Shown: positions 1 through 64,000 of the stretch, piece after piece | Layout of the letters: each line of letters opens with the position of its first letter | Numbering within the stretch: position 1 is the first letter of the stretch | From: Minisyncoccota bacterium | GTDB lineage: Bacteria > Patescibacteriota > Minisyncoccia > Phycocordibacterales > Phycocordibacteraceae | Length of the DNA stretch: 64,000 bases | Assembly: GCA_041658485.1 (NCBI GenBank) | Contig: JBBAAE010000003.1 | Coordinates: 10,300-74,299, forward strand | Direction of reading: 5' to 3' | Notes under the pieces: model-generated | What the model was told of the DNA's origin: nothing | Seen by the model: the letters and a program-made list of their open reading frames with translations, nothing else | The model's database searches: none | Made by a program: the position numbers and the translations under genes

Positions 1-1
1 A

Positions 2-787
2 GTTCTTTGTGAGGTGTATCAAGCGAACGGTGATGTGCACCCTTCAAACACTCGTGCAGAGCTTCGTGCGGTTGCTAAAAAATATCAAACGGCTGGCGCA
101 TGGTTTGGTATTGAACAGGAGTACACACTTTTTCAAAATGGCAGACCAGTAGGATTTCCTAAAGTAGGATTTCCAGGCCCTCAAGGTCCGTACTATTGCG
201 GTGTTGGTGCAGAAAATATTGTTGGTAGGGATTTGGTGGAAGAACATATGGAGGCTTGTCTTAAAGCGGGGATAGAACTTTCAGGTATTAATGCGGAAGT
301 GATGCCAGGGCAGTGGGAATTTCAGGTAGGGCCTGTGGGGCCGCTTGCTGTGGCTGATCAACTTTGGGTTGCGAGATGGCTACTTGAGAGACTTGGTGAA
401 GAACACGACATGTCAGTTTCATATGCACCAAAACCGGTGAAAGGAGATTGGAATGGTGCAGGTGCGCATACAAATTTTTCAACGAAGGCAATGCGTGCTT
501 CGGGTGGATTGAAACATGTGAAAGTGGCATGTGAGAAATTGAAACGGCGTCACCATGAGCATATTGCTGTCTATGGGGCAGGGAACGAAGAGCGACTCAC
601 GGGTAAACATGAAACTTGTAGCATTAACGAATTTCGCTACGGCGTTTCTGACCGAGGCGCATCCATCAGAATTCCTATGGCAACAGCAAACGACGGTAAA
701 GGATATCTTGAAGATAGGCGTCCTGCGGCGAACATGGATCCGTACCAAGTGTGCGCCGTGCTGATGAAAACTATTTGCGGAAACTGA
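2..787 (+). CDS. glnII: Glutamine synthetase type II (eukaryote-like GSII), C-terminal portion; the 5' end lies outside the window
   Basis: Frame continues to position 2 with no start. Translation has GSII catalytic-domain motifs (GPYYCGVGA, NAEVMPGQWEFQVGP, NGAGAHTNFSTK, RIPMATANDGKGYLEDRRPAANMDPY). Confidence 0.8.
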   Translation, partial: VLCEVYQANGDVHPSNTRAELRAVAKKYQTAGAWFGIEQEYTLFQNGRPVGFPKVGFPGPQGPYYCGVGAENIVGRDLVEEHMEACLKAGIELSGINAEVMPGQWEFQVGPVGPLAVADQLWVARWLLERLGEEHDMSVSYAPKPVKGDWNGAGAHTNFSTKAMRASGGLKHVKVACEKLKRRHHEHIAVYGAGNEERLTGKHETCSINEFRYGVSDRGASIRIPMATANDGKGYLEDRRPAANMDPYQVCAVLMKTICGN

Positions 788-943
788 ATTGCTATAGATG
801 CCAGACCACCTACTCATTCTAGTATTTTGCAAAATACTAGAATGAGTAGGGTCGGAGTGAGGTGTGGGGGTTATGCGAAGAAGCTAAGGATTGTGAATGT
901 TGATTGACGAATGGCTGTAAAGCTATTACGGTAGCGAGAGCGT

Positions 944-1576
944 ATGACTCTATCTTCACCACAGGGTTCTCAGAAGCCGAAAAAAGTTCTCGGTGTTGAT
1001 CTTGATGATGTATTGATCCGCACGGGAGATGCGATGGCAAGCTTTCATAATGCGACATACGGCACCAACTATTTGCGCGATGAAGTTGTTGACTACAATT
1101 TAGGAACGGTTTGGAATTGTGCGCCCGAAGAAACACAAAGGCGCATTGATGAGTTTGTGGGTACAGAGTTTCATCACCAAGCTGAGGCAGTTTTTGGAGC
1201 CTATGATGCCTTGAAACATCTTGGGAAAACTTATGAGATAGCTGTTGTGACAGGTCGCCATGAAGGGATGCGTGACAACACTATTGACTGGCTTACTAAA
1301 AATTTCTTAGGACTCTACCGTGAAATTCATTTCACGGGTCACTATGAAACTGATCCTTCAAAAAAGCGTTTGAAGTCGTCAGTGATGACTGAAATTGGAG
1401 CCGATCTTTTTATTGATGACGCGCTTCACTTTGCGTCTGATGTAGCGAGCGTGGGGATCCCCGTATTACTCCTAGATACACCGTGGAATCAAGGGGTAGT
1501 ACCGACCGGCGTTACTCGTGTAGCATCATGGACGGAGATACTTGCAATTCTTGCCTCAAAAGAAACACTAAGATAG
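944..1576 (+). CDS. HAD-superfamily 5'(3')-deoxyribonucleotidase-like hydrolase
   Basis: ATG at 944. N-terminal DxD motif (LGVDLDDVL), a later DD motif (LFIDDALHF) and NT5C-like length (210 aa). Confidence 0.55.
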   Translation: MTLSSPQGSQKPKKVLGVDLDDVLIRTGDAMASFHNATYGTNYLRDEVVDYNLGTVWNCAPEETQRRIDEFVGTEFHHQAEAVFGAYDALKHLGKTYEIAVVTGRHEGMRDNTIDWLTKNFLGLYREIHFTGHYETDPSKKRLKSSVMTEIGADLFIDDALHFASDVASVGIPVLLLDTPWNQGVVPTGVTRVASWTEILAILASKETLR

Positions 1577-1683
1577 AAGGGCTCTGAGTCCACAGTGGCA
1601 TCTTCGCTCGTGCGGTATAATAGAAAGGTACGGCTTTATCAGTCTGTGCTCATTATCTAATTATCTAAGTACTTCTTACATAT

Positions 1684-1971
1684 ATGTCAGGAAATATAAA
1701 AGTAGCCAGTGGAATTATACTCGCAGCTGTTGTTCTCGGTGGCGGTTTTTATTGGTATGCATCAACACGCCCAGCGCCAGCCCCTGTTGCTGTAGCTCCT
1801 ACCGAAACACAGCCTACGGTTCCTCAAGGACCGACGCTCGCAACAGGCGCTGACACCTCAGACGCTTCATTAAGTCAGGATATTGCATCGGTAGACGCAG
1901 ATATGACCGCAATGAATGGAGACACAACGGCAATTGATGCAGGTCTCAACGATAAGGCAGTTGCACAGTAA
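1684..1971 (+). CDS. Hypothetical membrane-anchored protein with a Pro/Ala/Thr-rich linker
   Basis: ATG start, N-terminal TM helix (IILAAVVLGGGFYWY), then a low-complexity extracytoplasmic tail. Confidence 0.4.
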   Translation: MSGNIKVASGIILAAVVLGGGFYWYASTRPAPAPVAVAPTETQPTVPQGPTLATGADTSDASLSQDIASVDADMTAMNGDTTAIDAGLNDKAVAQ

Positions 1972-1999
1972 ATTTATTTTTCTAATAATCTTCTACAGT

Positions 2000-2839
2000 A
2001 TGAAAAAAATCACTCCGATATTCCTTTCTCTTATGGCATTCGCAGTTCTTCTGTCCCCAGCTTTTGCGTTTGCTGAGGAGGCGGTAACTACCAGCGTGAA
2101 CGCGGGCGCCACTGTAACTCTACCTGCTGTCACAAAAACGGAAGTAAAAGCAACTGCTACACAGTCAGCTGCATTAATGCGAGGCAAGGATCGCGGAAAC
2201 CAAGAAATTGACAGAAGAGTCACAAACCTTAATGCTCTCATCGCTCGCGTACAAGGAATGAAAAATCTTTCCGACGCGGACAAGGCTTCTATTGCGGGAA
2301 CTTTGACAGCACAGGTGAATGCACTGAATGCACTTAAAGCTAAAATTAATGCAGATACTGATCTTGAAACATTGAAGGGTGATGTGAAATCCATTACTGA
2401 TTCGTATCGCATCTACGCACTTATTATTCCTCAGGGAGGAATAATTACTGCGGCTGATCGTATTGTGACAATTTCAACCACGATGCAACTCATCGCGGTA
2501 AAGTTTGAAGCACGCATTGTGGCGGCCGCTACTGCGGGAAACGATGTTACTGCGGTTCGTGTAGTCCTTGAAGAGTACAAAGCAAAACTTGCAGATGCGA
2601 GCTTGCAAGCACAAGCAGCGGTGAACGCAATCGTTACCCTCGTTCCTGATAATGGTGATGCTACAAAAAAAGCTGCAAATACAAAGGCACTTAAGGATGC
2701 CCGAGCTCAAATTGTAGTTGCACAGAAAGCTTTACAGACAGCACGTAAGGATGCTGACAAAATTATTGTTGCTCTCAAAGGGATGAAAGCTGCGGCGTCG
2801 ACAACGACGACTACGGAAACATCTGCTGGAGCACAATAA
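2000..2839 (+). CDS. Secreted Ala/Thr/Lys-rich alpha-helical (coiled-coil-like) protein
   Basis: Internal ATG at 2000 gives MKKITPIFLSLMAFAVLLSPAFAFA, a signal peptide with an AFA cleavage site. The rest is low-complexity, helix-forming and Ala-rich. Followed by a heptamer repeat and a terminator. Confidence 0.55.
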   Translation: MKKITPIFLSLMAFAVLLSPAFAFAEEAVTTSVNAGATVTLPAVTKTEVKATATQSAALMRGKDRGNQEIDRRVTNLNALIARVQGMKNLSDADKASIAGTLTAQVNALNALKAKINADTDLETLKGDVKSITDSYRIYALIIPQGGIITAADRIVTISTTMQLIAVKFEARIVAAATAGNDVTAVRVVLEEYKAKLADASLQAQAAVNAIVTLVPDNGDATKKAANTKALKDARAQIVVAQKALQTARKDADKIIVALKGMKAAASTTTTTETSAGAQ

Positions 2840-2842
2840 TTC

Positions 2843-2866
2843 AGGTTCTAGGTTCTAGGTTCTAGG
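2843..2866. repeat. Tandem heptanucleotide repeat (AGGTTCT)x3 plus a partial unit
   Basis: aggttctaggttctaggttctagg sits directly after the stop codon. Same 7-nt repeat family as in the minor-pilin leaders. Confidence 0.7.
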
Positions 2867-2875
2867 AATTAGGAA

Positions 2876-2905
2876 AAATCCCGACATATGTCGGGATTTT
2901 TTTTA
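2876..2905 (+). terminator. Rho-independent terminator
   Basis: Hairpin atcccgaca-tat-gtcgggat followed by T8. Confidence 0.65.
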
Positions 2906-2938
2906 TGAGTTGTTCAAAAGTTGGCGTATTATTAAGTA

Positions 2939-3118
2939 ATGTCAAAAGAAAAACTTTCATCCGCAGAGCTTAGTCGACAGGCAGAAGAAAAAGCTAAGAA
3001 AAAAAGAGATCGTACAAAAACAAGAATTAAGGCAGCTAAGGCAAATGGTTCTGATTCTCGAGAGGCAGGTAAGAAGATCGGAAGCCGAAAGGGTAGAGGT
3101 TATAGTAAGGGTAGTTAG
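2939..3118 (+). CDS. Small highly basic hypothetical protein (59 aa)
   Basis: ATG..TAG ORF MSKEKLSSAELSRQAEEKAKKKRDRTKTRIKAAKANG..., below the ORF-track length cutoff. Sits between a terminator and a convergent gene. Confidence 0.3.
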   Translation: MSKEKLSSAELSRQAEEKAKKKRDRTKTRIKAAKANGSDSREAGKKIGSRKGRGYSKGS

Positions 3119-3763
3119 TTAGTGGGCGAGGGTTATTGCAATGACTTCAGAAGCGCCAGCTCCTATGAGTGCACGCTTTGCATCAGAGAGTGTGGTGCCG
3201 GTCTCGGCGACATCGTCTATAAGAATGACATGCATGCCACTTACTTTTTCAGGACGAATCACGGAGAATGCACCAGCAATATTTTTTTCTCGCTCGGACT
3301 TTAATACTTCAACCTGACTTGCCCTGTCTTCTCGCCCGAGTACATCAGGGGCATAGGTAACCTCCGCTTCAAGATGGGGAAGTGTAGCTAGAGTGATTCT
3401 CTCAACTTGGTTATAGCCTCGAGATTTTAGGCGAGCGCTTGAGCTGGGGATGGGAACGAGAAGTGGATTTCGCCATCCTCCGAGTGTTTTTTTGTCCGCA
3501 AGTATTTGAATGATTTCATCGGCCAAAATTCTACCCAGTGCAGGAAGCGGAGCCTTTTCGCCACGATATTTTATGGCACGGATGAGTGCGCGAACTTTGG
3601 GATTTCTGTACGGAAACAGAGCTACAATCCACTGTTTATCACGGTGGATCATTGGGTGAAGAAGCTCTGCCAGCGTTTCTTCTGAAAGTGAACGGGCAAT
3701 AGCTGACTCACTAGATATAGGAATCAATGCATCAAGAATCCTCCGGAAAATGTGACCAATCAT
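3119..3763 (-). CDS. ComF-family protein (phosphoribosyltransferase domain)
   Basis: C-terminal PRTase motif VILIDDVAETGTTL and ComFC-like length. No N-terminal zinc ribbon. Confidence 0.6.
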   Translation of the reverse strand: MIGHIFRRILDALIPISSESAIARSLSEETLAELLHPMIHRDKQWIVALFPYRNPKVRALIRAIKYRGEKAPLPALGRILADEIIQILADKKTLGGWRNPLLVPIPSSSARLKSRGYNQVERITLATLPHLEAEVTYAPDVLGREDRASQVEVLKSEREKNIAGAFSVIRPEKVSGMHVILIDDVAETGTTLSDAKRALIGAGASEVIAITLAH

Positions 3764-3890
3764 GATATACTTGGAAACATTGTACTCCCTGACTTAGACT
3801 TGATTCCACTCTATGGAGAACGCTACGGGAGACATAGGGATTCATCATGATAATTATTAGTCTTTGTACCCAGCGTTCGTAGTCTCTCGT

Positions 3891-5003
3891 ATGGATTTCT
3901 CTCTCAGCACACTGTCTGAAAAATTTAAACAGCTCGCTTCATCTTTTAGTGTGAAAGATGGTGAGAGTGTTCTTGGTATTGATATCGGAACTTCATCCAT
4001 CAAAATTGTGCAGGTAAAGGAGGTGAAGGGGAGTGCTGTCTTGGAGACATACGGAGAGATTGCACTTGGTCCATATGCAAATGCCGAAGTGGGACAATCG
4101 GTGATGCCTCCACCTGAAAAAATTGGGGAAGCTTTGAAAGACGTGCTCCGTGAGGCAAACGCGACAGCAAAAATTGGCGGATTCTCGGTACCACTTTCTG
4201 GAAGTCTCATTAATGTCATCACACTCCCTACAAAAGATCATGCCGATTTGGCAACTATGATTCCAATAGAGGCTCGCAAATATATTCCTGTGCCAATTAC
4301 AGAAGTGGCGCTCGACTGGTTCGTGATACCTGAGGAAGAAGCGAAATTTTTAAGTCCACAAGGGGGTGTTCCAAAATCAGATCACTCAACCGATGTGCTT
4401 CTTGTCGCGATCCACAACGCAGTCCTTGCTAAATATCAGCTTATTACAGAAGCGGCCGCTATTACACCGCGGTTTTTTGAGGTAGAGCCATTTAGCATGG
4501 GGCGAGCTTCTTATGAACACACCACTGCGCCTGCAATGATTATTGATATGGGAGCATCATCGACTCGTGTATATATTATTGAATTTGGCATTATCGATGT
4601 TTCGCACACCATAGGTCGTGGCGGACAAGATTTAACGCTCTCACTGGCAAAGTCAATGGGCGCTACATTTCAAGAGGCTGAAAATATAAAAAGGGATAAA
4701 GGTTTGTCTGAATCTGAGGTGGGATCCGCGGCGCTTGACTTCATATTTGCTGAAGCCCGTCGTATTTTGTTGACGTACCAGCGTAAAGAAGGGAAAGCGG
4801 TATCGCAAGTAGTTCTTGTAGGAGGAGGAGCTTCTTTGAAAGGTTTGAAGGAGGTAGCTTCGCGTTCTTTTGATGCACGGATTGTCATTGCTTCTCCGTT
4901 TGAAAAGTTAGCTGCACCCGCGTTCATTTCTGATGTACTCAAGGGCGCTGGTCCATCCTTTGCTTCCGCTGTCGGACTCGCACTTCGTGCGTTGCATCAA
5001 TAA
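3891..5003 (+). CDS. pilM: Type IV pilus assembly ATPase-fold protein PilM
   Basis: Actin-like fold signature VLGIDIGTSSIKIVQV. ATG at 3891 is preferred over the TTG at 3864. First gene of the pilMNO cluster. Confidence 0.8.
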   Translation: MDFSLSTLSEKFKQLASSFSVKDGESVLGIDIGTSSIKIVQVKEVKGSAVLETYGEIALGPYANAEVGQSVMPPPEKIGEALKDVLREANATAKIGGFSVPLSGSLINVITLPTKDHADLATMIPIEARKYIPVPITEVALDWFVIPEEEAKFLSPQGGVPKSDHSTDVLLVAIHNAVLAKYQLITEAAAITPRFFEVEPFSMGRASYEHTTAPAMIIDMGASSTRVYIIEFGIIDVSHTIGRGGQDLTLSLAKSMGATFQEAENIKRDKGLSESEVGSAALDFIFAEARRILLTYQRKEGKAVSQVVLVGGGASLKGLKEVASRSFDARIVIASPFEKLAAPAFISDVLKGAGPSFASAVGLALRALHQ

Positions 5004-5054
5004 AAAAGCGTTTAGTGGTTAGGCGATGCCACATCGGGTCCGTAGGGACCATTT

Positions 5055-5130
5055 AGCGTTTAGGGAAAAACTTTTTGTATTAGCTTTTGCTGTTCACACT
5101 AACCCCTAATCACTAACCCCTACCCACTAG
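5055..5130. repeat. REP-like intergenic repeat built from TTAGGG/CCCTAA-type units
   Basis: agcgtttaggg ... cactaacccctaatcactaacccctacccactag. Related copies at 11601, 55131, 56849 and 58038. Confidence 0.6.
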
Positions 5131-5151
5131 TTTGAGTGTTACACTTTCCAC

Positions 5152-5793
5152 ATGGACGATCGTGTCACGACATCTTTTATACCTAAGGCTGCGCTCAAGG
5201 TTGAACGCACTGAAGCCAAACGAGCAAGCCCTGTTGCACTCGTAAACATAATTGCTGGCGCGATTCTTATTGTTACCATTCTTTCTGCGGGTGGTATTTT
5301 TGGTTTTGAAAAATATTTAATACAATCGGTTGAAAGTAAACGGCAATCTTTGGAGCGTTCGCGTGCAGCCTTTGAACCTGCAACCATAAAAGAACTTTCG
5401 CGTCTTGATACAAGGATTGCAGCGGGGAGTACACTTCTTAAAAATCACACGGCTCTCTCACAGCTTTTTGATGAGCTTGAGAAGCTTATGCTGACCAATG
5501 TACGATTTAGTAATTTTTCTTATGACATCGCAGACCCAACCAGAACCTTACTCTCAGCATCCGGCGAAGCTGCTAGTTTTAATGCAGTTGCACTCCAGTC
5601 AGACGCATTTAGCAAGAGTAGTATCATTACCGATCCAGTGTTTTCAAATGTGAATATATCGAAGACGGGTAGCATACTGTTTGAATTCACCGCAGTCATT
5701 GATACGACTCGCATAGGGTACACAGGAGTGAGTGCTACGCCCACAGAAGCTCTACCTACAAGTGTGCCACCAACATCACCACAAGGAATATGA
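5152..5793 (+). CDS. pilN: Type IV pilus assembly protein PilN-like (single TM plus coiled coil)
   Basis: N-terminal TM segment (IIAGAILIVTILSAGGIF), then a coiled coil. Position follows pilM. ATGA overlap with the next gene. Confidence 0.6.
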   Translation: MDDRVTTSFIPKAALKVERTEAKRASPVALVNIIAGAILIVTILSAGGIFGFEKYLIQSVESKRQSLERSRAAFEPATIKELSRLDTRIAAGSTLLKNHTALSQLFDELEKLMLTNVRFSNFSYDIADPTRTLLSASGEAASFNAVALQSDAFSKSSIITDPVFSNVNISKTGSILFEFTAVIDTTRIGYTGVSATPTEALPTSVPPTSPQGI

Positions 5794-6332
5794 AACTTTT
5801 TACCCCAATTCTTTTTCTCGGTCTCGCTGGCGCAATATTTTTTTGGTATATAAACCCAACATATTTAGGTCTTCAAGGTTCATTAGCTGAACAAGCACAA
5901 TTTGATGCTGCACTATCGCGTTCTCGAGAACTTCAAGATGTCCGTGATCAACTCTTGAGTCGTTACAACACATTTCCACAGCCCGATTTAGCTCGCCTAC
6001 AAAAACTGGTTCCCGACCATGTTGATAATGTACGACTCATCCTTGATTTTGATAGCATGGCGACCAAATACGGTATGCGTGTCAGAAATGTAGTTATTGA
6101 AACCCCAAAAGAGCGAGTCAGTAGAGGACAAATAGGTCCTGATGAGAAGACATACGAGTCCGTTATCTTGTCTTTTAATGTCAGCGGTTCTTACGATACA
6201 TTCAGGCAATACCTCGCTGACCTAGAGAAAAGCCTCCGTCTTGTGGATGTGGTAGGTCTTTCTTTCACTGCAAACGAGACAGGTATTTACGAATTCACCT
6301 TCCATATTAAAACCTATTGGCTCAAACCATGA
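5790..6332 (+). CDS. pilO: Type IV pilus assembly protein PilO-like
   Basis: N-terminal TM, 180 aa, synteny pilM-N-O. ATGA overlap at both ends. Confidence 0.55.
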   Translation: MKLFTPILFLGLAGAIFFWYINPTYLGLQGSLAEQAQFDAALSRSRELQDVRDQLLSRYNTFPQPDLARLQKLVPDHVDNVRLILDFDSMATKYGMRVRNVVIETPKERVSRGQIGPDEKTYESVILSFNVSGSYDTFRQYLADLEKSLRLVDVVGLSFTANETGIYEFTFHIKTYWLKP

Positions 6333-6655
6333 TTGATTTATTTAAAAAATTCAAAACGGTCATCATAGTGGTACTCCTAATTGCCATTGCTTTTGTTATA
6401 TATTCATATTTCTTTGCGAAACCAGCCGAGCCTGTTTTGTCAGCACAAGCAGTGTCGGCTATTCCCTCTGTTGATCAGGACCTTATAGCAATCCTTCTTG
6501 AGCTTAAATCAATTAAACTCGATGACGCTATTTTCTCAGACTCTGCCTTTAAAAGTTTACAAGATTTTAGCCAAGAGCTCGTACAGGAACCGGTCGGACG
6601 CAACAACCCCTTTGCTCCACTTGGGGCTAAACAGCTCACTCCGCAAGTGAGATAA
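6329..6655 (+). CDS. Small single-TM pilus-locus protein (PilP-like position)
   Basis: ATG at 6329 overlaps the pilO stop. TM helix (VIIVVLLIAIAFVIYSYFF). Located between pilO and pilB. Confidence 0.4.
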   Translation: MIDLFKKFKTVIIVVLLIAIAFVIYSYFFAKPAEPVLSAQAVSAIPSVDQDLIAILLELKSIKLDDAIFSDSAFKSLQDFSQELVQEPVGRNNPFAPLGAKQLTPQVR

Positions 6656-6659
6656 CACT

Positions 6660-8438
6660 ATGGATGTTCTTTCCCTCCTCTCGGAGAAAGGTCTCGTTGA
6701 TAAAAATGCTCTTGCTGGCATTAAAGAAGAGATTGCAACAAGTTCCAAAACTCTTGAGAAGGCCCTCTTAGATAGGGGAGTATCTCCGAGTGACATTCTT
6801 AGTGCTCGGGGTGAGTATTACTCAGTACCAACGCATGAGATTGGTGAGGACGTAGTCCCTTTTGCTGTACTGAACTATATTCCAGAAGAATCTGCTCGTC
6901 ATTACCGCTTTGCCCCCCTCGCATTGAATGATGGCGTACTTGAGGTTGGTACTACTGACCCAGATAACCTTGATGCAGTAGAAGCACTTAATTTCATTGC
7001 TTCGCGCACAAATGTTCCGTATAAGATATTTCTTATCTCCGATGAAGACTTCGACAAAATTATTGGAATGTACAAAGGTCTTTCTGGTGAGGTTGGGCAG
7101 GCACTCGGAGAATTACAAAGCACGGCTGGAGATGATGATGAACTCAGTGTGGCTCTCGAGGAAGCGCCAAGCGAGAAACTTACTGATGCTGAAAAAGGAA
7201 ATGTCAAAATAAAAGAAGACGCTCCCGTTACAAAAATTGTTGCAACTATTCTTCGGTATGCCGTTGATGGTAAGGCGTCCGACATTCACATAGAACCAAC
7301 GCGCGAGGAATTGAAGGTTCGTTTTCGTGTTGACGGCGTCTTGTACACGTCTCTCCGACTACCAAAAAACCTAGAGCGTTCTGTTATTGCGCGTATTAAG
7401 GTACTTTCATCACTCAAGCTTGACGAGAGAAGAAAGCCACAAGACGGTCGTTTTTCTGCAACCATAGATGCGAGACGCGTAGACTTTCGTGTATCAACAT
7501 TTCCAACCTATCACGGCGAAAAGGTGGTGATGCGTATTTTGGATCGTCGACTTCAAACACAAAAACTCAATGACATTGGACTGACGGACGAAAACTCTGA
7601 AACGATTCGAAAAGCAATTAAAAAGCCTTACGGAATCATTGTTATTTCTGGTCCAACAGGTTCTGGTAAATCGACAACACTGTATGCGATGCTTCAGGAG
7701 CTTGATCGTGAGGGAATGAATGTTGTCTCTCTTGAAGACCCGGTCGAGTACGACATCGATGGGGTGTCTCAGTCACAGGTACGCCCAGAAATCGGCTATA
7801 CATTTGCATCGGGACTCCGCTCCATATTGCGTCAAGACCCGAACATTATTATGGTGGGAGAAATTCGCGACAAAGAGACAGCACAGCTTGCCATTCAAGC
7901 CGCACTCACTGGACACCTAGTTCTCACCACGCTTCACACCAATAATGCCATTGGTATCGTGCCCCGACTCGTTGACATGGGCGTTGACCCATACTTGATT
8001 GCGCCGACGCTCATTCTATCTATCGCTCAGCGACTTGTGCGTCTTCGCTGTGAAGATGCTGGTAAGCCTATTCCTTTTGAGGGTGCTGTTGCTACTATGA
8101 TTGAAAAGGAATTCGCTGATATTCCTGCTGAATTTAAGAAAAAACTTCCCGCAGCAAAAACTGTCTACGGTATTGCTCCATCTCCAACCTGCGCTAATGG
8201 TACTCGTGGGCGTGTTGCGGTGTTTGAAATGTTGCCTACATCGCCTGAACTAGAGCACATCATTCTTACTAACCCAATTGAAGATGAATTGTACAAAGTG
8301 GCGCGTGCACAAGGCATGTTCACGATGAAAGAGGATGCTATTATGAAAATGCTTAAAGGCACTATTCCTTTCGAAGAAGTGAACACGCTTGGTGGTGAAC
8401 TTCTTCGCGACGAGGAAGCCGACGAAAAATTGCCGTAA
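6660..8438 (+). CDS. pilB: Type IV pilus assembly ATPase PilB (GspE family)
   Basis: N-terminal GSPII_E N domain, Walker A GPTGSGKSTT, Asp box, His box (LVLTTLHTN), tetracysteine-like region. Confidence 0.9.
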   Translation: MDVLSLLSEKGLVDKNALAGIKEEIATSSKTLEKALLDRGVSPSDILSARGEYYSVPTHEIGEDVVPFAVLNYIPEESARHYRFAPLALNDGVLEVGTTDPDNLDAVEALNFIASRTNVPYKIFLISDEDFDKIIGMYKGLSGEVGQALGELQSTAGDDDELSVALEEAPSEKLTDAEKGNVKIKEDAPVTKIVATILRYAVDGKASDIHIEPTREELKVRFRVDGVLYTSLRLPKNLERSVIARIKVLSSLKLDERRKPQDGRFSATIDARRVDFRVSTFPTYHGEKVVMRILDRRLQTQKLNDIGLTDENSETIRKAIKKPYGIIVISGPTGSGKSTTLYAMLQELDREGMNVVSLEDPVEYDIDGVSQSQVRPEIGYTFASGLRSILRQDPNIIMVGEIRDKETAQLAIQAALTGHLVLTTLHTNNAIGIVPRLVDMGVDPYLIAPTLILSIAQRLVRLRCEDAGKPIPFEGAVATMIEKEFADIPAEFKKKLPAAKTVYGIAPSPTCANGTRGRVAVFEMLPTSPELEHIILTNPIEDELYKVARAQGMFTMKEDAIMKMLKGTIPFEEVNTLGGELLRDEEADEKLP

Positions 8439-8440
8439 TT

Positions 8441-8842
8441 ATGGAGCCAACTACTCAAAAAAACTATTCCATTCTTCTCGTCGATGACGATCGATTTCTT
8501 TTGGATATGTATACATTGAAGTTTAAAAACGAAGGGCATACTGTTGAAGCAATTCCAGACCCTAATCTTGCTCTTGAAAAACTGCGAAAAGGTTTTTTGC
8601 CGAACATTATTTTGCTTGATGTTGTAATGCCGGGGGTATCAGGATTTGAGCTCTTGGAGATAATTAAAAAAGAAAATCTTGCGAAAGGTGCAGTAATTGT
8701 AATGCTCACCAATCAAGGTCTTCAAGAAGATATAGACAAAGGAATGAAGTTTGGTGCATCTGGCTACATCATTAAGGCAAGTTCAATACCTTCTGAGGTT
8801 TTGCAAAAAACATTGGCAATTGCTGCGACGCAGCTTACATAA
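8441..8842 (+). CDS. Stand-alone response regulator receiver (CheY/PilH-like)
   Basis: ILLVDDDRFLLDMY...LLDVVMPGVSGFELL receiver motifs. No output domain. Confidence 0.8.
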   Translation: MEPTTQKNYSILLVDDDRFLLDMYTLKFKNEGHTVEAIPDPNLALEKLRKGFLPNIILLDVVMPGVSGFELLEIIKKENLAKGAVIVMLTNQGLQEDIDKGMKFGASGYIIKASSIPSEVLQKTLAIAATQLT

Positions 8843-8844
8843 TT

Positions 8845-9906
8845 ATGGAATACAAATCCGAACTTGAATCGCTTATAGATACTGTTATTGCTGAAGGAGC
8901 ATCCGATTTACATATAACTGCAAATTCCAATCCCATCATTCGCACTTCGGGTACGCTTATACCACTTCTGAAGCGTGTAAAATATACACCTGAAGATACT
9001 CTCGGAATCTTGGGCGCACTCATTCCGCCAGAAAAATTACAATCATTTAAGCAGGATCAAGAGGTAGATTTTTCGTATCAGTATAAAGATCAAATGAGGT
9101 TTCGTGGCAATGCATTCTTTCAGCAAGGAACAGTGTCCATTGCGCTTCGTTTGATTCCAAGAGAAATCAAGTCACTTGAAGAATTGGGGCTACCTCCAAT
9201 TCTTGAGACATTTTGCCAATTACAGCAAGGTTTTTTCTTGGTTGTGGGTCCTGTTGGTCAAGGAAAATCAACGACACTTGCGTCAATGGTGGAAAAAATA
9301 AACCAAACACGCACTGAGCACATTATTACTATTGAGGATCCGATTGAATACATGTTCACATCGAAAAACTCAATTATCAATCAGCGTGAAGTGCGACTCG
9401 ATACTAAAACATTTCAAGCGGCTCTTCTTTCCGCGTTCCGCGAAGACATCAATGTGCTCATGGTGGGGGAAATGCGTGGACCTGAGACCATGGCAGCAGC
9501 AGTGACCGCAGCTGAAACTGGACACCTCGTGCTTTCAACACTGCACACCAACAATGCTGCTCAGACCATTGATCGTATTATCGATACATTCCCAACGGGT
9601 CAGCAGGATCAAATCCGTCTTCAACTTGCTGCATCATTGGCAGGGATATTCTCACAGAGACTTGTTCCTAGGATATCGGGAGGCCTCATTCCTGCATATG
9701 AGCTTTTGATTAATAATGATGCAGTGGCAAATCTTATCCGTGAAAAGCGTACCCATGAAATTAATGCAGTGATTGAAACAGGTACGGAGTCGGGCATGAT
9801 TGACATGAATCGCTGTCTTGCTGACTTGGTGCGTCGCGGAGAAGTTACGCCGGAGAATGCACTTTCGAGAACATGGAATCCTAAGGCATTTTCGCGCCTT
9901 ATGTAA
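8845..9906 (+). CDS. pilT: Twitching-motility ATPase PilT
   Basis: Walker A GPVGQGKSTT, LVLSTLHTN, PilT-like length (353 aa). Confidence 0.9.
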   Translation: MEYKSELESLIDTVIAEGASDLHITANSNPIIRTSGTLIPLLKRVKYTPEDTLGILGALIPPEKLQSFKQDQEVDFSYQYKDQMRFRGNAFFQQGTVSIALRLIPREIKSLEELGLPPILETFCQLQQGFFLVVGPVGQGKSTTLASMVEKINQTRTEHIITIEDPIEYMFTSKNSIINQREVRLDTKTFQAALLSAFREDINVLMVGEMRGPETMAAAVTAAETGHLVLSTLHTNNAAQTIDRIIDTFPTGQQDQIRLQLAASLAGIFSQRLVPRISGGLIPAYELLINNDAVANLIREKRTHEINAVIETGTESGMIDMNRCLADLVRRGEVTPENALSRTWNPKAFSRLM

Positions 9907-9918
9907 TGTATAGATTGT

Positions 9919-11127
9919 ATGCTCTTTAAATACCAAGCAATTGATGCAAGTGGAGCAAAGCAAGAGGGGAGTATTGATGCAATATCCCGTGATGTTGCTA
10001 TTGCTTCGCTCCAGCGTCGCTCACTCACTATCTCAGCAATTGAAGAGTCTGATCCTGAAAAAAAATCTTTGTTGGGCGGTATTACTTTGTTTGAAAGTGT
10101 TACGAATCGCGACATTGTTTTATTGTCACGCCAAATCGCGACATTGTTCGAAGCTCAAGTGTCCGCGCTTCGCGTGTTTCGTCTTCTTGCATCAGAATCT
10201 GAGAAGCCTCTTTTGGGCCGAGTCTTGACTGAGGTAGGAGATGATCTTCAGTCAGGTAGTCCAATATCTAAAGCGTTATCAAAACACCCGAAAGTTTTTA
10301 GTGCATTTTATGTGAACATGGTGAAAGCTGGCGAGGAGTCAGGCAAGCTTGATGAGACATTTCTCTATCTTGCCGATTACCTCGATCGATCATACGAAGT
10401 GATGAGTAAGGCAAAAAATGCACTCATCTATCCCGCCTTTGTTATAGCGACATTTTTTGTAGTTATGATTCTTATGATGACCATGGTCATCCCACGTATT
10501 TCTTCCATTCTTATCGATGCAGGACAAGCAATACCCGTGTACACGCAGGTAGTTATATCTATCAGTAACTTTTTTGTGAACTACGGAGTGTTCCTTCTCA
10601 TACTTCTCGTTGTTGGAGGCATATTTCTTTTCCGCTATGCAGGTACTCCTCAAGGACGCGCATCATTCAGTGCTTTTGAGCTCGCTATTCCCTATGTGGG
10701 CGATTTATACAAGAAGCTTTATCTATCGCGCATCGCTGACAACCTTGCCACGATGCTTGGGTCGGGTATTTCTGTGGTGCAAGCTGTTGACGTGACGGCA
10801 AATGTTGTAGGCAATGCAGTCTATGCAGATATTTTGCAGGAAGTCGCAAATTCAGTGAAGGGAGGAGGTTCAGTATCTGGAGCTCTCGAAAAACGTAAAG
10901 AGGTACCTGGGATTATGGTTGCAATGATGCGCGTCGGTGAAGAGACGGGTGAATTAGGTAGTATCTTAAAGACTCTTGCGAAGTTTTATCAGCGAGAGGT
11001 TTCAACGAGCGTAGATACACTCGTTGGTCTTATTGAGCCAATTATGATTGTGACTTTAGGTTTGGGGGTTGGTATACTGTTGGCATCGGTCTTGGTGCCG
11101 ATCTACAATCTCTCCGCCGCTATTTAA
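9919..11127 (+). CDS. pilC: Type IV pilus inner-membrane platform protein PilC (GspF family)
   Basis: Two GspF repeats with 3 TM segments, 402 aa. Confidence 0.85.
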   Translation: MLFKYQAIDASGAKQEGSIDAISRDVAIASLQRRSLTISAIEESDPEKKSLLGGITLFESVTNRDIVLLSRQIATLFEAQVSALRVFRLLASESEKPLLGRVLTEVGDDLQSGSPISKALSKHPKVFSAFYVNMVKAGEESGKLDETFLYLADYLDRSYEVMSKAKNALIYPAFVIATFFVVMILMMTMVIPRISSILIDAGQAIPVYTQVVISISNFFVNYGVFLLILLVVGGIFLFRYAGTPQGRASFSAFELAIPYVGDLYKKLYLSRIADNLATMLGSGISVVQAVDVTANVVGNAVYADILQEVANSVKGGGSVSGALEKRKEVPGIMVAMMRVGEETGELGSILKTLAKFYQREVSTSVDTLVGLIEPIMIVTLGLGVGILLASVLVPIYNLSAAI

Positions 11128-11150
11128 AAGTGTATATTAATATAAATTCC

Positions 11151-11603
11151 ATGAACCTTGCTTCAACAAAACGAGGCTTCACCCTTATCGAACTCCTCGT
11201 TGTTATTGCCATCATCGGTATTCTTTCGTCCGTCGTGTTGGCATCTCTCAACACTGCTCGTTTGAAATCACGCGATGCGCGTCGTATTTCGGACATTAAG
11301 CAGTTGCAAATCGCACTCGCTCTTTATTCTGACTCAAACTCTTCAGCATACCCAACGACACTTGCAGGTCTTGCCCCTACCTACATCGGCGTTGTTCCTA
11401 CTGATCCTGTAGGCAACGTAGCCTATAGATACGCAGCACTTGGTACTGGCGCTTCTTGTACGAATTACCATCTCGGCGCAACCTTTGAAGAGACTACCAA
11501 CCAAGCTCTGACTGGAGACATCGATGCAGCTGCAGGTACCATTTGTACTGGCTCCAGTGCCGACTTTGCAGGTACGGACCCAATCTTTGATGTGAAGCCG
11601 TAG
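11151..11603 (+). CDS. pilA: Type IV major pilin with a short leader
   Basis: ATG at 11151 gives MNLASTKRG|FTLIELLVVIAIIGIL, the class III signal and N-methylation motif. Confidence 0.8.
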   Translation: MNLASTKRGFTLIELLVVIAIIGILSSVVLASLNTARLKSRDARRISDIKQLQIALALYSDSNSSAYPTTLAGLAPTYIGVVPTDPVGNVAYRYAALGTGASCTNYHLGATFEETTNQALTGDIDAAAGTICTGSSADFAGTDPIFDVKP

Positions 11604-11697
11604 GGAAGCAGGGGATAGCGTTTAGGATATAGGGGTTAGGGAAGAGCCCTGAGTTAGAAGTTCCCCTAAACACTAAACGCTACACCCTAACCCCTGC
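11601..11697. repeat. REP-like imperfect-palindrome repeat (TTAGGG/CCCTAA-type units)
   Basis: gcaggggatagcgtttaggatataggggttaggg ... cccctaaacactaaacgctacaccctaacccctgc; the two halves are inverted copies. Fills the pilA-pilD intergenic region. Confidence 0.65.
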
Positions 11698-11704
11698 TCT
11701 CTGT

Positions 11705-12550
11705 ATGCTTGAAGTACTTCTCCCACTTTTTGTGTTTGGTATAGGGCTATGCGTTGGGAGTTTTGTTAATGTTCAAATATTTCGCTTTGGTTTTGGCGAG
11801 CATGCTCGTTCTCGTTCATGTTGTATGGCATGTGACATGCCAATCTCTTGGTATGACCTGATTCCTATTTTCTCATATGTCGCACTGTCAGGCAGGTGTC
11901 GTGCATGTGGAAGCGCGCTTTCAACTCAATATCCATTGATTGAGGGTATAGTTGGATTTCTGTTTTTGGTAGCATTTTTAATAATGCCACCAGTCTTATC
12001 GCTTTGGTCAATTCTGGCATTCACCATGCTCCTTGTTTTTATTGCATCTTTGGTGGCCTTAGTTGTATACGACATACGACACACTTTAGTGCCTATGCCT
12101 TTTATCTATATGCTCGTAGGTTCTGCACTTCTCGCATCTATTTCACAAAGTTTGTTTAGCGATTCGTTTTTTCCACTTATTGATTCTCTTATTGGAGGGG
12201 CAATCTTGTTTGGTGGTTTTTTCGGTATTGTACTTGTTACCCGTGGGCGAGGTATGGGCGTAGGTGATGCGTATGTTGTTGGTGCGGCCGGCCTCTTGCT
12301 CGGACTGTTTCGAGGTATCGAATCAGTTATGTTCGGAGTCTGGTCTGCAACAATTGTTTATTTGATAATTTTTCTTTTATCCTCTATTCATTCAAAAAAA
12401 AGATTGTTGCCTCACGGTGCTCGGGTTACCATGAAAACAGAGTTGCCGTTCGTGCCATTTCTTGCTTTTGGCATTGGCCTCGCTCTCTTCACGACGCTTT
12501 CACCACTCTCACTTGGGTCGTGGCTCGCCAATCTATTATGGTTTCAATAA
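11705..12550 (+). CDS. pilD: Prepilin peptidase PilD (A24 family)
   Basis: N-terminal CxxC...CxxC zinc-binding domain (CMACDMPISW...CRACGSAL), multi-TM body with conserved Asp-containing loops. Confidence 0.85.
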   Translation: MLEVLLPLFVFGIGLCVGSFVNVQIFRFGFGEHARSRSCCMACDMPISWYDLIPIFSYVALSGRCRACGSALSTQYPLIEGIVGFLFLVAFLIMPPVLSLWSILAFTMLLVFIASLVALVVYDIRHTLVPMPFIYMLVGSALLASISQSLFSDSFFPLIDSLIGGAILFGGFFGIVLVTRGRGMGVGDAYVVGAAGLLLGLFRGIESVMFGVWSATIVYLIIFLLSSIHSKKRLLPHGARVTMKTELPFVPFLAFGIGLALFTTLSPLSLGSWLANLLWFQ

Positions 12551-13158
12551 AAAAAAAGCCTTCAGCTTTCAGCCTTCAGCTTTCAGGGGGGATTAAAAAA
12601 TCTTTTGTCGTTCGTGGTTTAACGCTCATTGAGCTTCTTGTAGTGATGGGTATTTTCTCTATCATTTCGCTCGTTGTTCTTGCTAATCACTCTCGCTTCA
12701 ATAGTTCAGTTCTTCTTGGAAGTCTTGCATATGATATTGCGTTATCGATTCGTGAAGCACAGGTGTATGGCTTGTCTGTAAAACAATATGGTAGTAATTT
12801 CCAAGTTGGATACGGTCTCCGTTTTGCCGGTGCATCCTCGTATACATTTTTTGTTGATACAAATGCAAATAAACGCTATGACAGCGGGGTTGATTCAATT
12901 GTGCAGACATTTTCAATTAGTCGTGGCCACACCGTGAAAAGTTTTTGCGGTATCACGGCGAGTGGAGTTCAGGAATGTTCTCCGAGCGGGATTGATCATT
13001 TAGATGTTGTCTTTTTTAGACCTGACCCAGATGCTCTATTTTCTTCCAATACTTCTACCGTGTATTCAAGTGGTCAAATAGTAGTTACATCTCCGACAGG
13101 GGAAACGCGCACCGTTAAAGTTGCTTCAACGGGTCAGATTTCGGTAACAAATCCATGA
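12538..13158 (+). CDS. Minor pilin (pseudopilin 1) with a long leader
   Basis: Leader MVSIKKKPSAFSLQLSGGIKKSFVVRG|LTLIELLVVMGIF. The leader is encoded by (GCYTTCA)x4 tandem heptamers. Overlaps the pilD stop. Confidence 0.7.
   Translation: MVSIKKKPSAFSLQLSGGIKKSFVVRGLTLIELLVVMGIFSIISLVVLANHSRFNSSVLLGSLAYDIALSIREAQVYGLSVKQYGSNFQVGYGLRFAGASSYTFFVDTNANKRYDSGVDSIVQTFSISRGHTVKSFCGITASGVQECSPSGIDHLDVVFFRPDPDALFSSNTSTVYSSGQIVVTSPTGETRTVKVASTGQISVTNP
12559..12586. repeat. Tandem heptanucleotide repeat inside the pseudopilin-1 leader coding region
   Basis: gccttca gctttca gccttca gctttca (4 units, 28 nt). Confidence 0.75.
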
Positions 13159-13844
13159 AAAAAACTACGCAAAGCACCTATACGAAAGACCACTCCGGGG
13201 CGTTTGCCCGAGTCTCAGTCTTTCGTATAGGTGCTTTGCTCCGCACGGGTGGAAAGGGAACAGCGCGGGGATTCACTCTGATTGAGATGATGGTTGCGGT
13301 AACAATATTCGCCATTGTTATGATGATTGGGGTTGGTGGGTTATTGTCGCTTGTGGCTACAAACCATCGTGCGCAGGCAATCCATTCAGTCATGAACAAC
13401 CTGAGTGCAGCAGTCGAAGGTATGTCACGATCCATTCGTGTAGGCACCTTATATAATTGTGTTACTTCTGCCACAACACCCCCATCCCCTCCGCCATCTT
13501 CAACAATTGCAAATCCACAAGATTGCGCTTTGGGTGGAGCTCGTCTTCTTGCGTTTGAGTCGTCAACGGGCAATTTGACCGACGCGAATGACCAAGTTGT
13601 CTATCGGTTAAATGGTACACAACTTGAGCGTTCTTTGCGTGGCGGTGCTAACGGTAGTTGGATTGCGATTACTGCGCCCGAAGTTTCAATTGATAGCTTT
13701 GATTTTTATGTTGTTGGCTCAGCGAAAGGAGATGGTATACAGCCCCGTGTTCTTATGCGCATTAAGGGTTCGGCGGTAGTTCCGGGGGGTACAACTACAT
13801 TTACCGTGCAGGCAAGTGTTGTTCAACGCGTTCTTGATATTTAA
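13155..13844 (+). CDS. Minor pilin (pseudopilin 2) with a roughly 40-aa leader
   Basis: ...GKGTARG|FTLIEMMVAVTIFAIVMMIG. ATGA overlap with the upstream gene. Confidence 0.7.
   Translation: MKKTTQSTYTKDHSGAFARVSVFRIGALLRTGGKGTARGFTLIEMMVAVTIFAIVMMIGVGGLLSLVATNHRAQAIHSVMNNLSAAVEGMSRSIRVGTLYNCVTSATTPPSPPPSSTIANPQDCALGGARLLAFESSTGNLTDANDQVVYRLNGTQLERSLRGGANGSWIAITAPEVSIDSFDFYVVGSAKGDGIQPRVLMRIKGSAVVPGGTTTFTVQASVVQRVLDI
13170..13238. repeat. 21-bp perfect inverted repeat inside the pseudopilin-2 leader coding sequence
   Basis: caaagcacctatacgaaagac (13170-13190) and gtctttcgtataggtgctttg (13218-13238), separated by a 27-nt spacer. Confidence 0.8.
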
Positions 13845-13847
13845 TTT

Positions 13848-14414
13848 ATGAAAAACAACCAGCTTTCAGGTTTCAGCTTTCAGCTTTCAGGTTCTAGACA
13901 GGCGAACACAATTCGTGCTTTCACATTAATTGAAACATTTGTTGCAATTACCGTATTGTTAATTTCTCTCGTCGGACCTCTTTCAATTGCGGCACAATCT
14001 CTTCGTCTCGCATATTACGCACGGGATCAAGTGACTGCTTTTTATCTTGCACAGGAAGCGGTGGAATATGTGAGAGCCGAGCGCGATCAAAACTATCTTG
14101 CTAATGCGCCGTGGCTTACTAATCTTGGTGACTGTGTGGGGGCGTCATGCGTGGTTGATTTTCCTCGCTTTACCCACAGTGCATGTGGCGTTCTGAGTAC
14201 CTGCCCTCCTATATATATAAGTAGTGCAACAAAATTATACAATCAGGACGCAACGAGCGGGCCTGCATCAGCCTTTACTAGAGTCCTTTCTATTACGCCA
14301 GTTGTAGGCAGTGTTGATGAAGTAATAGTGAAGGTGAGGATCTCTTGGGTGTCGGTTGGAATCAATAGATCATTTCAGGTTACTGAGCATCTTTTTAATT
14401 GGGCAGGACCATGA
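13848..14414 (+). CDS. Minor pilin (pseudopilin 3)
   Basis: Leader MKNNQLSGFSFQLSGSRQANTIRA|FTLIETFVAITVLLISL. Leader encoded by 5 tandem heptamers. Confidence 0.7.
   Translation: MKNNQLSGFSFQLSGSRQANTIRAFTLIETFVAITVLLISLVGPLSIAAQSLRLAYYARDQVTAFYLAQEAVEYVRAERDQNYLANAPWLTNLGDCVGASCVVDFPRFTHSACGVLSTCPPIYISSATKLYNQDATSGPASAFTRVLSITPVVGSVDEVIVKVRISWVSVGINRSFQVTEHLFNWAGP
13861..13895. repeat. Tandem heptanucleotide repeat inside the pseudopilin-3 leader coding region
   Basis: agctttc aggtttc agctttc agctttc aggttct (5 units). Confidence 0.75.
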
Positions 14415-14947
14415 GTATGAAAGAAAAAACAGGTTTCAGGTTTCAGGTTTCAGGTGCGAGTTCATTAACTCCAAAAGCCTTTTCTCGTACCTCACGGGGA
14501 TTCACTCTTTTGCTCGCAGTATTGATTAGTAGCATACTCATTGCTATTGGTTCGGCAATTTTTAATATTCTTTCAAAAGAAATTATTCTTTCGTCGTCAG
14601 GTCGTGAGTCACAATTTGCTTTTTTTGCAGCTGACAGCGGAATCGAGTGCGCTCTCTATTGGGATACAAAACAGAATGCATTTGCAACAACATCAGCACT
14701 CACACAAGTTGCCTGTGGAGGCGGTTTGGCAGACTTAACGCGCACCTCAGGGGGCACTCTACTCCGACCAACATACACAACGGTGTTTTCTTTTCCGCTT
14801 GACGGAGGAGAGGCTAATCCTTGTATTACCGTGACGGTTGCCAAAACCTTTTATCCAACCGAAACAATTATTGCCTCGCAAGGTTACAACACATGCGTTA
14901 CGACGAATCCGCTCCGTCTTGAGCGCGCCATTCGAGTACAGTATTAA
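14411..14947 (+). CDS. Minor pilin (pseudopilin 4)
   Basis: MSMKEKTGFRFQVSGASSLTPKAFSRTSRG|FTLLLAVLISSILIAIG. ATGA overlap. Leader contains (AGGTTTC)x3. Confidence 0.7.
   Translation: MSMKEKTGFRFQVSGASSLTPKAFSRTSRGFTLLLAVLISSILIAIGSAIFNILSKEIILSSSGRESQFAFFAADSGIECALYWDTKQNAFATTSALTQVACGGGLADLTRTSGGTLLRPTYTTVFSFPLDGGEANPCITVTVAKTFYPTETIIASQGYNTCVTTNPLRLERAIRVQY
14431..14451. repeat. Tandem heptanucleotide repeat inside the pseudopilin-4 leader coding region
   Basis: aggtttc aggtttc aggtttc (3 perfect units). Confidence 0.75.
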
Positions 14948-15066
14948 TTTTGGAAACTATGGAGTGGAAAAAAGTTACAAAATTTTCGCAGGTGGTAGCT
15001 ATCATTTTATTTGTTGGAGTATTTTTTCTTGGTTTTTATCTTGGGAAAATGTCGGTAAGTGTTTAG

Positions 15067-15324
15067 ATGTCCCACTTTGTTTATATTTTAGAGTGTGCTG
15101 ATACGAGCCTATATATTGGGTCTACTGTTGATTTGGAAAAACGAGTCCATCAGCATAATCATGCCTCATCAGGTGCCCACTATACAAAAATTAGGAGGCC
15201 TGTTGTGCTGAAATACACAGAAATATGCACAAGCTTTGCACAGGCTCGTGCTCGTGAAGCAGAACTGAAAAGACTAACTCGAGAAGAAAAAATTATACTT
15301 ATACACAGGAGTACTGAGAAATGA
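15067..15324 (+). CDS. Small GIY-YIG nuclease-family protein (UPF0213-like)
   Basis: VYILECADTSLYIGSTVDLEKRVHQHN... matches the GIY-YIG motif. 85 aa. Confidence 0.7.
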   Translation: MSHFVYILECADTSLYIGSTVDLEKRVHQHNHASSGAHYTKIRRPVVLKYTEICTSFAQARAREAELKRLTREEKIILIHRSTEK

Positions 15325-15378
15325 TTGTATAAACGGAAAGAGTTTTAGATACAGCAAAATGAGATTGTAGGGTACCCT

Positions 15379-17052
15379 GTGTCGATGACGCAGAATGATG
15401 CACTCACGATTTTGAAGACGGGCGCTAATGTTTTTTTGACGGGTGAACCTGGAAGCGGAAAGACTCACACTGTAAATGCATATGTAGCATGGCTTCGAGA
15501 TAAAGGAATTGAACCTGCCATCACCGCATCAACGGGCATTGCAGCGACACACATTGGAGGCATTACATTACACTCTTGGAGTGGTATCGGTATTGCAGAG
15601 CGTTTATCAGAGCAGGATATCGATGCCATTGCGGGGAAAGAACATGTGGCGAGGCGAATAACAAAATCGCGCATACTCATCATTGATGAAATTTCTATGC
15701 TATCGGGAGAAACCTTAGCGCTAGCAGAAGCAGTGGTACGAGAAGTACATCGAAGTCAGGAAGTGTTTGGTGGTATTCAGGTGATTTTTGTTGGTGATTT
15801 TTTTCAACTTCCACCAGTTTCTAAACGAGGTGCTTCGCGGGCATCTTTTGCTTTTGAGTCTGCCGTCTGGAAGGCAGTAAATCCAATTGTTTGTTACCTC
15901 ACTGAACAGCATAGGCAAGAAGATGAAATATTTCTTTCTGCCCTCGCTTCCATTAGGTCGGGCGTTGCTGACGAAGAGACCTTACTGTGTTTTCAAGACA
16001 GAGCGGTGTCTCCGAATGATGTCTCACATAAAATTCCGCGTCTCTTCGCACATAATATGGATGTCGATCGTATTAATGCGGACGCACTTGCCAAACTTAA
16101 AGGTCAGCCGACGGAATTTGCGATGACCGCACAAGGAAGTGACAATCTCGTCCTTGGCCTCAAGCGGGGATGTTTGTCTCCTGAGAAGCTTTTTCTTAAG
16201 AAGGATGCGGTAGTGATGTGTACGAAGAACAATCCGAACATTGGTTTTGCAAATGGTACGCTCGGAGTGGTTATTGGATTTAATGAAGAAAATACGTACC
16301 CAATTATAAAAACAAAAGATGGGCACGTATTTACTGTGGAACCTATGGAATGGGCTGTGGAGCAGGATGGAAAAGTGCGCGCACGAATTACTCAAGTACC
16401 ACTCAGGCTTGCATGGGCAATGACCATACATAAGAGTCAGGGGATGAGTATGGATGCTGCTGCTATAGACCTCTCTCAAGTATTCGAGCATGGGCATGGG
16501 TATGTTGCTCTCTCAAGGGTACGAACTCTCCGAGGGCTTCATCTTCTAGGGTGGAGCGAGCGGGCACTCTTGGTGCACCCGCGAGTGGCTGAACAGGATG
16601 CACAATTTCGTATTAAGTCTGAGGATGCAAGGGCAGTTTTCGAGGAGATGAGTGATGCAGAGCATGCGGGTATGGAAGAAAATTTTATTCGTGCATGCGG
16701 AGGAACACTTGAAGCAGAGAAGAATATTCACACTAAAAAAGAAAAATCCAGCACACTCTCTAAAACACTTATCCTGATACAGGAAGGTCACTCCATCTCT
16801 GATATTGCTAAGATACGATCGTTAAAAGTAGGAACACTTATTGACCATGTTGAAAAAATAGTAGAGCGGGGTTTATGTGAAGTGAATGATATACAAAATA
16901 TTTTTTCGATGAGTATTATAGAGGCCTTGCCGGTTATTCACGAGGTATTTGAGCGGGAAGGATCGGAACGACTTTCTCCGATATTTGAGCATTTTAAGGG
17001 CATGTACTCGTATGAAGATCTTCGTATTGCCCGTCTATTTTTTAAGCAATAG
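15379..17052 (+). CDS. PIF1/RecD-like ATP-dependent DNA helicase with a C-terminal HTH domain
   Basis: Walker A GEPGSGKTHTV, Walker B LIIDEISML, helicase motifs (VGDFFQLPPV, AMTIHKSQG). C-terminal HTH-like segment LIQEGHSISDIAKIRSLKVGTLIDHVEKIV. Confidence 0.8.
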   Translation: MSMTQNDALTILKTGANVFLTGEPGSGKTHTVNAYVAWLRDKGIEPAITASTGIAATHIGGITLHSWSGIGIAERLSEQDIDAIAGKEHVARRITKSRILIIDEISMLSGETLALAEAVVREVHRSQEVFGGIQVIFVGDFFQLPPVSKRGASRASFAFESAVWKAVNPIVCYLTEQHRQEDEIFLSALASIRSGVADEETLLCFQDRAVSPNDVSHKIPRLFAHNMDVDRINADALAKLKGQPTEFAMTAQGSDNLVLGLKRGCLSPEKLFLKKDAVVMCTKNNPNIGFANGTLGVVIGFNEENTYPIIKTKDGHVFTVEPMEWAVEQDGKVRARITQVPLRLAWAMTIHKSQGMSMDAAAIDLSQVFEHGHGYVALSRVRTLRGLHLLGWSERALLVHPRVAEQDAQFRIKSEDARAVFEEMSDAEHAGMEENFIRACGGTLEAEKNIHTKKEKSSTLSKTLILIQEGHSISDIAKIRSLKVGTLIDHVEKIVERGLCEVNDIQNIFSMSIIEALPVIHEVFEREGSERLSPIFEHFKGMYSYEDLRIARLFFKQ

Positions 17053-17105
17053 GCTGTCTATAAGAGGTTTTTTCTATGCGGTAGGCGGTATGTTACGCTA
17101 GAGAA

Positions 17106-17618
17106 ATGATTAAAATAGGACTCATAGCTACTATCGGAGTAGGAATAGTTGTTATTGGTGCAGGATTTCTTTTCTTGCAACCGCAAGCAAAGCCACAGGG
17201 AGTAGCATGTACTATGGAGGCTAAAATCTGCCCAGATGGAAGCGCAGTTGGCCGAGCTGGTCCACAGTGCGAATTTACAGCGTGCCCTACTCCAACAATG
17301 ACTTGGAGTTTTGTTGATGTTGGTGAAGATACAGTGCAGGGAATACCTCATACTGAGGTAATTTTTGCGATGAATGACAAGAAATATAGTGCGGGTACCT
17401 ATGAAGGTAACTGTACGGACATTAAGAATTCAAGTTGGCAGCTTGTGGCAGGTGAGCAGGCAGGCGCCATCTGCTGGTGGGCAGGCGGAGGCACGGAGCT
17501 CGGTGTCTTTGAGGAAGGTGGTCAGTTGGTTATCAAAAAGGGATTGTTAGATGAGGGTGGTGCTGAAACGCCAGGTATTCGTGGTAATTTCGAAACGCTC
17601 TTAAGGCTCGTGCCATAG
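17106..17618 (+). CDS. Hypothetical membrane-anchored or secreted Cys-containing protein
   Basis: N-terminal TM (IGLIATIGVGIVVIGAGFLFL), then a Cys-rich segment (CTMEAKICPDG...CEFTACP). Confidence 0.4.
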   Translation: MIKIGLIATIGVGIVVIGAGFLFLQPQAKPQGVACTMEAKICPDGSAVGRAGPQCEFTACPTPTMTWSFVDVGEDTVQGIPHTEVIFAMNDKKYSAGTYEGNCTDIKNSSWQLVAGEQAGAICWWAGGGTELGVFEEGGQLVIKKGLLDEGGAETPGIRGNFETLLRLVP

Positions 17619-17671
17619 TTATTTTTTTGTACCATGGGTTTTTCTATAGTTTTCCAAGTGCGCGTTTGAAT

Positions 17672-19204
17672 ATGAGACATCATCATTACTATTCAGATGG
17701 TTTCGCTATTTTTTTTATTGTGACGCTTGTGGCGTTGATTATGTACTCTGCATTCTCAAATCCGTATGGTCGAATGAGTCGCGTTAAGAATCCATTTGAA
17801 ACAAGACGACAGGGGAGAACCATCGCTCTTCTGAAGCGTTTCAATCTTAAAGTATGTAAGTCCTTCTTTTGGCACGGTTTTGCGTACGCGAAATGTGCGT
17901 GGCATATCGTTTCCAATGTGCATGCTGGTGAGAAAGCAAGGAGCCGAAGTCTCGAGGGTGTTATACGCGATATTCATAAGGTGCGATTTAATCCAAAGAG
18001 GCCCTATTTGATTTCAGGAGATCATTTTAATGTTTTTTATCCAAGGAATCTTGGTGTGTTTTATTATGCAACTCTTGATCCACGAACTGCATTAGGAAAA
18101 AGTGATTGGGAAAATAGACAGAGAATCTACCTTCAAACGGTTGCCTATGCAATCGCTGCATTTACAAAAAATGGCGATTGTACCACCACTATTGTGCCAG
18201 TAGGACCTCGAGCGGTGAGTTGTATAAATATCTATCACTATCCATCAGACGCTCTCTACGGTGTTCTTTTCGGTCTATCTACACTTATCGACAACTCCTT
18301 TTTCGTGAAGCGTTATCCTTTTGAATCAGAAAATAGTTTTGGACTTGAGACAAAGACTGCCGCTGGGAATCTTCTCGAAGAGAATCGTGATGCACTAGCG
18401 CTTCTTATTACGAAATACTACAACCGAGTTTTTGATACGAAAACAGGCTTAATTAAAAAGGATATTCATATTTCATCAGCGAAAGACATCACCGTGCGCA
18501 CGAGTGCGTTTTATGACAATATTATTTTTTGGAAAACATTTATGCTGGCGCGGACATTGGGTATAGAAAATATACCTGCAGTTGATCTCCCTAAGTTAAA
18601 GACCCGTATTCTCGAAACCTACTGGCAAGAGACAGAAGGGTACTTTTTAGAAGATAGCTCCTCTGAAGGGGTAGCGGGAAAATATTACTCCGCAGACTGG
18701 TTGGCTGCATACTTTACTGGATTCTTGGATGTCACAAAGTCTGACGAGAGGCGATATCTTGAGCGCGCAACTCTCTACACAATAAAGGAAGGGATTGATA
18801 TGCCATTTCCTTTGCGGTATCAACAAACCAACAGGGCGTCACGCCAAGTACCCATTGTCCGTCTTTTTGTTGCGTCCTATGGAGGTACCGCTATATGGAG
18901 TTTCTGGGGGGCGGAGTTTATAAAAGTTCTTGTTGCGTTATCTGAATATGATAATCAGCATTTATTCTTAGAGCGTGCTGCACGACATATTGGTGCATAT
19001 TCAAAAAATATGGTTCGTTACTATGGATATCCTGAAACCTACGATACGGCAGGAAATATGCTCCGCACTCCTTTCTATAATAGTGTTCGCCAGACTGGCT
19101 GGGTAGTTGGGTATGAGCAGGCAGTCGCAATGTTTAAATCAATGTCGACCCGATTAGAAGTTGCTAAATCAGATTCTGTTCTTGAGATTGTGGAGACACT
19201 ATGA
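17672..19204 (+). CDS. Large hypothetical protein with an N-terminal TM anchor (possible six-hairpin glycosidase-like fold)
   Basis: Internal ATG (MRHHHYYSDGFAIFFIVTLVALIMYSAF) followed by about 500 aa without a recognisable catalytic motif. The fold assignment is speculative. Confidence 0.4.
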   Translation: MRHHHYYSDGFAIFFIVTLVALIMYSAFSNPYGRMSRVKNPFETRRQGRTIALLKRFNLKVCKSFFWHGFAYAKCAWHIVSNVHAGEKARSRSLEGVIRDIHKVRFNPKRPYLISGDHFNVFYPRNLGVFYYATLDPRTALGKSDWENRQRIYLQTVAYAIAAFTKNGDCTTTIVPVGPRAVSCINIYHYPSDALYGVLFGLSTLIDNSFFVKRYPFESENSFGLETKTAAGNLLEENRDALALLITKYYNRVFDTKTGLIKKDIHISSAKDITVRTSAFYDNIIFWKTFMLARTLGIENIPAVDLPKLKTRILETYWQETEGYFLEDSSSEGVAGKYYSADWLAAYFTGFLDVTKSDERRYLERATLYTIKEGIDMPFPLRYQQTNRASRQVPIVRLFVASYGGTAIWSFWGAEFIKVLVALSEYDNQHLFLERAARHIGAYSKNMVRYYGYPETYDTAGNMLRTPFYNSVRQTGWVVGYEQAVAMFKSMSTRLEVAKSDSVLEIVETL

Positions 19205-19287
19205 AGAAAAAATCCCTATAATTTACTTCAATCATTAAAAAAAGAAAACGAGGGCTGGTAGCGTAGTCTTCATGTAATAATGAATCC

Positions 19288-19956
19288 ATGTTCTATTCTG
19301 AACGTATGAACAGAAGAGTGGTTCAAGGGAGTGTCATGCAGTGGTTAGTGCTCACTCTAGCGATTGTGTGTTTTTTGTCCCTGTGGATTTTCAATCACCC
19401 TTCGGCGCTTGGCTTATTTTTTGATGATTCGGTACTTGTTGCAAACGCAAGCATTCCTGAAGGTTGGCGTGAATTTGATTCTACAAAACTTGGTATTTCT
19501 ATTTTATATCCACCAGAGTATGTCGCTGATTCTTCATCCGTACATACGGAACTTGGTTCGCGTCAAGGCAGTAAAGGGGTGCAGTTTAAAATTCCTAAGT
19601 CATACACAGAGGGAAACAATCTCTCGCATATCGATACCGGTGTTTCTGTAGAGATACTCCCTCGTGTAGCGCCATGTACGGGCACCAGTTTTGTTGAAGA
19701 GGGTTTGGTGTCGAAGACATTAAAAGAAAAAGGTACCACCTACTTAATGACAAAGACTGCTGGTGCTGGCGCAGGTAATCTCTATGAAGAAACCGTGTAT
19801 GTGATTTCAGGAAGTGTGCCTTGCACGGCAGTGCGCTACTTTTTCCACTCTACGAACATTGGCAACTATAGCCCCGGTACAGTAGAGGCGTTCGATAAGC
19901 AGGCGCTACTGAAAGAATTTGATGCAATTCGTTACTCGCTCGTACTAACTCGATAA
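19288..19956 (+). CDS. Hypothetical secreted or membrane-anchored protein
   Basis: ATG start. Basic N-terminus then hydrophobic helix (WLVLTLAIVCFLSLWIF). Confidence 0.4.
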   Translation: MFYSERMNRRVVQGSVMQWLVLTLAIVCFLSLWIFNHPSALGLFFDDSVLVANASIPEGWREFDSTKLGISILYPPEYVADSSSVHTELGSRQGSKGVQFKIPKSYTEGNNLSHIDTGVSVEILPRVAPCTGTSFVEEGLVSKTLKEKGTTYLMTKTAGAGAGNLYEETVYVISGSVPCTAVRYFFHSTNIGNYSPGTVEAFDKQALLKEFDAIRYSLVLTR

Positions 19957-19975
19957 TTTAAAATTGATTCAACTT

Positions 19976-20467
19976 TTATTTCTTTACGTCATCAAACTCT
20001 CCGTGCTCCGGTAGATGTCCAACTTGTTTCAAAAGCATGGCGCGGAGTGTTTTTACAGCAAAGTAGAGTGCAAAGAGAAAGAGGATTGCTGTGGTTTCTC
20101 GGATGGCAAATAGTAAGAACGACTGTGAGTGATAGAAGTCAATCGCTGCCATTTCAAGGAGTAGTGCCCCCGTAGCAGACACTAGGGTATTGATTACCGC
20201 TACAGTTGGACTGTGGGGGTTTGTAAGGCCAGCGAGGAGAACGAGAAGGAGTGCACTTAAAAGTTCAAAGAATGTACCAAAAGGAAGAAGGTTTCCCCAG
20301 AGAGGAATAACCAGAACAGAGATTACTGCAATGGCAACAAAAATTCTACGAAGCGGGTCACCGTAGTAGTGTGCGACAATTATTTTTACTTTTCCCATTT
20401 GTCCAGATTGAACACCCGTATCCTTAGAATCTGTCTCAATATTGTTCATACATAACAATGGTATCAC
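19976..20467 (-). CDS. Hypothetical polytopic membrane protein
   Basis: 4-5 predicted TM helices. Divergent from the GH18 gene. Confidence 0.4.
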   Translation of the reverse strand: MIPLLCMNNIETDSKDTGVQSGQMGKVKIIVAHYYGDPLRRIFVAIAVISVLVIPLWGNLLPFGTFFELLSALLLVLLAGLTNPHSPTVAVINTLVSATGALLLEMAAIDFYHSQSFLLFAIRETTAILFLFALYFAVKTLRAMLLKQVGHLPEHGEFDDVKK

Positions 20468-20606
20468 TGGTAGAGACTTTAAATACCGCCAATCCTCGGT
20501 GCGGTGGGAGTATCTGCATTAAAAAGGAGTTAAGAGGAAATCGAAGCGTTTTTTACTATACGCGTCTTCGTCGAAGTAAATTATCTCACAGGGTATACTT
20601 ACCGTA

Positions 20607-21830
20607 ATGCAGTCAAAAAATGTATTTGCAGTGTGCGCTATTTTCGCTCTCTTGCTGACCTTTGGTGGCATGGCAGTTTCTGTAGATGCTGCATCAAAGC
20701 CAAAAACTCAGAAACTTGAAGTTTCGGGATGGCTCCCATATTGGCGTAAGGCTACATCAACAGCAGATGCTTTACTGCATATAGATGCGTTTACTGAAAT
20801 CAATCCTTTTGGTTATTCGGTAAAAAATGACGGAACATTGTCCGACACTATGAAAATAGATGAGGCTCCATGGCCTGAACTTATTGCTACTGCAAAAGCA
20901 AAAAAAGTGCGAGTTATTCCCACGGTGATGTGGTCAAACGGCGAAGCTATACACCGAATACTCAGCAATACTAAAACTCGTATCGCTCTTGAGGATGAAA
21001 TTGCTGCTCTTGTGAAGAAAAAAGGTTTCGATGGTATTGATATTGATTTTGAAGGAAAGAAGGCAGAAACAAAAGAATATTTCGCATTGTTTCTCAAAGG
21101 TTTATATCAAAGAATGGGAAACAAATGGGTGACGTGTGACATAGAGGCACGTACTCCTGTGTCATCACGCTACGACAGCACTCCGCCAGCAGACGCCACT
21201 CTCTATGCGAACGATTACGTTGCTATCAATAAATATTGCGACCGTGTGCACATAATGACCTATGATCAAGGTGCGATAGACGTGAAGCTCAATAGGGCAG
21301 CAAACGGTGCCCCGTATGTGCCTGTATCCGACCCGAAATGGGTTGAGAAAGTAATCACACTTGCATCGCAGACGATTTCGAAGAAAAAAATTGTTATAGG
21401 GGTTGCAACGTATGGCTATGAATATACGGTAACGCCACTTTCTGAATATGGATATCGGTATGACTTACAGTGGGCATTCAATCAAAAGTACGCATACGAC
21501 CTTATTGCCCAATATCAACCTAAGGTAGAGAGAAATAGCGCGGGAGAAATGAGCTTCACATATGTTCCAAATGTATTACCGAGCACAACCACCAACTCAA
21601 ACATTGACCCTCTATTAAATCTCATTCCTATCGCAACGACTTCGTATTCCGACGGTGTCACGAGTCCAGTTGCCACTGTTCCGTCCTACAATATCGTGTG
21701 GTGGAGTGATGCGAATGCCATCGCAGACAAGGTAGCTCTCGCAAAGAAGTTGGGAGTTAGGGGTATTGCTATATTTAAAATTGACGGCGGGGAAGACCCA
21801 AGCCTTTGGGATGTCCTCAAGAAAATCTAA
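20607..21830 (+). CDS. Secreted glycoside hydrolase family 18-like protein
   Basis: Signal peptide plus a GH18-type catalytic motif FDGIDIDFEG (D-x-D-x-E). GWLPYW at the barrel start. Confidence 0.6.
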   Translation: MQSKNVFAVCAIFALLLTFGGMAVSVDAASKPKTQKLEVSGWLPYWRKATSTADALLHIDAFTEINPFGYSVKNDGTLSDTMKIDEAPWPELIATAKAKKVRVIPTVMWSNGEAIHRILSNTKTRIALEDEIAALVKKKGFDGIDIDFEGKKAETKEYFALFLKGLYQRMGNKWVTCDIEARTPVSSRYDSTPPADATLYANDYVAINKYCDRVHIMTYDQGAIDVKLNRAANGAPYVPVSDPKWVEKVITLASQTISKKKIVIGVATYGYEYTVTPLSEYGYRYDLQWAFNQKYAYDLIAQYQPKVERNSAGEMSFTYVPNVLPSTTTNSNIDPLLNLIPIATTSYSDGVTSPVATVPSYNIVWWSDANAIADKVALAKKLGVRGIAIFKIDGGEDPSLWDVLKKI

Positions 21831-21884
21831 GTCTCGTCATTGGGATTTTGAGCACGGGCATTTTCGCTTTATTATAAGGGGTAC

Positions 21885-24830
21885 ATGGTTATACGGATTG
21901 ATGTCACACCTAAAATTCTGGATGCTCGGGCCGAAGTGAAGCTGAAAGCCTTTCGAGCACTTACAGGTTCAGTAGTTACAAAAGTGCACATTGTTGATTC
22001 GTATCTTATTGACGCGAAGCTCTCGCCGAGACAGGTGTCGCAGGTAGCGTACGCGCTTACTAACAGTGTGACTGAAGCGTCAACGGTGGGGTGCTCAGTC
22101 CCGCAGAAATTTGATTACGCTATTGAGATAGGATTCCTCCCAGGGGTTACTGATAATGTGGGCACCACTACCGAGCAGACAGCGGAAGATACGACCAAGC
22201 GTTCTTTTAAGGCAGGGGAGAAGGTGTACTCACTACAAGTATTTTTTATTGAAGGAGAATTGTCACGAGCACATGTAGAAAAAATTGCAGCGAGTTTACA
22301 TAACCCTCTTATTCAGTCTGCGCGGATATACGATTCGTCACTTAAAGGAAGAAAAACACTAACGAGTGTCCCTCGTGTTGCACTCGCCGGTTCATCTCGG
22401 GTACTCGAAGTGGATCTTGAGGTTAGCGATGAAGAGCTTCTCACTATAGGTACTCATGGAATTAAAAATGAGGATGGTACACACCGCGGTCCTTTAGCGC
22501 TTGATTTGGATGCACTCCACGCCATTCGTAATCATTTTCGGCACCTCCGTCGCAACCCAACTGATGTTGAACTCGAAGCATTGGCACAAACATGGTCAGA
22601 GCACTGCAAGCACACGATTTTTGCAAATCCGTTAGATTCTATTTCAGAAGGAATCTATAAGAAATATATTAAAGGAGCTACTGCAAAAATTCGCGCAAAG
22701 AAGGGAAAGAAAGATTTTTGTGTCTCAGTGTTTAAAGATAATGCAGGAGGAATTATATTTGATGAGAAATATGTGGTGACACATAAAGTAGAAACACATA
22801 ACAGTCCCTCAGCCTTAGATCCGTTTGGTGGAGCCATTACTGGTATTGTTGGTGTGAATCGAGACACGCTCGGGTTTGGGCTTGGTGCAAAACCAGTTGC
22901 AAATGTATATGGTTTTTGTTTCGCGTTCCCTGAAGACACACGAAAATTGTATAGGAATAAAAATCTAACGCAGGAGATGCTCCCACCAAAGCGCATAGCA
23001 GAGGGAGTTATTCAGGGAATTAATGCAGGTGGGAATCAGAGCGGTATTCCAACGCCAAACGGATTCATGCTATTTGACGATTCTTACAGAGGGAAGCCGT
23101 TGGTATTTGCAGGCACTGTAGGACTTATTCCAAAGAAAAACGGTAAACGAATTCTCTATGAGAAAAAGGCAAAATCAGGCGATTACATTGTCATGGTTGG
23201 TGGGCGAGTAGGCTTAGACGGTATTCATGGCGCAACGTTTTCGTCGGTGAGTTTAGATGCAGGAAGTCCTGCGACGGCTGTGCAGATTGGAGATGCTATC
23301 ACGCAAAAGAAATTCTCAGATGCTATTTGCAAGGAGGCAAGAGATTTGAATTTATATAACAGTATTACCGACAATGGTGCTGGCGGTTTGTCTTCTTCGG
23401 TTGCTGAAATGGCTCGAGAATCAAATGGGTGCAGAGTGGACCTTGAAAAGGTTCCGTTGAAATACCCAGGACTTCAGCCATGGCAAATATGGATTTCAGA
23501 ATCGCAGGAGCGCATGACGCTCTCGGTCCCTAAAGGAAAATGGAAGGCCTTTTCAAACTTGATGAAACGGCGGGACGTTGAGGCAACCGTCATAGGAGAG
23601 TTCACGCGCTCTGGCAGGTGTGTGGTTACGTACCAAAAAAAGAGTGTGATGGATTTGAAGCTCGAATTTTTGCATGATGGTTTGCCTAAAAAACAAATGC
23701 AGAGCAAAAAGCCCGAATGGGTTTTTGAAGAGCCTAAGCTCACTGAGCCTCAAGATTTTTCGAATCAAGTGATCTCACTTTTATCTCGCCACAATATTGC
23801 TTCGCATGAGTTTTTGGCACGACAATTCGATCATGAGGTGCAAGGTGGTTCCGTCATAAAACCAGTACAAGGTGCTGGTCGTGTTACAGGAGACGCGGGT
23901 GTGTTTCGTCCGCTCCTCTCCTCTAATCGGGGCGTTGTCTTGTCAAATGGAATTACGCCGTACTATGCAAATCTCGACCCTTACAAGATGGCTACTGCGT
24001 CAATTGACACTGCTATTCGGAATGCAATCGCGGTAGGAGCAACATTAGATCACCTAGCGATTCTCGATAACTTCTGTTGGGCATCATCAAACGAGCCTGA
24101 GCGCTTGTGGCAACTCAAAGAATCTGCACGAGCCTGCTACGATTTGGCAACTCTGTATGGAACGCCGTTCATTTCGGGTAAGGACAGCATGTTCAATGAT
24201 TTCAAGGGGTATGACGAAGATGGAGACTTTTTGAAAATTTCTATTCTGCCAACACTCTTGGTTTCCACTCTTGGTGTTATACAGAATGCTGAAAAGGCTA
24301 TTTCAATCGATGTAAAAAACTCTGGTGATAGCGTGTATGTTTTGGGAGAGACACATGATGAGCTTGGAGGCTCTGAATACTACCGCATGCTTGGAAGTAA
24401 GATTGGTGGGGAGGTGCCAGTTGTTGATGGTAAGAAAAACATGAAGCTCTACCGTGCGTTTACGCATGCTGGTGAGCTTGGGTTAGTAGCCTCTGCTATT
24501 TCTGTAGGAAGAGGAGGCCTTGCTGTTGCGCTTACTCGTATGAGTATGGCGGGCAAGCAGGGGCTTGATGTAAATCTTTCAGACATCGGGGGTGATGCAA
24601 AGCGTGTTGATTCAATTCTTTTCTCTGAATCACAAGGACGCATTGTTGCAACAGTCGCTCCTGAAAATGTTGAAAAATTCGAGCATATTTTTGCAGGTAC
24701 CGCCTTTCATAATGTTGGTACAGTTACGGATACTGGGAAGATTGCTATTGCATGTTCCAAGCACCATTCGGTACATTTTTCTGTCGAGCGAGCACTTCAG
24801 TCCTATCGTTCAACCTTTAAAAAATGGTAA
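21885..24830 (+). CDS. purL: Phosphoribosylformylglycinamidine synthase, fused PurS-PurL
   Basis: N-terminal PurS-like domain of about 90 aa, then PurL/AIRS-fold motifs (SHCKHTIF, VETHNSPSA, GVNRDTLGFGLGAKP, GISGKDSM). 981 aa. Confidence 0.85.
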   Translation: MVIRIDVTPKILDARAEVKLKAFRALTGSVVTKVHIVDSYLIDAKLSPRQVSQVAYALTNSVTEASTVGCSVPQKFDYAIEIGFLPGVTDNVGTTTEQTAEDTTKRSFKAGEKVYSLQVFFIEGELSRAHVEKIAASLHNPLIQSARIYDSSLKGRKTLTSVPRVALAGSSRVLEVDLEVSDEELLTIGTHGIKNEDGTHRGPLALDLDALHAIRNHFRHLRRNPTDVELEALAQTWSEHCKHTIFANPLDSISEGIYKKYIKGATAKIRAKKGKKDFCVSVFKDNAGGIIFDEKYVVTHKVETHNSPSALDPFGGAITGIVGVNRDTLGFGLGAKPVANVYGFCFAFPEDTRKLYRNKNLTQEMLPPKRIAEGVIQGINAGGNQSGIPTPNGFMLFDDSYRGKPLVFAGTVGLIPKKNGKRILYEKKAKSGDYIVMVGGRVGLDGIHGATFSSVSLDAGSPATAVQIGDAITQKKFSDAICKEARDLNLYNSITDNGAGGLSSSVAEMARESNGCRVDLEKVPLKYPGLQPWQIWISESQERMTLSVPKGKWKAFSNLMKRRDVEATVIGEFTRSGRCVVTYQKKSVMDLKLEFLHDGLPKKQMQSKKPEWVFEEPKLTEPQDFSNQVISLLSRHNIASHEFLARQFDHEVQGGSVIKPVQGAGRVTGDAGVFRPLLSSNRGVVLSNGITPYYANLDPYKMATASIDTAIRNAIAVGATLDHLAILDNFCWASSNEPERLWQLKESARACYDLATLYGTPFISGKDSMFNDFKGYDEDGDFLKISILPTLLVSTLGVIQNAEKAISIDVKNSGDSVYVLGETHDELGGSEYYRMLGSKIGGEVPVVDGKKNMKLYRAFTHAGELGLVASAISVGRGGLAVALTRMSMAGKQGLDVNLSDIGGDAKRVDSILFSESQGRIVATVAPENVEKFEHIFAGTAFHNVGTVTDTGKIAIACSKHHSVHFSVERALQSYRSTFKKW

Positions 24831-24832
24831 TT

Positions 24833-25435
24833 ATGGATGATAAAAAGTTCTGGAAAGGAAGATGGAGAGGGAGTTTTATTCAGACACCCAATCCTTTTGC
24901 TAAACGTGCATATGTATTAATGAAAAAGAAATATGTAAAGCGAGTTCTCGATCTTGGATGTGGAGACGGTAGGGACTCAATATATTTTGCTCGTAAAGGA
25001 GTCGCCGTTGAGGCGTTTGATTTTTCTGAAAGTGGTATTGAATCCCTAAAGATGAAGAGTCCAAGCATTAAGGCGCACATTGGGGATATTCGAAAATTGC
25101 CATTTAAGAAAAATTCATTTGATGCTGTCTACGCACATCTCAGTTTGCATTATTTTTCTGATTCAGAAACCGAAAAAATATTCTCTAAGATACATGCAAT
25201 GTTGAAGAAAGGTGGGTTACTCTTTGTTAAGTGTAAATCAACTGATGATCCTCTGTTTGGAAAAGGAAAGAAAATCGCTGAAAATACCTATCGCAGTGGA
25301 CATGTACGGCATTTCTTCACAAAAGAATACATGGCACAAAAGCTCGACCTTTTTAAAGTTCTCCAACTTAAGAAAAGCTCTTCCGCATACGCATCCTCGA
25401 AGTCATCTTTCATAGAGGCGATTGCACAGAAATAA
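24833..25435 (+). CDS. Class I SAM-dependent methyltransferase (TPMT/TehB-like)
   Basis: FWKGRWRG... and the SAM motif VLDLGCGDGRDSIYFARKG. Wedged between purL and purQ. Confidence 0.65.
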   Translation: MDDKKFWKGRWRGSFIQTPNPFAKRAYVLMKKKYVKRVLDLGCGDGRDSIYFARKGVAVEAFDFSESGIESLKMKSPSIKAHIGDIRKLPFKKNSFDAVYAHLSLHYFSDSETEKIFSKIHAMLKKGGLLFVKCKSTDDPLFGKGKKIAENTYRSGHVRHFFTKEYMAQKLDLFKVLQLKKSSSAYASSKSSFIEAIAQK

Positions 25436-25436
25436 T

Positions 25437-26225
25437 ATGAAAACCATTCCATCAAAAAAAGTTCGTGTTCTTGTCTTTTCCGGCTACGGTCTCAACTGCG
25501 AAGAAGAAGCGCGCTATGGCTTTGAGCTTGCAGGGGCAGATGCTGAAATTGTGCACATTAATGACATCATTGATGGGCATGTGAAGCTTGAAAAATATCA
25601 AATTCTCGCATTCCCTGGAGGCTTTGCGTATGGCGATGACACTGGTTCAGGTAAAGCATATGCAAATCGCGTTAAAAACCATCTCTCGAAGCCTTTGCAG
25701 AAATTTATAAAAGAAAAGAAACTGATTTTAGGTATCTGTAATGGCTTTCAAATCCTTACACAAATAGGACTTTTGCCAGGCGCGCTCACATTCAATGAGT
25801 CCAATCGCTATTCTGATAGATGGGTTGATATGGAAGTTGAGGGTACGAGCCCATGGCTTTCAGGGATTAAAAAACTATCAGCACCTATTGGACATGGAGA
25901 GGGGAGGTATGTAGCTGATGCAGATACTCTTCTCAATCTAAAGAAAAAAAATGAAGTAGCACTTCGCTATGTGAAAGGTGAGACGGCAACCTATCAAGAC
26001 TTGCCTGCAAACCCGAATGGCGCAACAGAAAATATTGCTGGCGTACTTTCCCATGAGGGAAGAGTGTTTGGTTTAATGCCACATCCCGACCGTGCGCTTT
26101 TTACAACAAATCTTCCGCATTGGACTGTCCTTAAGGAGAGTGCAAAGCGCTCGGGTGAAGTATTTCCTGAGTACGGCGCAGGTCTTCAGATATTTAAAAA
26201 TGGAGTTGAGTATTTCAAGAATTGA
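25437..26225 (+). CDS. purQ: Phosphoribosylformylglycinamidine synthase glutaminase subunit PurQ
   Basis: KVRVLVFSGYGLNCEEE, catalytic Cys in GICNGFQIL, and His/Glu downstream (MPHPDR). Confidence 0.85.
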   Translation: MKTIPSKKVRVLVFSGYGLNCEEEARYGFELAGADAEIVHINDIIDGHVKLEKYQILAFPGGFAYGDDTGSGKAYANRVKNHLSKPLQKFIKEKKLILGICNGFQILTQIGLLPGALTFNESNRYSDRWVDMEVEGTSPWLSGIKKLSAPIGHGEGRYVADADTLLNLKKKNEVALRYVKGETATYQDLPANPNGATENIAGVLSHEGRVFGLMPHPDRALFTTNLPHWTVLKESAKRSGEVFPEYGAGLQIFKNGVEYFKN

Positions 26226-26410
26226 CTTCCCTCAAGCTGTTGATACGATTAATATATGATTTTGTATTTTGTAGCAACCAGCGCAATGTTAATGGTAATG
26301 ATGTTCTCAATGAGAAGGCTGGTTTTGCGTACGATACACATTTAGTTCACAAAGCCCTCGGACAAAACCAGCCTTCGCCCAACGAGGGCTTTTTTAAATC
26401 AAAAATAATC

Positions 26411-26602
26411 ATGTCAGCAGAATCACAAAAAGATAATCGAATCGATGTTGAAGCCGTTTGTAGTATATGCAATGGTACGGGCTACAAAAGTAAAAAGCAC
26501 AGAGAGTATTACATACCCGGTAATCCTGCATTACATCTAGAGATACATAATGTGCCGTGTCCAAAGGGTTGTTTGGGAAAAATTCTGTATCCTAACGGAT
26601 AG
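26411..26602 (+). CDS. Small zinc-ribbon-like protein (about 63 aa); the longer TTG-initiated form is less likely
   Basis: Internal ATG gives MSAESQKDNRIDVEAVCSICNGTGYK...VPCPKGCLG with CxxC and CxxxC pairs. Confidence 0.3.
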   Translation: MSAESQKDNRIDVEAVCSICNGTGYKSKKHREYYIPGNPALHLEIHNVPCPKGCLGKILYPNG

Positions 26603-26871
26603 TTGGTTACATTTAATATCCATTTGGCTAGAATTTTTGTCGACGCCTGTCACGCTCAGTACGAATGCGTTTTTTGAACTCAGCAAAATTCTCAATAAGT
26701 TTTTCTGCTTCAATTAAAAGCCCTTCGAGTGCAGTGGTTTCTATTCCACTGAATAACGGATCAGGCTCTCCAAGGTTTTTGCGTTCTTTTCGTCCACTCA
26801 TAGTCTGCGGATACTACGGTATACCCTCTATTGGGTCAAATAATTAAGCCTGCTATAATTAAAGAATAAAT

Positions 26872-27396
26872 ATGGCACAAGCACAGGTGGGTATCATTAT
26901 GGGATCGGATTCGGATTTACCGGTCATGAAGGTAGCACTTGAAGTACTCCATGATTTAGGAATTGAATCAGAAATAACGGCACTCTCAGCTCATCGTGCA
27001 CCTGAGGCAGTTGCTGAATATGCTAAGACTGCAGTCGAGAGGGGACTAAAAGTGATTATTGCGGGAGCAGGTGTTGCCGCACATTTGCCAGGGGTCATTG
27101 CTGCATTCACCCCGCTTCCAGTCATTGGGGTCCCTATAAAAAGTTCTGGCACTGCAGGAATAGATTCACTATTCGCCATCGCACAAATGCCACCGGGAGT
27201 TCCTGTTGCAACTGTTGCAATAAACGGTGCAAAGAATGCAGGTATCTTAGCCGCTCAAATGATTGGTACTGGTGATTCCGCTATCCGTGAAAAAATTTCT
27301 GCATTCAAAGCAAAGTTAGAAAAAGAAGTTTTAGAGAAAGCACAAAAATTGGAAGAAAAAGGATTTGAACGATACATAAAAGAAAACCTCTCCTAA
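26872..27396 (+). CDS. purE: N5-carboxyaminoimidazole ribonucleotide mutase PurE
   Basis: VGIIMGSDSDLPVM...SAHRAPE...AGAGVAAHLPGV... are classic PurE motifs. Confidence 0.85.
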   Translation: MAQAQVGIIMGSDSDLPVMKVALEVLHDLGIESEITALSAHRAPEAVAEYAKTAVERGLKVIIAGAGVAAHLPGVIAAFTPLPVIGVPIKSSGTAGIDSLFAIAQMPPGVPVATVAINGAKNAGILAAQMIGTGDSAIREKISAFKAKLEKEVLEKAQKLEEKGFERYIKENLS

Positions 27397-27448
27397 TCCT
27401 AATGGCCCTTAGAGTTTGCCACCAGCTCCTCTTTTTTCCTTATGGACA

Positions 27449-27462
27449 CATTCGTACGAATG
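27449..27462. promoter_or_regulatory. 14-bp perfect palindrome CATTCGTACGAATG, candidate ArsR operator
   Basis: Lies about 50 bp upstream of the arsR start. The same core is the centre of the 48-bp palindrome downstream of arsR. Confidence 0.5.
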
Positions 27463-27511
27463 GTAGAATAAGGAGGTAGAGGTATAGGAATAATGAAGGA
27501 GGTAGAAATAT

Positions 27512-27778
27512 ATGAATGAAAAAGAATTGGAAAAGATTTTTAAAGCGTTTGCAAATCGTCGCCGACTTTTAATCGTTAAATTTTTGAAAAAGCATAAAGA
27601 AGCCTCAGTAGGGGAGGTTGCAAGAGAAATTAAACTTTCTTTCAAATCAACCTCTCGGCACTTAAGTGTTCTTGCGGGTGCGGGCATTCTTGATCGGGAA
27701 CAAAAAAGTATTCATATGTATTATTCAATTACGCCCACTATCCCTGAAGTCGCTCGTCGTATTCTTACCCTTCTATAG
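27512..27778 (+). CDS. ArsR/SmtB-family HTH transcriptional regulator
   Basis: FKAFANRRRLLIVKFL...ASVGEVAREIKLSFKSTSRHLSVLAGAGIL is a winged-HTH of the ArsR family. GGAGG RBS upstream. Confidence 0.75.
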   Translation: MNEKELEKIFKAFANRRRLLIVKFLKKHKEASVGEVAREIKLSFKSTSRHLSVLAGAGILDREQKSIHMYYSITPTIPEVARRILTLL

Positions 27779-27825
27779 ACACGATACATTCACCCATTCG
27801 TACGAATGGGTGAATGTATCGTGTC
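27778..27825. promoter_or_regulatory. 48-bp perfect palindrome (24-bp arms) centred on CATTCGTACGAATG
   Basis: gacacgatacattcacccattcgta|cgaatgggtgaatgtatcgtgtc overlaps the arsR stop. Candidate bidirectional terminator and second operator. Confidence 0.7.
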
Positions 27826-27870
27826 GTGTCGTGCTGTGATGTGATGTGGCTTGGCTTCGGGTGGGGTGGA
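27819..27870. repeat. GTG-rich tract with 5-nt periodicity
   Basis: gtgtc gtgtc gtgct gtgat gtgat gtggc ttggc ttcgg gtggg gtgga, between arsR and purM. Confidence 0.5.
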
Positions 27871-27961
27871 TTTAGGGTATATGGATGAGTGGTGGTGATC
27901 TGGTGTTGGAGGAACGTAAGGTGTTCTTAAATAAGGAGGGGTTTTGCGATATAGTAGGGGC

Positions 27962-29089
27962 ATGAGCGCTGACCAATCCGCATACGCAAAAGCTGGAGTT
28001 GATTATACAAAGTTAGAGCCTTTCAAGCAGGCGATGATAGCAGCAGGAAAACGAACGACCTCGTTCCCTAATAAGAGAAATGTTTTTATTGCAGAAGACG
28101 TGATGCACGCACATGGTGCGGTGTATGAGTATCGGGGTACGGAGGAGCACATTTGGTGCACCACACAGGAAGGTCTTGGAAACAAAAACTGGATTGCTGA
28201 ATGGATGTATCAGCATGAAGGGACTGGCAAAACCTACTACGACGCGATTGCTATTGATACGGCGCTCATGATTGTGAACGACGTCATTGCACAAGGAGCG
28301 ATGCCAGTGGTTTTTTGTGATCACATTGATGTGGGAACGAGTGAGTGGTTTGCAGACGATAAGAGAAATAAAGATTTAGCGGAAGGTTTTTATAAAATTT
28401 GTGAAGAGGTGGGTATGGCGCTTCCTGCAGGAGAGTCAGCACCACTGAAGTACCTTTTGAAATCAGAACCTCCGGTAACATCCGCACCTTCTCTTTCAGG
28501 TTCGGTGACTGGCATCATCTCTCCAAAGAGTCGTCTTATAACCGGGAAAAAGCTTGGGGCAGGGGATCACATCATTGCTGTTGCATCGTCGGGGCTTCAT
28601 TCGAACGGCGTTTCATTAGTTATTCAAAAAGCACTTGAGCTCCCAGAAAAGTTTTTAACGAAACTCCCGAACGGCAATACACTCGGTGCAGAAGCTCTAA
28701 TTCCTACACGCTCATACGTTGCACTCATTGAAGCTCTGCTTGAAGCAGGTATTGATATTCATGCACTGTTGCCAGGGACAGGCGATGGTGTAGGTAAGCT
28801 CGCGTTTGATAAGCGAGCCTTCACATACCGTGTGCACTCGTGGCTTAAGGTTCCAGACCTCTTTATGTATTTCAAAGATGTGCTCAATGTTCCTCTCAAA
28901 GACTGCCTAAAAACTTTCAACTGGGGTGCAGGGTATTACATTTTTGCCTCGGATGAGGAGGTGGAAAAAATAATTTCCATTGGTACCAAGGCTGGTTATA
29001 CACTGGCAGACGTCGGGGTAGTAGAAGAAGGGAAGCGAGAAGTGATTTTTGAACCTGAAAATATAACCCTCCCTCCTCCTGGGGAATAA
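27962..29089 (+). CDS. purM: Phosphoribosylformylglycinamidine cyclo-ligase PurM (AIR synthase)
   Basis: YAKAGVDY, IGIDTALMIVNDVIAQGAMP, AGESAPL, IAVASSGLHSNGVSLV align with PurM motifs. Confidence 0.75.
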   Translation: MSADQSAYAKAGVDYTKLEPFKQAMIAAGKRTTSFPNKRNVFIAEDVMHAHGAVYEYRGTEEHIWCTTQEGLGNKNWIAEWMYQHEGTGKTYYDAIAIDTALMIVNDVIAQGAMPVVFCDHIDVGTSEWFADDKRNKDLAEGFYKICEEVGMALPAGESAPLKYLLKSEPPVTSAPSLSGSVTGIISPKSRLITGKKLGAGDHIIAVASSGLHSNGVSLVIQKALELPEKFLTKLPNGNTLGAEALIPTRSYVALIEALLEAGIDIHALLPGTGDGVGKLAFDKRAFTYRVHSWLKVPDLFMYFKDVLNVPLKDCLKTFNWGAGYYIFASDEEVEKIISIGTKAGYTLADVGVVEEGKREVIFEPENITLPPPGE

Positions 29090-29109
29090 AATAGGCTAAA
29101 ATAATTTAT

Positions 29110-30039
29110 ATGGATGTCATAAAAGAAACAAATTTCGAAGGACTAGGAAAGAAAACACAAGGAAAGGTGAGGGACATTTATGAACAAGAGAATCAACTTC
29201 TTTTGGTTACGACTGATAGGCACTCATCGTTCGACAGAATTATTGCGCACATTCCGCATAAAGGTGCGGTGTTGAATCTCATCAGTGCGTTTTGGTTTGA
29301 GCTTACGAAAGATATTGTTCCTAATCAGCTCATTGAAGTGCCAGACCCAAATGTGATTGTTGCAAAGCGTGCCCAGCCTTTCTTGGTGGAAGTAGTGGTT
29401 CGTGGATACCTCACGGGAGTTACTGATACCTCTATATGGACCAACTACCAGAAAGGCAAACGAGACTTTGGTGGCATCACGCTTCCTGATGGCATGACGA
29501 AAAATATGCCACTTCCTCGAGCAATCATTACACCAACAACAAAAGCTGGGCACGATGAAAACTTGGAGCTCGGAGAGGTGGTGCCCCGTGGACTTGCTAC
29601 AGAAGAACAGTGGACTGAGATGCAACGTGCTGCACTCGCACTCTTTGCTCGTGGGCAAGAGCACGCCTCGTCAAAAGGATTTATTCTTGTTGATACAAAA
29701 TATGAATTCGGACTCTTCGACGGAAAAGTAATTCTTATAGACGAAGTACATACGCCTGACAATTCACGTTATTGGCTCAAGAGCTCTTTTGAAGAGCGCA
29801 TTGCTTCGGGACAGGAGCCAATGGCATTTGATAAAGAGTTCTTGCGCATTTGGTTTAAAGAAAATTGTGACCCCTATAATGATGCCGTGCTTCCAGAGGC
29901 TCCATCTGAAATGGTGACGGAGCTTTCTCGTCGATATATTGAGATATACGAGACCCTTACAGGGGTGAAGTTTGAGGTTGATGAGAGCGTGCTACCACTG
30001 GAGCGGATGCAAAAGAATCTTGAGAAGTATATGCTGTAG
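29110..30039 (+). CDS. purC: SAICAR synthetase PurC (long eukaryote/archaea-like form)
   Basis: GKVRDIYE...LLLVTTDRHSSFDRI...VVVRGYLTG...LVDTKYEFG motifs. 309 aa. Confidence 0.85.
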   Translation: MDVIKETNFEGLGKKTQGKVRDIYEQENQLLLVTTDRHSSFDRIIAHIPHKGAVLNLISAFWFELTKDIVPNQLIEVPDPNVIVAKRAQPFLVEVVVRGYLTGVTDTSIWTNYQKGKRDFGGITLPDGMTKNMPLPRAIITPTTKAGHDENLELGEVVPRGLATEEQWTEMQRAALALFARGQEHASSKGFILVDTKYEFGLFDGKVILIDEVHTPDNSRYWLKSSFEERIASGQEPMAFDKEFLRIWFKENCDPYNDAVLPEAPSEMVTELSRRYIEIYETLTGVKFEVDESVLPLERMQKNLEKYML

Positions 30040-30044
30040 GAGGT

Positions 30045-30191
30045 ATGTCGTTTTCGCCTGAAGTATGGCGAGAAGGTTTGGCTCCAGCGGTTGTTCTTGG
30101 GGGTGTAGCAGGTGCATCCTTCTTACTTTATCTATTAGGAGGAGAGAAGGTCTCTAAGTGGCTTGAAAAGAGAAGAAAGAAGAAAAAATGA
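30045..30191 (+). CDS. Small membrane protein (48 aa) with a Lys-rich C-terminus
   Basis: ATG preceded by AGGAGG. MSFSPEVWREGLAPAVVLGGVAGASFLLYLLGGEKVSKWLEKRRKKKK. Confidence 0.35.
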   Translation: MSFSPEVWREGLAPAVVLGGVAGASFLLYLLGGEKVSKWLEKRRKKKK

Positions 30192-30297
30192 AGGATTGAC
30201 GGATGCTTTAAAAGCGGTAATAGTGTCAGTGTAGCGACTAAAAAGAGGGTATAAAGGGCACTTGACAGATATTAATTAGTCTGCTACTATATAGAAT

Positions 30298-30555
30298 ATG
30301 TTATCACCTGAAAATTTGAGACAAGATGCGCTTTTTGCTGCTGAGGTTGCCCTTCCTTTAGTTGGTGCTGTTGCACTATACGCATCGCGTACTGTAAGGG
30401 GGTTTGCCATGAAAGGGGTCGAATCAATTATTCGTGCTGGGAAAATTGAAGATGAAATGAGTACGTACCCTGAGCTCACATTAGGTGAAGCACGTGGATT
30501 TGTTACTGCCGAGGAGCAAATACAGAAAGAAGATGAGCGACGCATGGCAGTGTAA
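30298..30555 (+). CDS. Hypothetical protein
   Basis: ATG ORF of 85 aa, followed by a terminator. No recognisable domain. Confidence 0.35.
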   Translation: MLSPENLRQDALFAAEVALPLVGAVALYASRTVRGFAMKGVESIIRAGKIEDEMSTYPELTLGEARGFVTAEEQIQKEDERRMAV

Positions 30556-30595
30556 ATATACTGATTGCGTATTGGTGCTTCTCGAGGTATTCTCT

Positions 30596-30621
30596 AAAAA
30601 GCTCCGTGCGGAGCTTTTTTC
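30596..30621 (+). terminator. Rho-independent terminator
   Basis: aaaaagctccg-tg-cggagc followed by T6. Confidence 0.65.
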
Positions 30622-30626
30622 TTAGA

Positions 30627-30798
30627 GAGCTCGTCTCAAAAATAATGACTTAGCGAAAAGACGAAATTTCAGAGCGAAAAACGAGGATGAGGAAAGATTC
30701 GATGCAAAGCATCGAAGACAGACGAAACTCGTTTTGTAGCTGAAATTTCGTCTTTCTCGGTAGTCAAAGCTTCTTAAGTTTATTTTTGAGACGAGCTC
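30627..30798. repeat. 172-bp nested inverted-repeat element in the typA 5' leader
   Basis: Outer 19-bp perfect arms gagctcgtctcaaaaataa / ttatttttgagacgagctc. Inner arms gacgaaatttcag / ctgaaatttcgtc. Innermost cgatgc-aaa-gcatcg. Ends 15 bp before the typA ATG. Confidence 0.75.
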
Positions 30799-30812
30799 GT
30801 AATTCAAAACAT

Positions 30813-32594
30813 ATGGAAATACGAAACATCGCTATCATTGCCCATGTGGACCATGGGAAGACCACTCTTACCGACGCCCTTTTGAAACAAACAGGTGTGG
30901 GTGAAGAGGGGGTATCAATGGATTCAAACAAGCTTGAGCTCGAGCGCGGAATCACTATTTATGCAAAGAATGCAGCGGTTCCTTATAAGGATACAAAGAT
31001 AAACATTGTTGACACTCCAGGACACGCCGACTTCGGCTCTGAAGTTGAACGCGTACTCCGCTCCATCGATTCAGTGCTTCTCGTAGTTGATGCACAGGAA
31101 GGGCCTATGCCACAGACTCGTTTCGTATTGAAGAAGTCATTGGAGCTTGGTTTGAAGCCAATTGTTGTTTTAAATAAAATTGATAAACCAGCGGCTGACT
31201 GCGCTCGTGCAGAGGAGCAGGTTTTGGAACTTTTCTTGGAACTTGGTGCAAATGATGAACAGGCAGACTTTCCAGTGATCTATGCCATTGGTAAGCAAGG
31301 TATTGCAAAAGCAAAATTGGAAGATGATTCAAAAGATTTGACGCCACTTCTCGACGCCATTTTGAAGTATGTACCACCAGCTCCCGCAACTGCAGCTGAG
31401 GGCACACTGATGATTCAGCCATTCAACCTTGCATATGACAACTTCCTTGGTCGCATTGCAATTTGTCGCGTCTACCATGGCACTGTGACTACAGGTCAGT
31501 CAGTATTCATAAAAAAACCTGACGGAGAAATGCGCACAGGGAAAATAGTGAAAATGTTTACCTTTAAGGGCCTTCAGAGAGTTGAAGCAGAGTCGGTAGG
31601 TGCAGGTGACATCTGTATGATTGCGGGTCTTTCAGATATTTATATTGGTGAGACAGTAACAAACGACAAGGATGCACAGCCACTTCCTGCAATCACTGTT
31701 GATGAACCAACAATTCAACTCAATTTCTATCCGAACTCTTCACCATTTGCAGGTAAAGAAGGGAAATTTGTAACCACTCGCCAAATTAGAGACAGGCTTG
31801 AGAGAGAGCTTGAAGTGAATGTAGGTCTCAAGGTTGATTTCTCTTCAGGTGAAACATTTTTGGTGTCTGGTCGTGGAGAGCTTCATATTGCAATCTTGCT
31901 TGAGAATATGCGTCGTGAAGGTTTCGAACTCCAAGTCTCACAACCGAAAGTAATCATTCGAGAAGAAAATGGTCAGAAGATGGAACCGTTTGAAGAGGTT
32001 ACTGTTGATTCTCCATCAGAATTCCAAGGTCCTATTATTGAGCGCCTCGGTGTTCGTGCATTCGTAATGCAAAACATGGTTACTCATGGCAACTCAGTTC
32101 GTCTTACATTTGAAGGTCCTACTCGTGGCCTTCTTGGATTCCGTAATCAGTTCATCATTGATACTAAAGGTGAGGGAATACTTTCGTCACGCTTTATTGG
32201 CTTCAAACCATACGCAGGTGAAATCAAGAAGCGTTCAGTAGGTTCTATGATTTCTATGGCAGCAGGAAAGGCTCTTGGATTTTCACTTTGGAACTTGCAG
32301 GATCGTGGCACGCTCTACATTGGTCCTACTACAGAAGTGTATGAAGGTATGGTGGTGGGTAATACTTCAAAGGGTGAAGAGATGTCAGTGAACCCAACAA
32401 AAGGAAAACAGCTCACCAACATGCGTGCATCAGGCTCCGACGAAGCAATCAACATCACCCCTCCCTTTACACTTTCTATTGAGCGCGGTCTTGAAATAAT
32501 GTCTGACGATGAATTTTTGGAAATCACCCCTCTCAATATTCGTCTTCGCAAGCAATTTTTGTCTGAAAGCGAGCGAGCGAAAGCAAAACGATAA
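30813..32594 (+). CDS. typA: Translational GTPase TypA/BipA
   Basis: [31 protein letters not shown]-domain motifs plus EF-G-like domains. 594 aa from the ATG at 30813. Confidence 0.9.
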
Positions 32595-32656
32595 AGAGAT
32601 CTCTTTGTAGGCAGATGTCCCGCTACCGTGTGGGAGTATAAGGGTATACTGTTTCT

Positions 32657-33220
32657 ATGAAAAAAGTTTTGATATTGGTCATTCTCGTGGGTGTTTTTGT
32701 TGCTGGATTTTTTATGTGGAATCAGCGTTCTTCTTTTTTACCAGTAGCAGAGGGTATGCGTGTATACACGAATCATGGTGTTTCTTTTTCATATCCAACG
32801 CATTATTTCCTAGAAGAGAAAGTTAGTGAAAATGCCAAGCGTACCCACTACTCAATAATTCTCACTGAAGATACAGAAGAAAATAAAGCCGTGCGAGAGG
32901 GGAGAGCGCCGGGGCGTGAAGGCCCAACCGCTATCACAATTGATGTATTTCAAAATGATCTCGATCATTTGACGGCGGAAGAATGGATTAAACACGTGAG
33001 TAGTTCAAATTACTCTTTGTCAGTTGACTCTATTTTGACACCACGGCGTGTTGGCACTATTTCAGGTTTTGCATACCGTTGGTCAGGCCTCTATGAAGCC
33101 AAAGCGGTTGTTGTAGCAAATGATTCATTTCTCTACGCATTTACCGCAACCTACCTCACACCAAATGATGTAATTCTTAAAGATTTTGAGGAAATACTTG
33201 GGAACGTGAAGTTCAATTAA
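32657..33220 (+). CDS. Hypothetical membrane-anchored extracytoplasmic protein
   Basis: N-terminal TM (VLILVILVGVFVAGFFMW) then a soluble domain. Confidence 0.4.
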   Translation: MKKVLILVILVGVFVAGFFMWNQRSSFLPVAEGMRVYTNHGVSFSYPTHYFLEEKVSENAKRTHYSIILTEDTEENKAVREGRAPGREGPTAITIDVFQNDLDHLTAEEWIKHVSSSNYSLSVDSILTPRRVGTISGFAYRWSGLYEAKAVVVANDSFLYAFTATYLTPNDVILKDFEEILGNVKFN

Positions 33221-33235
33221 TTAGGGGTATACTAT

Positions 33236-33637
33236 TTGTATATGAAAAAGAAAACTATCCTCATTGTTGTCGCCGTCGTTATTGTTTTGGTGCTCGGAGG
33301 GCTAGTTTCATATCAATCATATAAATCCGCAGGTCCAGCACTGTCTAGTGAACTCGATGGCTTCGCAACATGCTTGAAAGATAAAGGTGCAATCTTTTAT
33401 GGTGCATTTTGGTGCCCTCACTGCCAAGCGACGAAGAAAATTTTTGGTGCATCAGCAAAGTTGCTCCCGTATGTTGAGTGTTCTACTCCAGATGGAGAGC
33501 GACAGACACAGGAGTGTATCGACAAGGGAATCAAGCAATATCCAACATGGGTTTTTGCAGACGGAAGTCAGCTCACTGGTGAGAGAACGCTTGCGGAGCT
33601 TGCTGAAAAAACAAGCTGTGAACTTCCAGTCAAGTAA
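33236..33637 (+). CDS. Membrane-anchored thioredoxin-like protein (DsbA-like oxidoreductase)
   Basis: N-terminal TM plus a WCPHC active site and a second Cys pair. Adjacent to a DsbB-family gene. Confidence 0.6.
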   Translation: MYMKKKTILIVVAVVIVLVLGGLVSYQSYKSAGPALSSELDGFATCLKDKGAIFYGAFWCPHCQATKKIFGASAKLLPYVECSTPDGERQTQECIDKGIKQYPTWVFADGSQLTGERTLAELAEKTSCELPVK

Positions 33638-33640
33638 TTT

Positions 33641-34261
33641 ATGGCTACTTTAGAGACGCTCAACTACTTGATTGCACTTGGTACCGTTCTGATGCAAGTG
33701 GCAACGGTTGCGCTTCTAGTTATTTTTTTCTTTAGGAAAAGTGCGTGGGCGCTACGTATTACAAAAATCGTTAGCGATTCAGGGCTGTGGTTTTCACTAC
33801 TTCTAGTCATAGCAGGTACGGCATTAAGTCTTGTATATTCAGAGTATTTTGGCATTTTGCCATGCGGACTTTGTTGGGTTCAAAGAGTATTTCTCTATCC
33901 GCAGGTTGTCTTGTTTGCGCTCGCTACATGGAAGAAAAGCGAACTGCTTCGCTTTTCTTCCGGTGGCGAAGCCAAGCGCCAATATTCGCAAAGCGAAAAG
34001 GTGCTAGGAGGGACGAATGATCACTTTATTGCAGATTACTCAATTGTGCTTTCGGTGTTAGGTGGGGTAGTTGCTCTCTATCAACATTACTTGCAAATGG
34101 GTGGTACGAGCACATTGCCATGCCCAGCGTCTGGCGTTGCGGATTGCGCAAAGAGATTCCTCTTTGAGTTTGATTACATTACATTCCCACTCGTTGCATT
34201 TTCCTCATTTGCACTCCTTTTTGTCATCATGCTTTTTGTACGACAAAATCGAACTGCGTAA
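33641..34261 (+). CDS. Disulfide bond formation protein B (DsbB/BdbC family)
   Basis: 4 TM helices with Cys pairs in both outer loops (CGLCWVQR; CPASGVADC). Confidence 0.65.
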   Translation: MATLETLNYLIALGTVLMQVATVALLVIFFFRKSAWALRITKIVSDSGLWFSLLLVIAGTALSLVYSEYFGILPCGLCWVQRVFLYPQVVLFALATWKKSELLRFSSGGEAKRQYSQSEKVLGGTNDHFIADYSIVLSVLGGVVALYQHYLQMGGTSTLPCPASGVADCAKRFLFEFDYITFPLVAFSSFALLFVIMLFVRQNRTA

Positions 34262-34272
34262 TTTAGTTACGT

Positions 34273-34716
34273 ATGCACATTAAAGAACTCGGGCATGTAG
34301 TGCTGTATGTTTCCAACCTTGAGCTGTTGGCGAATTTTTATAGGGATACTTTGGGTTTTACTGAAATCGCTCGAGAAGGGGGAGTCGCTGTTTTTTCTTC
34401 TGGACGCACGCACCATGAACTTCTTTTGATTGATATAGGAAAAGAACCAAAACCAAAGGAAGTTATTGAAACTGGCTTGTACCATATTGGTTTCAAAGTT
34501 GCTGATACCACGGAGGAATTAAAACAAGTGTATAAGGAGTTGAAAGCAAAGGGTGTTGAAATAATTGGCATGTCCGACCACACCGTTACTCATTCGCTGT
34601 ATATCCTTGACCCTGACGGGAATGAACTGGAACTCTATGCAGATGTGAGTGACATTTGGAAGAAAGACTCCCGTGCAGTTATGAGCCCAACTCGCTTTCT
34701 CAGCCTTGACGAATAG
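34273..34716 (+). CDS. VOC-family protein (glyoxalase/bleomycin-resistance/dioxygenase fold)
   Basis: LGHVVLYVSNLELLANFYRDTLGF...HIGFKV...LYILDPDGNELEL are VOC motifs. Confidence 0.7.
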   Translation: MHIKELGHVVLYVSNLELLANFYRDTLGFTEIAREGGVAVFSSGRTHHELLLIDIGKEPKPKEVIETGLYHIGFKVADTTEELKQVYKELKAKGVEIIGMSDHTVTHSLYILDPDGNELELYADVSDIWKKDSRAVMSPTRFLSLDE

Positions 34717-34936
34717 GCTTTTCTAGGATATAGTAAACACGTACTCATTTTCTCCATTCGCTTTTAGAGGTTTTCCTCTCACAGAGCCTTTGGAAATAAG
34801 GGTCTGCTTAGAGCAGAATCCAAGGGCGCTGTATTGATCTTTATTTCAATAGTAATGCGCATGTGTGAGATACACGCTTGCATATCGTAAGCGCATCTGG
34901 CGATTTTTTTCGTCGTTATTATTGAAATAAAATTAT

Positions 34937-36415
34937 ATGTATAACTCAGATAGTAATAGTAAAGGTAAGTTTTCACGTGCTCCGCGAACTTCTCGAGGAG
35001 ATTCTTTTCATGCGCCAAGTGGTCAACGAAGTGCATCACGCGCGCCATATAGCGGTGCGTCTGGTCCCAGTAGGTCTTCTTTTGCACCAAGCGCTCGTCC
35101 GTATCAAGGAGGAGGTCGTTCAAGTGGAGGAAGTGGTGCTCGCCCATACCAAGGCGGAAGCTCTCGTCCTTATCAGGGCGGTGGTAGCCGACCGCCATAC
35201 AGAGGCGGTGGTGGATCGCGTTTTGGTGGGGGAGGTGGCAGTCGTTACGGCGGAGGCGGTGGAGGTAGAGGGGGAGGAGGTCGCTCATTCGATAAATACA
35301 TTGATGCATCTCGCTTTGTAAACAAGGCAGTTATTACAGAAAAAGTAGAACACTTCGTTCCTGAACACGCATTTGCTGATTTCAAGGTAGATGAACGACT
35401 GAAGACTGCTATTAGCAAAAAAGGATACGTTCTTCCTACGCCCATTCAAGACAAAGCTATTCCTCATATTCTTCGCGGTGAAGATGTAGTTGGTATTGCA
35501 AACACTGGTACTGGAAAAACAGCGGCATTTTTGATTCCGCTCATTGACAAGATGCTGAAAAATCCTGAGGAAGAAATACTCATTATGGTTCCTACACGTG
35601 AACTCGCACTCCAGATTGAACAAGAGTTCCGTGGATTTGCTCCCGGACTTCGTTTGTACTCAGCGTGTTTCGTAGGAGGTGTCTACATTGGTAAAGATTT
35701 GCAGAAGCTTCGCCAGAGAAACAATCTTGTGATTGGTACACCTGGGCGCTTGAAAGACTTGGTAGAGAGACGCGCACTTAATCTTTCAAAATTCAAGACC
35801 GTAGTACTCGATGAAGCAGATCGCATGCTCGACATGGGCTTCATTGCTGATATGCGCTTCATGCTTTCAAAGATGGAACCAGTGCGTCATACGCTTTTCT
35901 TCTCGGCAACTTTGACTAAAGAAATTGAAAAACTGATTAAGGATTTCTTGACCAATCCAGTTACTATTTCAGTGAAAACACAAGAAACAGCTGAATCTAT
36001 TGATCAGGATGTGGTTAAGGTGAGCTCTGATGAGACAAAAATAGATGTCTTGCTAAATCTTTTGAAGCAACCTGAATTCGACAAAGTGCTTGTCTTCGGA
36101 AAGACGAAGCATGGAGTTGAAAAACTTGCGAAAGCGCTCGTTGCGATGGGGGTGAAGGCTGAATCTATTCACGGAAACAAAACTCACGGAAAGCGACAAA
36201 AAGCATTGGATCTTTTCAAACGAGATCAAGTGCAAGTGCTTGTGGCAACTGATGTTGCTGCACGAGGTCTCGACATCGTCGGTGTTTCTCATGTCATCAA
36301 CTTCGACATTCCTTCAACCTATGAAGATTATGTGCACCGCATTGGACGTACTGGTAGAGGTGGCAAGAAAGGGAAAGCGCTTACTTTCGTTGAGCAGAAG
36401 GGCGGACGCCGTTAA
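34937..36415 (+). CDS. DEAD-box ATP-dependent RNA helicase with a roughly 110-aa N-terminal RGG/YQGG low-complexity tail
   Basis: N-terminus ARPYQGGG...SRPYQGGGSRPPYRGGGGSRFGGGGG..., then Q-motif F..F, AxTGTGKT, DEAD (VLDEADRML), SAT, HRIGRTGR. Confidence 0.9.
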   Translation: MYNSDSNSKGKFSRAPRTSRGDSFHAPSGQRSASRAPYSGASGPSRSSFAPSARPYQGGGRSSGGSGARPYQGGSSRPYQGGGSRPPYRGGGGSRFGGGGGSRYGGGGGGRGGGGRSFDKYIDASRFVNKAVITEKVEHFVPEHAFADFKVDERLKTAISKKGYVLPTPIQDKAIPHILRGEDVVGIANTGTGKTAAFLIPLIDKMLKNPEEEILIMVPTRELALQIEQEFRGFAPGLRLYSACFVGGVYIGKDLQKLRQRNNLVIGTPGRLKDLVERRALNLSKFKTVVLDEADRMLDMGFIADMRFMLSKMEPVRHTLFFSATLTKEIEKLIKDFLTNPVTISVKTQETAESIDQDVVKVSSDETKIDVLLNLLKQPEFDKVLVFGKTKHGVEKLAKALVAMGVKAESIHGNKTHGKRQKALDLFKRDQVQVLVATDVAARGLDIVGVSHVINFDIPSTYEDYVHRIGRTGRGGKKGKALTFVEQKGGRR

Positions 36416-36645
36416 TTTTGTCTTCACTCTTTGACTTACGGTGAGTCAGCACGTATGATGAAAAAAGTCGCACGCTCTTAGCAGTCTAAAAAATAATCTA
36501 TCTACAAGTATGGATACAGATACACCAGTAGTGCCAGATGTTCCTATGGAACCTGCACACGAAGTACCAGCTCCTGCAATGCCGGAAGTAGCGCCAGAAG
36601 CGCCAACTCCAGCTACTGAAGGTACAGTAGCGTAGTCTTTAAAAA

Positions 36646-36679
36646 AGCGAGGCTGGGGAAACCCAGTCTCGCTTTTTTT
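36646..36679 (+). terminator. Rho-independent terminator
   Basis: agcgaggctggg-gaaa-cccagtctcgct followed by T7. Confidence 0.65.
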
Positions 36680-36752
36680 GTGTACGATGTTGCTTTTTCG
36701 ATTGCATAATTGTTTTCATCCTTAAGGCAGTGTATCCTTTAGTGAAAGGTAT

Positions 36753-36914
36753 ATGGCTGAAACTGGTGGTGCATTAGAAAAACTGAAAGTACCCCAACGC
36801 CCACGCTTTGTTTGTGAGGGATGTGATATGGCTGTGTATTTGGAAGATCCATGTCCACAATGTGATTTTGAAGAATACAGGAAAACATTACGAGCTTCAG
36901 GTAATAAGGAATAA
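36753..36914 (+). CDS. Small zinc-ribbon protein (53 aa)
   Basis: ATG..TAA ORF MAETGGALEKLKVPQRPRFVCEGCDMAVYLEDPCPQCDFEEYRKTLRASGNKE with CxxC...CxxC. Confidence 0.35.
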   Translation: MAETGGALEKLKVPQRPRFVCEGCDMAVYLEDPCPQCDFEEYRKTLRASGNKE

Positions 36915-36924
36915 CTAATTTTTT

Positions 36925-37383
36925 ATGAAAAAATACATTTTTGCCTTCTTACTACTTGTACTTCTTGGAGTGGGTGCATACTTTCTCTACCCACTTCTAG
37001 CGCATGCTCCTGCCTCTACTACTTCTACACAAACAAGTGCCCCAACATATGTGCGTGCATCAGCTAACGACATAGTTGTTGCTTCACCAAAACCAGATGA
37101 AACCCTAGGTTCCATCGTTGATGTTTCAGGGCGTGCTCGGGGAACTTGGTACTTTGAAGCAAGTTTTCCTGTTGAAGTTGTTGATGACAAAGGTGCAGTG
37201 CTTGGGCGGGGGATAGCAACTGCACAAGACGAGTGGATGACAGAAGAGTTTGTTCCTTTCACTGCAACAATTACACTCACCACTCCTTATACTGGTCCAG
37301 CAATGCTCATCCTCAAAAAAGACAATCCATCGGGTGAGTCATCTCGTGATGCTTCTATTTCTATACCAGTACTAATTCAATAG
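36925..37383 (+). CDS. Secreted Gmad2-like immunoglobulin-like domain protein
   Basis: TM/signal then GTWYFEASFPVEVVDDKGAVLG...WMTEEFVPFTATITL, the Gmad2 pattern. Confidence 0.5.
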   Translation: MKKYIFAFLLLVLLGVGAYFLYPLLAHAPASTTSTQTSAPTYVRASANDIVVASPKPDETLGSIVDVSGRARGTWYFEASFPVEVVDDKGAVLGRGIATAQDEWMTEEFVPFTATITLTTPYTGPAMLILKKDNPSGESSRDASISIPVLIQ

Positions 37384-37392
37384 TACTTTTCT

Positions 37393-37767
37393 ATGCACGA
37401 CATTGCGCACACAAAGTACCGAGCAATAATTGTTGCGTTTATTGTTTTATTTGTTGCTATTCTTATTCTTGCGGTCTGGCCCGATGTGAGGCGCACAGAG
37501 AGCGAGACTGAAAAAGAGAAGGCTACTATCCTTGCGAAAGCAATGTATCAGTGCAGAGATGGGAAAAGTGTGTACGCTGTGTATGTTGAAGGTGCGGTAA
37601 AACTTGAGCTCAGTGATTTGCGCGCTCGCACGCTTCCCCAGACAGTTGCGGGGTCTGGGGCTCGGTACGCCACCTTAAATGGAGGCTTCGTATTTTGGAG
37701 CAAAGGCGATACTGCATTTATACAGGAAAATAATATTTTGACTTTTACTGATTGCATACGCTCATGA
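37393..37767 (+). CDS. MliC-family protein (membrane-bound lysozyme inhibitor of C-type lysozyme)
   Basis: TM anchor then CRDGKSVYAVY...SGARYATLNGGFVFWSKGDTAF...C, the MliC signature SGxxY...W.KG with a conserved Cys pair. Confidence 0.55.
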   Translation: MHDIAHTKYRAIIVAFIVLFVAILILAVWPDVRRTESETEKEKATILAKAMYQCRDGKSVYAVYVEGAVKLELSDLRARTLPQTVAGSGARYATLNGGFVFWSKGDTAFIQENNILTFTDCIRS

Positions 37768-38216
37768 TGATTCATCCTGCCTTCGTTCACTTCCCACTCG
37801 CACTGCTTACACTATATGTGTTTTTGGAGCTTGTGCCTCTCTCAAAATTTTTTCCAAAGGTTAGGTTGGATCAGGTGAAGTATTTTCTTTTATATGTTGG
37901 AACACTCTCTATTTTCCCTGCTATTGTAACGGGCATAATTGCAGAGGGGTTGGTGGGGGAGAATGTTGTTCTTTCTGCCCATAAGGCGGGAGCAATGGCG
38001 ATACTGCTCATTTTCTTGGTTTCTGCCCTTCTTGCACTATGGAATCAGTTCTACTTGTTTCCTCGTCCGGAGCTCTTTCGGATAGCACAAAAATTACTCG
38101 CAATCTTCGGGATGATTGCTCTTGTGGTGCAGGGAGCCTTGGGTGCAGCGATGGTGTATGGATATACTGCCGACCCTATTACGAGATTCGTCAGTTCATT
38201 TTTAGGTTTTCATTAG
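37752..38216 (+). CDS. DUF2231-like polytopic membrane protein
   Basis: HPAFVHFPLALL N-terminal motif, 4 TM helices. Confidence 0.45.
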   Translation: MHTLMMIHPAFVHFPLALLTLYVFLELVPLSKFFPKVRLDQVKYFLLYVGTLSIFPAIVTGIIAEGLVGENVVLSAHKAGAMAILLIFLVSALLALWNQFYLFPRPELFRIAQKLLAIFGMIALVVQGALGAAMVYGYTADPITRFVSSFLGFH

Positions 38217-38221
38217 ACTCT

Positions 38222-38437
38222 ATGAGGGAAGCAAATATTTCTGATGGTCGTTTAATTCGAGGTGGAGTGGGGGTTGGAGGCGCACCCTATGATCCTGAAG
38301 CTAAAGCTCCGCTTTCTCTGAAGCAACTTGCAGTATGGTATAGGAATCAAGCGGATATATTTTTTCATCGTGGTCAAAAAATACGTGCGAGACAGTGGCG
38401 TCAAATGGCTGAAGCTATACATCCTAGGAAGCGTTAA
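38222..38437 (+). CDS. Small hypothetical protein (72 aa)
   Basis: Internal ATG (MREANISDGRLIRGG...) within the longer track ORF. The upstream part overlaps the preceding gene and is discounted. Confidence 0.3.
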   Translation: MREANISDGRLIRGGVGVGGAPYDPEAKAPLSLKQLAVWYRNQADIFFHRGQKIRARQWRQMAEAIHPRKR

Positions 38438-38488
38438 ACAAAAAGAGCCACAGTGTGGCTCTTTTTTCGCATAGGCTATTTAATTTGG

Positions 38489-38971
38489 CTACTCTGTTAC
38501 CACGAGTGTTCCCCACATGCCCATAGCGCGATGATTGCCCACTGAACAATAGTATTCGAATGCACCTGCTTTATCCGCGGTAAATTCGACAACGGCACTC
38601 TGACCAGCACTTAATTTAGGGGTTGCGACATTAAACTCGTCCACTTTAAGATCGTGAGTGCCTGCAGGATTGGAAAATGTAATTTTTACGCGATCGCCCT
38701 TCTTCACTTGCATTGAATTTGGGGCAAATGAGAAGTGGTCGCTCAAAACAGTGAATTCTTTTACTCCCCCAACTGTTACCCCAACAGTAATATCGTTTGT
38801 TGATACTTCCCCAGTTTCCATACCTCCCGCAGGAAGGGAAGGGGTATCTCCCGTTACCTGAGTCTCAGTCTCTACAGCCTCAGTTGATGGCTTTTGTGAT
38901 GAGAAGTAATACCAACTGCCTACGCCGAGTAAGAGAGCAATTGCAAGAATGATGACTGGTTTATTTTTCAT
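38489..38971 (-). CDS. Membrane-anchored cupredoxin (type-1 blue copper protein, plastocyanin/azurin-like)
   Basis: N-terminal TM. C-terminal copper ligands H...C...H...M (GTHDL ... YYCSVGNHRAMGM). Confidence 0.7.
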   Translation of the reverse strand: MKNKPVIILAIALLLGVGSWYYFSSQKPSTEAVETETQVTGDTPSLPAGGMETGEVSTNDITVGVTVGGVKEFTVLSDHFSFAPNSMQVKKGDRVKITFSNPAGTHDLKVDEFNVATPKLSAGQSAVVEFTADKAGAFEYYCSVGNHRAMGMWGTLVVTE

Positions 38972-39119
38972 ACATAAAGTATATCGTATTTAGTGTTTTT
39001 GTTCCTCTTCGTTGGGATAAAACTTAGACAACATTGCGCGTGTATGTGGTGACATGTTATACTTTTCCTACTTGTATGATTATACACATGTGAGGAGTTA
39101 GTAGTGTAAAAAAATCACC

Positions 39120-39734
39120 ATGACATACGACACCATTCCTTCGGCAGACATTATTGAAAAGACAATTCTGGCAATAGGTGCACGGAACGTTTCTGTTCAC
39201 CTTGTGAATACTAAGGAAGAGGCATTGGAGAAGGTGAAATCACTCATTCCTGACGGAGCAGAGGTTATGACAGGTAGCTCAACTACGTTGCAACAGATTG
39301 GTTTTGTTGATTTGCTAAAGTCAGAAAGTCATCCGTGGAAGAATGTGAAAGAGGCTATTGTTGCTGAAAAGGACGGAGTTAAGCAAACAGAACTACGAAA
39401 ATTAAGTGTGTCTACTGACTATTTCCTAGGGAGCGTTCATGCCATTACTGAAGACGGACAGACAGTCACCGCTTCTGCTTCGGGGTCTCAGATCCCTTCG
39501 TATGCATTTACGAGCGATAACGTGATTTGGGTTGCTGGTGCACAAAAAATTGTACCAACACTGGATTCTGCATTTGCACGTATTCATGAGTATGTGTATC
39601 CACTTGAGGATGCCCGCATGAAGTCGGTGGGTATGGGAGGAAGTGTGATTGCAAAGATGTTCATCTTTGAGAGGGAAGTGATGCCCAATAGACACATTCA
39701 TCTCGTTCTCGTGAAAGAGGCGTTAGGGTTTTAA
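39120..39734 (+). CDS. LUD-domain protein (LutC/YkgG-like)
   Basis: 204 aa. Resemblance to the LutC family is judged by eye, with no definitive motif. Confidence 0.45.
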   Translation: MTYDTIPSADIIEKTILAIGARNVSVHLVNTKEEALEKVKSLIPDGAEVMTGSSTTLQQIGFVDLLKSESHPWKNVKEAIVAEKDGVKQTELRKLSVSTDYFLGSVHAITEDGQTVTASASGSQIPSYAFTSDNVIWVAGAQKIVPTLDSAFARIHEYVYPLEDARMKSVGMGGSVIAKMFIFEREVMPNRHIHLVLVKEALGF

Positions 39735-39783
39735 TAAACTGTTTTTGGTGTCTGTAGAAGGTACATCTGAGAATGTGATCTCA

Positions 39784-39845
39784 AACCCCTGTATAGTATA
39801 AAATAACGACCGTTATTTTATACTATACAGGGGTTTTGTTTTATT
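39784..39845. terminator. 54-bp near-loopless perfect palindrome followed by a T-tract (terminator or protein-binding site)
   Basis: aaacccctgtatagtataaaataacg-ac-cgttattttatactatacaggggttt then tgttttattt. Confidence 0.7.
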
Positions 39846-39969
39846 TAAACCAAGAGAATATGGGGGTACATGGAGGCATTCGCATATCTTTTGGTTTGCA
39901 GGAAACCCGACGGACATTTTGGTTGGGTTCTCGTTTTAGGTTATTTTGCAGTATTAAATTCATGAGACA

Positions 39970-41802
39970 ATGTCTCTCAGCATGCGAGCAAAAATTAAGT
40001 ACCCTCCAGTTGGCGTTCTCGATGTGCTTCGTGTCATGTGGCAGGGGTTACGACCTGATGGCTGGCTTGCTGTCGTCACGCTTTTTTTGTTTCTTGTTGC
40101 CAGTATTGCAGAGGTCTTTGTTCCACTTTTGTATAAGCATTTCTTTGACACACTTACAGCTCCTCTTGAAAAGAGCGTTGCTGTCGTCACGCTACTCTCT
40201 ATTATTACTGGAGTATTGACTCTCCGAGCTTTGCGCTGGGCTTCAAGAAATATTGGACTTTTGGGATTGCAGAAGATCGAGCCAGACACAATGGCTCGCC
40301 TACGGCAGATGTCTTTTGAGTACTTGGCGCAACACTCGCTTGGCTTCTTTTCGAATAACTTCAGTGGCAGTCTCATTCAACGAGTAAGTCGCTTCGCGCG
40401 TTCATTTGAAAGACTTGCCGATACCATTGCGTTCAATTTCATACCACTCGGTGTCACCATTATTGGTGCCGTTATTGTTACGTGGAGAGATACACCACTC
40501 CTTTCGCTCATTATTGTTGCGTGGATTACTGTATTTTTTAGTTTCAACTATGTGTTTGCAGTATGGCGTGTTAAGTACAACATTCGCATGGCCGAGGCAG
40601 ATTCAAAAACAACCGGCATGCTTGCTGATTTGCTTGCCAATCAAAGCTCAATAACCTTGTTTGCAAGCCTTAAAAATGAAGTAAAGCGCTTCACTGCTGT
40701 CACGAATGCTCAAGCAAAAATTACACGCACCACATGGAATATCAATTCCTCTTTTGATGCGGTGCAGGCGGCAATCATTTTTATAGCAGAGTTTCTTATT
40801 TTCTATTTCAGTATTAAGTTATGGCAGGAGGGTTCAATAACAGTAGGTACTTTTGTTTTGGTGCAAGTGTATATTATTGCTCTTGCAGGACAGCTTTGGG
40901 ATTTTGGACGCATTATTCGGACTGTCTTTGAGGTTTTTGCAGATTCAAAAGAAATGGTGGAGATGTTGAAGTTGCCTCATGAAATAAAAGATGTAGCTGG
41001 TGCCGAAGAACTCTCGGTTTTGAGGGGGGAAATAGTTTTTGAAAATCTCACCTTTAATTTTGGTGAAAATAGGAAGGTACTAGAAGATGTTGATCTCTCG
41101 ATTTCTGGCGGTCAGAAAATAGGATTGGTAGGCCCATCTGGTGCAGGAAAAACGACAATTCTACGACTTCTTTTCAGGCTCTATAACATCACCGAGGGTC
41201 GCATTCTCATTGATGGACAAGATATACAGAAAGTTACTCAGGAAAGTTTACGCCGTGCCATTGCGGTGGTGCCACAAGAACCTGTGCTTTTCCATCGAAC
41301 ACTCATGGAAAATATTCGCTACGGCAGGCTTGATGCAACCGATGCAGAAGTAAAAGAGGCGGCTCGTCTCGCAAATTGTGCGCAGTTTATTGATGGACTC
41401 CCTGCTGGCTATGATACCTATGTGGGCGAGAGAGGTGTAAAAATTTCTGGTGGTGAACGGCAGAGAATTGCCATAGCACGCGCTATTTTGAAGGATGCGC
41501 CAATACTTATTCTTGATGAAGCGACTTCGAGCCTCGACTCTCATTCAGAAGTACTCATTCAGGAAGCTTTGGATAGACTCATGGAAGGTAAAACTACAAT
41601 TGCTGTTGCACACCGACTTTCAACAATTCGCCAGATGGATCGTATTCTTGTGCTTGAGGGTGGTCATATAAAGGAAGACGGTACTCATGATTCGCTTCTC
41701 GCAAAGCCAAGTTTGTACCGCGATTTGTGGAATCTTCAGGCAGGTGGATTCATTACAGAAGATGATGCTGTCTCTGAAGATAAAGAATCAGAAATTCTAT
41801 GA
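39970..41802 (+). CDS. ABC transporter, fused permease/ATP-binding protein (type I exporter, MsbA-like)
   Basis: 6-TM N-terminal domain; Walker A GPSGAGKTT, signature LSGGERQRIAIARA, Walker B ILILDEATS, H-loop AHRLST. Confidence 0.85.
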   Translation: MSLSMRAKIKYPPVGVLDVLRVMWQGLRPDGWLAVVTLFLFLVASIAEVFVPLLYKHFFDTLTAPLEKSVAVVTLLSIITGVLTLRALRWASRNIGLLGLQKIEPDTMARLRQMSFEYLAQHSLGFFSNNFSGSLIQRVSRFARSFERLADTIAFNFIPLGVTIIGAVIVTWRDTPLLSLIIVAWITVFFSFNYVFAVWRVKYNIRMAEADSKTTGMLADLLANQSSITLFASLKNEVKRFTAVTNAQAKITRTTWNINSSFDAVQAAIIFIAEFLIFYFSIKLWQEGSITVGTFVLVQVYIIALAGQLWDFGRIIRTVFEVFADSKEMVEMLKLPHEIKDVAGAEELSVLRGEIVFENLTFNFGENRKVLEDVDLSISGGQKIGLVGPSGAGKTTILRLLFRLYNITEGRILIDGQDIQKVTQESLRRAIAVVPQEPVLFHRTLMENIRYGRLDATDAEVKEAARLANCAQFIDGLPAGYDTYVGERGVKISGGERQRIAIARAILKDAPILILDEATSSLDSHSEVLIQEALDRLMEGKTTIAVAHRLSTIRQMDRILVLEGGHIKEDGTHDSLLAKPSLYRDLWNLQAGGFITEDDAVSEDKESEIL

Positions 41803-42350
41803 TTCTGGGTATTACGGGGACGATTGGTGCCGGTAAGGGGACTGTTGCAATGCATCTTAAGAAGAAGGGATTTCAACATATTTCTGTTTCAGCTTTCTTA
41901 GAAAGTGAGGCGCTCTGTCGCGGGCTCATTCCAACGAGGGTTGTGTGTCGTGAGATTGCAAATGAATATCGTGCGAAGCACTCAACTGCACTCGTTGAGG
42001 CAGTGCTTGGCGAAATTAATTCAGTGAAAGAAAATATCGTCATTGAATCACTACACTCAGTTCCTGAGGTTTTGTATATTCGTAATCTTGGCGGGAAGGT
42101 GCTTTCTGTTGATGCGCCACTATCTGTTCGCTACGAAAGAATACAGAAACGCGGTGAAGAAAAAGACGCCGTTTCTTTTGATGATTTCTTAAAAGAGCAA
42201 AATAAACAAATGGCTTCTGAAAATCAGGACGAAAATAATCTTAAGGGGGCTATTGGTGTGGCAGATTTTCATATTGAGAATGCTGAAATTTCCGAGGGGC
42301 TTTTTAGGAAAATTGATGATATTCTTGAACAACTACATGAGTCCGTTTGA
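41799..42350 (+). CDS. P-loop nucleoside/nucleotide kinase-like protein (CoaE/dNK-like)
   Basis: GITGTIGAGKGT P-loop at the N-terminus. 183 aa. Substrate unknown. ATGA overlap with the ABC gene. Confidence 0.5.
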   Translation: MILGITGTIGAGKGTVAMHLKKKGFQHISVSAFLESEALCRGLIPTRVVCREIANEYRAKHSTALVEAVLGEINSVKENIVIESLHSVPEVLYIRNLGGKVLSVDAPLSVRYERIQKRGEEKDAVSFDDFLKEQNKQMASENQDENNLKGAIGVADFHIENAEISEGLFRKIDDILEQLHESV

Positions 42351-43035
42351 TTTTATATACCCAGGGCGTTTTATGATTATCGGCAAAGATGCTGGTGCAT
42401 ATGTGGCAGTGTATGGCGCAACAGGGCGGAGTCCGTCGAGTTTAGCGAGGCGTTTTGTCCAAAAAGGGAATGGTATTTTTATGGGTGGTGTTGATGAGAC
42501 TGTCAAACAGGGGAATCAAGAGCTTCTCGAATACCCAGCTGTCCAAATACTCGACAACGGTATTGTTGTTGCAAATGGTACGCACATAAAACACATAACA
42601 GAACTTCAATCGCGCGATGCTCGTCAGCAACTTTCCTATGCTCTAACTGAAGAGGCATATGAGCCAGATGAGTATCGGACACCGCGCATTACTGGATGTA
42701 TTATTGAGTCTTCAAAGGGAGTGGATGGGGCACTTCACATTGTGCGCTCTGCATCTGATGGTATTGATCACGCTTCCTGGAGTCTCTCTTTTGAAGAAGG
42801 TGTAGGCTCATACATTGGTACCTATATAGGGGACGATGTGAAACCTACCCCATCATTTGCTGGCGATCCGATTTCTGTGCCGCTTACATTCGGTTCCGCA
42901 AAAAATGCAGCGAAAGGAATATTTGATTTATATGCCCCAAAGGTAGGGCAATTGGATTATCGTGTCGGCGTTATTGCCATTTATAAAAAACTTGGAGAAC
43001 AGGCGGAAATTGCTATAGTAAATCGTATCTCATGA
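42337..43035 (+). CDS. purO: IMP cyclohydrolase, archaeal type (PurO-like)
   Basis: GRFMIIGKDAGAYVAVYGATGRSPSSLARRF resembles the PurO N-terminal consensus (GRF.v.Gk...a.YrvsSRSFpnR). The start at internal ATG 42337 rather than the track start 42253 is inferred. Confidence 0.55.
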   Translation: MSPFDFIYPGRFMIIGKDAGAYVAVYGATGRSPSSLARRFVQKGNGIFMGGVDETVKQGNQELLEYPAVQILDNGIVVANGTHIKHITELQSRDARQQLSYALTEEAYEPDEYRTPRITGCIIESSKGVDGALHIVRSASDGIDHASWSLSFEEGVGSYIGTYIGDDVKPTPSFAGDPISVPLTFGSAKNAAKGIFDLYAPKVGQLDYRVGVIAIYKKLGEQAEIAIVNRIS

Positions 43036-43508
43036 ATGACGACATTGATGACATTCAGATGCCCGCAATGAATCCTAGTGGTAAATCAGCAGCTCTCGTA
43101 GAGGACGGCTTATCTCCAAAAGAATTTGAAAAAATAGTTGCTGATGCTTTTCTTTTAGTCCCAGAAAAATTTAGCTCAAAAGTGAGTGCTAGCGCTATTG
43201 TAATCGAAGATGCACCGAGTGATGCCGTGCTCCGTGAGCAGAATGTTCCAGAGAATTATACGCTTTTCGGTTTGTATAAGAGCACAGAGACTGGTGATGG
43301 GGTAGTTATATTTCGTAATCCTGTTTTGCATGCTGCCGCTCACGAAGCTGGGGTTGAAGTGGAATGGGGTGCTCCGACCGAGCCAATGAAGCGACGTCTT
43401 CGTACCATTGTGCGCGACATTATTTGGCATGAAATTGCACGCCACTTTGATATGGATGAATTTGAAATAGATGCGCGTGAGGAGACATCAACAAACGAAT
43501 TTAAGTAA
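43032..43508 (+). CDS. Hypothetical acidic protein (possible zincin-like fold)
   Basis: 158 aa. Has HEIARH, a HExxxH variant that does not match the canonical HExxH zinc-binding motif. Function uncertain. Confidence 0.35.
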   Translation: MNDDIDDIQMPAMNPSGKSAALVEDGLSPKEFEKIVADAFLLVPEKFSSKVSASAIVIEDAPSDAVLREQNVPENYTLFGLYKSTETGDGVVIFRNPVLHAAAHEAGVEVEWGAPTEPMKRRLRTIVRDIIWHEIARHFDMDEFEIDAREETSTNEFK

Positions 43509-43512
43509 AAAA

Positions 43513-43542
43513 AGCTGTCAGGTTTCAGTTTCCGGCTTTCAG
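43513..43542. repeat. Degenerate heptamer repeat x4, same family as the pilin leaders
   Basis: agctgtc aggtttc agtttcc ggctttc, directly after the stop codon. Confidence 0.6.
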
Positions 43543-43587
43543 TGAGGAAACGCTTTTATTTTTTAGGAGCTAAAACCTCTGACGTTG

Positions 43588-44157
43588 TCAGAGGTTCGCC
43601 TGAACACGCAAAGCGTGTTTTAGGAGTTCAGCGAATTTTTCTTGAACTTTTTGAAGTTTTGGTTCAATAATTACTTGGCAGTAGCCTTGAGTTTTGTTTT
43701 TTGCATAGTAGTCGAGATGCTCTTGTTCTGCCTCGTAGAATTTTGTAAGCGGTGCTATATCAGTTGCTATAGGCTTTCCTTCTTTTGATGAATCGTTAAG
43801 TTGTTGTATGAAAGCTCCGGCTTCTTTTTCTTGTGTGTCGTCAGTATAAAGAATAATGGAACGGTATTGTGTGCCTACATCATTACCTTGGCGGTTTACT
43901 TGCGTAGCGTCATGCGTTCCGAAAAATACAGTAAGTAAGTCTGAGTAAGTGATTTGTGAGGAATCAAATTCAATTTTTATTACTTCGGCGTGCCCTGTGT
44001 TCCCATTTGAAACCGCATAGTAGGTCGGATTCTCGGTTGTGCCTCCTGCATAGCCCGGGTTCACTGAAATCACACCTCGAAGCATTTTGAATACTGCCTC
44101 CGTGCACCAGAAGCAACCTCCTCCAAATACGGCAACTGAATGCGATTCAGAATCCAT
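43588..44157 (-). CDS. msrA: Peptide-methionine (S)-S-oxide reductase MsrA
   Basis: Active site GGGCFWCTEAVF near the N-terminus. Confidence 0.9.
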   Translation of the reverse strand: MDSESHSVAVFGGGCFWCTEAVFKMLRGVISVNPGYAGGTTENPTYYAVSNGNTGHAEVIKIEFDSSQITYSDLLTVFFGTHDATQVNRQGNDVGTQYRSIILYTDDTQEKEAGAFIQQLNDSSKEGKPIATDIAPLTKFYEAEQEHLDYYAKNKTQGYCQVIIEPKLQKVQEKFAELLKHALRVQANL

Positions 44158-44160
44158 GGG

Positions 44161-44784
44161 TTAGCAATTGTTAGGTTCTCGAATGTGTTTACGGATAGGA
44201 AAAAAGAGAAGTGCGCCAGCAAATTCGAGACATGCCACTGCTATAACTACCGTATGAAAACCTATCGTAGTTGCAAGGTACCCACCGATTGCTGCTGTTG
44301 CGGCCGAGGCTAGGTCGAGCATGGTGAAGTACAAACCCCACATTGTTGCTTCTTTGTTATCCGGAATATATTTAGTAAAGAGTGCCATAAATGAGGGAAA
44401 CTGAAACGCATAGGCAAGCCCAATAAGGAATTGTGCGAAGTAGAGCTCAATTGGAGTTGAGATGAAGAGGAATGAGAGGGGTATGAAACTTGCAAAAATG
44501 AGACTTCCAAAGATAAACCAGAAGTCATCTCTGTCTCCACAAATTTTATCAATAATGAACGCTGCTGGAATTTGGGCAATGCTTTTTGTAAGGAGGTAGA
44601 TAGCGATTGCGATGCCGGCCACTTCAGCACTTCCGCCATCTATGAAATCAACAACGAAAAGTGAAAAAATTGGACCCAAGAGTCCTGCGGCGGAAAAGAA
44701 CACTACATCTCCAAAAATTAGAAATTTTATGACCGGATTTGCTCGGAGGAGTTCTCCAAATGGAAAGAAAGAATGTCGTTTCAT
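44161..44784 (-). CDS. Six-TM MFS-like half-size transporter
   Basis: 6 predicted TM helices resembling one MFS half. Sits between msrB and msrA with 3 and 16 bp gaps. Confidence 0.45.
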   Translation of the reverse strand: MKRHSFFPFGELLRANPVIKFLIFGDVVFFSAAGLLGPIFSLFVVDFIDGGSAEVAGIAIAIYLLTKSIAQIPAAFIIDKICGDRDDFWFIFGSLIFASFIPLSFLFISTPIELYFAQFLIGLAYAFQFPSFMALFTKYIPDNKEATMWGLYFTMLDLASAATAAIGGYLATTIGFHTVVIAVACLEFAGALLFFPIRKHIREPNNC

Positions 44785-44800
44785 TGTGTATAGATTGGTA

Positions 44801-45184
44801 TTATTTTTCTTGTAAATCTAAACATACTGAATTAATACAATAGCGTTTTCCGGTTTCAGTAGGGCCATCTTCAAACATATGCCCTAGATGTGACCCACAT
44901 TTTGCACACACCACTTCTGTGCGTGCCATACCTAAGGACATATCTGTTTTCATTTCGACGGATCCGGCAATAGCATCATCAAATGACGGCCAGCCAGTAC
45001 CAGAATCAAATTTCTTTTCCGAAGTGAAAAGAGGGTTGGCGCAGACCTTACAATTAAAGGTTCCTTGTGTGTCTGTATGGACAAATTCGCCACTAAAAGG
45101 AGCTTCGGTGGCTCCTGTTCTAAGGACCGCATATTCCTCAGGTGTGAGGCGTTTTTTTAATTCTTCTTCGCTTTGCATGTCCAT
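44801..45184 (-). CDS. msrB: Peptide-methionine (R)-S-oxide reductase MsrB
   Basis: Zinc CxxC pairs (CKVCANPLF; [12 protein letters not shown]) and the catalytic region. Confidence 0.9.
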
Positions 45185-45219
45185 TGTCTATATTCTAACA
45201 GGAGTATAATGCAGAGTAT

Positions 45220-46368
45220 ATGAAAAAACTCTCATTTTTAGCCTTTCTGGCATTAGTAGCTTTGGTGATTCCTCTTAGTGTTGTGCACGCAGCGCAAACA
45301 CAGGTAGGTAAGATTGTTACTGTCTCACAAACTCTTTCAGAAAACGCTTATATTGCTGGACAAGAGGTGTATATATCCTCTACGGCGGAGAAGGATCTGC
45401 TTGGTGCCGGAGGAAAAGTGACAGCGAATGCCCCTGTAGTTGGTGATCTTATGCTTGTTGCAGGTAGTATCAATATCCTCGATTCTGTAGGAGGGGATGT
45501 TCGGGTAGCAGGAGGAGATGTAACGATTGCGAAATCTGTCGGTGGGGATTTGTTGGTATTTGGGGGTGTCGTTACCATCCTTCCGTCAGCAACCATTGGC
45601 GGGGATGTCATTATCTTTGGCGGAACTGTTGATATACAAGGTGCTGTGCAGGGAAGTTTGAAAGTGCATGCGGAAGGTGTGACGGTTAATGGTGTTGTTA
45701 TGGGGCCAGCTTCAGTAAAGACCTCCGACTCAGTTTCTTTTGGAGAAAAAGCAGATTTTCGCTCTTCACTTTCATATTCTGCCCCAATTGATGCAACGAT
45801 AGCCGAAGGGGCAAAGCTAGGGGGCGAAGTTGTGTTTACAAAAGAAGAAGGTGGATCTTCTAATGATAAGAACATAATTGCAGGAATTCTTGCTGTTGTA
45901 GGCATCATGATGCTCATTAAATTCGTAGGAATTCTTTCTGTTGCACTGGTGATTGTCTACACATTCAAAAACGCCTCACTTGCTCTATCTACACAAACTG
46001 TTCAAAAGTTTTGGCCGATGGTTGGTGTTGGTTTCATTGCAATAATTAGTATTCCCGTACTCACACTCCTATTATTTGCGAGTGTGGTTGGTATGTATTT
46101 TGGGTTTATTCTTCTTGCGTTGTATCTTTTTGCACTCCTAGTCGCAGGTGTCTTTATGTGCATTACTACCGGAGCATTTCTCTCGAAGTTGATCCGTAAA
46201 GAAGTACAGGTTGATTGGAAGTGGACAATATTTGGTACTGTGGTAGTATTTGTGTTGCCGTTCATTCCTTTTCTAGGCTGGGTGGCATTAATAGTTCTTT
46301 TCTTTGCTTCCATGGGTGCTGTCGCAACGAGCCTCTGGCGCGATGCGAAAGTGAAGATGGAAGGATAG
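45220..46368 (+). CDS. Secreted beta-helical repeat protein (bactofilin/DUF4097-like repeats) with a C-terminal 4-TM anchor
   Basis: Signal peptide, then repeated GGDV.V.GG.V.I units, then 4 hydrophobic helices. Confidence 0.4.
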   Translation: MKKLSFLAFLALVALVIPLSVVHAAQTQVGKIVTVSQTLSENAYIAGQEVYISSTAEKDLLGAGGKVTANAPVVGDLMLVAGSINILDSVGGDVRVAGGDVTIAKSVGGDLLVFGGVVTILPSATIGGDVIIFGGTVDIQGAVQGSLKVHAEGVTVNGVVMGPASVKTSDSVSFGEKADFRSSLSYSAPIDATIAEGAKLGGEVVFTKEEGGSSNDKNIIAGILAVVGIMMLIKFVGILSVALVIVYTFKNASLALSTQTVQKFWPMVGVGFIAIISIPVLTLLLFASVVGMYFGFILLALYLFALLVAGVFMCITTGAFLSKLIRKEVQVDWKWTIFGTVVVFVLPFIPFLGWVALIVLFFASMGAVATSLWRDAKVKMEG

Positions 46369-46540
46369 AGGATTATTAAGGTTAATAAAATAATTACATA
46401 TATATGTTCAACAAAATTGAAAAAGCAGTGAGGGAATTTCTTCGTCCAAAGGGTGGCGCTACTGGTTTTATGAATTCGACCGCACGTGGTCATGTTGAAA
46501 AACACACTCGACCAGGGGCACCGTTTGATGGTGACTAACT

Positions 46541-47008
46541 ATGTCTCTACTCGACCAGCTAGCTCCCGATTTTACGCTCGCTGATCAGGACGGGAAGGAA
46601 CACACGCTCTCAAACTACCGTGGGAGGTGGGTTCTTTTGTATTTCTACCCCAAGGATAATACTCCTGGGTGTACTAAGGAGGCCTGCATGATTAGAGATG
46701 CCTTTCCTCGTTTTGAAGGGGTACACGCACATGTGTTTGGTATTTCTGTTGATTCAGTTAAAAGTCATAAGAAATTCGCGGATGAGTACCAGTTACCATT
46801 TTCGCTTCTTGCTGACGAACAAAAAGAAGTTGTTGGGAAATATGGCGTGTGGGGAGAGAAGAAAATGATGGGACGCACCTACATGGGCACGAAGCGCACC
46901 TCATTCCTTATAGACCCGAATGGTGTGATTAAGAAAGTGTACGAGAGTGTAAAACCTGAAGTTCACGCCGAAGAAGTGCTTGCCGATCTCCAATCCTTTA
47001 ATGCCTAA
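46541..47008 (+). CDS. bcp: Thiol peroxidase Bcp (peroxiredoxin)
   Basis: YFYPKDNTPGCTKEAC peroxidatic-Cys motif. Confidence 0.85.
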   Translation: MSLLDQLAPDFTLADQDGKEHTLSNYRGRWVLLYFYPKDNTPGCTKEACMIRDAFPRFEGVHAHVFGISVDSVKSHKKFADEYQLPFSLLADEQKEVVGKYGVWGEKKMMGRTYMGTKRTSFLIDPNGVIKKVYESVKPEVHAEEVLADLQSFNA

Positions 47009-47663
47009 AGTCTTCATGCGCCGTGCTCGGGCGAAAAAAATAGTTGCATATCTGAAAAAGGTGTACCCGGAGCCTAAGAGTGAGCTTGTGCACAAGACGC
47101 CATTTCAATTTCTTGTGGCAGTAGTGATGTCGGCGCAGTGTACCGACAAGGTAGTGAATAGGGTGACTGCTCCACTGTTTAAGAAATATAAAACTGCCTC
47201 TGATTTTGCACACGCAAATCCTAGAGTATTTGAGAAAGAAATTTCTTCCGTTACATTTTTTAGAAATAAGGCGCAGCACATTATTGAAAGTGCAAAGAAG
47301 GTAGTAGCTGAACACGGCGGTAAGGTTCCGAAAACAGAACAAGAACTCGTCACTCTTCCAGGAGTGGGGTACAAGACTGCACATGTAATTTTGAATGAGC
47401 TCCACGGTATATCCGAAGGTATTCCTACCGATACTCATGTGAAGCGTTTCGCAAAGCGCTTTGACTTGGTAGATTCAAATGATTTGAAAAAGATCTCAAA
47501 AGAGCTTGAAGTACTCATTCCAAAAAAAGACTGGAAGTATGTAAACAATGGTCTTGTTTTGTATGGGCGGTATGTGTGTCCTGCAAGACCTCATGACTGT
47601 AGAGCGCATCCACTAACCACGCTCTGGCCTGATGCCAACAAAAGGTGGACAAAAGCGAAATAA
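47001..47663 (+). CDS. nth: Endonuclease III (Nth, HhH-GPD family)
   Basis: VMSAQCTDKVVN, HhH LPGVGYKTAHVILNELHG, catalytic Asp region, partial C-terminal Cys cluster. ATG at 47001 overlaps the bcp stop. Confidence 0.75.
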   Translation: MPKVFMRRARAKKIVAYLKKVYPEPKSELVHKTPFQFLVAVVMSAQCTDKVVNRVTAPLFKKYKTASDFAHANPRVFEKEISSVTFFRNKAQHIIESAKKVVAEHGGKVPKTEQELVTLPGVGYKTAHVILNELHGISEGIPTDTHVKRFAKRFDLVDSNDLKKISKELEVLIPKKDWKYVNNGLVLYGRYVCPARPHDCRAHPLTTLWPDANKRWTKAK

Positions 47664-47758
47664 TTTCTGAGACTCTTTTTTATAGAGCATCTTTTCTTAG
47701 AGTTGAGAATCTGTATGCTTACTTGACTTATAGCGTATACAATATATAAATAATCCAT

Positions 47759-48073
47759 ATGTCACACAAACATGGTCATGATGAAGATTTTCTTGCATCG
47801 TATAGGCGAGACGGGGAGCAAGAAAGAGCACACCAAGCCAAGCTCGTTTCAGCTGAGCTTCGCTACGAACGAACTGCTGTCGCACGAGTTTCTATTTTGG
47901 CATTACTTGGGATTGCAGGTGGCGCTTTTGCAGGAGCAACTATAGGCGGACCAGTAGGAATGGTTGTCGGAGGGGGTGCGGGTGGATTAATCGGTCGTGA
48001 GCTTGGCATGGCGCTCGTAAAATCTGAAATAAAAAAATCTGAAAATAAGAAGTTTAGAAGTTTCTCTAAGTAA
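47759..48073 (+). CDS. Glycine-zipper membrane protein
   Basis: LLGIAGGAFAGATIGGPVGMVVGGGAGGLIG is a glycine-zipper TM motif. Confidence 0.45.
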   Translation: MSHKHGHDEDFLASYRRDGEQERAHQAKLVSAELRYERTAVARVSILALLGIAGGAFAGATIGGPVGMVVGGGAGGLIGRELGMALVKSEIKKSENKKFRSFSK

Positions 48074-48090
48074 AATCGTCCGATAAAAAA

Positions 48091-48115
48091 CCCGAAAGCT
48101 CGCTTTCGGGTTTTT
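48091..48115 (+). terminator. Rho-independent terminator
   Basis: cccgaaag-ctcg-ctttcggg followed by T5, preceded by A6. Confidence 0.7.
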
Positions 48116-48130
48116 GTATACAATATATGT

Positions 48131-48952
48131 ATGACGCAACACGCACTTTCTTCTGTGGGAGGATTCCGAAAGATAGTGTTGACTTTTTTCAAGAAAAAAG
48201 GACGGCATACGCTTCCTTGGCGCCACACGCATGACCCTTATAAGATTCTTGTCTCGGAAATCATGCTCCAACAAACCCAAGCAGATAGGGTCATTCCAAA
48301 ATACAAATTGTTTATAAGAAAATTTCCAACAGTACAGGCACTTGCTACAGCATCTCTCGGTGATGTGCTACGAGAATGGCAGGGCTTAGGCTACAATCGC
48401 AGGGCAAAGATGCTCCATGAGGCCGCCAAAGTAATAGTTACAAACTATGGCGGGAAAGTGCCTACTCTTTACAGTGAGCTTGTCGAACTGCCCGGCATTG
48501 GTGATTACACCGCAAAAGCAGTTCGTGTATTTGCATGGAATGAACCGGAGGTAATGATTGAAACCAACATACGTACTGTTTTCATTCATCATTTTTTTCC
48601 AAATAAAGTTGCGGTGAGCGATAAAGAATTACACCCATATATGGGTGAGTTTTTGGATACGAAAAATCCACGAGAATGGTATTTCGCATTAATGGATTAT
48701 GGAAGTTATTTGAAAAAAATAGTACCAAATCCATCACGAAATAGCGCACATCACACGAAGCAGAAGTCTTTCAAGGGCTCTGACAGGGAAGTGCGCGGAG
48801 CTATACTTCGCGCACTTGTTTCGCGGTCGAAATCTTTGCCAGCTCTTTTAAAAGAACTTAATTTTCCACAAGATAAAATAAAAAGACAAATTACTGCACT
48901 CAAGAAAGAGGGCTTAATTGTGATTCGAAAAAATAAAGCACAGTTACCCTAA
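48131..48952 (+). CDS. MutY-like A/G-specific adenine glycosylase (HhH-GPD domain only, no NUDIX domain)
   Basis: ILVSEIMLQQTQADRV is the MutY hallmark. HhH LPGIGDYTAKAV. 273 aa. Confidence 0.7.
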   Translation: MTQHALSSVGGFRKIVLTFFKKKGRHTLPWRHTHDPYKILVSEIMLQQTQADRVIPKYKLFIRKFPTVQALATASLGDVLREWQGLGYNRRAKMLHEAAKVIVTNYGGKVPTLYSELVELPGIGDYTAKAVRVFAWNEPEVMIETNIRTVFIHHFFPNKVAVSDKELHPYMGEFLDTKNPREWYFALMDYGSYLKKIVPNPSRNSAHHTKQKSFKGSDREVRGAILRALVSRSKSLPALLKELNFPQDKIKRQITALKKEGLIVIRKNKAQLP

Positions 48953-48993
48953 CTACTCCGATTAATCGGAGTAGTTAGGCTTTAATGCTTGGT

Positions 48994-50151
48994 CTAAAGG
49001 GTGTCTTTGATACGAAACGAGAGTGGAACACCGAGTAGAATTACTGCACCGAAGACGGCGAAGGCATATTCGAATGGAGCGTAGAAAAGCATAATACTTC
49101 CAAGAACAGGGCCGACAATTGTGGCACCTTGCCGAAGTGCACGAAAAACACTGATGAGCTCGCTGTCTTTTGCCTCAACTTTTTTGAAGAAGTATGTCTC
49201 AGTTGCGATTTCAAGTAACGCCCCGCCGATGTGCATGCTTATTACTAGAAGTGCGAGCACAACAAGCCCCGCGCCGTTAGATAATGACAGCCCAAGGAAG
49301 CTGACTCCAGCTATTACAAATCCTCCAATAATGAACTCCTTCTCGCCAAATTTTTTGTCAGCTAGATACCCTATAGGAACCTGTAGAAAAATATATGGCA
49401 ATGAGGAGAGTGCAATTATTATTCCGATAACTGCCCAAGAAAGTCCAGCGTGGTTATGTAAATACAATGGGATATAAATATTACTCCAGACGAATAGAAA
49501 TTGGAGCAGTACATGTGCACCCATGACTGCGGTAAGTGATGAGTTTTTTAGTATTAATGCGACGGCATCTTTTACTTTTACATTTGCTTGTTCTACATGT
49601 GTGATGCTTGAAAAGAATCTAGATGAAATGTATGCACATGCTAGGAATGCTCCTGCCCCGATGATGAATATACGCCAATAGTCACCGTTGGTGAGTGCCC
49701 CCGCAATGATGAGTGATGCTATTGCTACCGCAATATTGCTTGCAGTTAAAAATATCGCGCGCGACGAGCCAGTATCTTTTTCATTTGTACCGACAATTTT
49801 CTCCAGAATGACATCAAGTGCAAGTGCCACTATCCAACCCGAAACCCATGCGACCATGAATAGTCCAAGAACGAGAGGGGTGGGGAGCTTGAAGGAGAGA
49901 CCAATAAGTGCGAACGCGGCTAAGCATGCTGAAGCGATGAGCACTCGATGTGTTCGGAATGTTCTAAATAAATGGGGAGTCGCCAAAACTGCAATGCCTG
50001 CAAGAATTGACCCGACAGAAAACACTAGTCCGACAGCAGATTCAGGGATGTAGGTCGCAAGAAAAGTGGAGTAAATAAGATAGGGGAGATACACGCCCAT
50101 CGCACGAAGGAAATTGCCTAGGTGTATGGCATTGCCCGAAAGATATTTCAT
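48994..50151 (-). CDS. MFS transporter (12 TM)
   Basis: 12 predicted TM helices and MFS-like loop spacing. Confidence 0.7.
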   Translation of the reverse strand: MKYLSGNAIHLGNFLRAMGVYLPYLIYSTFLATYIPESAVGLVFSVGSILAGIAVLATPHLFRTFRTHRVLIASACLAAFALIGLSFKLPTPLVLGLFMVAWVSGWIVALALDVILEKIVGTNEKDTGSSRAIFLTASNIAVAIASLIIAGALTNGDYWRIFIIGAGAFLACAYISSRFFSSITHVEQANVKVKDAVALILKNSSLTAVMGAHVLLQFLFVWSNIYIPLYLHNHAGLSWAVIGIIIALSSLPYIFLQVPIGYLADKKFGEKEFIIGGFVIAGVSFLGLSLSNGAGLVVLALLVISMHIGGALLEIATETYFFKKVEAKDSELISVFRALRQGATIVGPVLGSIMLFYAPFEYAFAVFGAVILLGVPLSFRIKDTL

Positions 50152-50201
50152 TCAAGGAGTATACCTTGCCCTATCATTTGTTGGGCAAATAAAATTCTTT
50201 A

Positions 50202-50393
50202 TTACTTATATTCCTTGAGGGGTTTGATATCTGCTGCTGTTGTGCCTTCTGGGAACCGGAATCCACCTTTCGAACAATACGTACATAGGTATGTGACGTT
50301 ACCTTCGTGTTCGAGTATATGAGAAGCCCAAGTTGTCGAGTGAAATTCGCAATAGTGCCACAGACGCTCTCGCCAATTATTTGCTTCCGTCAT
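50202..50393 (-). CDS. Small Cys/His-containing hypothetical protein (63 aa)
   Basis: HYCEFH...H..H...CTYC pattern, a possible zinc-binding fold. Confidence 0.3.
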   Translation of the reverse strand: MTEANNWRERLWHYCEFHSTTWASHILEHEGNVTYLCTYCSKGGFRFPEGTTAADIKPLKEYK

Positions 50394-50455
50394 TTTTATG
50401 ATCCCTACAAATTCAACGACACATTGCCTGAAACCTGAAAGCCTCAGTCTCGGTC

Positions 50456-52465
50456 TTAGACGCCTATTAAGACAGGAATTACCATTGGACGTTTTGATGT
50501 TTTCTGGAAAAGATAGCGCTCTACTGTGTCAGTAAGATTTGCTTTTATATACTCAAGGTCGACAGGGTTCATACCTGCGGCGAGGTCTTCTGTGGTTTTC
50601 TTTATGAGTAGGCGTGTTTCTGAAAGTAGTCCTTGGGACTCTCTGAGGTACACGAAACCACGAGAAATAATATCAGGAGATTTCTTTAAGGTGCCGGTGC
50701 GCAGATTTACGGTAGCGATAATGACGAACATTCCGTCTTGAGCAAGCGACTGACGGTCTCGTATAACCACTTCCTGCATGTCACCAATAGCAAAGCCGTC
50801 CACCATCATAGGATTTGAAGGAATTTTTTCCTTACGAACCGTCATGGTGGTTCCGTTTTCGATTTCTATGACAGTACCGTTATCAGGTAAGACGACATTT
50901 TCTTTAGGGAAGCCACTCGCAATCTGCGCATTGGCATGATATTTGAGCATCGAGAAGAAGCCATACGCTGGCATAAAGAATGCTGGATTTACTTGCTGGC
51001 GCATCCAGACAAGCTCTCCTGTGTTTCCGTGCCCCGTTGAGTGAACATCTGAAGAGCGATAGTGAATCAGGTTTACATTGTGACGGAGAAGATTGTCTTT
51101 TAATTTTTGCACGCGTACTTCATTGCCTGGAATAACTGATGAAGAAAGAATGATGGTATCGCGCTCAGTGAAGGCAATGTTTTTATGTTTTTTTGTAGCA
51201 ATACGCATCAGGGCTGCGGTATCCTCGCCTTGTGAGCCGGTTGCAATAATGACGATGCGATCTGCTGGATAGTCATTAATATCTTCAGCGCGAATCATGG
51301 TGCCCGGCTTTGGTGTAAAGATATTTGCGCGCTGAGCGATTTCAATGTTTGTCTTGATAGACCTGCCTTCGGTGATGATTTTTTTACCAAGATTCTCTGA
51401 CACCTTAATGATGTGAATCATGCGCTCAAACTGGGACGAGAATGTTCCGATGATGAGGCGTCCCTTCACTGACTTAATGATGTCTTCAAGGGTTGTATAG
51501 ACACGCGATTCAGGAATAGAGAAACCATCTCTCTCAGCGTTTGTAGAGTCAGCGATGAATATAAGATTTTTATCTTTTCCGAGCGCACCCCAGTGTTTTT
51601 CTTCCTTCGGGGTTGGTATGCCGTCTTCATGTTCCAATCGTAAGTCCCCAGAAATCACGATGTTGCCGTGCTTGGTTTGGATTGAAAGACCCATAGCGTC
51701 TGGAATGGAATGGGTAACAGGAAATGTTTTTACTATTACTGGATCTCCTCCAGGTAAACTCACTGAAACACGTCCGCCCGGCTCGATGACTCGAACATCA
51801 ATGTCGGCAATGTGTGGAAACTCCTCCTGTCGGCGCTTAATCATCAAGGACGTAAGGTACTGCGTATAGATTGGTGGATTACCAATACGGTCAATGATGT
51901 AGGGGATACCGCCAATGTGGTCGAGGTGTCCGTGTGTTATGAAAATACCCAAGATGCGATCTTTGTTTTCTTCAAGATAGCGAGTGTTTGGAAGTATGTA
52001 GTCGACACCAGGGGTTGCTTCTTCTGAAACGAATTGAAATCCAACATCTGAAATAATGATGCCCTGTGGCAATTCAAAAATCATCATGTTGCGACCCACT
52101 TCTTCAACGCCACCAATTGGCATAATGCGGACCGTGTCTTCATTTAATGGAGGAAGTACCACGCGATCGACTGCGTTCATGTCGCGAACTGAAGGCTCTC
52201 TTGGTGGGGGAGTTGCACGCATTGGGCGGTTATTTGAACGAGGTCTGGCGTGCCTTCGTGGTCCATTACCTGGAGCACCTTGAGGCCGTCTTGGTCCGCG
52301 TGATGGTCCTTGTCTTCCCGAACTTGGAGCGCTTGGTCGTGCAGGTTGCCCCATCGTCCTTCCAGGGAGTGCATTAAATGGACGCGCTCGGCCAGTACGA
52401 GTATTTTGAGTAGGGCGCGGTCTATCTCTTGACTGTGGGTTTGGACCTCTAGATGGAGTGTTCAT
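50456..52465 (-). CDS. rnj: Ribonuclease J with a roughly 110-aa Arg/Pro-rich N-terminal extension
   Basis: MBL motif IFITHGHLDHIGG, beta-CASP and RNase J C-terminal domains. N-terminus PSRGPNPQSRDRPRPTQNTRTGRARP... is low complexity. Confidence 0.9.
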   Translation of the reverse strand: MNTPSRGPNPQSRDRPRPTQNTRTGRARPFNALPGRTMGQPARPSAPSSGRQGPSRGPRRPQGAPGNGPRRHARPRSNNRPMRATPPPREPSVRDMNAVDRVVLPPLNEDTVRIMPIGGVEEVGRNMMIFELPQGIIISDVGFQFVSEEATPGVDYILPNTRYLEENKDRILGIFITHGHLDHIGGIPYIIDRIGNPPIYTQYLTSLMIKRRQEEFPHIADIDVRVIEPGGRVSVSLPGGDPVIVKTFPVTHSIPDAMGLSIQTKHGNIVISGDLRLEHEDGIPTPKEEKHWGALGKDKNLIFIADSTNAERDGFSIPESRVYTTLEDIIKSVKGRLIIGTFSSQFERMIHIIKVSENLGKKIITEGRSIKTNIEIAQRANIFTPKPGTMIRAEDINDYPADRIVIIATGSQGEDTAALMRIATKKHKNIAFTERDTIILSSSVIPGNEVRVQKLKDNLLRHNVNLIHYRSSDVHSTGHGNTGELVWMRQQVNPAFFMPAYGFFSMLKYHANAQIASGFPKENVVLPDNGTVIEIENGTTMTVRKEKIPSNPMMVDGFAIGDMQEVVIRDRQSLAQDGMFVIIATVNLRTGTLKKSPDIISRGFVYLRESQGLLSETRLLIKKTTEDLAAGMNPVDLEYIKANLTDTVERYLFQKTSKRPMVIPVLIGV

Positions 52466-52549
52466 GTATTTTAAGTGTGTTTACTATTTTTTTATTAATA
52501 ATTTTTTTTGAAGATGATTTTGTGTGTTTCCTTTTTTAATACGGTGATA

Positions 52550-54298
52550 TTATTTTCTGAAAATTGGCCAGATTCGTTCAGTTTTAAGATACCAATTGTC
52601 TGCAGTGTTGAATCGGTCGCTCGGAGTTGCAATGGTTACCAATGTCATACCTCCGAGATTTTTTGGTGTTACATACACGAAGTATGGTGTGTATAAGAAA
52701 ACGGCAGCGGTATCATTGGTTATGTCTTTAGCAATTGAGCGAGCTCTTTCTAGTCGAAGTGAAGGGTCGGCTAATGTGCGTAGTGCAGTGAGCTTCTTGT
52801 CTACCTCAACATTAGCATAGAGTGCAATATTAAGACCTGGGTCGTTACGCTGACTTGAGTGCCAGAAGGCAAAAAGATCCAAGTCTCGTCCCACAACTAG
52901 ACCAAACAGTAAGGCATCGTATTTGCGTGGACGGATAACCCCGACATTCAAATCATTTTGATCAAAGAACTTCAATTCTACTTCAGCACCAATCTTTTTC
53001 CAGTCTTCCGCAACGAGCTCCGCTGTGCGCTTTAGTTCTGGCACATTTGAGGTTGAAAGAGAGAAGGAAAGTCTTTGGACTTCTTTCTTTTTGCCACTTC
53101 CGACTGTCTTTGTAAAAATACCGTTCTCCCCAGCTTTCCAGCCAGCTTTTCCAAGAATTGCTTGCGCTTCTGCCACTCGAGTATCGGAAGATCGCTGATC
53201 TTTCACAATATTCCCAATAGAATCAGGAGGGAGTGGCCCGTCAATGGCGGAACCGTGACCTCGAAGCACTGTACTCACTAGAGCGTCTTTGTCAACTGCT
53301 GTGTTCAATGCCTTCCTAACTGCTGTCTCAGCGAAAATCTTATTTTGACTTTGATTGAAGAATACACTAAACACTCGTCCCAGTACCGCTTCGTTTATTG
53401 CGTGTGCACCAACAAGGTTTGTTGTAAGGATAGAATGAGCTCCATCAACTTCGCCTTTGTTGAGAGCATTTTTCAAGTCGTCTCCATTTGCATATATTTT
53501 GAAAATAAATTGCTGTATGTAGGGAATTCTTGTGCCTTCCGAAACGCCAGTAAAACGATATTCAGTTGGAATGCCAGAACTGTTGCGTTTCAGGTCGGTC
53601 ACCTTGTATGGTCCCGACCCTATAGGGTTCGCGTTTATTGTACTGAATGGAAATTCTTCCGGAGTTACATTTTTCCAGATATGTTTTGGCAAAATACCCA
53701 GTGTCATATTTTCCAAAAAGGGTGCGTAAGGGCTTTTAAGTGTAAATGAAATTGTTTTTGGATTAACAACTGTTATGCCCACACCCTCCCAATCTGCTCG
53801 ACGCGGACTTTTAATGTTGGGATTTCCTGCTGCCTCTACAGTAAATGCAACATCTTCGGCAGTCACGGGAGTTCCGTCATGGAAACGGGCACGATCGTTT
53901 AATGTAAATGTATAGGTTAGTTGGTCATCGCTTATTATGTATGACTCGGCTAGGTCAGGTGCGAGTGAACCGTCTTGTTTTGCACGGAGTAAGCCTGAAA
54001 ATACTAATACCGTGAGATCTCGGTCAGTATCAGAAATAGCTAACAATGGATTGATAAATCGAGGTGACTCAGCAAGTCCTTCTGTGTAGGTGCCACCTCG
54101 TGCGGGTACTTCAACGGCAAGCGCCAAAGAGATGGAGGCGAGCATTGATGCCGTACTGAAGGCCATAAGCACACCGAAAAACCCAATAACCAACCAATCA
54201 GATGGCTTTAGAACAACTGATACTGCCTCAAGTTTCTGAAGCGAACGGGTTGTTCGATTTTTGAGAAATGCACGAAGAAATGCTCGTAGTGATGCCAT
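52550..54298 (-). CDS. ABC transporter substrate-binding protein, family 5 (OppA/DppA-like), membrane-anchored
   Basis: N-terminal TM plus an SBP_bac_5-like body of 582 aa. No cognate permease genes adjacent. Confidence 0.7.
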   Translation of the reverse strand: MASLRAFLRAFLKNRTTRSLQKLEAVSVVLKPSDWLVIGFFGVLMAFSTASMLASISLALAVEVPARGGTYTEGLAESPRFINPLLAISDTDRDLTVLVFSGLLRAKQDGSLAPDLAESYIISDDQLTYTFTLNDRARFHDGTPVTAEDVAFTVEAAGNPNIKSPRRADWEGVGITVVNPKTISFTLKSPYAPFLENMTLGILPKHIWKNVTPEEFPFSTINANPIGSGPYKVTDLKRNSSGIPTEYRFTGVSEGTRIPYIQQFIFKIYANGDDLKNALNKGEVDGAHSILTTNLVGAHAINEAVLGRVFSVFFNQSQNKIFAETAVRKALNTAVDKDALVSTVLRGHGSAIDGPLPPDSIGNIVKDQRSSDTRVAEAQAILGKAGWKAGENGIFTKTVGSGKKKEVQRLSFSLSTSNVPELKRTAELVAEDWKKIGAEVELKFFDQNDLNVGVIRPRKYDALLFGLVVGRDLDLFAFWHSSQRNDPGLNIALYANVEVDKKLTALRTLADPSLRLERARSIAKDITNDTAAVFLYTPYFVYVTPKNLGGMTLVTIATPSDRFNTADNWYLKTERIWPIFRK

Positions 54299-54350
54299 TT
54301 GTATGGAATGAGAACGAATCGCGTCTTAATTGACGGGCGATTTTGAATTA

Positions 54351-54581
54351 CTAAGCCGTAATCAGCGCAAGTAGTGCCGAGAGAGCAAATAACACCGCAA
54401 GAACGATTGAGCTTCGGAAAAGGAACAGCTCTGCTCCGCGTCTGGTGTAGAAACTTTCTTGTGTACTGTCGCCAAAGGCACCCCCCAAGCCTGCCCCACG
54501 CTGTTGGAGAAGGATTGCTCCTATAAGGAGAATTGAGAGAATGACTTGTGCTCCTGGAAGGAGACTGTGAATGAGAGCCAT
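54351..54581 (-). CDS. secG: Preprotein translocase subunit SecG-like
   Basis: 76 aa, two TM helices with a Gly-rich loop (ILLQQRGAGLGGAFG). Confidence 0.55.
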   Translation of the reverse strand: MALIHSLLPGAQVILSILLIGAILLQQRGAGLGGAFGDSTQESFYTRRGAELFLFRSSIVLAVLFALSALLALITA

Positions 54582-54678
54582 AGTGCCTGTTCGCTAGGAT
54601 ACCACGGCCATTGAAAAAGAGGCAATACTCCTGTTGATGAGCCGTTAGAGGAATGGGTAGAGTGTGGCCGTTACTTTA

Positions 54679-54707
54679 TTGACTGTACAAAGGCGTTTCC
54701 TTATACT
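54679..54707 (+). promoter_or_regulatory. Sigma-70-type promoter for groES-groEL
   Basis: TTGACT (54679-84), 17-nt spacer, TATACT (54702-07). Confidence 0.55.
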
Positions 54708-54717
54708 AACCAGACAT

Positions 54718-54735
54718 CATGGGTATATACCCATG
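54718..54735. promoter_or_regulatory. 18-bp perfect palindrome CATGGGTATATACCCATG overlapping the predicted TSS (candidate heat-shock operator)
   Basis: Lies 11 bp downstream of the -10 element, where CIRCE would normally sit. No CIRCE consensus is present. Confidence 0.5.
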
Positions 54736-54764
54736 CCTTTAGTTCTAACGAATTGATATCAGAT

Positions 54765-55121
54765 ATGGCTAAAACGAAAAAGACTTCGTCCACAAAAACT
54801 AGTGTTCAAACGAACACAGGAGTATCTATTCGCCCTTTGAGTGACCGGGTAGTAATCAAACCACTTTCAGCCGAGGAGGCTGGATCGCGAACTTTGTCAG
54901 GCATCATTATTCCCGATACAGCAAAGGAAAAACCTGAACAAGGGAAAGTTGTTGCAGTAGGTCCTGGTAAATGGGATGAAGATGGTGAAAAACGAATTCC
55001 AGTATCAGTAAAAATTGGAGACAAGGTAATGTTCTCAAAGTATGGCTACAGTGAAGTAAAAGTGAACGGTGTTGAGTATTTCATCGTAAACGAATCAGAC
55101 ATCCTCGCTGTTCTTAATTAG
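54765..55121 (+). CDS. groES: Co-chaperonin GroES with a 20-aa Lys/Thr/Ser-rich N-terminal extension
   Basis: MAKTKKTSSTKTSVQTNTGVS precedes the canonical IRPLSDRVVIKP...GDKVMFSKYG. Confidence 0.9.
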   Translation: MAKTKKTSSTKTSVQTNTGVSIRPLSDRVVIKPLSAEEAGSRTLSGIIIPDTAKEKPEQGKVVAVGPGKWDEDGEKRIPVSVKIGDKVMFSKYGYSEVKVNGVEYFIVNESDILAVLN

Positions 55122-55130
55122 CCAATAGCC

Positions 55131-55195
55131 ACTAGGGTATAGGGTTTAAATTTCCCTACACCTGATACCCTAAACCCTAATCACTAATCACTAAT
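55131..55195. repeat. REP-like repeat (TTAGGG/CCCTAA-type units)
   Basis: cactagggtatagggtttaaatttccctacacctgataccctaaaccctaatcactaatcactaa. Confidence 0.6.
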
Positions 55196-55206
55196 AAAAA
55201 CTAATC

Positions 55207-56847
55207 ATGGCAAAAAAAATTCTTTTTGAAGCAGATGCTCGAAACGCAGTCAAAACCGGTATCGACATTGTAGCGAGAGCGGTGAAAGTTACGCTTGGAC
55301 CTCGAGGACGCAATGTCATTCTCGATAAAGGCTACGGCGGTCCACATATGACGAACGACGGTGTCACTATCGCAAAAGAAATCACCCTCAAAGACAAATT
55401 TCAGAACATGGGCGCTGAATTGGTAAAGGAAGTTGCAAGCAAGACTAATGATATGGCAGGTGATGGCACCACCACTTCAGTTGTTTTGTTTCAGGCACTT
55501 GTTGATGAAGGAATGAAACACACAGCGATGGGCTTGAATGCTATGGGTATTCGCACCGGTATGGAGCACGCTGCAGAAGCTGCGGTGAAAGCACTCAAAT
55601 CAATGGCAAAGCCGGTTGCAGGAGACAATAAAGTCATCAAGCAGGTGGCAACTATTTCAGCAGAGTCTGAAGACATTGGTAAGACAATTGGTGAAGTCAT
55701 CAAAGAAGTTGGTCAAAATGGTGTGGTGACCGTTGAAGAGTCACAGTCGTTTGGTATTGAGAAAGAAGTTGTAGAAGGTATGGAGTTTGATCGCGGATAT
55801 GTGTCGCACTACATGATTACGAATCCTGAAAGAATGGAAGCGGAATATCGTGATGCACCAATTCTCGTTACCGATAAAAAAATCGCTTCAATTCAGGAAA
55901 TCCTTCCAATACTTGAGGCTATCGCAAAGACAGGCAAAAAAGAGTTGGTTATTATTGCGGACGATGTAGAAGGGGAAGCGCTCACAACATTTGTAGTGAA
56001 CAAACTTCGCGGAGCTTTCAGTGTGCTCGCAGTAAAAGCCCCAGGATACGGCGATAGAAAGAAAGACATGCTTGCTGACATTGCTTCGACAATCGGCGCT
56101 ACTGTTGTTTCTGAAGAAACAGGTATGACCTTAGACAAGGTGGATATTTCCGTTCTTGGTCGTGCACAGAAAGTTATTGCAACAAAAGACTCAACAATCA
56201 TTGTTGGTGGAAAAGGAAAGAAGTCCGCAATTGACGCACGTGTTGCCTCACTCAAGAAGCAACTTGAAGCAATCACTTCTAAGTTCGATAAAGAGAAAAT
56301 TGAAGAGCGCATTGCAAAGTTGTCAGGTGGCGTTGCAGTCATTCGCGTCGGTGCTGCGACAGAAACTGAAATGAAGTATTTGAAAGATAAGATTGAAGAT
56401 GCGGTCAATGCCACGAAAGCAGCTATTGCTGAAGGTATTGTTCCTGGGGGTGGTACTGCTCTCGTCAAAGCTGCAGCAAAAGCTGAAGCTGATGCAGATT
56501 GGAAAAGTATGTCCAAAGAAGAGGAAATTGGTTTCCGCATCGTTCTTTCGGCTCTTTTGAAACCATTGAAGCAAATTGCGATGAACGCAGGAAAAGAAAG
56601 CGGGGAAGTTATTGTTGAGGCAGTTAAGAAAGCAAAAGGATTTGCTGGATATGATGCAGTTAAAGACGAAATTGTTCCTGACATGATGATTGCAGGCATT
56701 ATTGATCCAGTGAAAGTAACTCGAGGTGGACTTGAACATGCCGTTTCTGCAGCAGCTATTCTTCTTACAACTGAAGTTGCTATCGCGGAGGAGCCTGAAG
56801 AGAAGAAAGAAATGAGTGGTGCTCCTGGAGGGGGAATGGATTACTAA
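55207..56847 (+). CDS. groEL: Chaperonin GroEL
   Basis: AVKTGIDIVARAVKVTLGPRGRNV..., 546 aa, Gly/Met-rich C-terminus. Confidence 0.95.
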   Translation: MAKKILFEADARNAVKTGIDIVARAVKVTLGPRGRNVILDKGYGGPHMTNDGVTIAKEITLKDKFQNMGAELVKEVASKTNDMAGDGTTTSVVLFQALVDEGMKHTAMGLNAMGIRTGMEHAAEAAVKALKSMAKPVAGDNKVIKQVATISAESEDIGKTIGEVIKEVGQNGVVTVEESQSFGIEKEVVEGMEFDRGYVSHYMITNPERMEAEYRDAPILVTDKKIASIQEILPILEAIAKTGKKELVIIADDVEGEALTTFVVNKLRGAFSVLAVKAPGYGDRKKDMLADIASTIGATVVSEETGMTLDKVDISVLGRAQKVIATKDSTIIVGGKGKKSAIDARVASLKKQLEAITSKFDKEKIEERIAKLSGGVAVIRVGAATETEMKYLKDKIEDAVNATKAAIAEGIVPGGGTALVKAAAKAEADADWKSMSKEEEIGFRIVLSALLKPLKQIAMNAGKESGEVIVEAVKKAKGFAGYDAVKDEIVPDMMIAGIIDPVKVTRGGLEHAVSAAAILLTTEVAIAEEPEEKKEMSGAPGGGMDY

Positions 56848-56848
56848 C

Positions 56849-56880
56849 AGGGTATAGGGGTTAGCGTTTAGGGTTTAGGT
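56849..56880. repeat. REP-like repeat (TTAGGG/CCCTAA-type units)
   Basis: agggtataggggttagcgtttagggtttaggt has three GGG runs plus a GGGG. Confidence 0.6.
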
Positions 56881-56894
56881 AAGAAAAGAAAATA

Positions 56895-56936
56895 ATCCAC
56901 AACAAAACCCCGCATTCGCGGGGTTTTGTTGTGGAT
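56895..56936 (+). terminator. Terminator hairpin after groEL
   Basis: atccacaacaaaaccccgc-attc-gcggggttttgttgtggat; a 19-bp stem with an internal T-run. Confidence 0.6.
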
Positions 56937-57404
56937 GCGTCGCCTCGAGTAACAATCGGAGCTCTTGACAAATATGATTTATAAGATTATTCTGCGGGGA
57001 GAAGTTTTTATATTTTATTTTGAAAAGTATGGGTTCTGAAACAGCTCCAAAAAAATGTGCACGCGCGGGTTGCAACAATTTCGCTGCACCACATGATTCT
57101 CTTTGTTTAGATTGCATAACAAGAGCAGTGAGTGGTCCTGATTAGTTTTTTTCAACCCCAGAGCGGTTTTTTTCTATTAGAGGTTCTATTTATTGTTATA
57201 GTATCGAAATTATGTCTCACAAAAAGCCTGAAAAACATTATCCAAAAGATCGACATGAGGCTCGTGAACTCAGGGGCAGTTTCAAGGGTGTGGCTAAATG
57301 CATTAGGGATGGGTGGGCGTCCGTTCTTCGCGAATGGCGTAGGAATGAAATATCAAAAGCATAAATTATCGGGAAAATTAAAAATCTGATACAATGTAAA
57401 GAAT

Positions 57405-57965
57405 ATGAATATTCTTTACATTGTTCTTGCTGTAGTCGCTGTCGTTCTTGCATGGCTTGTTGCCGCATATAACGGCTTTATTAGTTTGAGAAACCGAGCA
57501 AAAGAAGCGTGGTCTGACATTGAGGTACAGATGAAGCGTCGTTATGACCTCATTCCAAACCTTATTGAAACAGTAAAGGGCTACGCGACACATGAAAAGC
57601 AGGCATTTGAAAATGTTTCGAATGCACGCGCTACCGCTATGGGTGCGTCATCTGTTGCTGATCACGCACAGGCAGAAAATATGCTTACAGGAGCATTGAA
57701 GAGCATCTTTGCAATTGCAGAAGCGTATCCAGACTTGAAAGCAAATCAAAACTTCTTGGAATTACAACGCGAACTCTCTGATACTGAAAATAAAGTAATG
57801 GCATCTCGCCGTTTCTACAACACCAATGTTATGAGCTTGAATACTGCTATCGAGCAGTTCCCAGGAAACCTTATTGCGGGCCTATTCAAGTTCACACAAA
57901 TGGAACTCTTTGAGCTTGCCGAAGGCGAACAAGCTGCGAAACAACCTGTCGCAGTGAAATTCTAA
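57405..57965 (+). CDS. lemA: LemA-family protein
   Basis: N-terminal TM then the LemA domain (AYNGFISLRNRAKEAWSDIEVQMKRRYDLIPNLIETVKGY). Confidence 0.85.
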   Translation: MNILYIVLAVVAVVLAWLVAAYNGFISLRNRAKEAWSDIEVQMKRRYDLIPNLIETVKGYATHEKQAFENVSNARATAMGASSVADHAQAENMLTGALKSIFAIAEAYPDLKANQNFLELQRELSDTENKVMASRRFYNTNVMSLNTAIEQFPGNLIAGLFKFTQMELFELAEGEQAAKQPVAVKF

Positions 57966-57980
57966 TCCTCTGTTTCTTAA

Positions 57981-58001
57981 AAGCTGAAAGCTGAAAGCTG
58001 A
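57981..58001. repeat. Tandem heptamer (AAGCTGA)x3, reverse complement of the TCAGCTT pilin-leader unit
   Basis: aagctgaaagctgaaagctga directly after the lemA stop, followed by a ggtcc-cttc-ggacc hairpin. Confidence 0.7.
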
Positions 58002-58037
58002 ATGGTCCCTTCGGACCCGATGAAGCATCGCCTATTC

Positions 58038-58063
58038 GCTAAACCCTAACCACTAAACCCTAG
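58038..58063. repeat. REP-like repeat (CCCTAA units)
   Basis: ctaaaccctaaccactaaaccctagc just upstream of htpX. Confidence 0.55.
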
Positions 58064-58066
58064 CTC

Positions 58067-58954
58067 ATGTCTACTCTCTATCAAGATCAATCTGCAAATA
58101 TTCGAAAAACTTGGCTTCTCATGGGAGTGTTTCTCATTGTGGTCATTGGCATTGGGTGGGGGATTTCTTGGTACTACAACTCCTCGGTGATTCTCTACGT
58201 TGCTGTTGCCTTTGCACTCGTGATGAATGTGGGGAGCTATTGGTTTTCTGACAAAATTGTTCTCTCAATGACGCACGCACGCCCCGCCACTCGTGAGGAA
58301 TTTTTTGACTTTTATACTGTTGCTGAAAACCTTGCTATCACTGCAGGTCTTCCGCTTCCAAAACTTTTTATCATTAATGACCCAGCGCCAAATGCATTTG
58401 CAACTGGTAGAAATGAAAAGCATGCGGTGGTCTGTGCAACGACAGGGCTTTTGGCAATGCTGACTCGGACTGAACTTGAAGGAGTGATAGCTCACGAAAT
58501 GAGTCACATAAAAAATCGCGACATGCTTGTGATGACGGTCGCTGTTGTTCTCGCAGGCTTTATTGCGATTATTGCGGACATGTTTATCCGTATGTCTTTT
58601 TTCGGGGGAGGGAACCGTGATAACGACAGCAAAGCAGGAGTCATTATGCTTGTTTTAGGTATTGTTGCCGCAATCCTTGCACCCATTGCCGCACAGCTCA
58701 TAAAACTCGCCGTATCTCGCAAACGCGAATTTTTAGCGGATGCATCAGGGGCACTTCTTACTCGTTATCCCGAAGGCTTGGCATCAGCCCTGCAGAAAAT
58801 TAGCTCATACGGCGCTCCAATGCGAAATGCAAACACAGCAACAGCACATCTCTTTATTGCAAACCCCTTTGGTGCTGGTGCAATGAAAGGTGTCACTAAA
58901 TTATTTATGACTCATCCCCCCGTAGAGGAGCGAATCAAGGCTTTGCTTGATTGA
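58067..58954 (+). CDS. htpX: Zinc metalloprotease HtpX (M48 family)
   Basis: HEMSHIKNRD (HExxH), 4 TM helices, downstream Glu. Confidence 0.85.
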   Translation: MSTLYQDQSANIRKTWLLMGVFLIVVIGIGWGISWYYNSSVILYVAVAFALVMNVGSYWFSDKIVLSMTHARPATREEFFDFYTVAENLAITAGLPLPKLFIINDPAPNAFATGRNEKHAVVCATTGLLAMLTRTELEGVIAHEMSHIKNRDMLVMTVAVVLAGFIAIIADMFIRMSFFGGGNRDNDSKAGVIMLVLGIVAAILAPIAAQLIKLAVSRKREFLADASGALLTRYPEGLASALQKISSYGAPMRNANTATAHLFIANPFGAGAMKGVTKLFMTHPPVEERIKALLD

Positions 58955-59028
58955 GAGTAGGCGAGTATACGAAAACGGTACAAGAAGTGATTTGATATAT
59001 CAAATCACTTCTTTGCATACATATAGTA

Positions 59029-59184
59029 TTAAAGTTTCACAAGGTGTTTCAAAAATTCCAGACCAGCTCCAGCAACCGCGTGCACACCAACCTCTACACC
59101 TAGGTGCTTTATGGTCTCTACCACCCCAGTTGCTCCTGCCGCACCTGCAGCAACTCCTATGATTTTTGTTTTTTCAAATGCCAT
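59029..59184 (-). CDS. Small Gly/Ala-rich hydrophobic peptide (51 aa)
   Basis: MAFEKTKIIGVAAGAAGATGVVETIKHLGVEVGVHAVAGAGLEFLKHLVKL. Preceded by the conserved upstream motif TGAAAGGTCGATTTTTAT, which is shared with a second small ORF near 59353-59475. Confidence 0.3.
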   Translation of the reverse strand: MAFEKTKIIGVAAGAAGATGVVETIKHLGVEVGVHAVAGAGLEFLKHLVKL

Positions 59185-59308
59185 ATGGGTGAAAGATGAG
59201 GGCTGATAAAAATCGACCTTTCATCTATAAAACTCAAGTTTTCACGCAAAGGTTGCACAAAATCGACTTTGTTGTGCAATAAAAAATTCCCCTAGATGGG
59301 GAATAAGG

Positions 59309-59346
59309 TACACCTAACAAGCGAGTGCACTCGCTTGTTAGGTGTA
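59309..59346. repeat. 38-bp perfect loopless palindrome
   Basis: acacctaacaagcgagtg|cactcgcttgttaggtgt, preceded by a ttcccc-tagat-ggggaa hairpin. Confidence 0.7.
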
Positions 59347-59854
59347 AGGTCGTTATCCAACTTTCTGAGAGCGTCCGAAAAATTCAGCAAGAAGCGCTGC
59401 GCCCTTGCGACCCTCCAAAGACTGTCCCCCGAGTCGTGCACCGAACATTCTTTCTGAGCTAGTTACTTCTGCCATAGAGTTTTAAAATTTATTTTTTTAT
59501 AAAATATCGACCTTTCACTTATATAACTTTTAATACTGGATAGAAGTTACACAAAAGCAACTTGCGGGACATTTTCTCTATGTTGGAAAGAGCTTCTCGT
59601 GCGCCCTTCCGAAATAAGTTCTATTTCGTGAACGATACGCAGTTCAATAAAGAATCTGTCTCGGCGTTTTTTTCGATTTGAGAGCAGTATGTAGGAATGT
59701 CCTGTTGCTTCAGGTACTGATTTTAGTAGTTGTTTTTCTACAGTATTTGGCTTCATGTTTTGCAAGTGCTTTTAGCAAAGCGCTTCCTCTTGTAGTACTC
59801 AGGATTCTGCGTTCAAGTTCCGAATATGGTATATAAAAGAACACAGACCAATAT

Positions 59855-59939
59855 GGAGGCGTCGGATAGCGGTTTATTCCACCACCTTGGAAAGGTGGCG
59901 TACCGAAAGGTACCGAGAGTTCGAATCTCTCCGCCTCCG
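59855..59939 (+). tRNA. tRNA-Ser (anticodon GGA)
   Basis: Acceptor stem GGAGGCG/CGCCTCC, D-arm, anticodon stem CCACC/GGTGG with loop TTGGAAA, long variable arm GTACCGAAAGGTAC, T-arm GAGAG-TTCGAAT-CTCTC, discriminator G. No encoded CCA. Confidence 0.85.
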
Positions 59940-59992
59940 CAAAATAATGAGCCCAATGTGTAAGCATTGGGTAATTATATTTTTGCGTGAAG

Positions 59993-60008
59993 GCGGAGAG
60001 ATTCGAAG
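59993..60008. repeat. Inverted partial copy of the tRNA-Ser T-arm/acceptor region
   Basis: ggcggagagattcgaa is the reverse complement of ttcgaatctctccgcc. Confidence 0.6.
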
Positions 60009-60161
60009 TGAGCATCGGGACCCGAGCCAGCAGGCGAGGGTGATGCGAGGTGGAAGAAACACGAACTGCTTCATGTTTCTTCCGGTTTCGCAAAGCGAAA
60101 ATGGCTTATGCCGTAGGCAAGCCATAGGTGGGCAGGCGGAGACATGAGCGACGGTGAATGT

Positions 60162-60197
60162 CGAGCGCTTAGCCGAATCTCTCCGCCTCCGCAAAAT
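60162..60197. repeat. Direct repeat B, a copy of the tRNA-Ser 3' end (att-like)
   Basis: cgagcgcttagccgaatctctccgcctccgcaaaat. 24 nt are identical to tRNA positions 59922-59945, including the 5 nt past the tRNA end. Confidence 0.8.
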
Positions 60198-60251
60198 GGA
60201 CACCTATCCGTAGAGGGATTATGCGCACTAAATGCTATCCTGTTCCTATAT

Positions 60252-61385
60252 ATGATTCACGTTCAACAGCGATCATGGACTGAAAAGGAGGGCTGGTCTA
60301 CGCCAGATACTGATTTGCCCGAAGAACCCCAACTGGTTTTTGTGTTTGGCGATCGCAACTTTGTGGCGAAGGCTGAGCTCTTTCAGCAAATTCGGCAGTT
60401 TTACCCTAAGGCGTATATATGCACCAGCTCAACGGCTGGAAATATACTTGGTAGCACGGTGAGTGAAGAGTCGGTGACCATCTCTGCCGTGTACTTTGAA
60501 AAAACAAATGTATCATTTGTTCAGACAACAATAATAAATCAATTTGATAGTCAGAATGTCGGAAAGAAACTCGCGGAGTTCCTACCTACCGAAGGGCTCG
60601 TGCATTCCTTTGTTCTCAGCGACGGTTTGTCGGTCAACGGATCAGAAGTGGTTGCGAGCATCAACAAACATTTGCCCACTACAGTGACGGTGACAGGTGG
60701 CCTTGCGGGAGATGGTAGCCGTTTTGCGCAGACGGTGGTGGGATGCAATGTTGTCCCACAAAGCAACCAAGTTGTCCTCGTGGGCTTGTATGGCTCTTCA
60801 CTCCGAGTTGGGTATGCATCTCGTGGTGGATGGACTGCAACCGAAGATGCATACATCGTAACGCGCTCTGAGAATAATGTGCTGTACGAACTCAATAATG
60901 AGCCGGCACTTGATGTATACAAAAAACTCCTCGGTGACGCCACGGCACAACTGCCAAGCTCCGCACTCCTCTTTCCGCTTCAGCTCACACTAAAAGACGA
61001 GGGCACGGTTGTCCGCACCATTCTTGGTGTTGACGAGAAGAGTAAGAGTATGACCTTTGCGGGGAATATTCCGCAAGGCGTTACCGCGCATCTCATGCAT
61101 GCGAGCATTGAAGAGCTTATTGCAAGTGCGCACAAAGCTGGCGAAGAAGCATCAGTGCCTACGGCACCGGTACAGTTTGCACTCTTGGTAAGCTGTGTTG
61201 GTCGGCGTCTCGTTCTCAAAGAAAAAGCTGTTGAAGAGGTACGCGCAGTGCACGACGCGCTTGGTCCGCAAGCAGTGGTGCACGGTTTCTACTCGTACGG
61301 AGAGTTGTGTCCTAGCAAAGAGTCAGGAGTGCGCTGTCTACTTCACAATCAGACGATGACCGTTACTACATTCTCGGAAATGTAA
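60252..61385 (+). CDS. FIST-domain sensor protein (FIST N and C domains)
   Basis: Start taken at ATG 60252 downstream of repeat B. LVFVFGDRNF...YICTSSTAGNI (FIST_N). C-terminal VHGFYSYGEL matches the FIST_C ending GFYSYGEI. Confidence 0.65.
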   Translation: MIHVQQRSWTEKEGWSTPDTDLPEEPQLVFVFGDRNFVAKAELFQQIRQFYPKAYICTSSTAGNILGSTVSEESVTISAVYFEKTNVSFVQTTIINQFDSQNVGKKLAEFLPTEGLVHSFVLSDGLSVNGSEVVASINKHLPTTVTVTGGLAGDGSRFAQTVVGCNVVPQSNQVVLVGLYGSSLRVGYASRGGWTATEDAYIVTRSENNVLYELNNEPALDVYKKLLGDATAQLPSSALLFPLQLTLKDEGTVVRTILGVDEKSKSMTFAGNIPQGVTAHLMHASIEELIASAHKAGEEASVPTAPVQFALLVSCVGRRLVLKEKAVEEVRAVHDALGPQAVVHGFYSYGELCPSKESGVRCLLHNQTMTVTTFSEM

Positions 61386-61394
61386 GGCGAAAAT

Positions 61395-61425
61395 CGAGCG
61401 CTTAGCCGAATCTCTCCGCCTCCGC
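61395..61425. repeat. Direct repeat C, a copy of the tRNA-Ser 3' end
   Basis: cgagcgcttagccgaatctctccgcctccgc matches 30 of 31 nt of repeat B (the first 30 nt of B). Starts 10 bp after the FIST stop. Confidence 0.8.
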
Positions 61426-61556
61426 CGAGATTTTTAACGAGTGCAACGATTATAAAAATCCAAGTGTACTTGCTTCTAGCAAGGTACCACCAAAATTCGG
61501 AATTTAAATTTCCACAAAAATATGGTTGGCGCGAAATCTGAGTTAGAATAGGACAC

Positions 61557-61967
61557 ATGCATCTTGAGTACATCAACGGAATAATTTTTCTGGCATCTCT
61601 CTGTGGTCTTGCGGTTGCAGTGTATATTCGCTATAAGAAAACACGGAAAGAAATACTTGTGTGCCCGATACATTTTAATTGCGAGGATGTAATACATAGT
61701 AAGTATGCAACTGTGCTCGGTGTCCCTATAGAGATTATTGGTCTTTTCTATTATGGATTTCTTGCGCTCATATATGGGACAGCAATAATGATTCCAGAAA
61801 TTATCACCGCCCCGATAGGTACAGGGCTCACTTTTGTCACCTCTCTCGCGATGGTGTTCAGCATATATTTATTATTTGTCCAAGTGATACTGAAGCAGTG
61901 GTGTGCGTGGTGCCTTCTATCTTTCGTATCATCTGTCGTCATTTTTTATTGTGTTGTTTTGGTGTGA
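61557..61967 (+). CDS. VKOR-family protein (vitamin K epoxide reductase-like thiol oxidoreductase)
   Basis: 4 TM helices. Loop Cys pair and VLGVPIEIIG motif (VCPIHFNCEDVIHSKYATVLGVPIEIIG). CxxC in the last TM (QWCAWCLL). Confidence 0.6.
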   Translation: MHLEYINGIIFLASLCGLAVAVYIRYKKTRKEILVCPIHFNCEDVIHSKYATVLGVPIEIIGLFYYGFLALIYGTAIMIPEIITAPIGTGLTFVTSLAMVFSIYLLFVQVILKQWCAWCLLSFVSSVVIFYCVVLV

Positions 61968-61980
61968 GTGAGTCTTCGAA

Positions 61981-62013
61981 CTTAGTTACGAGAGCCGAAT
62001 CTCCGTCTCCGCC
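61981..62013. repeat. Direct repeat D, a degenerate copy of the tRNA-Ser 3' end
   Basis: cttagttacgagagccgaatctccgtctccgcc, compared with tRNA gagagttcgaatctctccgcctccgc. Confidence 0.65.
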
Positions 62014-62075
62014 CGAAGAAAAAAGTATCGAAGATAAATCGGTAACTAGACTCCTAAGCTCTCTCGCTCATATAC

Positions 62076-62522
62076 TCATAAGCTCGAGGCCAGTTTGGTC
62101 AGCCAATCGTGGAGATTTTGCAAAATACCGCCAATAGGCAAGTCGCTCATTTTAATGTTTACCGGAAGAGACTTCTTGATGGGCACGTGTGCCGTCATGT
62201 CTATTGGCACTATAGTATCTATGGGGACTGTGATACTGACCTGTTCGCCGGTGACTGGAATTACGATAGGCACGGTCACTGTGGTTTTAACGGGGATACT
62301 GACTTTAATCGGAATATCAAAGGTTTCGTCAATTGTAACCTGCACGGTGAACGGACCTGTGAGAGACTGCGCCTGCATTTGCTCTACCGCGCTCGCTGCC
62401 TGACCTGCCCCATCGGCAACTTGGTTTTTGACCTGTAGCAGAAGAACGAATAAGACGATATTAGCAATCGACAGAAGCAAAAGAGTACCTAGAACAATCG
62501 GATAGAGTAGTTTATTTTTCAT
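62076..62522 (-). CDS. Hypothetical membrane-anchored extracytoplasmic protein
   Basis: N-terminal TM (LLYPIVLGTLLLLSIANIVLFVLLL), then a Val/Pro/Ile/Thr-rich repetitive domain. Downstream of the ECF sigma factor on the same strand. Confidence 0.4.
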   Translation of the reverse strand: MKNKLLYPIVLGTLLLLSIANIVLFVLLLQVKNQVADGAGQAASAVEQMQAQSLTGPFTVQVTIDETFDIPIKVSIPVKTTVTVPIVIPVTGEQVSITVPIDTIVPIDMTAHVPIKKSLPVNIKMSDLPIGGILQNLHDWLTKLASSL

Positions 62523-62536
62523 GAACGAGTAGCTAC

Positions 62537-62668
62537 TTAGGTTAAAAGATTAACGATAACTAAAATCAATGCGATAACGAGAAGCGTGTGGATTAAGCCA
62601 CCCCCAACTTTGAAATTAAATCCAAGGATCCAAAGAATTATTAAGACGAGTATGAGTGTCCAGAGCAT
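62537..62668 (-). CDS. lmo0937-family small membrane protein (43 aa)
   Basis: MLWTLILVLIILWILGFNFKVGGGLIHTLLVIALILVIVNLLT closely matches the family pattern (MLWTI..lL.lWLLGF...GGGLIH.LLVIA.I.li.nL.t). Below the ORF-track cutoff. Confidence 0.55.
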   Translation of the reverse strand: MLWTLILVLIILWILGFNFKVGGGLIHTLLVIALILVIVNLLT

Positions 62669-62694
62669 ATTTTTTATTTCTTTATATTTATAAT

Positions 62695-63171
62695 TTATTT
62701 AATTCCGTACAGTTCTTTCATTTTTTCTACTCCTCTGTGTACTTGCACCGCGACAGTGTTTTTTGTCTGTCCCGTGATAAGAGATATTTCTTTTAACGAT
62801 AGATCTTGTACGTACCTCATACGCATAACTTTGCGATAGGTTGGAGGGAGTTTTGCAATTAACAAGAGTGCCGCTTTGCCATCCAGTGCATTGAATAGAC
62901 GCTCAGTATTACCAACGCTCGGCTCAAAACCTTTTTCAAGAATGGCATCCAGCGAAGTTGTTTTGTGTTTCCGGTATTCGTCGATAATGAGATTATTGAG
63001 GATGTGATAGAGGAATGCTTTCATCGTATCGATTTTTCCACCTTTCACTAAATACTTCCATGTTTTCATGTAGGTATCCTGGACTAAGTCCTCACCAACG
63101 GCGTGGTCGTGCACTTTGAAAAAGGCATGAGCGTTGAGTGCTTTTTCATGGTCGTGATGTGCCACAGACAA
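62695..63171 (-). CDS. ECF-type sigma-70 family RNA polymerase sigma factor
   Basis: Region 2 (HAVGEDLVQDTYMKTWKYL) and region 4 HTH (RKVMRMRYVQDLSLKEISLITGQTKNTVAVQVHRG). TTG start; the N-terminus may be slightly truncated in this call. Confidence 0.75.
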   Translation of the reverse strand: MSVAHHDHEKALNAHAFFKVHDHAVGEDLVQDTYMKTWKYLVKGGKIDTMKAFLYHILNNLIIDEYRKHKTTSLDAILEKGFEPSVGNTERLFNALDGKAALLLIAKLPPTYRKVMRMRYVQDLSLKEISLITGQTKNTVAVQVHRGVEKMKELYGIK

Positions 63172-63446
63172 GATTTCTTGTCGTTGTTTTTTTGCCGTGG
63201 GGTCATCATACGTAGAGACGAATGCAGAGTTGCTTTATTACATACACATTACAGAGGATAGCTACTGTAGGAAATGTAGCCATATTTTGCAGTTGTATTC
63301 ATGGTAGTTACATGGAACTTTTATTACGCCAGCATTACAAGAGATGGCAAAGCCGAGGGAGATATATATAAAGTATACACATATCAGAGACTGTGTCTCA
63401 CTCCGCCTCCTTGCAATAGTTACTTCATTTAAACGGCTTAGTTGCT

Positions 63447-64000
63447 ATGAGTACAAACACAAAAGATACAACTCGCAGCCTTCAGGCTAGAGATATGTTT
63501 GTTGAACAGGTAGGGGAGGAAGGTTGGGGATACATTAAAACTATTATAGGGATTGTACGAGAGCCAATTTTAGTGCTGGGTAAGGACTTTCGTGTGATTG
63601 TGGCGAATGAGCCTTTTTATCAGACATTTCAAATTGAAGCAAAAGATGCTGAAGGAAAAATTGTCTATGGACTCGGTAACGGTCAGTGGAATATTTCTAC
63701 TCTGCACACACTTCTTGAAGATATTCTACCCGAGAACAAGTTTTTTAAAGGCTATGAGATAGCACATAATTTTCCGTTTATTGGGCATAAAGTCATGATG
63801 GTGAATGCTCGTCAGATTTATTGTAAGGAAGATACTACCTTAGCTCCATGTCCGCCGATCACACTTTTGGCAATGGAGGATGTTACAGAAATTATGGCTG
63901 TTGCTGACACGCTTGCCAAGCATGCGAATCAGGTCGAAGGTGCTCTTGTTGCACGGACCCAAAAGCTTGAATTTCATATAAAAAAATTAGAAGAAGAGAT
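63447..64000 (+). CDS. PAS-domain sensor protein (probable histidine kinase), 3' end outside the window
   Basis: ATG at 63447. PAS fold (ILVLGKDFRVIVANEPFYQTFQIEAKDAEGKIVYGLGNGQWNI) followed by a coiled-coil linker. No stop before the window end. Confidence 0.55.
   Translation, partial: MSTNTKDTTRSLQARDMFVEQVGEEGWGYIKTIIGIVREPILVLGKDFRVIVANEPFYQTFQIEAKDAEGKIVYGLGNGQWNISTLHTLLEDILPENKFFKGYEIAHNFPFIGHKVMMVNARQIYCKEDTTLAPCPPITLLAMEDVTEIMAVADTLAKHANQVEGALVARTQKLEFHIKKLEEE

Follow-up and report, generated by a model that had tools for sequence, protein, structure and literature searches.

The DNA considered here, referred to below as the window, is a stretch of 64,000 nucleotides from contig JBBAAE010000003.1 of a Minisyncoccota bacterium, and it carries type IV pilus genes, groES and groEL, lemA and htpX. 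The encoded GroEL is 99-100% identical to proteins from Paceibacterota/Parcubacteria MAGs, and on this basis the genome is assigned to Candidatus Paceibacterota (CPR). The genomes of CPR bacteria (Patescibacteria) are among the most streamlined known, and here 28 of 55 co-directional gene junctions are no longer than 15 nt. Among the type IV pilus junctions 11 of 13 do not exceed 12 nt, and the two that are longer, of 148 and 101 nt, both bear arrays of tandem heptanucleotide units. Spacers of 85-150 nt that contain such arrays lie inside essential operons (type IV pilus, groESL and lemA-htpX). The features of the window are given below on crude longest-ORF gene maps, in which predicted starts are biased towards arrays because stop codons occur inside the arrays.

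2843..2878, + strand: array of three AGGTTCT heptamers (plus two degenerate units) between a stop codon and a terminator hairpin
5007..5021, + strand: G-type heptamer units (AGCGTTT AGTGGTT A); the first base is 4 nt past the pilM stop codon
5020..5052, + strand: 31-nt double-hairpin element (TA GGCGATG CCA CATCG GGTCC GTAG GGACC AT) nested in the G-type array; 62.3 bits
5053..5066, + strand: G-type array continuing after the element (TTTAGCG TTTAGGG)
5094..5130, + strand: C-type heptamer array (CACTAAC CCCTAAT CACTAAC CCCTACC CACTAG), 22 nt 5' of the ATG at 5152
11601..11643, + strand: G-type arm whose first three bases are the stop codon (TAG) of the pilin gene; its pairing partner is 11660-11697
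11660..11697, + strand: C-type arm ending 8 nt 5' of the prepilin peptidase gene ATG (11705)
12557..12586, + strand: AGCCTTC/AGCTTTC array in the leader-peptide part of a minor pilin gene; in the L140 orthologue the 31-nt element is found there
13860..13890, + strand: CAGCTTT/CAGGTTT array in the leader-peptide part of another minor pilin gene
14430..14455, + strand: array of 3.7 CAGGTTT units in the leader-peptide part of a third gene, which is pilin-like
43512..43545, + strand: degenerate AGCTGTC/AGGTTTC/GGCTTTC array, 3' of the stop at 43508
55122..55149, + strand: G-type arm directly 3' of the groES stop codon, with TAG at 55125, 55133 and 55140
55153..55205, + strand: C-type arm reaching the groEL ATG (55207)
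56849..56880, + strand: G-type array without a partner arm, 2 nt past the groEL stop and followed by a terminator hairpin (56895-56936)
57976..58002, + strand: (AAAGCTG)3 array of a second heptamer family, 3' of the lemA stop
58002..58034, - strand: another copy of the 31-nt double-hairpin element, here reversed; 62.0 bits
58033..58063, + strand: C-type array (TTCGCTA AACCCTA ACCACTA AACCCTA G) ending 3 nt 5' of the htpX ATG (58067)

The first-pass annotation of the window had described five copies of a dispersed intergenic repeat family, and the family is real: exact matches to TAGNGNNTAGNGNNTAG number 12 against 0.00 expected and matches to CTAANCNCTAANCNCTA with at most one mismatch number 13 against 0.07 expected, all of them within the five spacers. 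The words quoted for the copies were located at all five sites, and the adjoining genes (pilM, pilin, groES/groEL and htpX) had been named correctly. The limits of three copies need revision, with the first site beginning at 5007 instead of 5055, the third at 55122, and the copy at 58038-58063 belonging to a composite that spans 57976-58063 and not standing alone. The same annotation took the telomere hexamer for the building block. TTAGGG is the eukaryotic telomere repeat and TTTAGGG the plant telomere heptamer; in the window TTAGGG occurs 23 times against 20.5 +/- 4.6 expected, i.e., without enrichment, and the hexamer idea was rejected on this ground. Both the period-7 rows of TRF and autocorrelation give the arrays a repeat period of 7, and among periods 5 to 12 only 7 clearly exceeds shuffled sequence in the window, the others being at chance. 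Eight period-7 arrays were found in the window (0.1 in shuffles), four in related locus L119 and two in L120 (0 in shuffles for both), each array being built of at least three units placed head to tail.

The consensus unit is N-TAG-N-G-N on one strand and CTA-N-N-C-N on the other. Conservation is limited to the four positions of the invariant core, TAG..G (CTA..C on the opposite strand), and the rest of the unit varies freely. The most frequent unit is CGTTTAG/CTAAACG, followed by CCCTAAA/TTTAGGG, which is identical to the plant telomere unit. Telomeres, however, consist of long homogeneous arrays at the ends of linear replicons, whereas the arrays described here are short, contain 3-7 mixed units and, in several independent assemblies, have internal positions with conserved bacterial genes on both sides. 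They are dispersed over many non-coding loci: the window has eight arms at the five sites and five further arrays, and related CPR DNA has 92 arrays in 372 kb, a density that is biased upward because most of these loci were fetched through the 31-nt element. Since stop codons are present in all six frames of the arrays, they are confined to spacers, and only 2 of the 92 lie inside ORFs. We also observed that several different heptanucleotide families are dispersed in the non-coding DNA of one genome.

Judged by their sequence, the arrays belong to a known class, the intergenic heptanucleotide simple-sequence repeats (SSRs). The four-unit pattern is present in at least 118 stretches from Bacteroidota, Acidobacteriota, Planctomycetota, Cyanobacteria, Chloroflexota, Proteobacteria and CPR, and since the same array type occurs in so many phyla, the family is not lineage-specific as had been supposed. 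A close parallel was described by Rehm et al. in 2015, who reported G-rich heptameric SSRs, GGGNATC in Xanthomonas and GGGGA(T/C)T in Nostoc (PMC4692102). Those repeats likewise form heterogeneous intergenic 7-nt arrays, typically of few units and with some inverted pairs, obey the same polarity rule, and occupy the same spacers in sister species with variable length and sequence (PMC4692102). They differ from the arrays of the window in that the unit here is TTAGNGN with mostly interrupted G runs, the host belongs to the CPR, the arrays adjoin stop and start codons, and a 31-nt hairpin element is found inside them. The TAACTGA direct repeats described by MacGregor in 2015 in Beggiatoaceae, Cyanobacteria and Bacteroidetes are also stop-containing heptamer arrays, located directly 5' of starts over the expected RBS in SD-poor genomes; however, their unit is another one, folding is not predicted for them and a complementary post-stop arm was not reported, in contrast to the two-arm hairpins seen here (PMC4679880). 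The STRR heptanucleotides of heterocystous cyanobacteria (Mazel et al. 1990, as cited in PMC4692102) are, according to that citing paper, also tandem heptanucleotide families of which several share the non-coding DNA of one genome, with phylum and unit sequences that differ from ours. Our literature search found no paper that links heptamer repeats with CPR.

The arrays are oriented with respect to genes. The G-rich strand begins within a few nucleotides downstream of stop codons and the G-poor strand ends within a few nucleotides upstream of starts. This polarity, a property of the SSR class, holds for 69 versus 15 of the 92 arrays in the 372 kb of CPR DNA. After stops the G strand outnumbers the C strand 12:3, and before starts the C strand outnumbers the G strand 14:1. 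In the other phyla the ratio is 59 versus 24, and none of 103 arrays lies inside an ORF. Whether polarity is linked to transcription or to replication is addressed by only two informative minority-strand cases. SD motifs are not enriched upstream of starts (11 of 65, and the same 11 of 65 in controls), and G is depleted there. The 3' end of 16S rRNA, sought in order to test complementarity between the anti-SD and the arrays, is absent from the fetched loci. Boxes resembling a -10 element, GGTATACT, are located 2-7 nt 5' of four starts.

Inverted, hairpin-forming halves had been noticed at some of the sites, and folding bears this out. The spacer at 11601-11707 has a predicted dG of -48.2 kcal/mol (z -5.2) and that at 55119-55209 a z of -3.2, while two of the five sites fold no better than shuffles (5001-5150, z -1.8; 57963-58069, z -1.1). 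In two-arm spacers the G arm is 5' in nine cases out of nine, the median fold z is -3.8, and z is below -2 in 89%; arrays with one arm only are numerous. As modelled, the two-arm spacer is predicted to be a long hairpin with its base beside the stop and start codons. Intrinsic terminators or promoters were also considered for the array hairpins and rejected, as scans for the consensus sequences detected neither in the four operon spacers. A search of the window against Rfam at gathering thresholds returned nothing, nor did a search with 4980-5160 in which E values up to 10 were allowed, so neither the arrays nor the 31-nt element is a known RNA family.

The 31-nt element was found in 40 distinct copies and consists of two adjacent 5-bp hairpins that covary: pair 13-19 is UA in 19 copies and CG in 17, and pair 24-35 is AU in 19, UA in 10 and GC in 9. 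Overall, 98.2% of cells are paired, a value reached by none of 500 shuffles. Nearly all copies lie within TTAG-type arrays after 'TA', in an orientation fixed relative to the G strand; near-identical copies are found in this constant context at unrelated loci, and at orthologous sites the element may be present or absent. It is absent from the groEL 3' array of the window and present in L122 and L123, and the minor-pilin leader array of the window lacks it where L140 has it. A site with one copy in L138 has two in L146, and nested copies occur. A covariance model found no match in 762 kb from other phyla, a scan of viral contigs also gave none, and a search for a gene associated with the element found none. 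On these scans, the element appears to be restricted to this clade. Possibly it is a new miniature mobile element, although it may equally well have spread by gene conversion from array to array. Some small dispersed repeats (SDRs) of Nostocaceae may sit in heptamer arrays. The SDRs, of 21-27 nt (Elhai et al. 2008, as cited in PMC5861425 and PMC4390886), are very small, precise in insertion context, patchy among relatives and encode no enzyme, all of which applies to our element; the latter differs in being longer (30-31 nt), in having two covarying hairpins, in its CPR lineage and in targeting TTAG-type heptamer arrays, whereas the target of SDRs is HIP1.

Comparison with relatives, which the first-pass annotation had proposed, revealed copies of the repeat in sister genomes and a rapid turnover: orthologous spacers show gain, loss, resizing or swap of arrays, and a given spacer may contain another heptamer family, with a unit of its own, in a relative. 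In L121, L124 and L140 arrays are replaced by unrelated spacers or by no spacer, and in L140 versus the window a module of terminator plus promoter has been exchanged for an entire hairpin cassette, the flanks being the same. Variation by a whole unit was found once, in the groEL 5' C arm, which is one unit longer in the window than in L122 and L123. An all-against-all alignment of the loci for +/-7-nt indels gave this single clean case because the relatives are only about 86-93% identical (about 90% ANI) and the other orthologous arrays have diverged too far to be aligned.

Taken together, the five sites are heptanucleotide SSR arrays, probably subject to filtering of their orientation at the mRNA level, with a 31-nt element nested in them that is probably mobile or gene-converted. 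The arrays would arise and change through replication slippage, for which the one clean 7-nt indel is the evidence, and through inverted duplication. Their orientation would then be filtered in the mRNA, where internal cistrons may require a G-poor unstructured leader if ribosomes are to initiate or re-initiate on them independently of SD, and the two-arm hairpins might provide translational coupling (a terminating ribosome would melt them), mRNA stabilization, or both. The preference for the G strand after stops is outside the reach of the leader argument and could reflect Rho avoidance, RNA stability or some other cause. The 31-nt element would behave as a miniature mobile or gene-converted element. 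A bolder version, which we put forward tentatively, is that the arrays and the transposase-less element constitute self-propagating cassettes, with the G arm after the stop, the C arm before the start, and the 31-nt element present or not, that rebuild intercistronic junctions and, in leaderless SD-free translation, take over the function of coupling through SD or overlap and even that of terminator-promoter modules. If this were true, the element would rank with the smallest known mobile DNAs and would be the first one reported from CPR bacteria.

It is conceivable, at about the same low level of confidence, that the arrays are functionless by-products, i.e., selfish or neutral slippage products that persist wherever spacers tolerate them, the polarity being due to the removal of harmful orientations and the hairpins a side effect of inverted duplication. 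The fast turnover, including the replacement by unrelated or no spacers, the freely varying unit sequences and the fact that no regulatory role was found for similar repeats (PMC4692102) all agree with such a view, yet a strongly streamlined CPR genome nonetheless spends 85-150 nt on arrays in essential operons, the arm order is strict, and the arrays closely adjoin start and stop codons. We find it rather unlikely that TTAG-type arrays and the 31-nt element form one non-autonomous mobile unit that is inserted or gene-converted into junctions: the element does lie almost always inside arrays in fixed orientation, is polymorphic for presence and nested in places, and the cassette exchange between L140 and the window would fit, but most arrays are devoid of it (two elements for eight arms in the window), arrays without it occur in many phyla, and neither a target-site duplication nor an encoded enzyme was seen. 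A sequence-specific protein that recognizes TAG..G at 7-nt spacing, be it a translational regulator that binds RNA or a factor that binds DNA, would account for the conservation of only four unit positions and has been proposed for the TAACTGA repeats (PMC4679880). Such a reader is nevertheless improbable here, for no candidate protein was identified and the different heptamer families in the same spacers of relatives argue against one specific reader.

Two further ideas came from the first-pass annotation. The suggestion of G-quadruplex regulatory elements draws on 3-4 GGG runs at 11602-11646 and 56849-56880 (G4Hunter 1.2-1.5), on the demonstration that the related heptamers GGGAATC and GGGGAYT form quadruplexes in vitro (PMC4692102), and on a Pif1-like helicase encoded in the window. 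A K+-dependent quadruplex needs four or more G3 tracts joined by short loops, and the window contains no G3N1-7 x4 motif, canonical motifs being absent because the G runs of TTAGNGN units are mostly broken, as in the common units CGTTTAG and TGTTTAG. The G arms score 0.4-1.3 on G4Hunter, within the range of the rest of the window, where 51 other regions reach 1.2 or more; moreover, the L119 orthologue of the groEL 3' array has no GGG runs, and the duplex hairpin (-48 kcal/mol) would be a strong competitor at sites that also have a C arm. We therefore give this suggestion little credence. The likeness to REPs mobilized by a RAYT transposase fares still worse, and we regard it as extremely unlikely. 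REP, BIME and REPIN sequences are short, extragenic, dispersed, hairpin-capable and found at gene ends, as is the family described here, some of whose copies are inverted, and the GNAG loops of the 31-nt element recall the GTAG motif. However, REPs are conserved palindromes of 20-40 nt that have GTAG/CTAC at the foot and are accompanied by a RAYT gene (PMC3116915), whereas our arrays are tandem, variable 7-nt units in which no conserved full-length palindrome was found, and GNAG in the element sits in the loop and not at the hairpin foot. The proposed look-up of a RAYT gene came out negative, with a best E of 1.4 in the phmmer search of 372 kb with E. coli RayT; Pfam detected no transposase (Y1 included), integrase or RT among about 60 ORFs of the window.

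Thus, the arrays fit a widespread and functionally unexplained class of bacterial heptanucleotide repeats, and their strand rule is common to Xanthomonas, Nostoc and many other phyla. Since membership in this class and the shared strand rule are combined here with direct contact to codons in an SD-free organism, the question of what heptamer repeats do becomes more concrete, and the system predicts effects on translational coupling and mRNA stability that can be tested.

The arrays at 12557, 13860 and 14430 may have a role of their own. Each is located between an upstream in-frame ATG and a prepilin cleavage motif of the G|FTLIE type in one of three pilin-like genes, so that a non-triplet SSR unit lies in the 5' coding part of a gene for a surface structure, as in phase-variable genes. 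CPR cells are thought to use the pilus on their hosts. In L140, the sole orthologue compared, the length differs by 27 nt and the frame is kept. From their position, these three prepilin-leader arrays are candidate phase-variation switches for the pilus.

The first-pass annotation described five dispersed intergenic copies of a repeat sharing a set of words, and this observation is confirmed: all of the words were recovered, far more often than by chance, at the five spacers 5007-5130, 11601-11697, 55122-55205, 56849-56880 and 57976-58063 (the first, third and fifth given here with their true starts). CTAANCNCTAANCNCTA with at most one mismatch matches 13 times in the window against 0.07 expected, 13 of 13 within the five spacers, and TAGNGNNTAGNGNNTAG matches exactly 12 times against 0.00 expected. 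The interpretation offered at the time is supported in part. The telomere hexamer is not the building block, since the repeat period in the window is 7 by both Tandem Repeats Finder and autocorrelation, and TTAGGG occurs there at chance level (23 vs 20.5 +/- 4.6 expected). The position table of 485 clade units, biased toward the search pattern by which the arrays were gathered, reads C(0.86) T(0.90) A(0.78) a n C(0.67) n; the top units are CTAAACG (66), CTAAACC (47), CTAACCC (24) and CTAAACA (22), and of these four CTAAACC alone matches the plant telomere heptamer. Telomere contamination was ruled out by synteny across several independent assemblies. Array counts compared with shuffles show period 7 as the only clearly enriched one among periods 5 to 12, with 8 arrays vs 0.1 in the window and, in the related loci L119 and L120, 4 vs 0 and 2 vs 0. 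Further period-7 arrays of the window are built from other units:

2843-2878, AGGTTCT
12557-12586, 13860-13890 and 14430-14455, CAGCTTT/CAGGTTT
43512-43545, degenerate array
57976-58002, AAAGCTG

The arrays are intergenic heptanucleotide SSRs, a known kind of repeat, here in CPR. According to reports cited in PMC4692102, heptameric SSRs are over-represented in many bacteria, slippage tied to the DNA polymerase footprint being the suggested cause. In Xanthomonas and Nostoc, Rehm et al. described GGGNATC/GGGGAYT arrays that are heterogeneous, intergenic and sometimes inverted, with sister species sharing the occupied spacers while length and sequence vary (PMC4692102); their strand-polarity rule is exactly that of the arrays described here. 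MacGregor described TAACTGA arrays in forward (stop-containing) orientation, directly 5' of starts over the expected RBS, in SD-poor genomes (PMC4679880). Our literature search found no paper connecting heptamer repeats with CPR. The array type, suggested earlier to be lineage-specific, is not so: a one-genome-per-species scan with a 4-unit pattern gave at least 118 stretches, and the matches listed include Bacteroidota, Acidobacteriota, Planctomycetota, Cyanobacteria, Chloroflexota, Gemmatimonadota, Proteobacteria and Firmicutes, with a CPR Sungbacteria MAG as one further host. Many of the listed stretches outside the clade reach well past the 4-unit pattern, and among the matches listed the same polarity is seen (59 vs 24).

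The window encodes purine-synthesis genes, groES/groEL and a type IV pilus operon that also includes four pilin-like genes; GroEL (55207-56847) shares 99-100% identity with proteins assigned to Candidatus Paceibacterota / Parcubacteria group bacterium, which places the window in a CPR (Patescibacteria) genome.

3864-5003, pilM, type IV pilus operon
6660-8438 and 8845-9906, ATPases, type IV pilus operon
9919-11127, pilC, type IV pilus operon
11130-11603, pilin, type IV pilus operon
11705-12550, prepilin peptidase, type IV pilus operon
57405-57965, lemA
58067-58954, htpX

Directly past the pilin cluster, 15379-17052 encodes a PIF1-like helicase with a C-terminal HTH_40 domain; Pif1 helicases are G4 unwinders.

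Genes in the window are tightly packed, with at most 15 nt at 28 of 55 co-directional junctions. Of the 13 junctions of the pilus operon, 11 do not exceed 12 nt, and the sole two long ones (148 and 101 nt) are exactly those filled with arrays. By consensus scans, the four operon spacers contain neither promoters nor terminators. Start regions of the window are depleted of G and lack Shine-Dalgarno enrichment (11/65 vs 11/65 coding controls), and a -10-like box, GGTATACT, is enriched (5 vs 0.9):

20592-20599, GGTATACT box
32643-32650, GGTATACT box
33226-33233, GGTATACT box
50158-50165, minus strand, GGTATACT box
11071-11078, GGTATACT box

Because the 3' end of the box lies 2-7 nt ahead of four start codons and Shine-Dalgarno enrichment is absent, these data suggest that first cistrons are leaderless in this organism.

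TTAG and CTAA include the stop triplets TAG and TAA, so that three or more units in a row close all six reading frames, which by itself confines such arrays to spacers; of the 92 clade arrays 2 lie inside ORFs, and of the 103 from other phyla none does. We refer to arrays of the TTAG strand as G arms and to those of the CTAA strand as C arms. Array orientation is strongly polar in addition: the 3' end of the CTAA strand lies near a same-strand start codon (mode 4-7 nt) or the stop codon of an opposite-strand gene in 69 cases vs 15. After stop codons G-type arrays number 12 and C-type 3; before start codons C-type number 14 and G-type 1, on longest-ORF gene maps in which array stops draw predicted starts toward arrays, the groEL and htpX starts being unambiguous despite this. 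Minority-strand cases, which separate transcription from replication polarity, are limited to n=2, and both follow the gene. TTAG-type arrays occupy 24 of 98 co-directional spacers of 40-200 nt, with the C arm alone in 12, the G arm alone in 3 and both arms in 9, the G arm coming first in 9/9. Folding of these nine two-arm spacers far exceeds that of shuffles, the median z being -3.8 and 89% of them falling below -2. The 11601-11707 fold (-48.2 kcal/mol, z -5.2) has a stem that spans from the pilin stop codon to 4 nt short of the next ATG, and 55119-55209 has z -3.2; folding of 5001-5150 (z -1.8) and 57963-58069 (z -1.1) is not significant, and the groEL-3' array is unpaired and followed by a terminator.

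The repeats extend beyond the five copies, as sister genomes carry them, often in the same spacers. We compared the syntenic loci L119, L120, L121, L122/L123, L124 and L140. GroEL identity to the window is 96% in L119, 90% in L120 and 83% in L121; in L122/L123 and L124 it is 99%, yet nucleotide identity is only ~87-92%.

Orthologous spacers in the window and in related loci
groES-groEL, window: G arm and C arm
groES-groEL, L122/L123: window array less exactly one 7-nt unit
groES-groEL, L119: distinct CTAA-type array reaching into the ATG
groES-groEL, L120: hairpin from another heptamer family (GCTTGAA.../CTTCAAC..., z -4.1)
groES-groEL, L124: unrelated, ~150 nt
groES-groEL, L121: 2-nt junction
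groEL 3', window: G arm, 4.5 units
groEL 3', L119: orthologous array, diverged, without GGG
groEL 3', L124: shorter array
groEL 3', L122/L123: array with inserted 31-nt element
groEL 3', L120 and L121: nothing
lemA-htpX, window: (AAAGCTG)3, 31-nt element, C arm
lemA-htpX, L122 and L120: C units and 31-nt element
lemA-htpX, L119 and L124: GGCTTTC/AAGCTAG hairpin
lemA-htpX, L121: 2-nt junction
pilA-pilD, window: heptamer hairpin
pilA-pilD, L140: same flanks, but terminator hairpin and promoter (GGGTATACT box)

Array sequence at shared spacers is thus in rapid flux between sister genomes, and amid this turnover one whole-unit indel was seen. In place of the heptamer arrays, the groES-groEL spacer of L124 has an unrelated insert of ~120 nt (9864-9990) that contains inverted repeats itself (ttcttagaccctgttaaa ... 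tttagcagggtgaaag...ctaag) and may represent another kind of miniature element. L140 carries a duplication of the major pilin gene (1490-2200).

Nested in the arrays is a 31-nt double-hairpin element, with window copies at 5020-5052 (plus strand) and 58002-58034 (minus strand) that show 82% complementarity across 57 nt. Scanning metagenomes with GGCGAYGNNNCRTCGGNTCCGNAGGGANCA yielded 27 stretches, with at least 10 copies on a single 316-kb contig, and distinct copies, syntenic loci included, number 40. Nearly all lie within TTAG-type arrays downstream of an invariant TA, and their orientation with respect to the G strand never changes. The element tracks array polarity, lying on the sense strand after stops and on the antisense strand before starts. 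Two positions unconstrained by the search pattern covary: pair 13-19 is UA in 19 copies, CG in 17, UG in 1 and other in 2, and pair 24-35 is AU in 19, UA in 10, GC in 9 and other in 1. Altogether 98.2% of cells are paired, and the observed values were reached by 0 of 500 shuffles; the near-exclusive Watson-Crick pairing fits a structure required on both strands or in DNA. Besides the groEL-3' array, the minor-pilin leader array of L140 holds the element where that of the window does not, and a single copy in L138 corresponds to two in L146. Four related loci (L129 6480-6580, L130 9767-9832, L144 4108-4175 and L148 4730-4800) have compound or nested copies. A compound copy consists of a full copy (GTTCC/GGAAC stem) and then a 5'-truncated second copy, all sharing one junction point, between …GGGAACAG and CTTCRTCGG…; the L129 compound sits within the loop of another copy. 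A covariance model gave 45 matches in 372 kb of the clade and 0 in 762 kb of loci that bear arrays in other phyla; the element was not found in viral contigs and matched no Rfam family. Its closest analogue is probably the SDR family of Nostocaceae. We consider the 31-nt element a candidate new miniature mobile element, which might spread either enzymatically or through gene conversion from one array to another.

The arms of 11601-11697 have a common unit order shifted by one unit, and we infer from this that arrays are probably born and remodelled through slippage and inverted duplication. Selection at the mRNA level would keep the G-poor strand ahead of internal starts, at which ribosomes working without SD would need an unstructured leader. 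In two-arm spacers a terminating ribosome, covering the first post-stop nucleotides, would open the stem and so expose the next start codon, as in classical translational coupling; stabilisation of the upstream mRNA may be a further effect of the hairpin. The G strand is favoured after stops even without a partner arm, a preference for which this mechanism does not account.

Several other explanations have to be weighed against slippage combined with mRNA-level selection. The arrays could be a pure neutral by-product, a rather unlikely reading. That array and 31-nt element together form a composite mobile cassette is unlikely; the window genes include no transposase, integrase, reverse transcriptase or Y1/RAYT domain. 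The G-quadruplexes envisaged by the first-pass annotation would make the arrays G4 elements, which is improbable: the window has no G3N1-7 x4 motif, arrays reach G4Hunter scores of 0.4-1.3, and 51 other window regions score at least 1.2. Arrays serving as protein-binding sites are improbable to the same degree. A REP family with an associated RAYT is the most doubtful, the best E in a phmmer search of 372 kb with RayT being 1.4.

The arrays of CAGCTTT/CAGGTTT units lie in three consecutive pilin-like genes (12538-12600, 13848-13925 and 14417-14500), downstream of an in-frame ATG and ahead of the prepilin cleavage motif. Since a 7-nt slip there would shift the reading frame, pilin phase variation through leader-array slippage is possible. 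The 31-nt element in L140 lies in the first leader array, and the frame remains open.

Three perfect intergenic palindromes, at 39783-39836 (26+26 nt, 2-nt loop), 27778-27825 (24+24 nt) and 809-850 (21+21 nt), the latter two loopless, are unrelated to the heptamer arrays. At 27826-27880, upstream of the gene at 27944, are degenerate G/T-rich 5-6-nt repeats (GTGTC GTGTC GTGCT GTGAT GTGAT GTGGCTTGGCTTCGGGTGGGGTGG). ARAGORN places a tRNA-Ser(GGA) at 59855-59940 that is absent from the Rfam gathering scan; its 3' end (24-40 nt) recurs at 60153-60197 and 61386-61430, flanking a FIST-domain gene (60144-61385) that L122 and L124 lack between their htpX and VKOR genes, and the arrangement at 59855-61430 looks like a small tRNA-targeted insertion.

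Follow-up and report, generated by a model that had tools for sequence, protein, structure and literature searches.

The 64-kb window, by which we mean the whole stretch of DNA analysed, contains a type IV pilus operon of Candidatus Paceibacterota, all genes of which discussed here lie on the forward strand. The major pilin (11151-11603; N_methyl, 5.9e-09; GspG/pilin-type NCBIfam matches) has the short leader MNLASTKRG↓FTLIE, nine residues including the Met rather than the eight first counted, and free of repeats as initially stated. The prepilin peptidase PilD (11705-12550; Pfam A24_N_bact, 2.2e-24, and Peptidase_A24, 9.2e-07) is expected to be the enzyme that would cut off the leaders of the operon's pilins. 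Then come four minor pilins: PP1 (12538-13158; N_methyl, 3.6e-05; leader 12538-12618, 27 aa, cleavage G↓LTLIE at 12619), the GspJ-like PP2 (13155-13844; N_methyl, 4.1e-08; leader 13155-13271, 39 aa, cleavage G↓FTLIE at 13272), the PilV-like PP3 (13848-14414; NCBIfam PilV, 7.8e-06; leader 13848-13919, 24 aa, cleavage A↓FTLIE at 13920), which has 559 homologues in Patescibacteria, and PP4, with a PilX-like N-terminus (14411-14947; PilX_N, 0.0022, under the Pfam cutoff; leader 14411-14500, 30 aa, cleavage G↓FTLLL at 14501). Their leaders are unusually long, at 24-39 aa, to which the major pilin provides an internal contrast. Three of the four carry 7-nt tandem arrays and PP2 a hairpin with a perfect 22-bp stem, and all four features lie in frames that stay open from an ATG at the stop of the preceding gene to the prepilin cleavage motif.

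The initial annotation had described a heptamer array or a hairpin in each of the four leaders, and this is confirmed by Tandem Repeats Finder and a repeat search, with corrections of detail. The PP1 array (12557-12586; period 7, 4.3 copies, 86% matches) consists of the units AGCCTTC, AGCTTTC, AGCCTTC and AGCTTTC followed by AG; it had been given as (GCYTTCA)x4 at 12559-12586, whereas units in that register occupy 12558-12585 and are imperfect, and taken as period 14 (AGCCTTCAGCTTTC) the program finds 2.1 perfect copies. In PP3, the array at 13861-13895 (called at 13860-13890; period 7, 4.4 copies, 91% matches) reads AGCTTTC, AGGTTTC, AGCTTTC, AGCTTTC and AGGTTCT, the fifth unit making the proposed (AGSTTTC)x5 imperfect, while the (AGGTTTC)x3 of PP4 is perfect and runs on to 14455 with AGGT (14431-14455; called at 14430-14455, period 7, 3.7 copies, 100% matches). 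Together with their A-rich 5′ flanks the three arrays form one 44-nt repeat family (12543-12586; 13847-13890, 77%; 14417-14460, 68%). As RNA, the PP1 array is unstructured (z = +0.94), and the z scores for PP3 and PP4 are -0.05 and -0.61. The PP2 hairpin (13169-13239), found by inverted-repeat search and RNA folding, is real as well, with arms of 22 nt and not 21 (13169-13190 and 13218-13239) that are 100% complementary around a 27-nt loop; it folds at -58.9 kcal/mol (z = -6.2), has a conserved apical part, GACCACTCCGGGGCGTTTGCCCGAGTCTCAGTC, and is followed by no U-tract on its 3′ side.

The elements appear to be translated, as initially proposed. The ATG of PP1 lies 10 nt ahead of the PilD stop, and those of PP2 and PP4 overlap the stops of PP1 (ATGA) and PP3, respectively. 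The only in-frame canonical starts precede the cleavage site by 27 and 33 codons in PP1 and by 28-34 codons in PP4, the sole in-frame start of PP3 is the ATG at 13848, and in all three genes the stretch from array to cleavage site lacks any in-frame ATG, GTG or TTG. An annotation artefact, in which the true starts would lie 3′ of the repeats and the repeats would be untranslated intercistronic spacers, is highly improbable. Such a reading could draw on the sole alternative start of PP2, an in-frame TTG directly after the hairpin and 12 codons ahead of the cleavage site, which would yield a plausible 12-aa leader, and on the segment GG(G/A)GGATTAAAAAATC past the PP1 array, which is conserved among relatives and would give the canonical leader IKKSFVVRG if the ATT at 12593 could initiate. 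An alternative in-frame start also exists downstream of 39 of the 90 leader arrays counted across pilus loci, and none downstream of the other 51. Against it stand the missing starts of PP3 and PP4 and the long-leader genes at large: of 122 such genes, 113 have an ATG within -14 to +12 nt of the upstream stop that opens an in-frame, stop-free stretch of 60-330 nt, whereas chance would put no more than about a third in frame. Moreover, every indel observed is a multiple of 3 (21, 75 and 81 nt, plus each cassette swap). Since no start follows the array and the junction starts are in frame, a one-unit change would frameshift the gene, as had been claimed.

The heptamers are not confined to the pilin genes. 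With up to one mismatch, the pattern AGSYTTCAGSYTTC has 12 matches in the window against a mean of 0.37 and a maximum of 2 in shuffles. The three arrays previously noticed after stop codons are real: AGGTTCT x3.4 at 2843-2866 (Tandem Repeats Finder), which begins 4 nt past a stop codon and has a terminator-like hairpin behind it; a degenerate array of AGCTGTC, AGGTTTC, AGTTTCC and GGCTTTC at 43513-43540 (pattern search), past the stop at 43506-43508; and the reverse-orientation AAAGCTG x3.3 at 57980-58002 (both searches; first placed at 57981), 15 nt past the stop at 57965, which matches the 3′-arm type of the full hairpin cassettes in the relative L167. To these the pattern search adds two units, GGCTTTCAGGTTTC, on the minus strand at 50430-50443, 3′ of the stop of the minus-strand gene 50456-52465. 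Related arrays at these further sites bear out the proposal of a genome-wide family.

The arrangement recurs lineage-wide in these ultrasmall bacteria. In 162 Patescibacteria pilus loci (997 kb), 117 period-7 arrays, defined as tracts of about 3 or more units, were found against none in shuffles; the same loci have 32, 15, 4 and 4 arrays of periods 5, 6, 8 and 9, and period 7 alone is over-represented, periods 4, 5 and 8 not being enriched. The search of related pilin leaders that had been suggested places 90 of the 117 inside the leaders of prepilin genes, 87 of them in minor pilins and 3 in major pilins, and minor-pilin leaders hold 83 period-7 arrays versus at most 3 for each of periods 5, 6, 8 and 9. 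Per kb of these pilus-centred samples, to which rather than to whole genomes the densities apply, there are 1.86 arrays in leaders, 0.25 in intergenic DNA and 0.015 in other coding DNA. Leader arrays occur in 37 of the 162 loci, many orthologues having element-free leaders of 3-11 aa, and elements are present in 3 of 142 major-pilin genes. Across genomes 62 kinds of heptamer are seen, with one unit common to the minor pilins of a genome, and within a locus, as in the window, the same unit families are found in leaders and at nearby non-coding sites. Array length is equal in the two settings (median 4.1 versus 3.9 units, p = 0.72) and narrowly centred near 4 units (mode 4 units or 32 nt); 59 of the 90 leader arrays are perfect. 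Because the arrays of orthologues differ wholly in unit and hence in peptide, the repeats are nucleotide-level rather than protein-level, as the initial annotation held.

Between relatives, the leaders turn over rapidly. Over 20 kb compared at about 90-92% identity, the four leaders make up four of the seven strongly divergent segments, being replaced while other intergenic spacers are conserved. PP3 proteins with mature parts at least 94% identical display no fewer than 8 leader architectures, and the main variation consists of whole leader cassettes swapped (arrays, hairpins and an 81-nt insertion element) rather than of single units gained or lost. Insertion is directly evidenced by the 81-nt hairpin element, for which occupied and vacant sites both exist and ~9 nt are duplicated at the R-A/G-F codons. 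The PP1 array has the same 4 units in L006 and is broken by two mini-hairpins in L001 and L004; the PP3 array has 5 units in L004, with the variants shuffled, and gives way to the hairpin cassette in L001 and L005. At the PP4 site L004 carries AGGTTCC x3, a change common to all three units, so the array has been turned over by slippage or conversion. In L170/L171, PP2 has been deleted through recombination between leader cassettes.

The initial annotation had interpreted the arrays as contingency loci, in which slippage by one unit would frameshift a minor pilin and toggle piliation in subpopulations. There are precedents. In Neisseria, CTCTT repeats of opa and poly-G repeats of pilC lie in the 5′/signal-peptide coding region. 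Helicobacter oipA has CT repeats in the corresponding region (PMC10564699), and in H. influenzae hmw1a a heptanucleotide tract within the ORF is known together with a frameshift (PMC2651432). With these loci the arrays share a non-triplet unit, 7 not being divisible by 3, in a dispensable but obligatorily translated N-terminal part of a surface-structure gene. Conservation of period and position but not of sequence across genomes would be expected if mutability were selected, and the perfect leader arrays, the joint change of the PP4 units and the difference in unit number at the orthologous PP3 site (5 in the window, 2 in L164) point the same way. However, no OFF allele (frameshifted or start-less) turned up in 723 prepilin genes, 75 of them with an array, drawn from the assemblies of about 160 genomes and metagenomes. 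Such assemblies show the majority allele only, rare ones lying below their reach; unconstrained drift of unit number would put about two thirds out of frame. The length polymorphism anticipated among relatives exists in part: relatives that share about 91% of their nucleotides agree in unit number, as does an independent assembly, and both differences found amount to 21 nt, exactly 3 units; the cause of one is recombination between the leaders of neighbouring genes, not slippage. Tracts of 3-5 units, imperfect in two of the window's three arrays, are also short compared with about 10-40 in contingency loci and 13-38 in validated Haemophilus heptanucleotide switches (PMC2651432). Periods 4, 5 and 8 would frameshift equally and yet are not enriched, arrays are as long in non-coding as in coding DNA, those of L115 and L075 lie in the 5′ UTR, where unit count cannot shift the frame, and hairpins and the insertion element occupy the same slot. 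The capacity to frameshift and the variable unit number therefore stand, but on/off switching is only partly supported, with nothing so far showing switch action, and we consider a switch improbable.

A dedicated cis-acting role is a somewhat better but still rather doubtful alternative, in which arrays and hairpins would act as RNA, or single-stranded DNA, and be selected for a function specific to minor pilins. Candidate roles are the efficiency of coupled translation, shielding of the upstream cistron from 3′-5′ decay, balanced production of the priming complex's four subunits, and binding of a genome-specific factor that reads the 7-nt period. In favour of such a role, all minor pilins of one genome use the same unit, which differs between genomes. 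Positions are stereotyped like the array size, first arrays beginning 5-18 nt past the ATG and second arrays stopping 8-27 nt ahead of the cleavage site, and in many cases the second roughly reverse-complements the first, so that a hairpin forms. Folds with z < -2 are found in 79 of 201 long minor-pilin leaders versus 8 of 120 control segments. Two hairpin families are confined to minor-pilin leaders in about 1 Mb (12/12 and 12/12), among them the PP2 type with its 12 related copies, in which compensatory changes at 12 of 26 pairs keep the fold although the encoded peptide differs. With structure kept and location restricted in this way, the PP2-type hairpin looks like a product of structural selection or of very specific targeting, and its stem begins 15 nt past the A of the start codon, about where the footprint of an initiating ribosome would end on the 3′ side. 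The roughly sevenfold enrichment of arrays over intergenic DNA would likewise fit a function. On the other hand, the three arrays of the window are partnerless and unstructured (z from -0.6 to +0.9), most loci do without leader arrays, and unrelated intergenic sites carry such arrays too. Quite different elements are swapped at the same gene among close relatives, which is hard to square with one required function, an Rfam search with the PP2 hairpin matched no family, and no candidate binding protein was identified.

The explanation we prefer, with confidence no better than even, is that slippage-born arrays and hairpin elements have settled in the dispensable, cleaved leaders of the minor pilins of Paceibacteria. 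They may well constitute a lineage-wide, fast-turnover class of elements comprising heptameric arrays, hairpins built from them and at least 2 other hairpin families. A preference for period 7, so far unexplained, is known from many bacteria, and the arrays would be born and homogenised by polymerase slippage or gene conversion. Each gene of the operon has its start codon on the upstream stop or only a few bases from it, so that extra DNA could probably be kept only 3′ of the start codon, translation otherwise being uncoupled. As the operon's own peptidase presumably removes the leader, by analogy with its family, leader sequence and length would be nearly free if in frame and stop-free, as the leaders are throughout, and the elements would be translated through as a long leader and discarded with it. 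Leaders of the four genes trade sequence with one another, and between relatives whole cassettes are replaced. Selection would then police the frameshift hazard of a 7-nt unit as a cost and would not maintain it as a switch. Such a scheme is supported by the enrichment of period 7 alone and its concentration in leaders, by the same units in leaders and nearby non-coding sites at equal array length, by the 62 genome-specific heptamers and by translation through the elements, as well as by the cassette turnover, the 81-nt insertion with its duplication, the L170/L171 recombination and the 0/723 OFF alleles. Tolerance alone, however, leaves unexplained the ~7x density of arrays in leaders over intergenic DNA and, within the same 20 kb, the conserved spacers beside replaced leaders. 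The leader-only hairpin families, the compensatory changes of the PP2 type, the array size centred on ~4 units and an AGSTTYC cassette common to genomes with mature PP3 proteins of only 36% identity also speak against it, and the cleavable but nearly element-free major-pilin leaders call for an extra assumption, stronger selection on a highly expressed gene.

Several known systems resemble parts of this arrangement. Enterobacterial REP/BIME elements are short imperfect palindromes just past stops within operons, species-specific, which stabilise upstream mRNA; they are untranslated and not built of 7-nt units, in contrast to the elements described here, and no RAYT-type transposase was noticed in an unsystematic look at the window. 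Rickettsia palindromic elements (RPE) and in-frame MITEs are stop-free palindromic insertions translated within the host protein at permissive sites, much like the 81-nt element of the relatives with its target duplication, but RPE occur in many unrelated genes and intergenic sites, whereas the hairpin families here were seen only in minor-pilin leaders, where the inserted peptide is processed away. The pil1 pilus operon of Streptococcus gallolyticus similarly combines GCAGA repeats in a leader-peptide ORF with an RNA stem-loop, a terminator, and translation through the region matters (PMC3894217). There, however, the GCAGA repeats lie in a small ORF of their own ahead of the sortase-pilus operon and not in the N-terminus of the structural gene itself, and the window's arrays have no adjoining terminator. 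Dispersed heptameric families are found in Xanthomonas (GGGAATC), Nostoc (GGGGAYT) and Calothrix, and an origin by polymerase slippage has been proposed for them (PMC4692102). They share the period-7-specific excess, the genome-specific unit, the many short arrays, the occasional inverted pairs that could form stem-loops, the location beside start or stop codons and the strong variation in length and sequence among close relatives. The pilus-locus units are not G-rich, and therefore no quadruplex is expected; unlike those intergenic families, the arrays lie mostly in translated minor-pilin leaders, in frame and common to four neighbouring genes.

The coding segment of the minor pilins that lies between the start codon and the prepilin cleavage site, here called the leader, is a hot spot for nucleotide-level repeats, which are translated, in frame, common to four genes of one genome and exchanged between close relatives. 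The four minor pilins of the window, PP1 to PP4, belong to a type IV pilus operon together with PilB (6660-8438), PilT (8845-9906), PilC (9919-11127), the major pilin (11151-11603) and the prepilin peptidase PilD (11705-12550), so that the peptidase and the assembly genes are all found in the pilin locus. A response regulator with a receiver domain only (8441-8842), situated between PilB and PilT, is conserved in L001, one of the numbered pilus loci of relatives. The major pilin, PP1 (12538-13158) and PP2 (13155-13844) match N_methyl / TIGR02532 and PP3 (13848-14414) matches PilV, while the only family match of PP4 (14411-14947) is a weak one to PilX_N, below the Pfam cutoff. The features of type IV prepilins, namely G/A at -1, F/L at +1, a hydrophobic N-terminal helix and E at +5, are found in the host genes, except that the +5 residue of PP4 is L. 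The PP3 protein is identical to MFA5876945.1 in NCBI, from a Candidatus Paceibacterota MAG, and its homologues come exclusively from Patescibacteria. Typical type IVa pilins have a short leader of about 5-10 aa. In contrast, the minor-pilin leaders of the window are 24-39 aa long, and across the compared loci 92 of 581 minor pilins versus 3 of 142 major pilins have their nearest possible start at least 20 codons before the cleavage site.

Three of the four leaders contain tandem arrays with a period of 7 nt, as had been proposed in the initial annotation and is borne out by Tandem Repeats Finder, which locates 4.3 imperfect copies in PP1 (12557-12586), 4.4 imperfect copies in PP3 (13860-13890) and 3.7 perfect copies in PP4 (14430-14455). 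The inverted repeat described for PP2 is likewise present and perfect, although its arms (13169-13190 and 13218-13239) measure 22 nt and not 21. Its predicted fold has an energy of -58.9 kcal/mol (z = -6.2), whereas the PP1, PP3 and PP4 arrays are unstructured in RNA folding (z = +0.94, -0.05 and -0.61, respectively). Each of the four features follows an ATG next to, or overlapping with, the upstream stop codon and precedes the prepilin cleavage motif. A two-unit pattern of the family has 12 matches in the window versus 0.37 expected from shuffles, and the related arrays that had been noted 3′ of stop codons at 2843, 43513 and 57980 are real, with one more at 50430 on the minus strand; the AGSTTYC family thus occupies seven sites, and a single unit is dispersed through one genome. 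A second heptamer family (CCCTAAA / TTTAGGG-like) is seen at 5097-5129, 55140-55200, 56849-56879 and 58040-58060, always in intergenic DNA, where it flanks GroEL (55207-56847) and other genes. As a string its unit is identical to the plant telomere unit; telomere-like TTTAGGG units, as well as integron attC-like sites and DNA-uptake sequences, were dropped as candidates since they offer a resemblance only. Immediately 3′ of the major-pilin stop codon there is also a 94-nt hairpin (11607-11700; -48.3 kcal/mol, z = -4.9), the arms of which are degenerate heptamers (GTTTAGG/ATATAGG/GGTTAGG versus CCCTAAA/CACTAAA/CCCTAAC); in L001 this slot holds a second copy of the major-pilin gene.

The repeats could in principle lie in untranslated DNA if the start codons were misplaced, an explanation that we find very hard to sustain. 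In the window, no in-frame ATG, GTG or TTG separates the array from the cleavage site in PP1, PP3 and PP4, and a single TTG does so in PP2. The wider comparison covered 162 loci (80 genome loci, 80 metagenome loci and exact-protein loci with duplicate contigs dropped, plus the window), in which 723 prepilin genes were located, and none of these lacks an in-frame start apart from one gene interrupted by an N-masked gap. Among long-leader minor pilins, taken as those with the cleavage site 60-330 nt past the preceding pilin stop and an ATG at -14 to +12 nt of that stop, a stop-free frame connects the junction ATG with the mature protein in 113 of 122 cases, far above the one third or less roughly expected for untranslated spacers. 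Furthermore, every length difference observed between alleles is divisible by three, both those of 21, 75 and 81 nt and all cassette swaps, a cassette being a leader element exchanged as a whole. Annotators should be aware that CPR pilins genuinely have long and odd-looking N-termini, which vary for causes unconnected to the mature protein. Directly after the PP1 array, the segment GG(G/A)GGATTAAAAAATC (12587-12606) is conserved in L001, L004 and L006 whereas the array region is variable; in frame it reads IKKSFVVRG up to the cleavage site, which would be a canonical short leader if ATT could initiate.

The pattern recurs throughout the lineage and is specific to period 7. In 997 kb of pilus-centred DNA, arrays of about three or more units number 117 for period 7, versus 32, 15, 4 and 4 for periods 5, 6, 8 and 9, respectively, and dinucleotide-blind block shuffles yield no period-7 arrays. 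Of the 117, 90 belong to the open frame that leads up to a prepilin cleavage site, 87 of them in minor pilins and 3 in major pilins; for 51 of these leader arrays there is no alternative start downstream. When only minor-pilin leaders are counted, 83 period-7 arrays stand against at most 3 for periods 5, 6, 8 and 9. By a crude ORF-based partition, the array density is 1.86 per kb in leaders, 0.25 in intergenic DNA and 0.015 in other coding DNA. The carriers are 37 of the 162 loci and 72 of the 581 minor-pilin genes, and the 62 distinct heptamers found across the loci are genome-specific (AGTATCC, ATACACG, GCTACGA, AATTCAA and TTTCGAA, among others), yet one heptamer is common to the minor pilins within a genome, as in L024, L047, L051, L071, L075 and L167. 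Since the unit varies between genomes, the feature resides at the nucleotide level, as originally suggested; repeats conserved in the protein but lacking at the nucleotide level were looked for among homologues and not found, and a protein-level repeat was rejected because the units, and hence the peptides, differ between genomes. Identical heptamer families occur both inside and outside leaders in L034, L043, L075, L083 and L115.

Leader arrays have a median of 4.1 and a maximum of 6.3 units, 59 of the 90 being perfect. The first arrays start 5-18 nt past the ATG and the second ones stop 8-27 nt short of the cleavage site. Often the second array is roughly the reverse complement of the first, which turns many leaders into heptamer-based hairpins. 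Of the distinct long minor-pilin leaders, 79 of 201 fold with z < -2 versus 8 of 120 control segments. The four leaders of L167 all have the form ATGAAAAAAAC-(AGSTTYC)n-AGCTT-A6-AGCT-(AGCTGRA)n; the window arrays are 5′ arms of this family with decayed 3′ arms, and the array at 57980 is of its 3′-arm type. The PP4 leader (14417-14500) and L167 3126-3227 have in common an AGSTTYC array and the tail K..SFS..SRG. The AGSTTYC cassette is shared by genomes with only 36% identity between their mature PP3 proteins, and judging from the sequences its conservation appears to exceed that of the protein downstream, or its exchange to be more recent. Two N-masked runs in the public records fall within leader repeats, one in an AAGAGAC array (L027, about 3961-4006) and the other in a PP2-type hairpin (L012, about 2374-2500).

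Among syntenic relatives (L001, L004, L005 and L006, at 90-92% nucleotide identity) no part of the region is as labile as the leaders, and a 20-kb alignment of the window with L001 contains seven strongly divergent segments, four of which are the four leaders. In the PP2 slot, the hairpin of the window is replaced by a heptamer array in L005 and by a CCAAAGG/TTCTTGG hairpin in L001. The PP3 slot has five units in the window and L004 and the hairpin cassette in L001 and L005, in the latter with 75 nt inserted inside it; in L006 the leader is 11 aa long. In the PP4 slot, AGGTTTC x3 of the window corresponds to AGGTTCC x3 in L004, the change being common to all three units, while L001 and L005 have a CCAAACA/CCAAGAA hairpin, L006 another hairpin and L007 a short leader. 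PP3 proteins with mature parts at least 94% identical come with at least eight leader architectures, and the window's own elements are exchanged between relatives as whole cassettes, ATG included. Unit numbers are equal in the window, L004 and L006 at about 91% identity; the PP3 leader of L164 has two units versus five in the window between homologous flanks, and L167 has seven units versus four in L170 and L171. Relative to L167 (1821-2623), L170 (1541-1642) and L171 lack the PP2 gene and their upstream flank is that of PP2, which indicates recombination between the PP2 and PP3 leader cassettes; leader cassettes can therefore mediate the loss of a minor-pilin gene. Assembly artefacts are an unlikely cause of such patterns because reads are longer than the arrays and independent samples gave the same sequence for L001-L003 and for L172; an independent assembly, SRR8449812, does not differ from the window between 12026 and 14021, a span that contains two of the arrays. 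Exact-protein look-up retrieved only a contig identical to the window for PP2 and had no population variants on record for PP3 and PP4 (two starts), and the single match in a metagenome scan for close relatives was the contig of L001.

Two hairpin families are also found in the leaders. Recognisable copies of the PP2-type hairpin number 12 and come from the window, L001, L004-L007, L010 and L012 (three copies). They have a conserved apex, and compensatory double changes are present in 12 of 26 predicted pairs while the encoded peptide changes. An 81-nt hairpin element with the translation RGF(T/P)S.SE... is located precisely at the R-G/A-F cleavage codons and is accompanied by a duplication of about 9 nt (CGTGCYTTY). 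The PP3 site is filled in L173 (1501-1625) and empty in its close relative L175 (1501-1545), where the element occupies a different minor pilin, PP2 (800-925); a leader in L097 has two tandem copies. In pilus-centred DNA plus the 64-kb window, all 12 copies of each family are in minor-pilin leaders. The PP2 hairpin of the window is, like RPE- or MITE-like elements, in frame and stop-free within a coding gene, the PP1, PP3 and PP4 arrays being unpaired, but copies in unrelated genes or intergenic sites, also expected of such elements, were not found within the same DNA. The elements resemble Rickettsia RPEs in being translated in frame and differ from them in being confined to one kind of site and, presumably, removed by processing. 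Rfam gave no match in the whole window at gathering thresholds, nor in 11500-15100 at E <= 1. When non-pilin carriers of the hairpin were sought with the PP2 leader peptide, a 40-aa word search gave no candidates and phmmer (39 aa) against 1.8 billion representatives no match at E <= 0.001, both results being uninformative, not negative.

The initial annotation had proposed that slippage within the arrays acts as a phase-variation switch. Such a frameshift switch is mechanistically possible, the 7-nt unit not being a multiple of 3 and lying within a translated ORF, but the comparative evidence is unfavourable. No OFF alleles, meaning frameshifted or start-less genes, are found among the 723 prepilin genes, and the unit counts differ by three only and are unchanged at about 9% sequence divergence. 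In H. influenzae the permissive threshold is three or more units and validated heptanucleotide tracts have 13-38 copies (PMC2651432); the window arrays, with 3.7 perfect and 4.3 and 4.4 imperfect units, barely exceed the former and are well below the latter. The geometry is thus similar to that of contingency loci with signal-peptide repeats, whereas the tracts are short and OFF alleles absent. In addition, the enrichment is exclusive to period 7, some arrays are in 5′ UTRs, and no difference in array length was found between leaders and other sites, although selection against a frameshift hazard might have made coding arrays shorter. A low-frequency slippage switch, which consensus assemblies could miss, appears improbable. 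A seeming OFF or alternative-start allele, the prepilin P0122 with the leader 'MSGRKK...', was rejected, as the gene caller had picked an internal GTG and the junction ATG in L165 is in frame through an array of 4-5 units. No X XXY YYZ motif for -1 ribosomal frameshifting is seen in the arrays on inspection. The leader-peptide switch of S. gallolyticus pil1 (PMC3894217) is of a different architecture and involves a terminator; there, the leader is an ORF of its own further upstream, in which an SSR overlaps with an intrinsic terminator, whereas the repeats here are in the structural genes' own N-termini, and no stem-loop with a U-tract follows the window arrays, nor does a U-tract follow the PP2 hairpin, so intrinsic terminators were rejected.

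An excess of heptameric repeats in bacterial intergenic DNA, with inverted pairs, rapid variation and a proposed origin by polymerase slippage, has been described (PMC4692102). The families seen here are similar to dispersed heptameric SSRs of the Xanthomonas/Nostoc type in period, dispersal and variability; however, those are intergenic, whereas the three focal arrays and 90 of the 117 sampled lie within translated leaders. With about even chances in our estimate, the arrays are ordinary members of this dispersed class which, alongside hairpin insertion elements, persist in minor-pilin leaders. The elements would be tolerated there because PilD would remove that segment, and extra DNA after the start codon would leave the start-stop coupling unbroken. 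Four points are unaccounted for by persistence of ordinary repeats: arrays are roughly 7 times as dense in leaders as in intergenic DNA, the hairpin families are restricted to leaders, the PP2-type hairpin shows covariation, and elements are nearly absent from major pilins. In view of these points we retain a dedicated cis-regulatory role of the arrays and hairpins as a rather unlikely alternative that deserves attention. Somewhat more doubtful is that the cassettes constitute a dedicated, lineage-wide control module for the pilus-priming complex, which would set or stochastically switch minor-pilin output. In such a module, genome-specific 7-nt arrays, alone or in register-shifting hairpins, would be placed just past the coupled start codon of each minor-pilin gene, output would vary by single-unit slippage in rare cells and/or through RNA structure, and pilin leaders would be the only sites to which the element families spread. 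If true, it would be unique to these ultrasmall bacteria and an episymbiont could vary its piliation or tip composition.

Type IV pili are the main known tool of Patescibacteria (CPR) for host attachment and movement, and to our knowledge essentially nothing is known of their regulation in this group. In a full-text literature search, neither heptamer arrays nor hairpin cassettes were found to have been described for prepilin leaders. The leader repeats offer a concrete, testable handle on minor-pilin expression, and the natural range of leader lengths, 3 to about 90 residues, lends itself to studying the tolerance of prepilin peptidases. They also provide a clean setting for studying the puzzling bacterial heptamer excess under a frame constraint.

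Directly downstream of PP4 is a small GIY-YIG ORF of 85 aa (15067-15324), and a PIF1-type helicase (15379-17052) is encoded downstream of the pilin cluster, both being conserved in L001. In the gene of P0093, an orthologue of PP3, a GIY-YIG ORF reads straight into the pilin as a 96-aa 'leader'.

Follow-up and report, generated by a model that had tools for sequence, protein, structure and literature searches.

Immediately in front of typA/bipA, the window (the whole stretch of DNA analysed here, 64,000 nucleotides in length) carries a 172-bp nested inverted repeat, and the question raised by this locus is whether such a structure belongs to the gene, as a control element of its leader, or arrived there as mobile DNA. 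Both readings had been put forward in the first-pass annotation, which proposed a structured leader, possibly an RNA thermometer, and, as an alternative, a miniature inverted-repeat insertion. The comparison of related genomes, the search for other loci with the same ends and the folding of the leader transcript favoured the second reading, and we estimate at roughly 0.7 the probability that the element is non-autonomous, non-coding MITE-like mobile DNA that inserted into the typA leader in one lineage.

The closest homologues of the TypA protein encoded in the window were found in Patescibacteria of the Paceibacteria type (96, 92, 90 and 88% identity), and no exact match to this protein was on record. 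The gene order observed in the window, namely purE, purM, purC, an 85-aa small ORF, typA, an unknown ORF, a thioredoxin-like gene, DsbB, glyoxalase, a DEAD-box helicase and a Gmad2-domain gene, was the same in relatives. Of the window ORFs, 20 were tested for transposase or integrase Pfam domains, and none had any. Type IV pilus proteins are also encoded in the window, and their presence would accord with an uptake of DNA.

Architecture of the inverted repeat and of the typA leader

The features of the locus are compiled in Table 1. The nested inverted repeat of 172 bp and its perfect outer arms of 19 bp, described in the first-pass annotation, were recovered exactly, and the finer details had to be revised: the inner repeat, given there as 13 bp, was a perfect pair of 16 bp (AAAGACGAAATTTCAG / CTGAAATTTCGTCTTT, 30657-30672 / 30740-30755), the single innermost stem of 6 bp was replaced by two stems of 8 bp each (30678-30685 / 30728-30735 and 30698-30705 / 30709-30716), and the gap of 15 bp before typA proved to be 14 nt, counted from the right arm to the ATG at 30813. 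The proposal of one long hairpin agreed with the RNA fold of positions 30620-30830, which reached -80.4 kcal/mol (z = -8.9) on the + strand and -74.6 kcal/mol (z = -8.3) on the - strand, a fold energy attained by none of the shuffled sequences. The element alone was predicted to form an interrupted duplex of ~60 base pairs with -78 kcal/mol. Elsewhere in the 64-kb window, nothing matched the 19-nt outer arm with up to three mismatches allowed, and two or more outer-arm matches occurred in 0 of 100 shuffles. The 21-bp element end reads AGAGCTCGTCTCAAAAATAAT. The coding capacity was restricted to mechanical ORFs of at most 61 aa that were not conserved among family members, a scan detected no promoter or terminator belonging to the element itself, and no IHF site was evident within it.

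Table 1. Features of the typA leader and of the inserted repeat (positions in the window; a dot marks features given without strand)
Feature	Positions	Strand	Description
Promoter-like site for typA, putative	30565..30593	+	TTGCGT (30565-30570), 17-nt spacer, TATTCT (30588-30593)
Conserved short hairpin AAAAAGCTCCG-TG-CGGAGCTTTTT + TTTTTTCTTA	30596..30624	+	inverted repeat; conserved before typA in every relative
Left junction	30623..30626	.	TA (30623-30624) + GA; TA near left end of other family loci
Probable MITE-like palindromic insertion element	30627..30798	.	172 bp; nested inverted repeat
Left terminal inverted repeat GAGCTCGTCTCAAAAATAA	30627..30645	.	19 nt; 100% complementary to right repeat, separated from it by 134 nt
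Inner arms around apex	30657..30755	.	16-bp pair + 8-bp pair 30678-30685 / 30728-30735
Apex	30685..30727	.	GGATGAGGA (30685-30693), apical hairpin TTCGATGC-AAA-GCATCGAA (30698-30716), GACGAAA (30721-30727)
Right terminal inverted repeat TTATTTTTGAGACGAGCTC	30780..30798	.	19 nt
Right junction	30799..30812	+	G + TA (30800-30801), 14-nt A/U-rich spacer; no Shine-Dalgarno
typA/bipA, intact	30813..32594	+	593 aa; homologues with Pfam GTP_EFTU, EFG_C, BipA_C

The leader into which the repeat is set could be delimited by means of the relatives. The putative typA promoter would place the transcription start near 30599-30600. Its hexamers were weak in the window (7/12) and were not listed by the promoter scan; a TTGnnn-17 nt-TAnnnT pair was present at the same position in L002, L005, L006, L017, L072, L073, L075 and L077, 4-6 nt ahead of a hairpin beginning with AAGCYCC, with variable spacers and a constant hexamer position. 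The hairpin of the relatives follows the pattern AAGCYCC-loop-GGRGC and is continued by TTTTTTC(T/G/A)TA (AAGCYCC...GGRGCTTTTTTC(T/G/A)TA), and a compensatory stem change (AGCCCC/GGGGCT) was found in L077. Moreover, L017 carried a separate terminator upstream of its promoter. The first-pass annotation had placed the element directly after a terminator, and a hairpin with a T-run does precede it at 30596-30619, but a role as terminator only is disfavoured: because this hairpin is conserved before typA in relatives, it probably constitutes the 5' end of the typA transcript.

The typA site was empty in eight element-less relatives, including L002, L005, L006, L072, L073, L075 and L077, in which the ATG (in L006 and L073, that of a decayed duplicate typA start) was located 1-14 nt beyond the hairpin and T-run. 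The only carriers at this site were the window, L009, whose element was 100% identical to that of the window, and L017, with 167 of 172 positions identical. These three mutually differed at 23-30% of typA third codon positions, and all the element-less relatives were at least 51% different from the window at such positions. The insertion point was mapped between the T-run/CTTA that follows the small conserved hairpin and the start codon, with the junction TTTTTTCTTA|ATTCAAAAC, and removal of the element together with one TA restored TTTTTTCTTA-ATTCAAAACAT-ATG, resembling the TTTTTTCTTA-CTTGAAACAAA-ATG of L006. Hence, by comparison of the aligned leaders, the element has been inserted into a typA leader that is very short and, apart from this interruption, conserved, and the part conserved upstream of typA orthologues is the short hairpin at 30596-30624, not the element.

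Long perfect palindromes are common in the window, which might suggest that the repeat arose locally by replication template switching, or as an assembly artefact, and is unrelated to other sequences. This origin is almost certainly not the correct one. The same element was present in three independent assemblies (window, L009 and L017), and its occurrence with the same sequence at the same site in L009 and L017 argues that it is not an artefact; furthermore, the same 17-21-nt ends recurred at unrelated loci in other phyla.

Shared ends and signs of mobility

The distribution of these ends was assessed by a 19-mer scan of 185,579 species genomes, with one genome per species, and by a 17-mer scan of metagenomes. 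At six or seven further loci, the terminal repeat GAGCTCGTCTCAAAAATA was found on both sides of hairpin elements that measure 154-172 bp and differ in their interiors. The shared end, of 17-21 nt, was carried by elements of L008, L010, L044, L050, L059/L062 and L061, and their far ends matched the inverted arm at 14-19 of 19 positions; the remaining ~50 metagenome matches had no partner arm and were judged to be chance matches. The L008 element followed a 397-aa ORF in a contig of 53% G+C, that of L010, from a complete Moraniibacteriota genome, separated groEL from the CIRCE operator, that of L044 was placed 28 nt before gltX and overlapped the stop codon of the upstream gene, those of L050 and L059/L062 occupied one orthologous site, and that of L061 was found ~17 nt before rpoN. 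Since the L061 host is a Flavobacteriales-like member of the Bacteroidota, the family is not confined to Patescibacteria. All the members were intergenic, in most cases with a start codon 14-70 nt downstream, and their orientation relative to the neighbouring gene varied. The interiors were 43-56% identical between subfamilies, each folding end to end as a hairpin, and purine-rich motifs (GAGGAGG-like on the 5' side and CGACGAA on the 3' side) were common to the window, L044, L050 and L059, with a different apical hairpin between them. The ends were conserved as sequence and not by covariation. These comparisons showed, at the level of sequence, a family with the same terminal repeat and different interiors at unrelated intergenic sites, in several Patescibacteria and one Bacteroidota genome.

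Two further loci likewise pointed to mobility. A family HMM revealed a diverged copy of 259 nt in the related genome L006 (15281-15539), placed 15 nt before a Gmad2-domain gene and just after a terminator hairpin, with an apex larger than that of the window and arms ~88% like those of the window, as estimated from the alignment; the orthologous spacer of the window (36415-36925) was empty. Similarly, L061 and L081-83 carried an element in the rpoN-tfoX spacer, and L084 and L086/87, with ThrA proteins that were 76-78% identical, had none there, the empty site reading ...GTGTTTTACGATTGG and the occupied one ...GTGTTTGTA|element|TTTCGATTGG. The insertion reading of the first-pass annotation was upheld by these two observations, together with the empty typA sites and the shared ends at unrelated loci.

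The junctions pointed to a preferred target. The L008 element was flanked exactly by TA/TA, the window and L044 had TA on both sides with 1-3 extra nt, and a TA was present within 3 nt of the left junction at 6 of 7 family loci. Directly at the ends, L044 had AA/AA and L059 AC/AC, and the remaining loci had no clean duplication, so that a target-site duplication, for which 2-10 bp are usual in MITEs, was clean at one locus only. Additionally, a T-run motif was located to the left of the element at three sites (window GCTTTTTTCTTAga, L044 CCTTTTTTCTTAcaa and L006 GATTTTTTACTAa), and an 11-nt identity between two unrelated loci, judged unlikely to have arisen by chance, was read as target preference. 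According to the preferred explanation, a trans-acting transposase recognising the 18-21-bp ends would have moved the element, and the presence of TA at or next to the junctions suggests that this enzyme might have been IS630/Tc1-mariner-like.

Among the characteristics of MITEs, terminal repeats of at least 10-15 bp, a small size (within 50-800 bp), the lack of a transposase gene and presence or absence at orthologous sites were all observed; several copies per genome were not, since the exact-match scans yielded one locus per genome, a complete 1.05-Mb genome included. No second copy was found in the 64-kb window at up to three mismatches or by the family HMM, and one diverged copy was found in 170 kb of relatives' DNA. 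The first-pass annotation had regarded multiple identical copies in the genome as the sign of a purely mobile element, and in that form they were not seen, each genome sampled having one. No autonomous IS with the same ends was detected, as there was no partner arm at an IS-like distance within 6 kb of any locus, and the plasmid, phage and viral collections contained no family member. In L010, a match to 15 of the 18 end positions, 1.6 kb away and before ychF, looks like the remnant of a collapsed end.

The single copy per genome sampled, the constant size of 154-172 nt, the ends conserved across phyla around interiors that differ and yet stay hairpin-shaped, and the purine-rich motifs recurring around the apical hairpin in the window, L044, L050 and L059 could also be expected of a stand-alone structured non-coding RNA gene whose location shifts between lineages. 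We consider this very unlikely, because occupied and empty sites could be told apart precisely in two phyla, both strands fold about equally well, no promoter or terminator of such a gene was detectable, no Rfam match was obtained, and the helices decay in L059 while the ends are conserved as sequence, without covariation. An excess of G.U pairs on one strand was likewise absent across the family (27 vs 32 in our own count), and selection for RNA of one strand was rejected on the balanced counts of G.U and A.C mismatches.

Known RNA classes were also screened and rejected. The Rfam 15 families, with 6S, hammerhead and SRP among them, gave 0 matches in the window when gathering thresholds were applied; under permissive thresholds, the highest scores were those of MIR1435, a plant MITE-derived miRNA hairpin (31 bits vs 94), and rli54 (18 vs 80). 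A hammerhead ribozyme was tried by setting GAUGAGG...CGAAAC against the core CUGANGA ... GAAA: C3 and U4 were absent and G5 and A6 were not conserved, the core position being occupied by AGGAUGA in the window and by AAUUGA in L050. A 6S-like RNA was dismissed for want of a large central bubble, the apex having small purine-rich internal loops only. A conserved small peptide was discarded as well, as the mini-ORFs after the GAGGAGG-like motif differed in frame and sequence; the 67-aa ORF of the L006 copy, searched against proteins, matched only itself. N-terminally extended TypA homologues, checked for other insertions, contained no end-derived peptide.

The predicted leader transcript and the slow evolution of the element

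As an insertion downstream of the putative promoter, the element would now be transcribed within the typA 5' UTR, lengthening it from ~35 nt to ~213 nt. The RNA would fold upon itself into a rod of ~60 bp of interrupted duplex and leave access to the A/U-rich initiation region the same as it is without the insertion, and this unchanged accessibility would explain why the insertion was tolerated. The rod is likely to be a substrate of RNase III, cut at its paired ends as Correia elements are, and any effect on typA would then be exerted via mRNA processing or stability and not through temperature sensing.

The predicted folds are in line with this account and speak against an RNA thermometer, or a leader controlling typA by temperature through masking of the ribosome-binding site. 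That reading was prompted by the closeness of the element to the start codon, 14 nt away, and by the requirement of E. coli for BipA, the typA product, at low temperature. In known thermometers, the Shine-Dalgarno sequence or the AUG forms part of a short hairpin with mismatches. The transcript was folded from its inferred start to +60 of typA at 5, 15, 25, 37 and 45 C, and the mean unpaired probability of positions -14 to +15 around the AUG was 0.58-0.63 with the element and 0.57-0.64 in the reconstructed empty allele. In both the MFE and the centroid structures, positions 30799-30830 remained outside the element hairpin, and the element was predicted to keep its ~60 pairs when folded up to 80 C. 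The sequestration suggested in the first-pass annotation would also have had nothing to act on, as the 14-nt spacer contains no Shine-Dalgarno to mask and none was found in the typA spacer of the window or of the relatives. The thermometer, and with it any conserved leader, was rejected because the start is unmasked, no melting is predicted at physiological temperatures and the element is missing from most typA leaders, including those of the eight element-less relatives; as an explanation of the locus it is highly improbable.

The rate at which the element has changed is more difficult to reconcile with a simple insertion. Relative to the window, it differed at 0/172 positions in L009 and at 5/172 in L017, against 24% and 30% of typA third positions, which makes it ~10x slower than the synonymous sites of typA; another intergenic stretch (30040-30297) had 12.5% differences. 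Two of the L017 changes form a compensatory replacement of an A-T by a G-C pair (30648/30764) and three fall in loops, so that no helix was broken. At the second locus, the L050/L062 element was 13% different against 39-42% at the third positions of the flanking genes, that is, ~3x slower. Conservation of this degree would not be expected of a selfish insertion that is simply decaying, which makes the slow evolution of the element puzzling.

One answer would be exaptation, in which an element that arrived as mobile DNA is now under selection as part of the typA 5' UTR, for example as a rod that binds proteins or as a module for stability or RNase III processing; it overlaps the preferred explanation and departs from it on present function only. 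The near identity of the typA copies against the divergence of third positions and of the other intergenic stretch, the confinement of the L017 changes to one compensatory pair and three loop positions, and the slower change at the L050/L062 locus would all be in favour of it. Moreover, the carriers form one clade, which makes a single old insertion parsimonious, and selection on the inserted sequence fits this clade-restricted distribution. Other observations count against it. Among the 13 changed pairs between L050 and L059, 9 were broken and 4 kept, as expected of decaying DNA, the orientation with respect to the neighbouring gene is inconstant across the family, and the predicted accessibility of the start site is unaltered by the element. 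Furthermore, the window and L009 were identical over 30538-30853 except for 1 difference, in a tract that reaches into the non-conserved promoter spacer, and the element differences (0, 5, 5) did not fit the star-like typA distances (0.24, 0.30, 0.23), both of which point to at least one recent recombination patch and not to constraint alone. Exaptation is, in our estimation, a possibility well short of even odds.

The slow evolution would thus reflect either exaptation or a recent spread by recombination or homing. Spread by short patches or homing fits the tract shared by the window and L009, the element differences that do not track typA, and the pilus genes. The two may even be combined in a low-copy hairpin module that targets positions immediately after a T-run/TA in 5' leaders (typA, groEL, gltX and rpoN), is spread between related species by homing or short-patch recombination and is kept by strong purifying selection for host mRNA processing or protein binding. 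This is a speculative and on balance unlikely proposal; if true, it would reveal a horizontally mobile cis-regulatory RNA module common to Patescibacteria and Bacteroidota.

Comparison with known elements

Returning to the preferred reading of MITE-like mobile DNA, several established classes were also considered and rejected. Tn3-like 5-bp and ISL3-like 8-bp duplications were absent from the flanks of the loci. TIMEs, which are Tn3-derived, have 38-bp GGGG...TAAG ends and a 5-bp duplication, and no 5-bp direct repeat was found at any locus; the first 16 nt of the element resemble the end of Tn21 (GGGGTCGTCTCAGAAAA), a likeness that serves as a lead only. Integron attC sites, REPIN/RAYT, IS200/IS605 PATE and ssoA-type origins were dropped as their defining motifs were absent, namely R'/R'' boxes, REP doublets, subterminal hairpins (here they are terminal) and CS-6 in the loop.

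The Correia elements (CREE) of Neisseria, whose target is TA, are similarly non-coding sequences of ~100-200 bp with terminal inverted repeats, located mostly just upstream of genes. They are co-transcribed into 5' UTRs, and their paired ends form a duplex cut by RNase III (PMC10969869). They differ from the typA-leader element in their documented promoters and IHF site, neither of which is evident here, in their copy number, with more than 100 copies per genome against the one seen here, and in their host, Neisseria as opposed to Patescibacteria; there is no sequence similarity between the two, and the RNase III cutting proposed here is by analogy. The ERIC/IRU sequences of enterobacteria are comparable in size and likewise form imperfect palindromes, in either orientation within transcribed intergenic regions, and their copy number can be low, with the same sites occupied across strains (PMC10969869). 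They lack the conserved 19-bp perfect ends of the present sequence, show no similarity to it and belong to another phylum.

The RUP elements of Streptococcus pneumoniae likewise have a length of ~100-170 bp, terminal repeats and a TA target, and are presumed to be moved by a trans-acting transposase of the IS630 family (IS630-Spn1). Their cognate IS is known and they are present in dozens or more copies, unlike the element described here, for which no cognate IS was found and the TA duplication was clean at one locus only. The Rickettsia palindromic elements (RPE) are palindromes of ~100-150 bp in the reduced genomes of host-dependent bacteria, and no transposase has been identified for them (PMC10969869), as is the case for the typA-leader element; RPEs are often in frame within genes, whereas the copies found here were all intergenic. 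The ROSE, fourU and cspA-type thermometers share with the element only a position in the 5' UTR near the start codon, being short, weak hairpins that contain the Shine-Dalgarno sequence or the AUG, in contrast to a hairpin of ~60 bp and -78 kcal/mol that excludes the initiation region.

No sequence similarity was found in Rfam, in the plasmid and phage collections or in the literature searched, in which we also found no published description of such an element and no paper on miniature transposons in Patescibacteria; the element would accordingly represent a new family of MITE-like kind. Patescibacteria have small, streamlined genomes, and the present findings would indicate that MITE-like elements exist in them, share ends with Bacteroidota elements and settle in leaders that belong to core genes of translation and stress. 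As regards annotation, the typA leader of this lineage is not to be read as a conserved riboswitch or thermometer. Moreover, the slow evolution of the element, together with the short identical patch shared with a genome 24% diverged at silent sites, offers a concrete case in which to study the recombination-mediated spread or the domestication of mobile hairpins in uncultured episymbionts. Of the known systems compared, the Correia, ERIC, RUP and Rickettsia palindromic elements come closest to the typA-leader element in architecture and in genomic habit.

The conserved typA leader and the ORF preceding it

Sequence comparison of the regions upstream of typA revealed a leader module kept in all relatives read. 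This module comprised a promoter-like pair (TTGnnn-17-TAnnnT), followed by a short hairpin (AAGCYCC..GGRGC) and U6-C(U/G/A)UA, with the ATG placed 4-14 nt further; a Shine-Dalgarno sequence was absent before this ATG in the relatives read. The hairpin stem showed covariation in L077, a relative lacking the palindromic element before typA, and the module matched no Rfam family. The leader hairpin looks like a terminator sited at the extreme 5′ end of the typA mRNA, and could therefore act as a 5′ stabiliser or an attenuator.

The ORF preceding typA in the window (30298-30555) encoded 85 aa with no Pfam match, and shared 53% DNA identity with its counterpart in L009, the relative carrying an identical element at the typA site, versus 91% for typA. 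The ORF thus evolves very fast. Different small ORFs were found at this position in other relatives.

Feature coordinates in the window and in related genomes
Feature	Location	Remark
typA leader module	window 30565-30624; L002 2940-3012; L005 9925-9990; also L072, L075, L077	upstream of typA
Modified typA leader	L006 9841-10000; L073 about 9830-10000	
Diverged copy of the window's element subfamily, 259 nt	L006 15281-15539	
tRNA-Ser(GGA)	window 59855-59940	ARAGORN
tRNA-Ser(GGA) and repeats of its 3′ part	window 59855-60188	
Long perfect palindromes	window 39783-39836, 27778-27825, 13169-13239, 809-850, 59309-59346	
Long perfect palindromes, further sites	window 58982-59013, 48948-48979, 57391-57424, 56895-56936	
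Type IV pilus gene set	window 3864-11127	PilM-like, T2SSE ATPase, T2SSF platform protein

Hairpin insertions and element copies in relatives

Two relatives without the element before typA, L006 and L073, carried a structured insertion of ~60 nt inside the leader-hairpin loop, whose inner hairpin covaried between them (AACAAAAAATCAC/GTGATTTTTTGTT versus AACAATAATC/GATTATTGTT). In both, the start of typA was also present as a degraded second copy (ATGGAAATTCGAAAC.. / ATGAAAATCAGAAAC..), followed by a further covarying hairpin and, after it, by the genuine start codon. The arrangement produces an upstream ORF of 22-28 codons, and the second copy differs from typA in its choice of synonymous codons. 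Hairpin insertions seem to have a hotspot at the 5′ end of typA.

The diverged element copy in L006 presented the identical type of change at both ends (AGAAYCYATCTCAAAAATAAT), a branched apex and an open frame of 67 codons with its ATG within the left end, for which a protein search returned no homologue except itself. In L010, a complete Moraniibacteriota genome, positions 341-375 (GAGCTCTTCTCAAAGAAATGATTGAGACGAA), 85 nt upstream of ychF, resemble two element ends collapsed together, either a footprint or a solo remnant, and this site coexisted with the groEL element copy. The groEL gene itself (2023-3678) is interrupted by a stop codon at 2587-2589 and reads as two ORFs, of 188 aa and 361 aa; recoding, pseudogene formation or an error in the sequence could account for this.

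Other repeats and type IV pilus genes in the window

The window was rich in long perfect palindromes, with arms of 16-26 nt and the loop wholly absent in several. The majority lay directly 3′ of gene ends and they are probably terminators, although unusual in length and perfection; similar palindromes also occurred in L006. The tRNA-Ser(GGA) gene was not recovered by the Rfam scan of the window at gathering thresholds. Its 3′ part recurs in inverted orientation at 59979-60007 and in direct orientation at 60174-60188, and these repeats look like attachment sites left by an integrating element; the next ORF encoded a FIST-domain protein rather than an integrase. Finally, the presence of type IV pilus genes would fit with uptake of DNA, and hence also with the short recombination patch observed at the typA leader.
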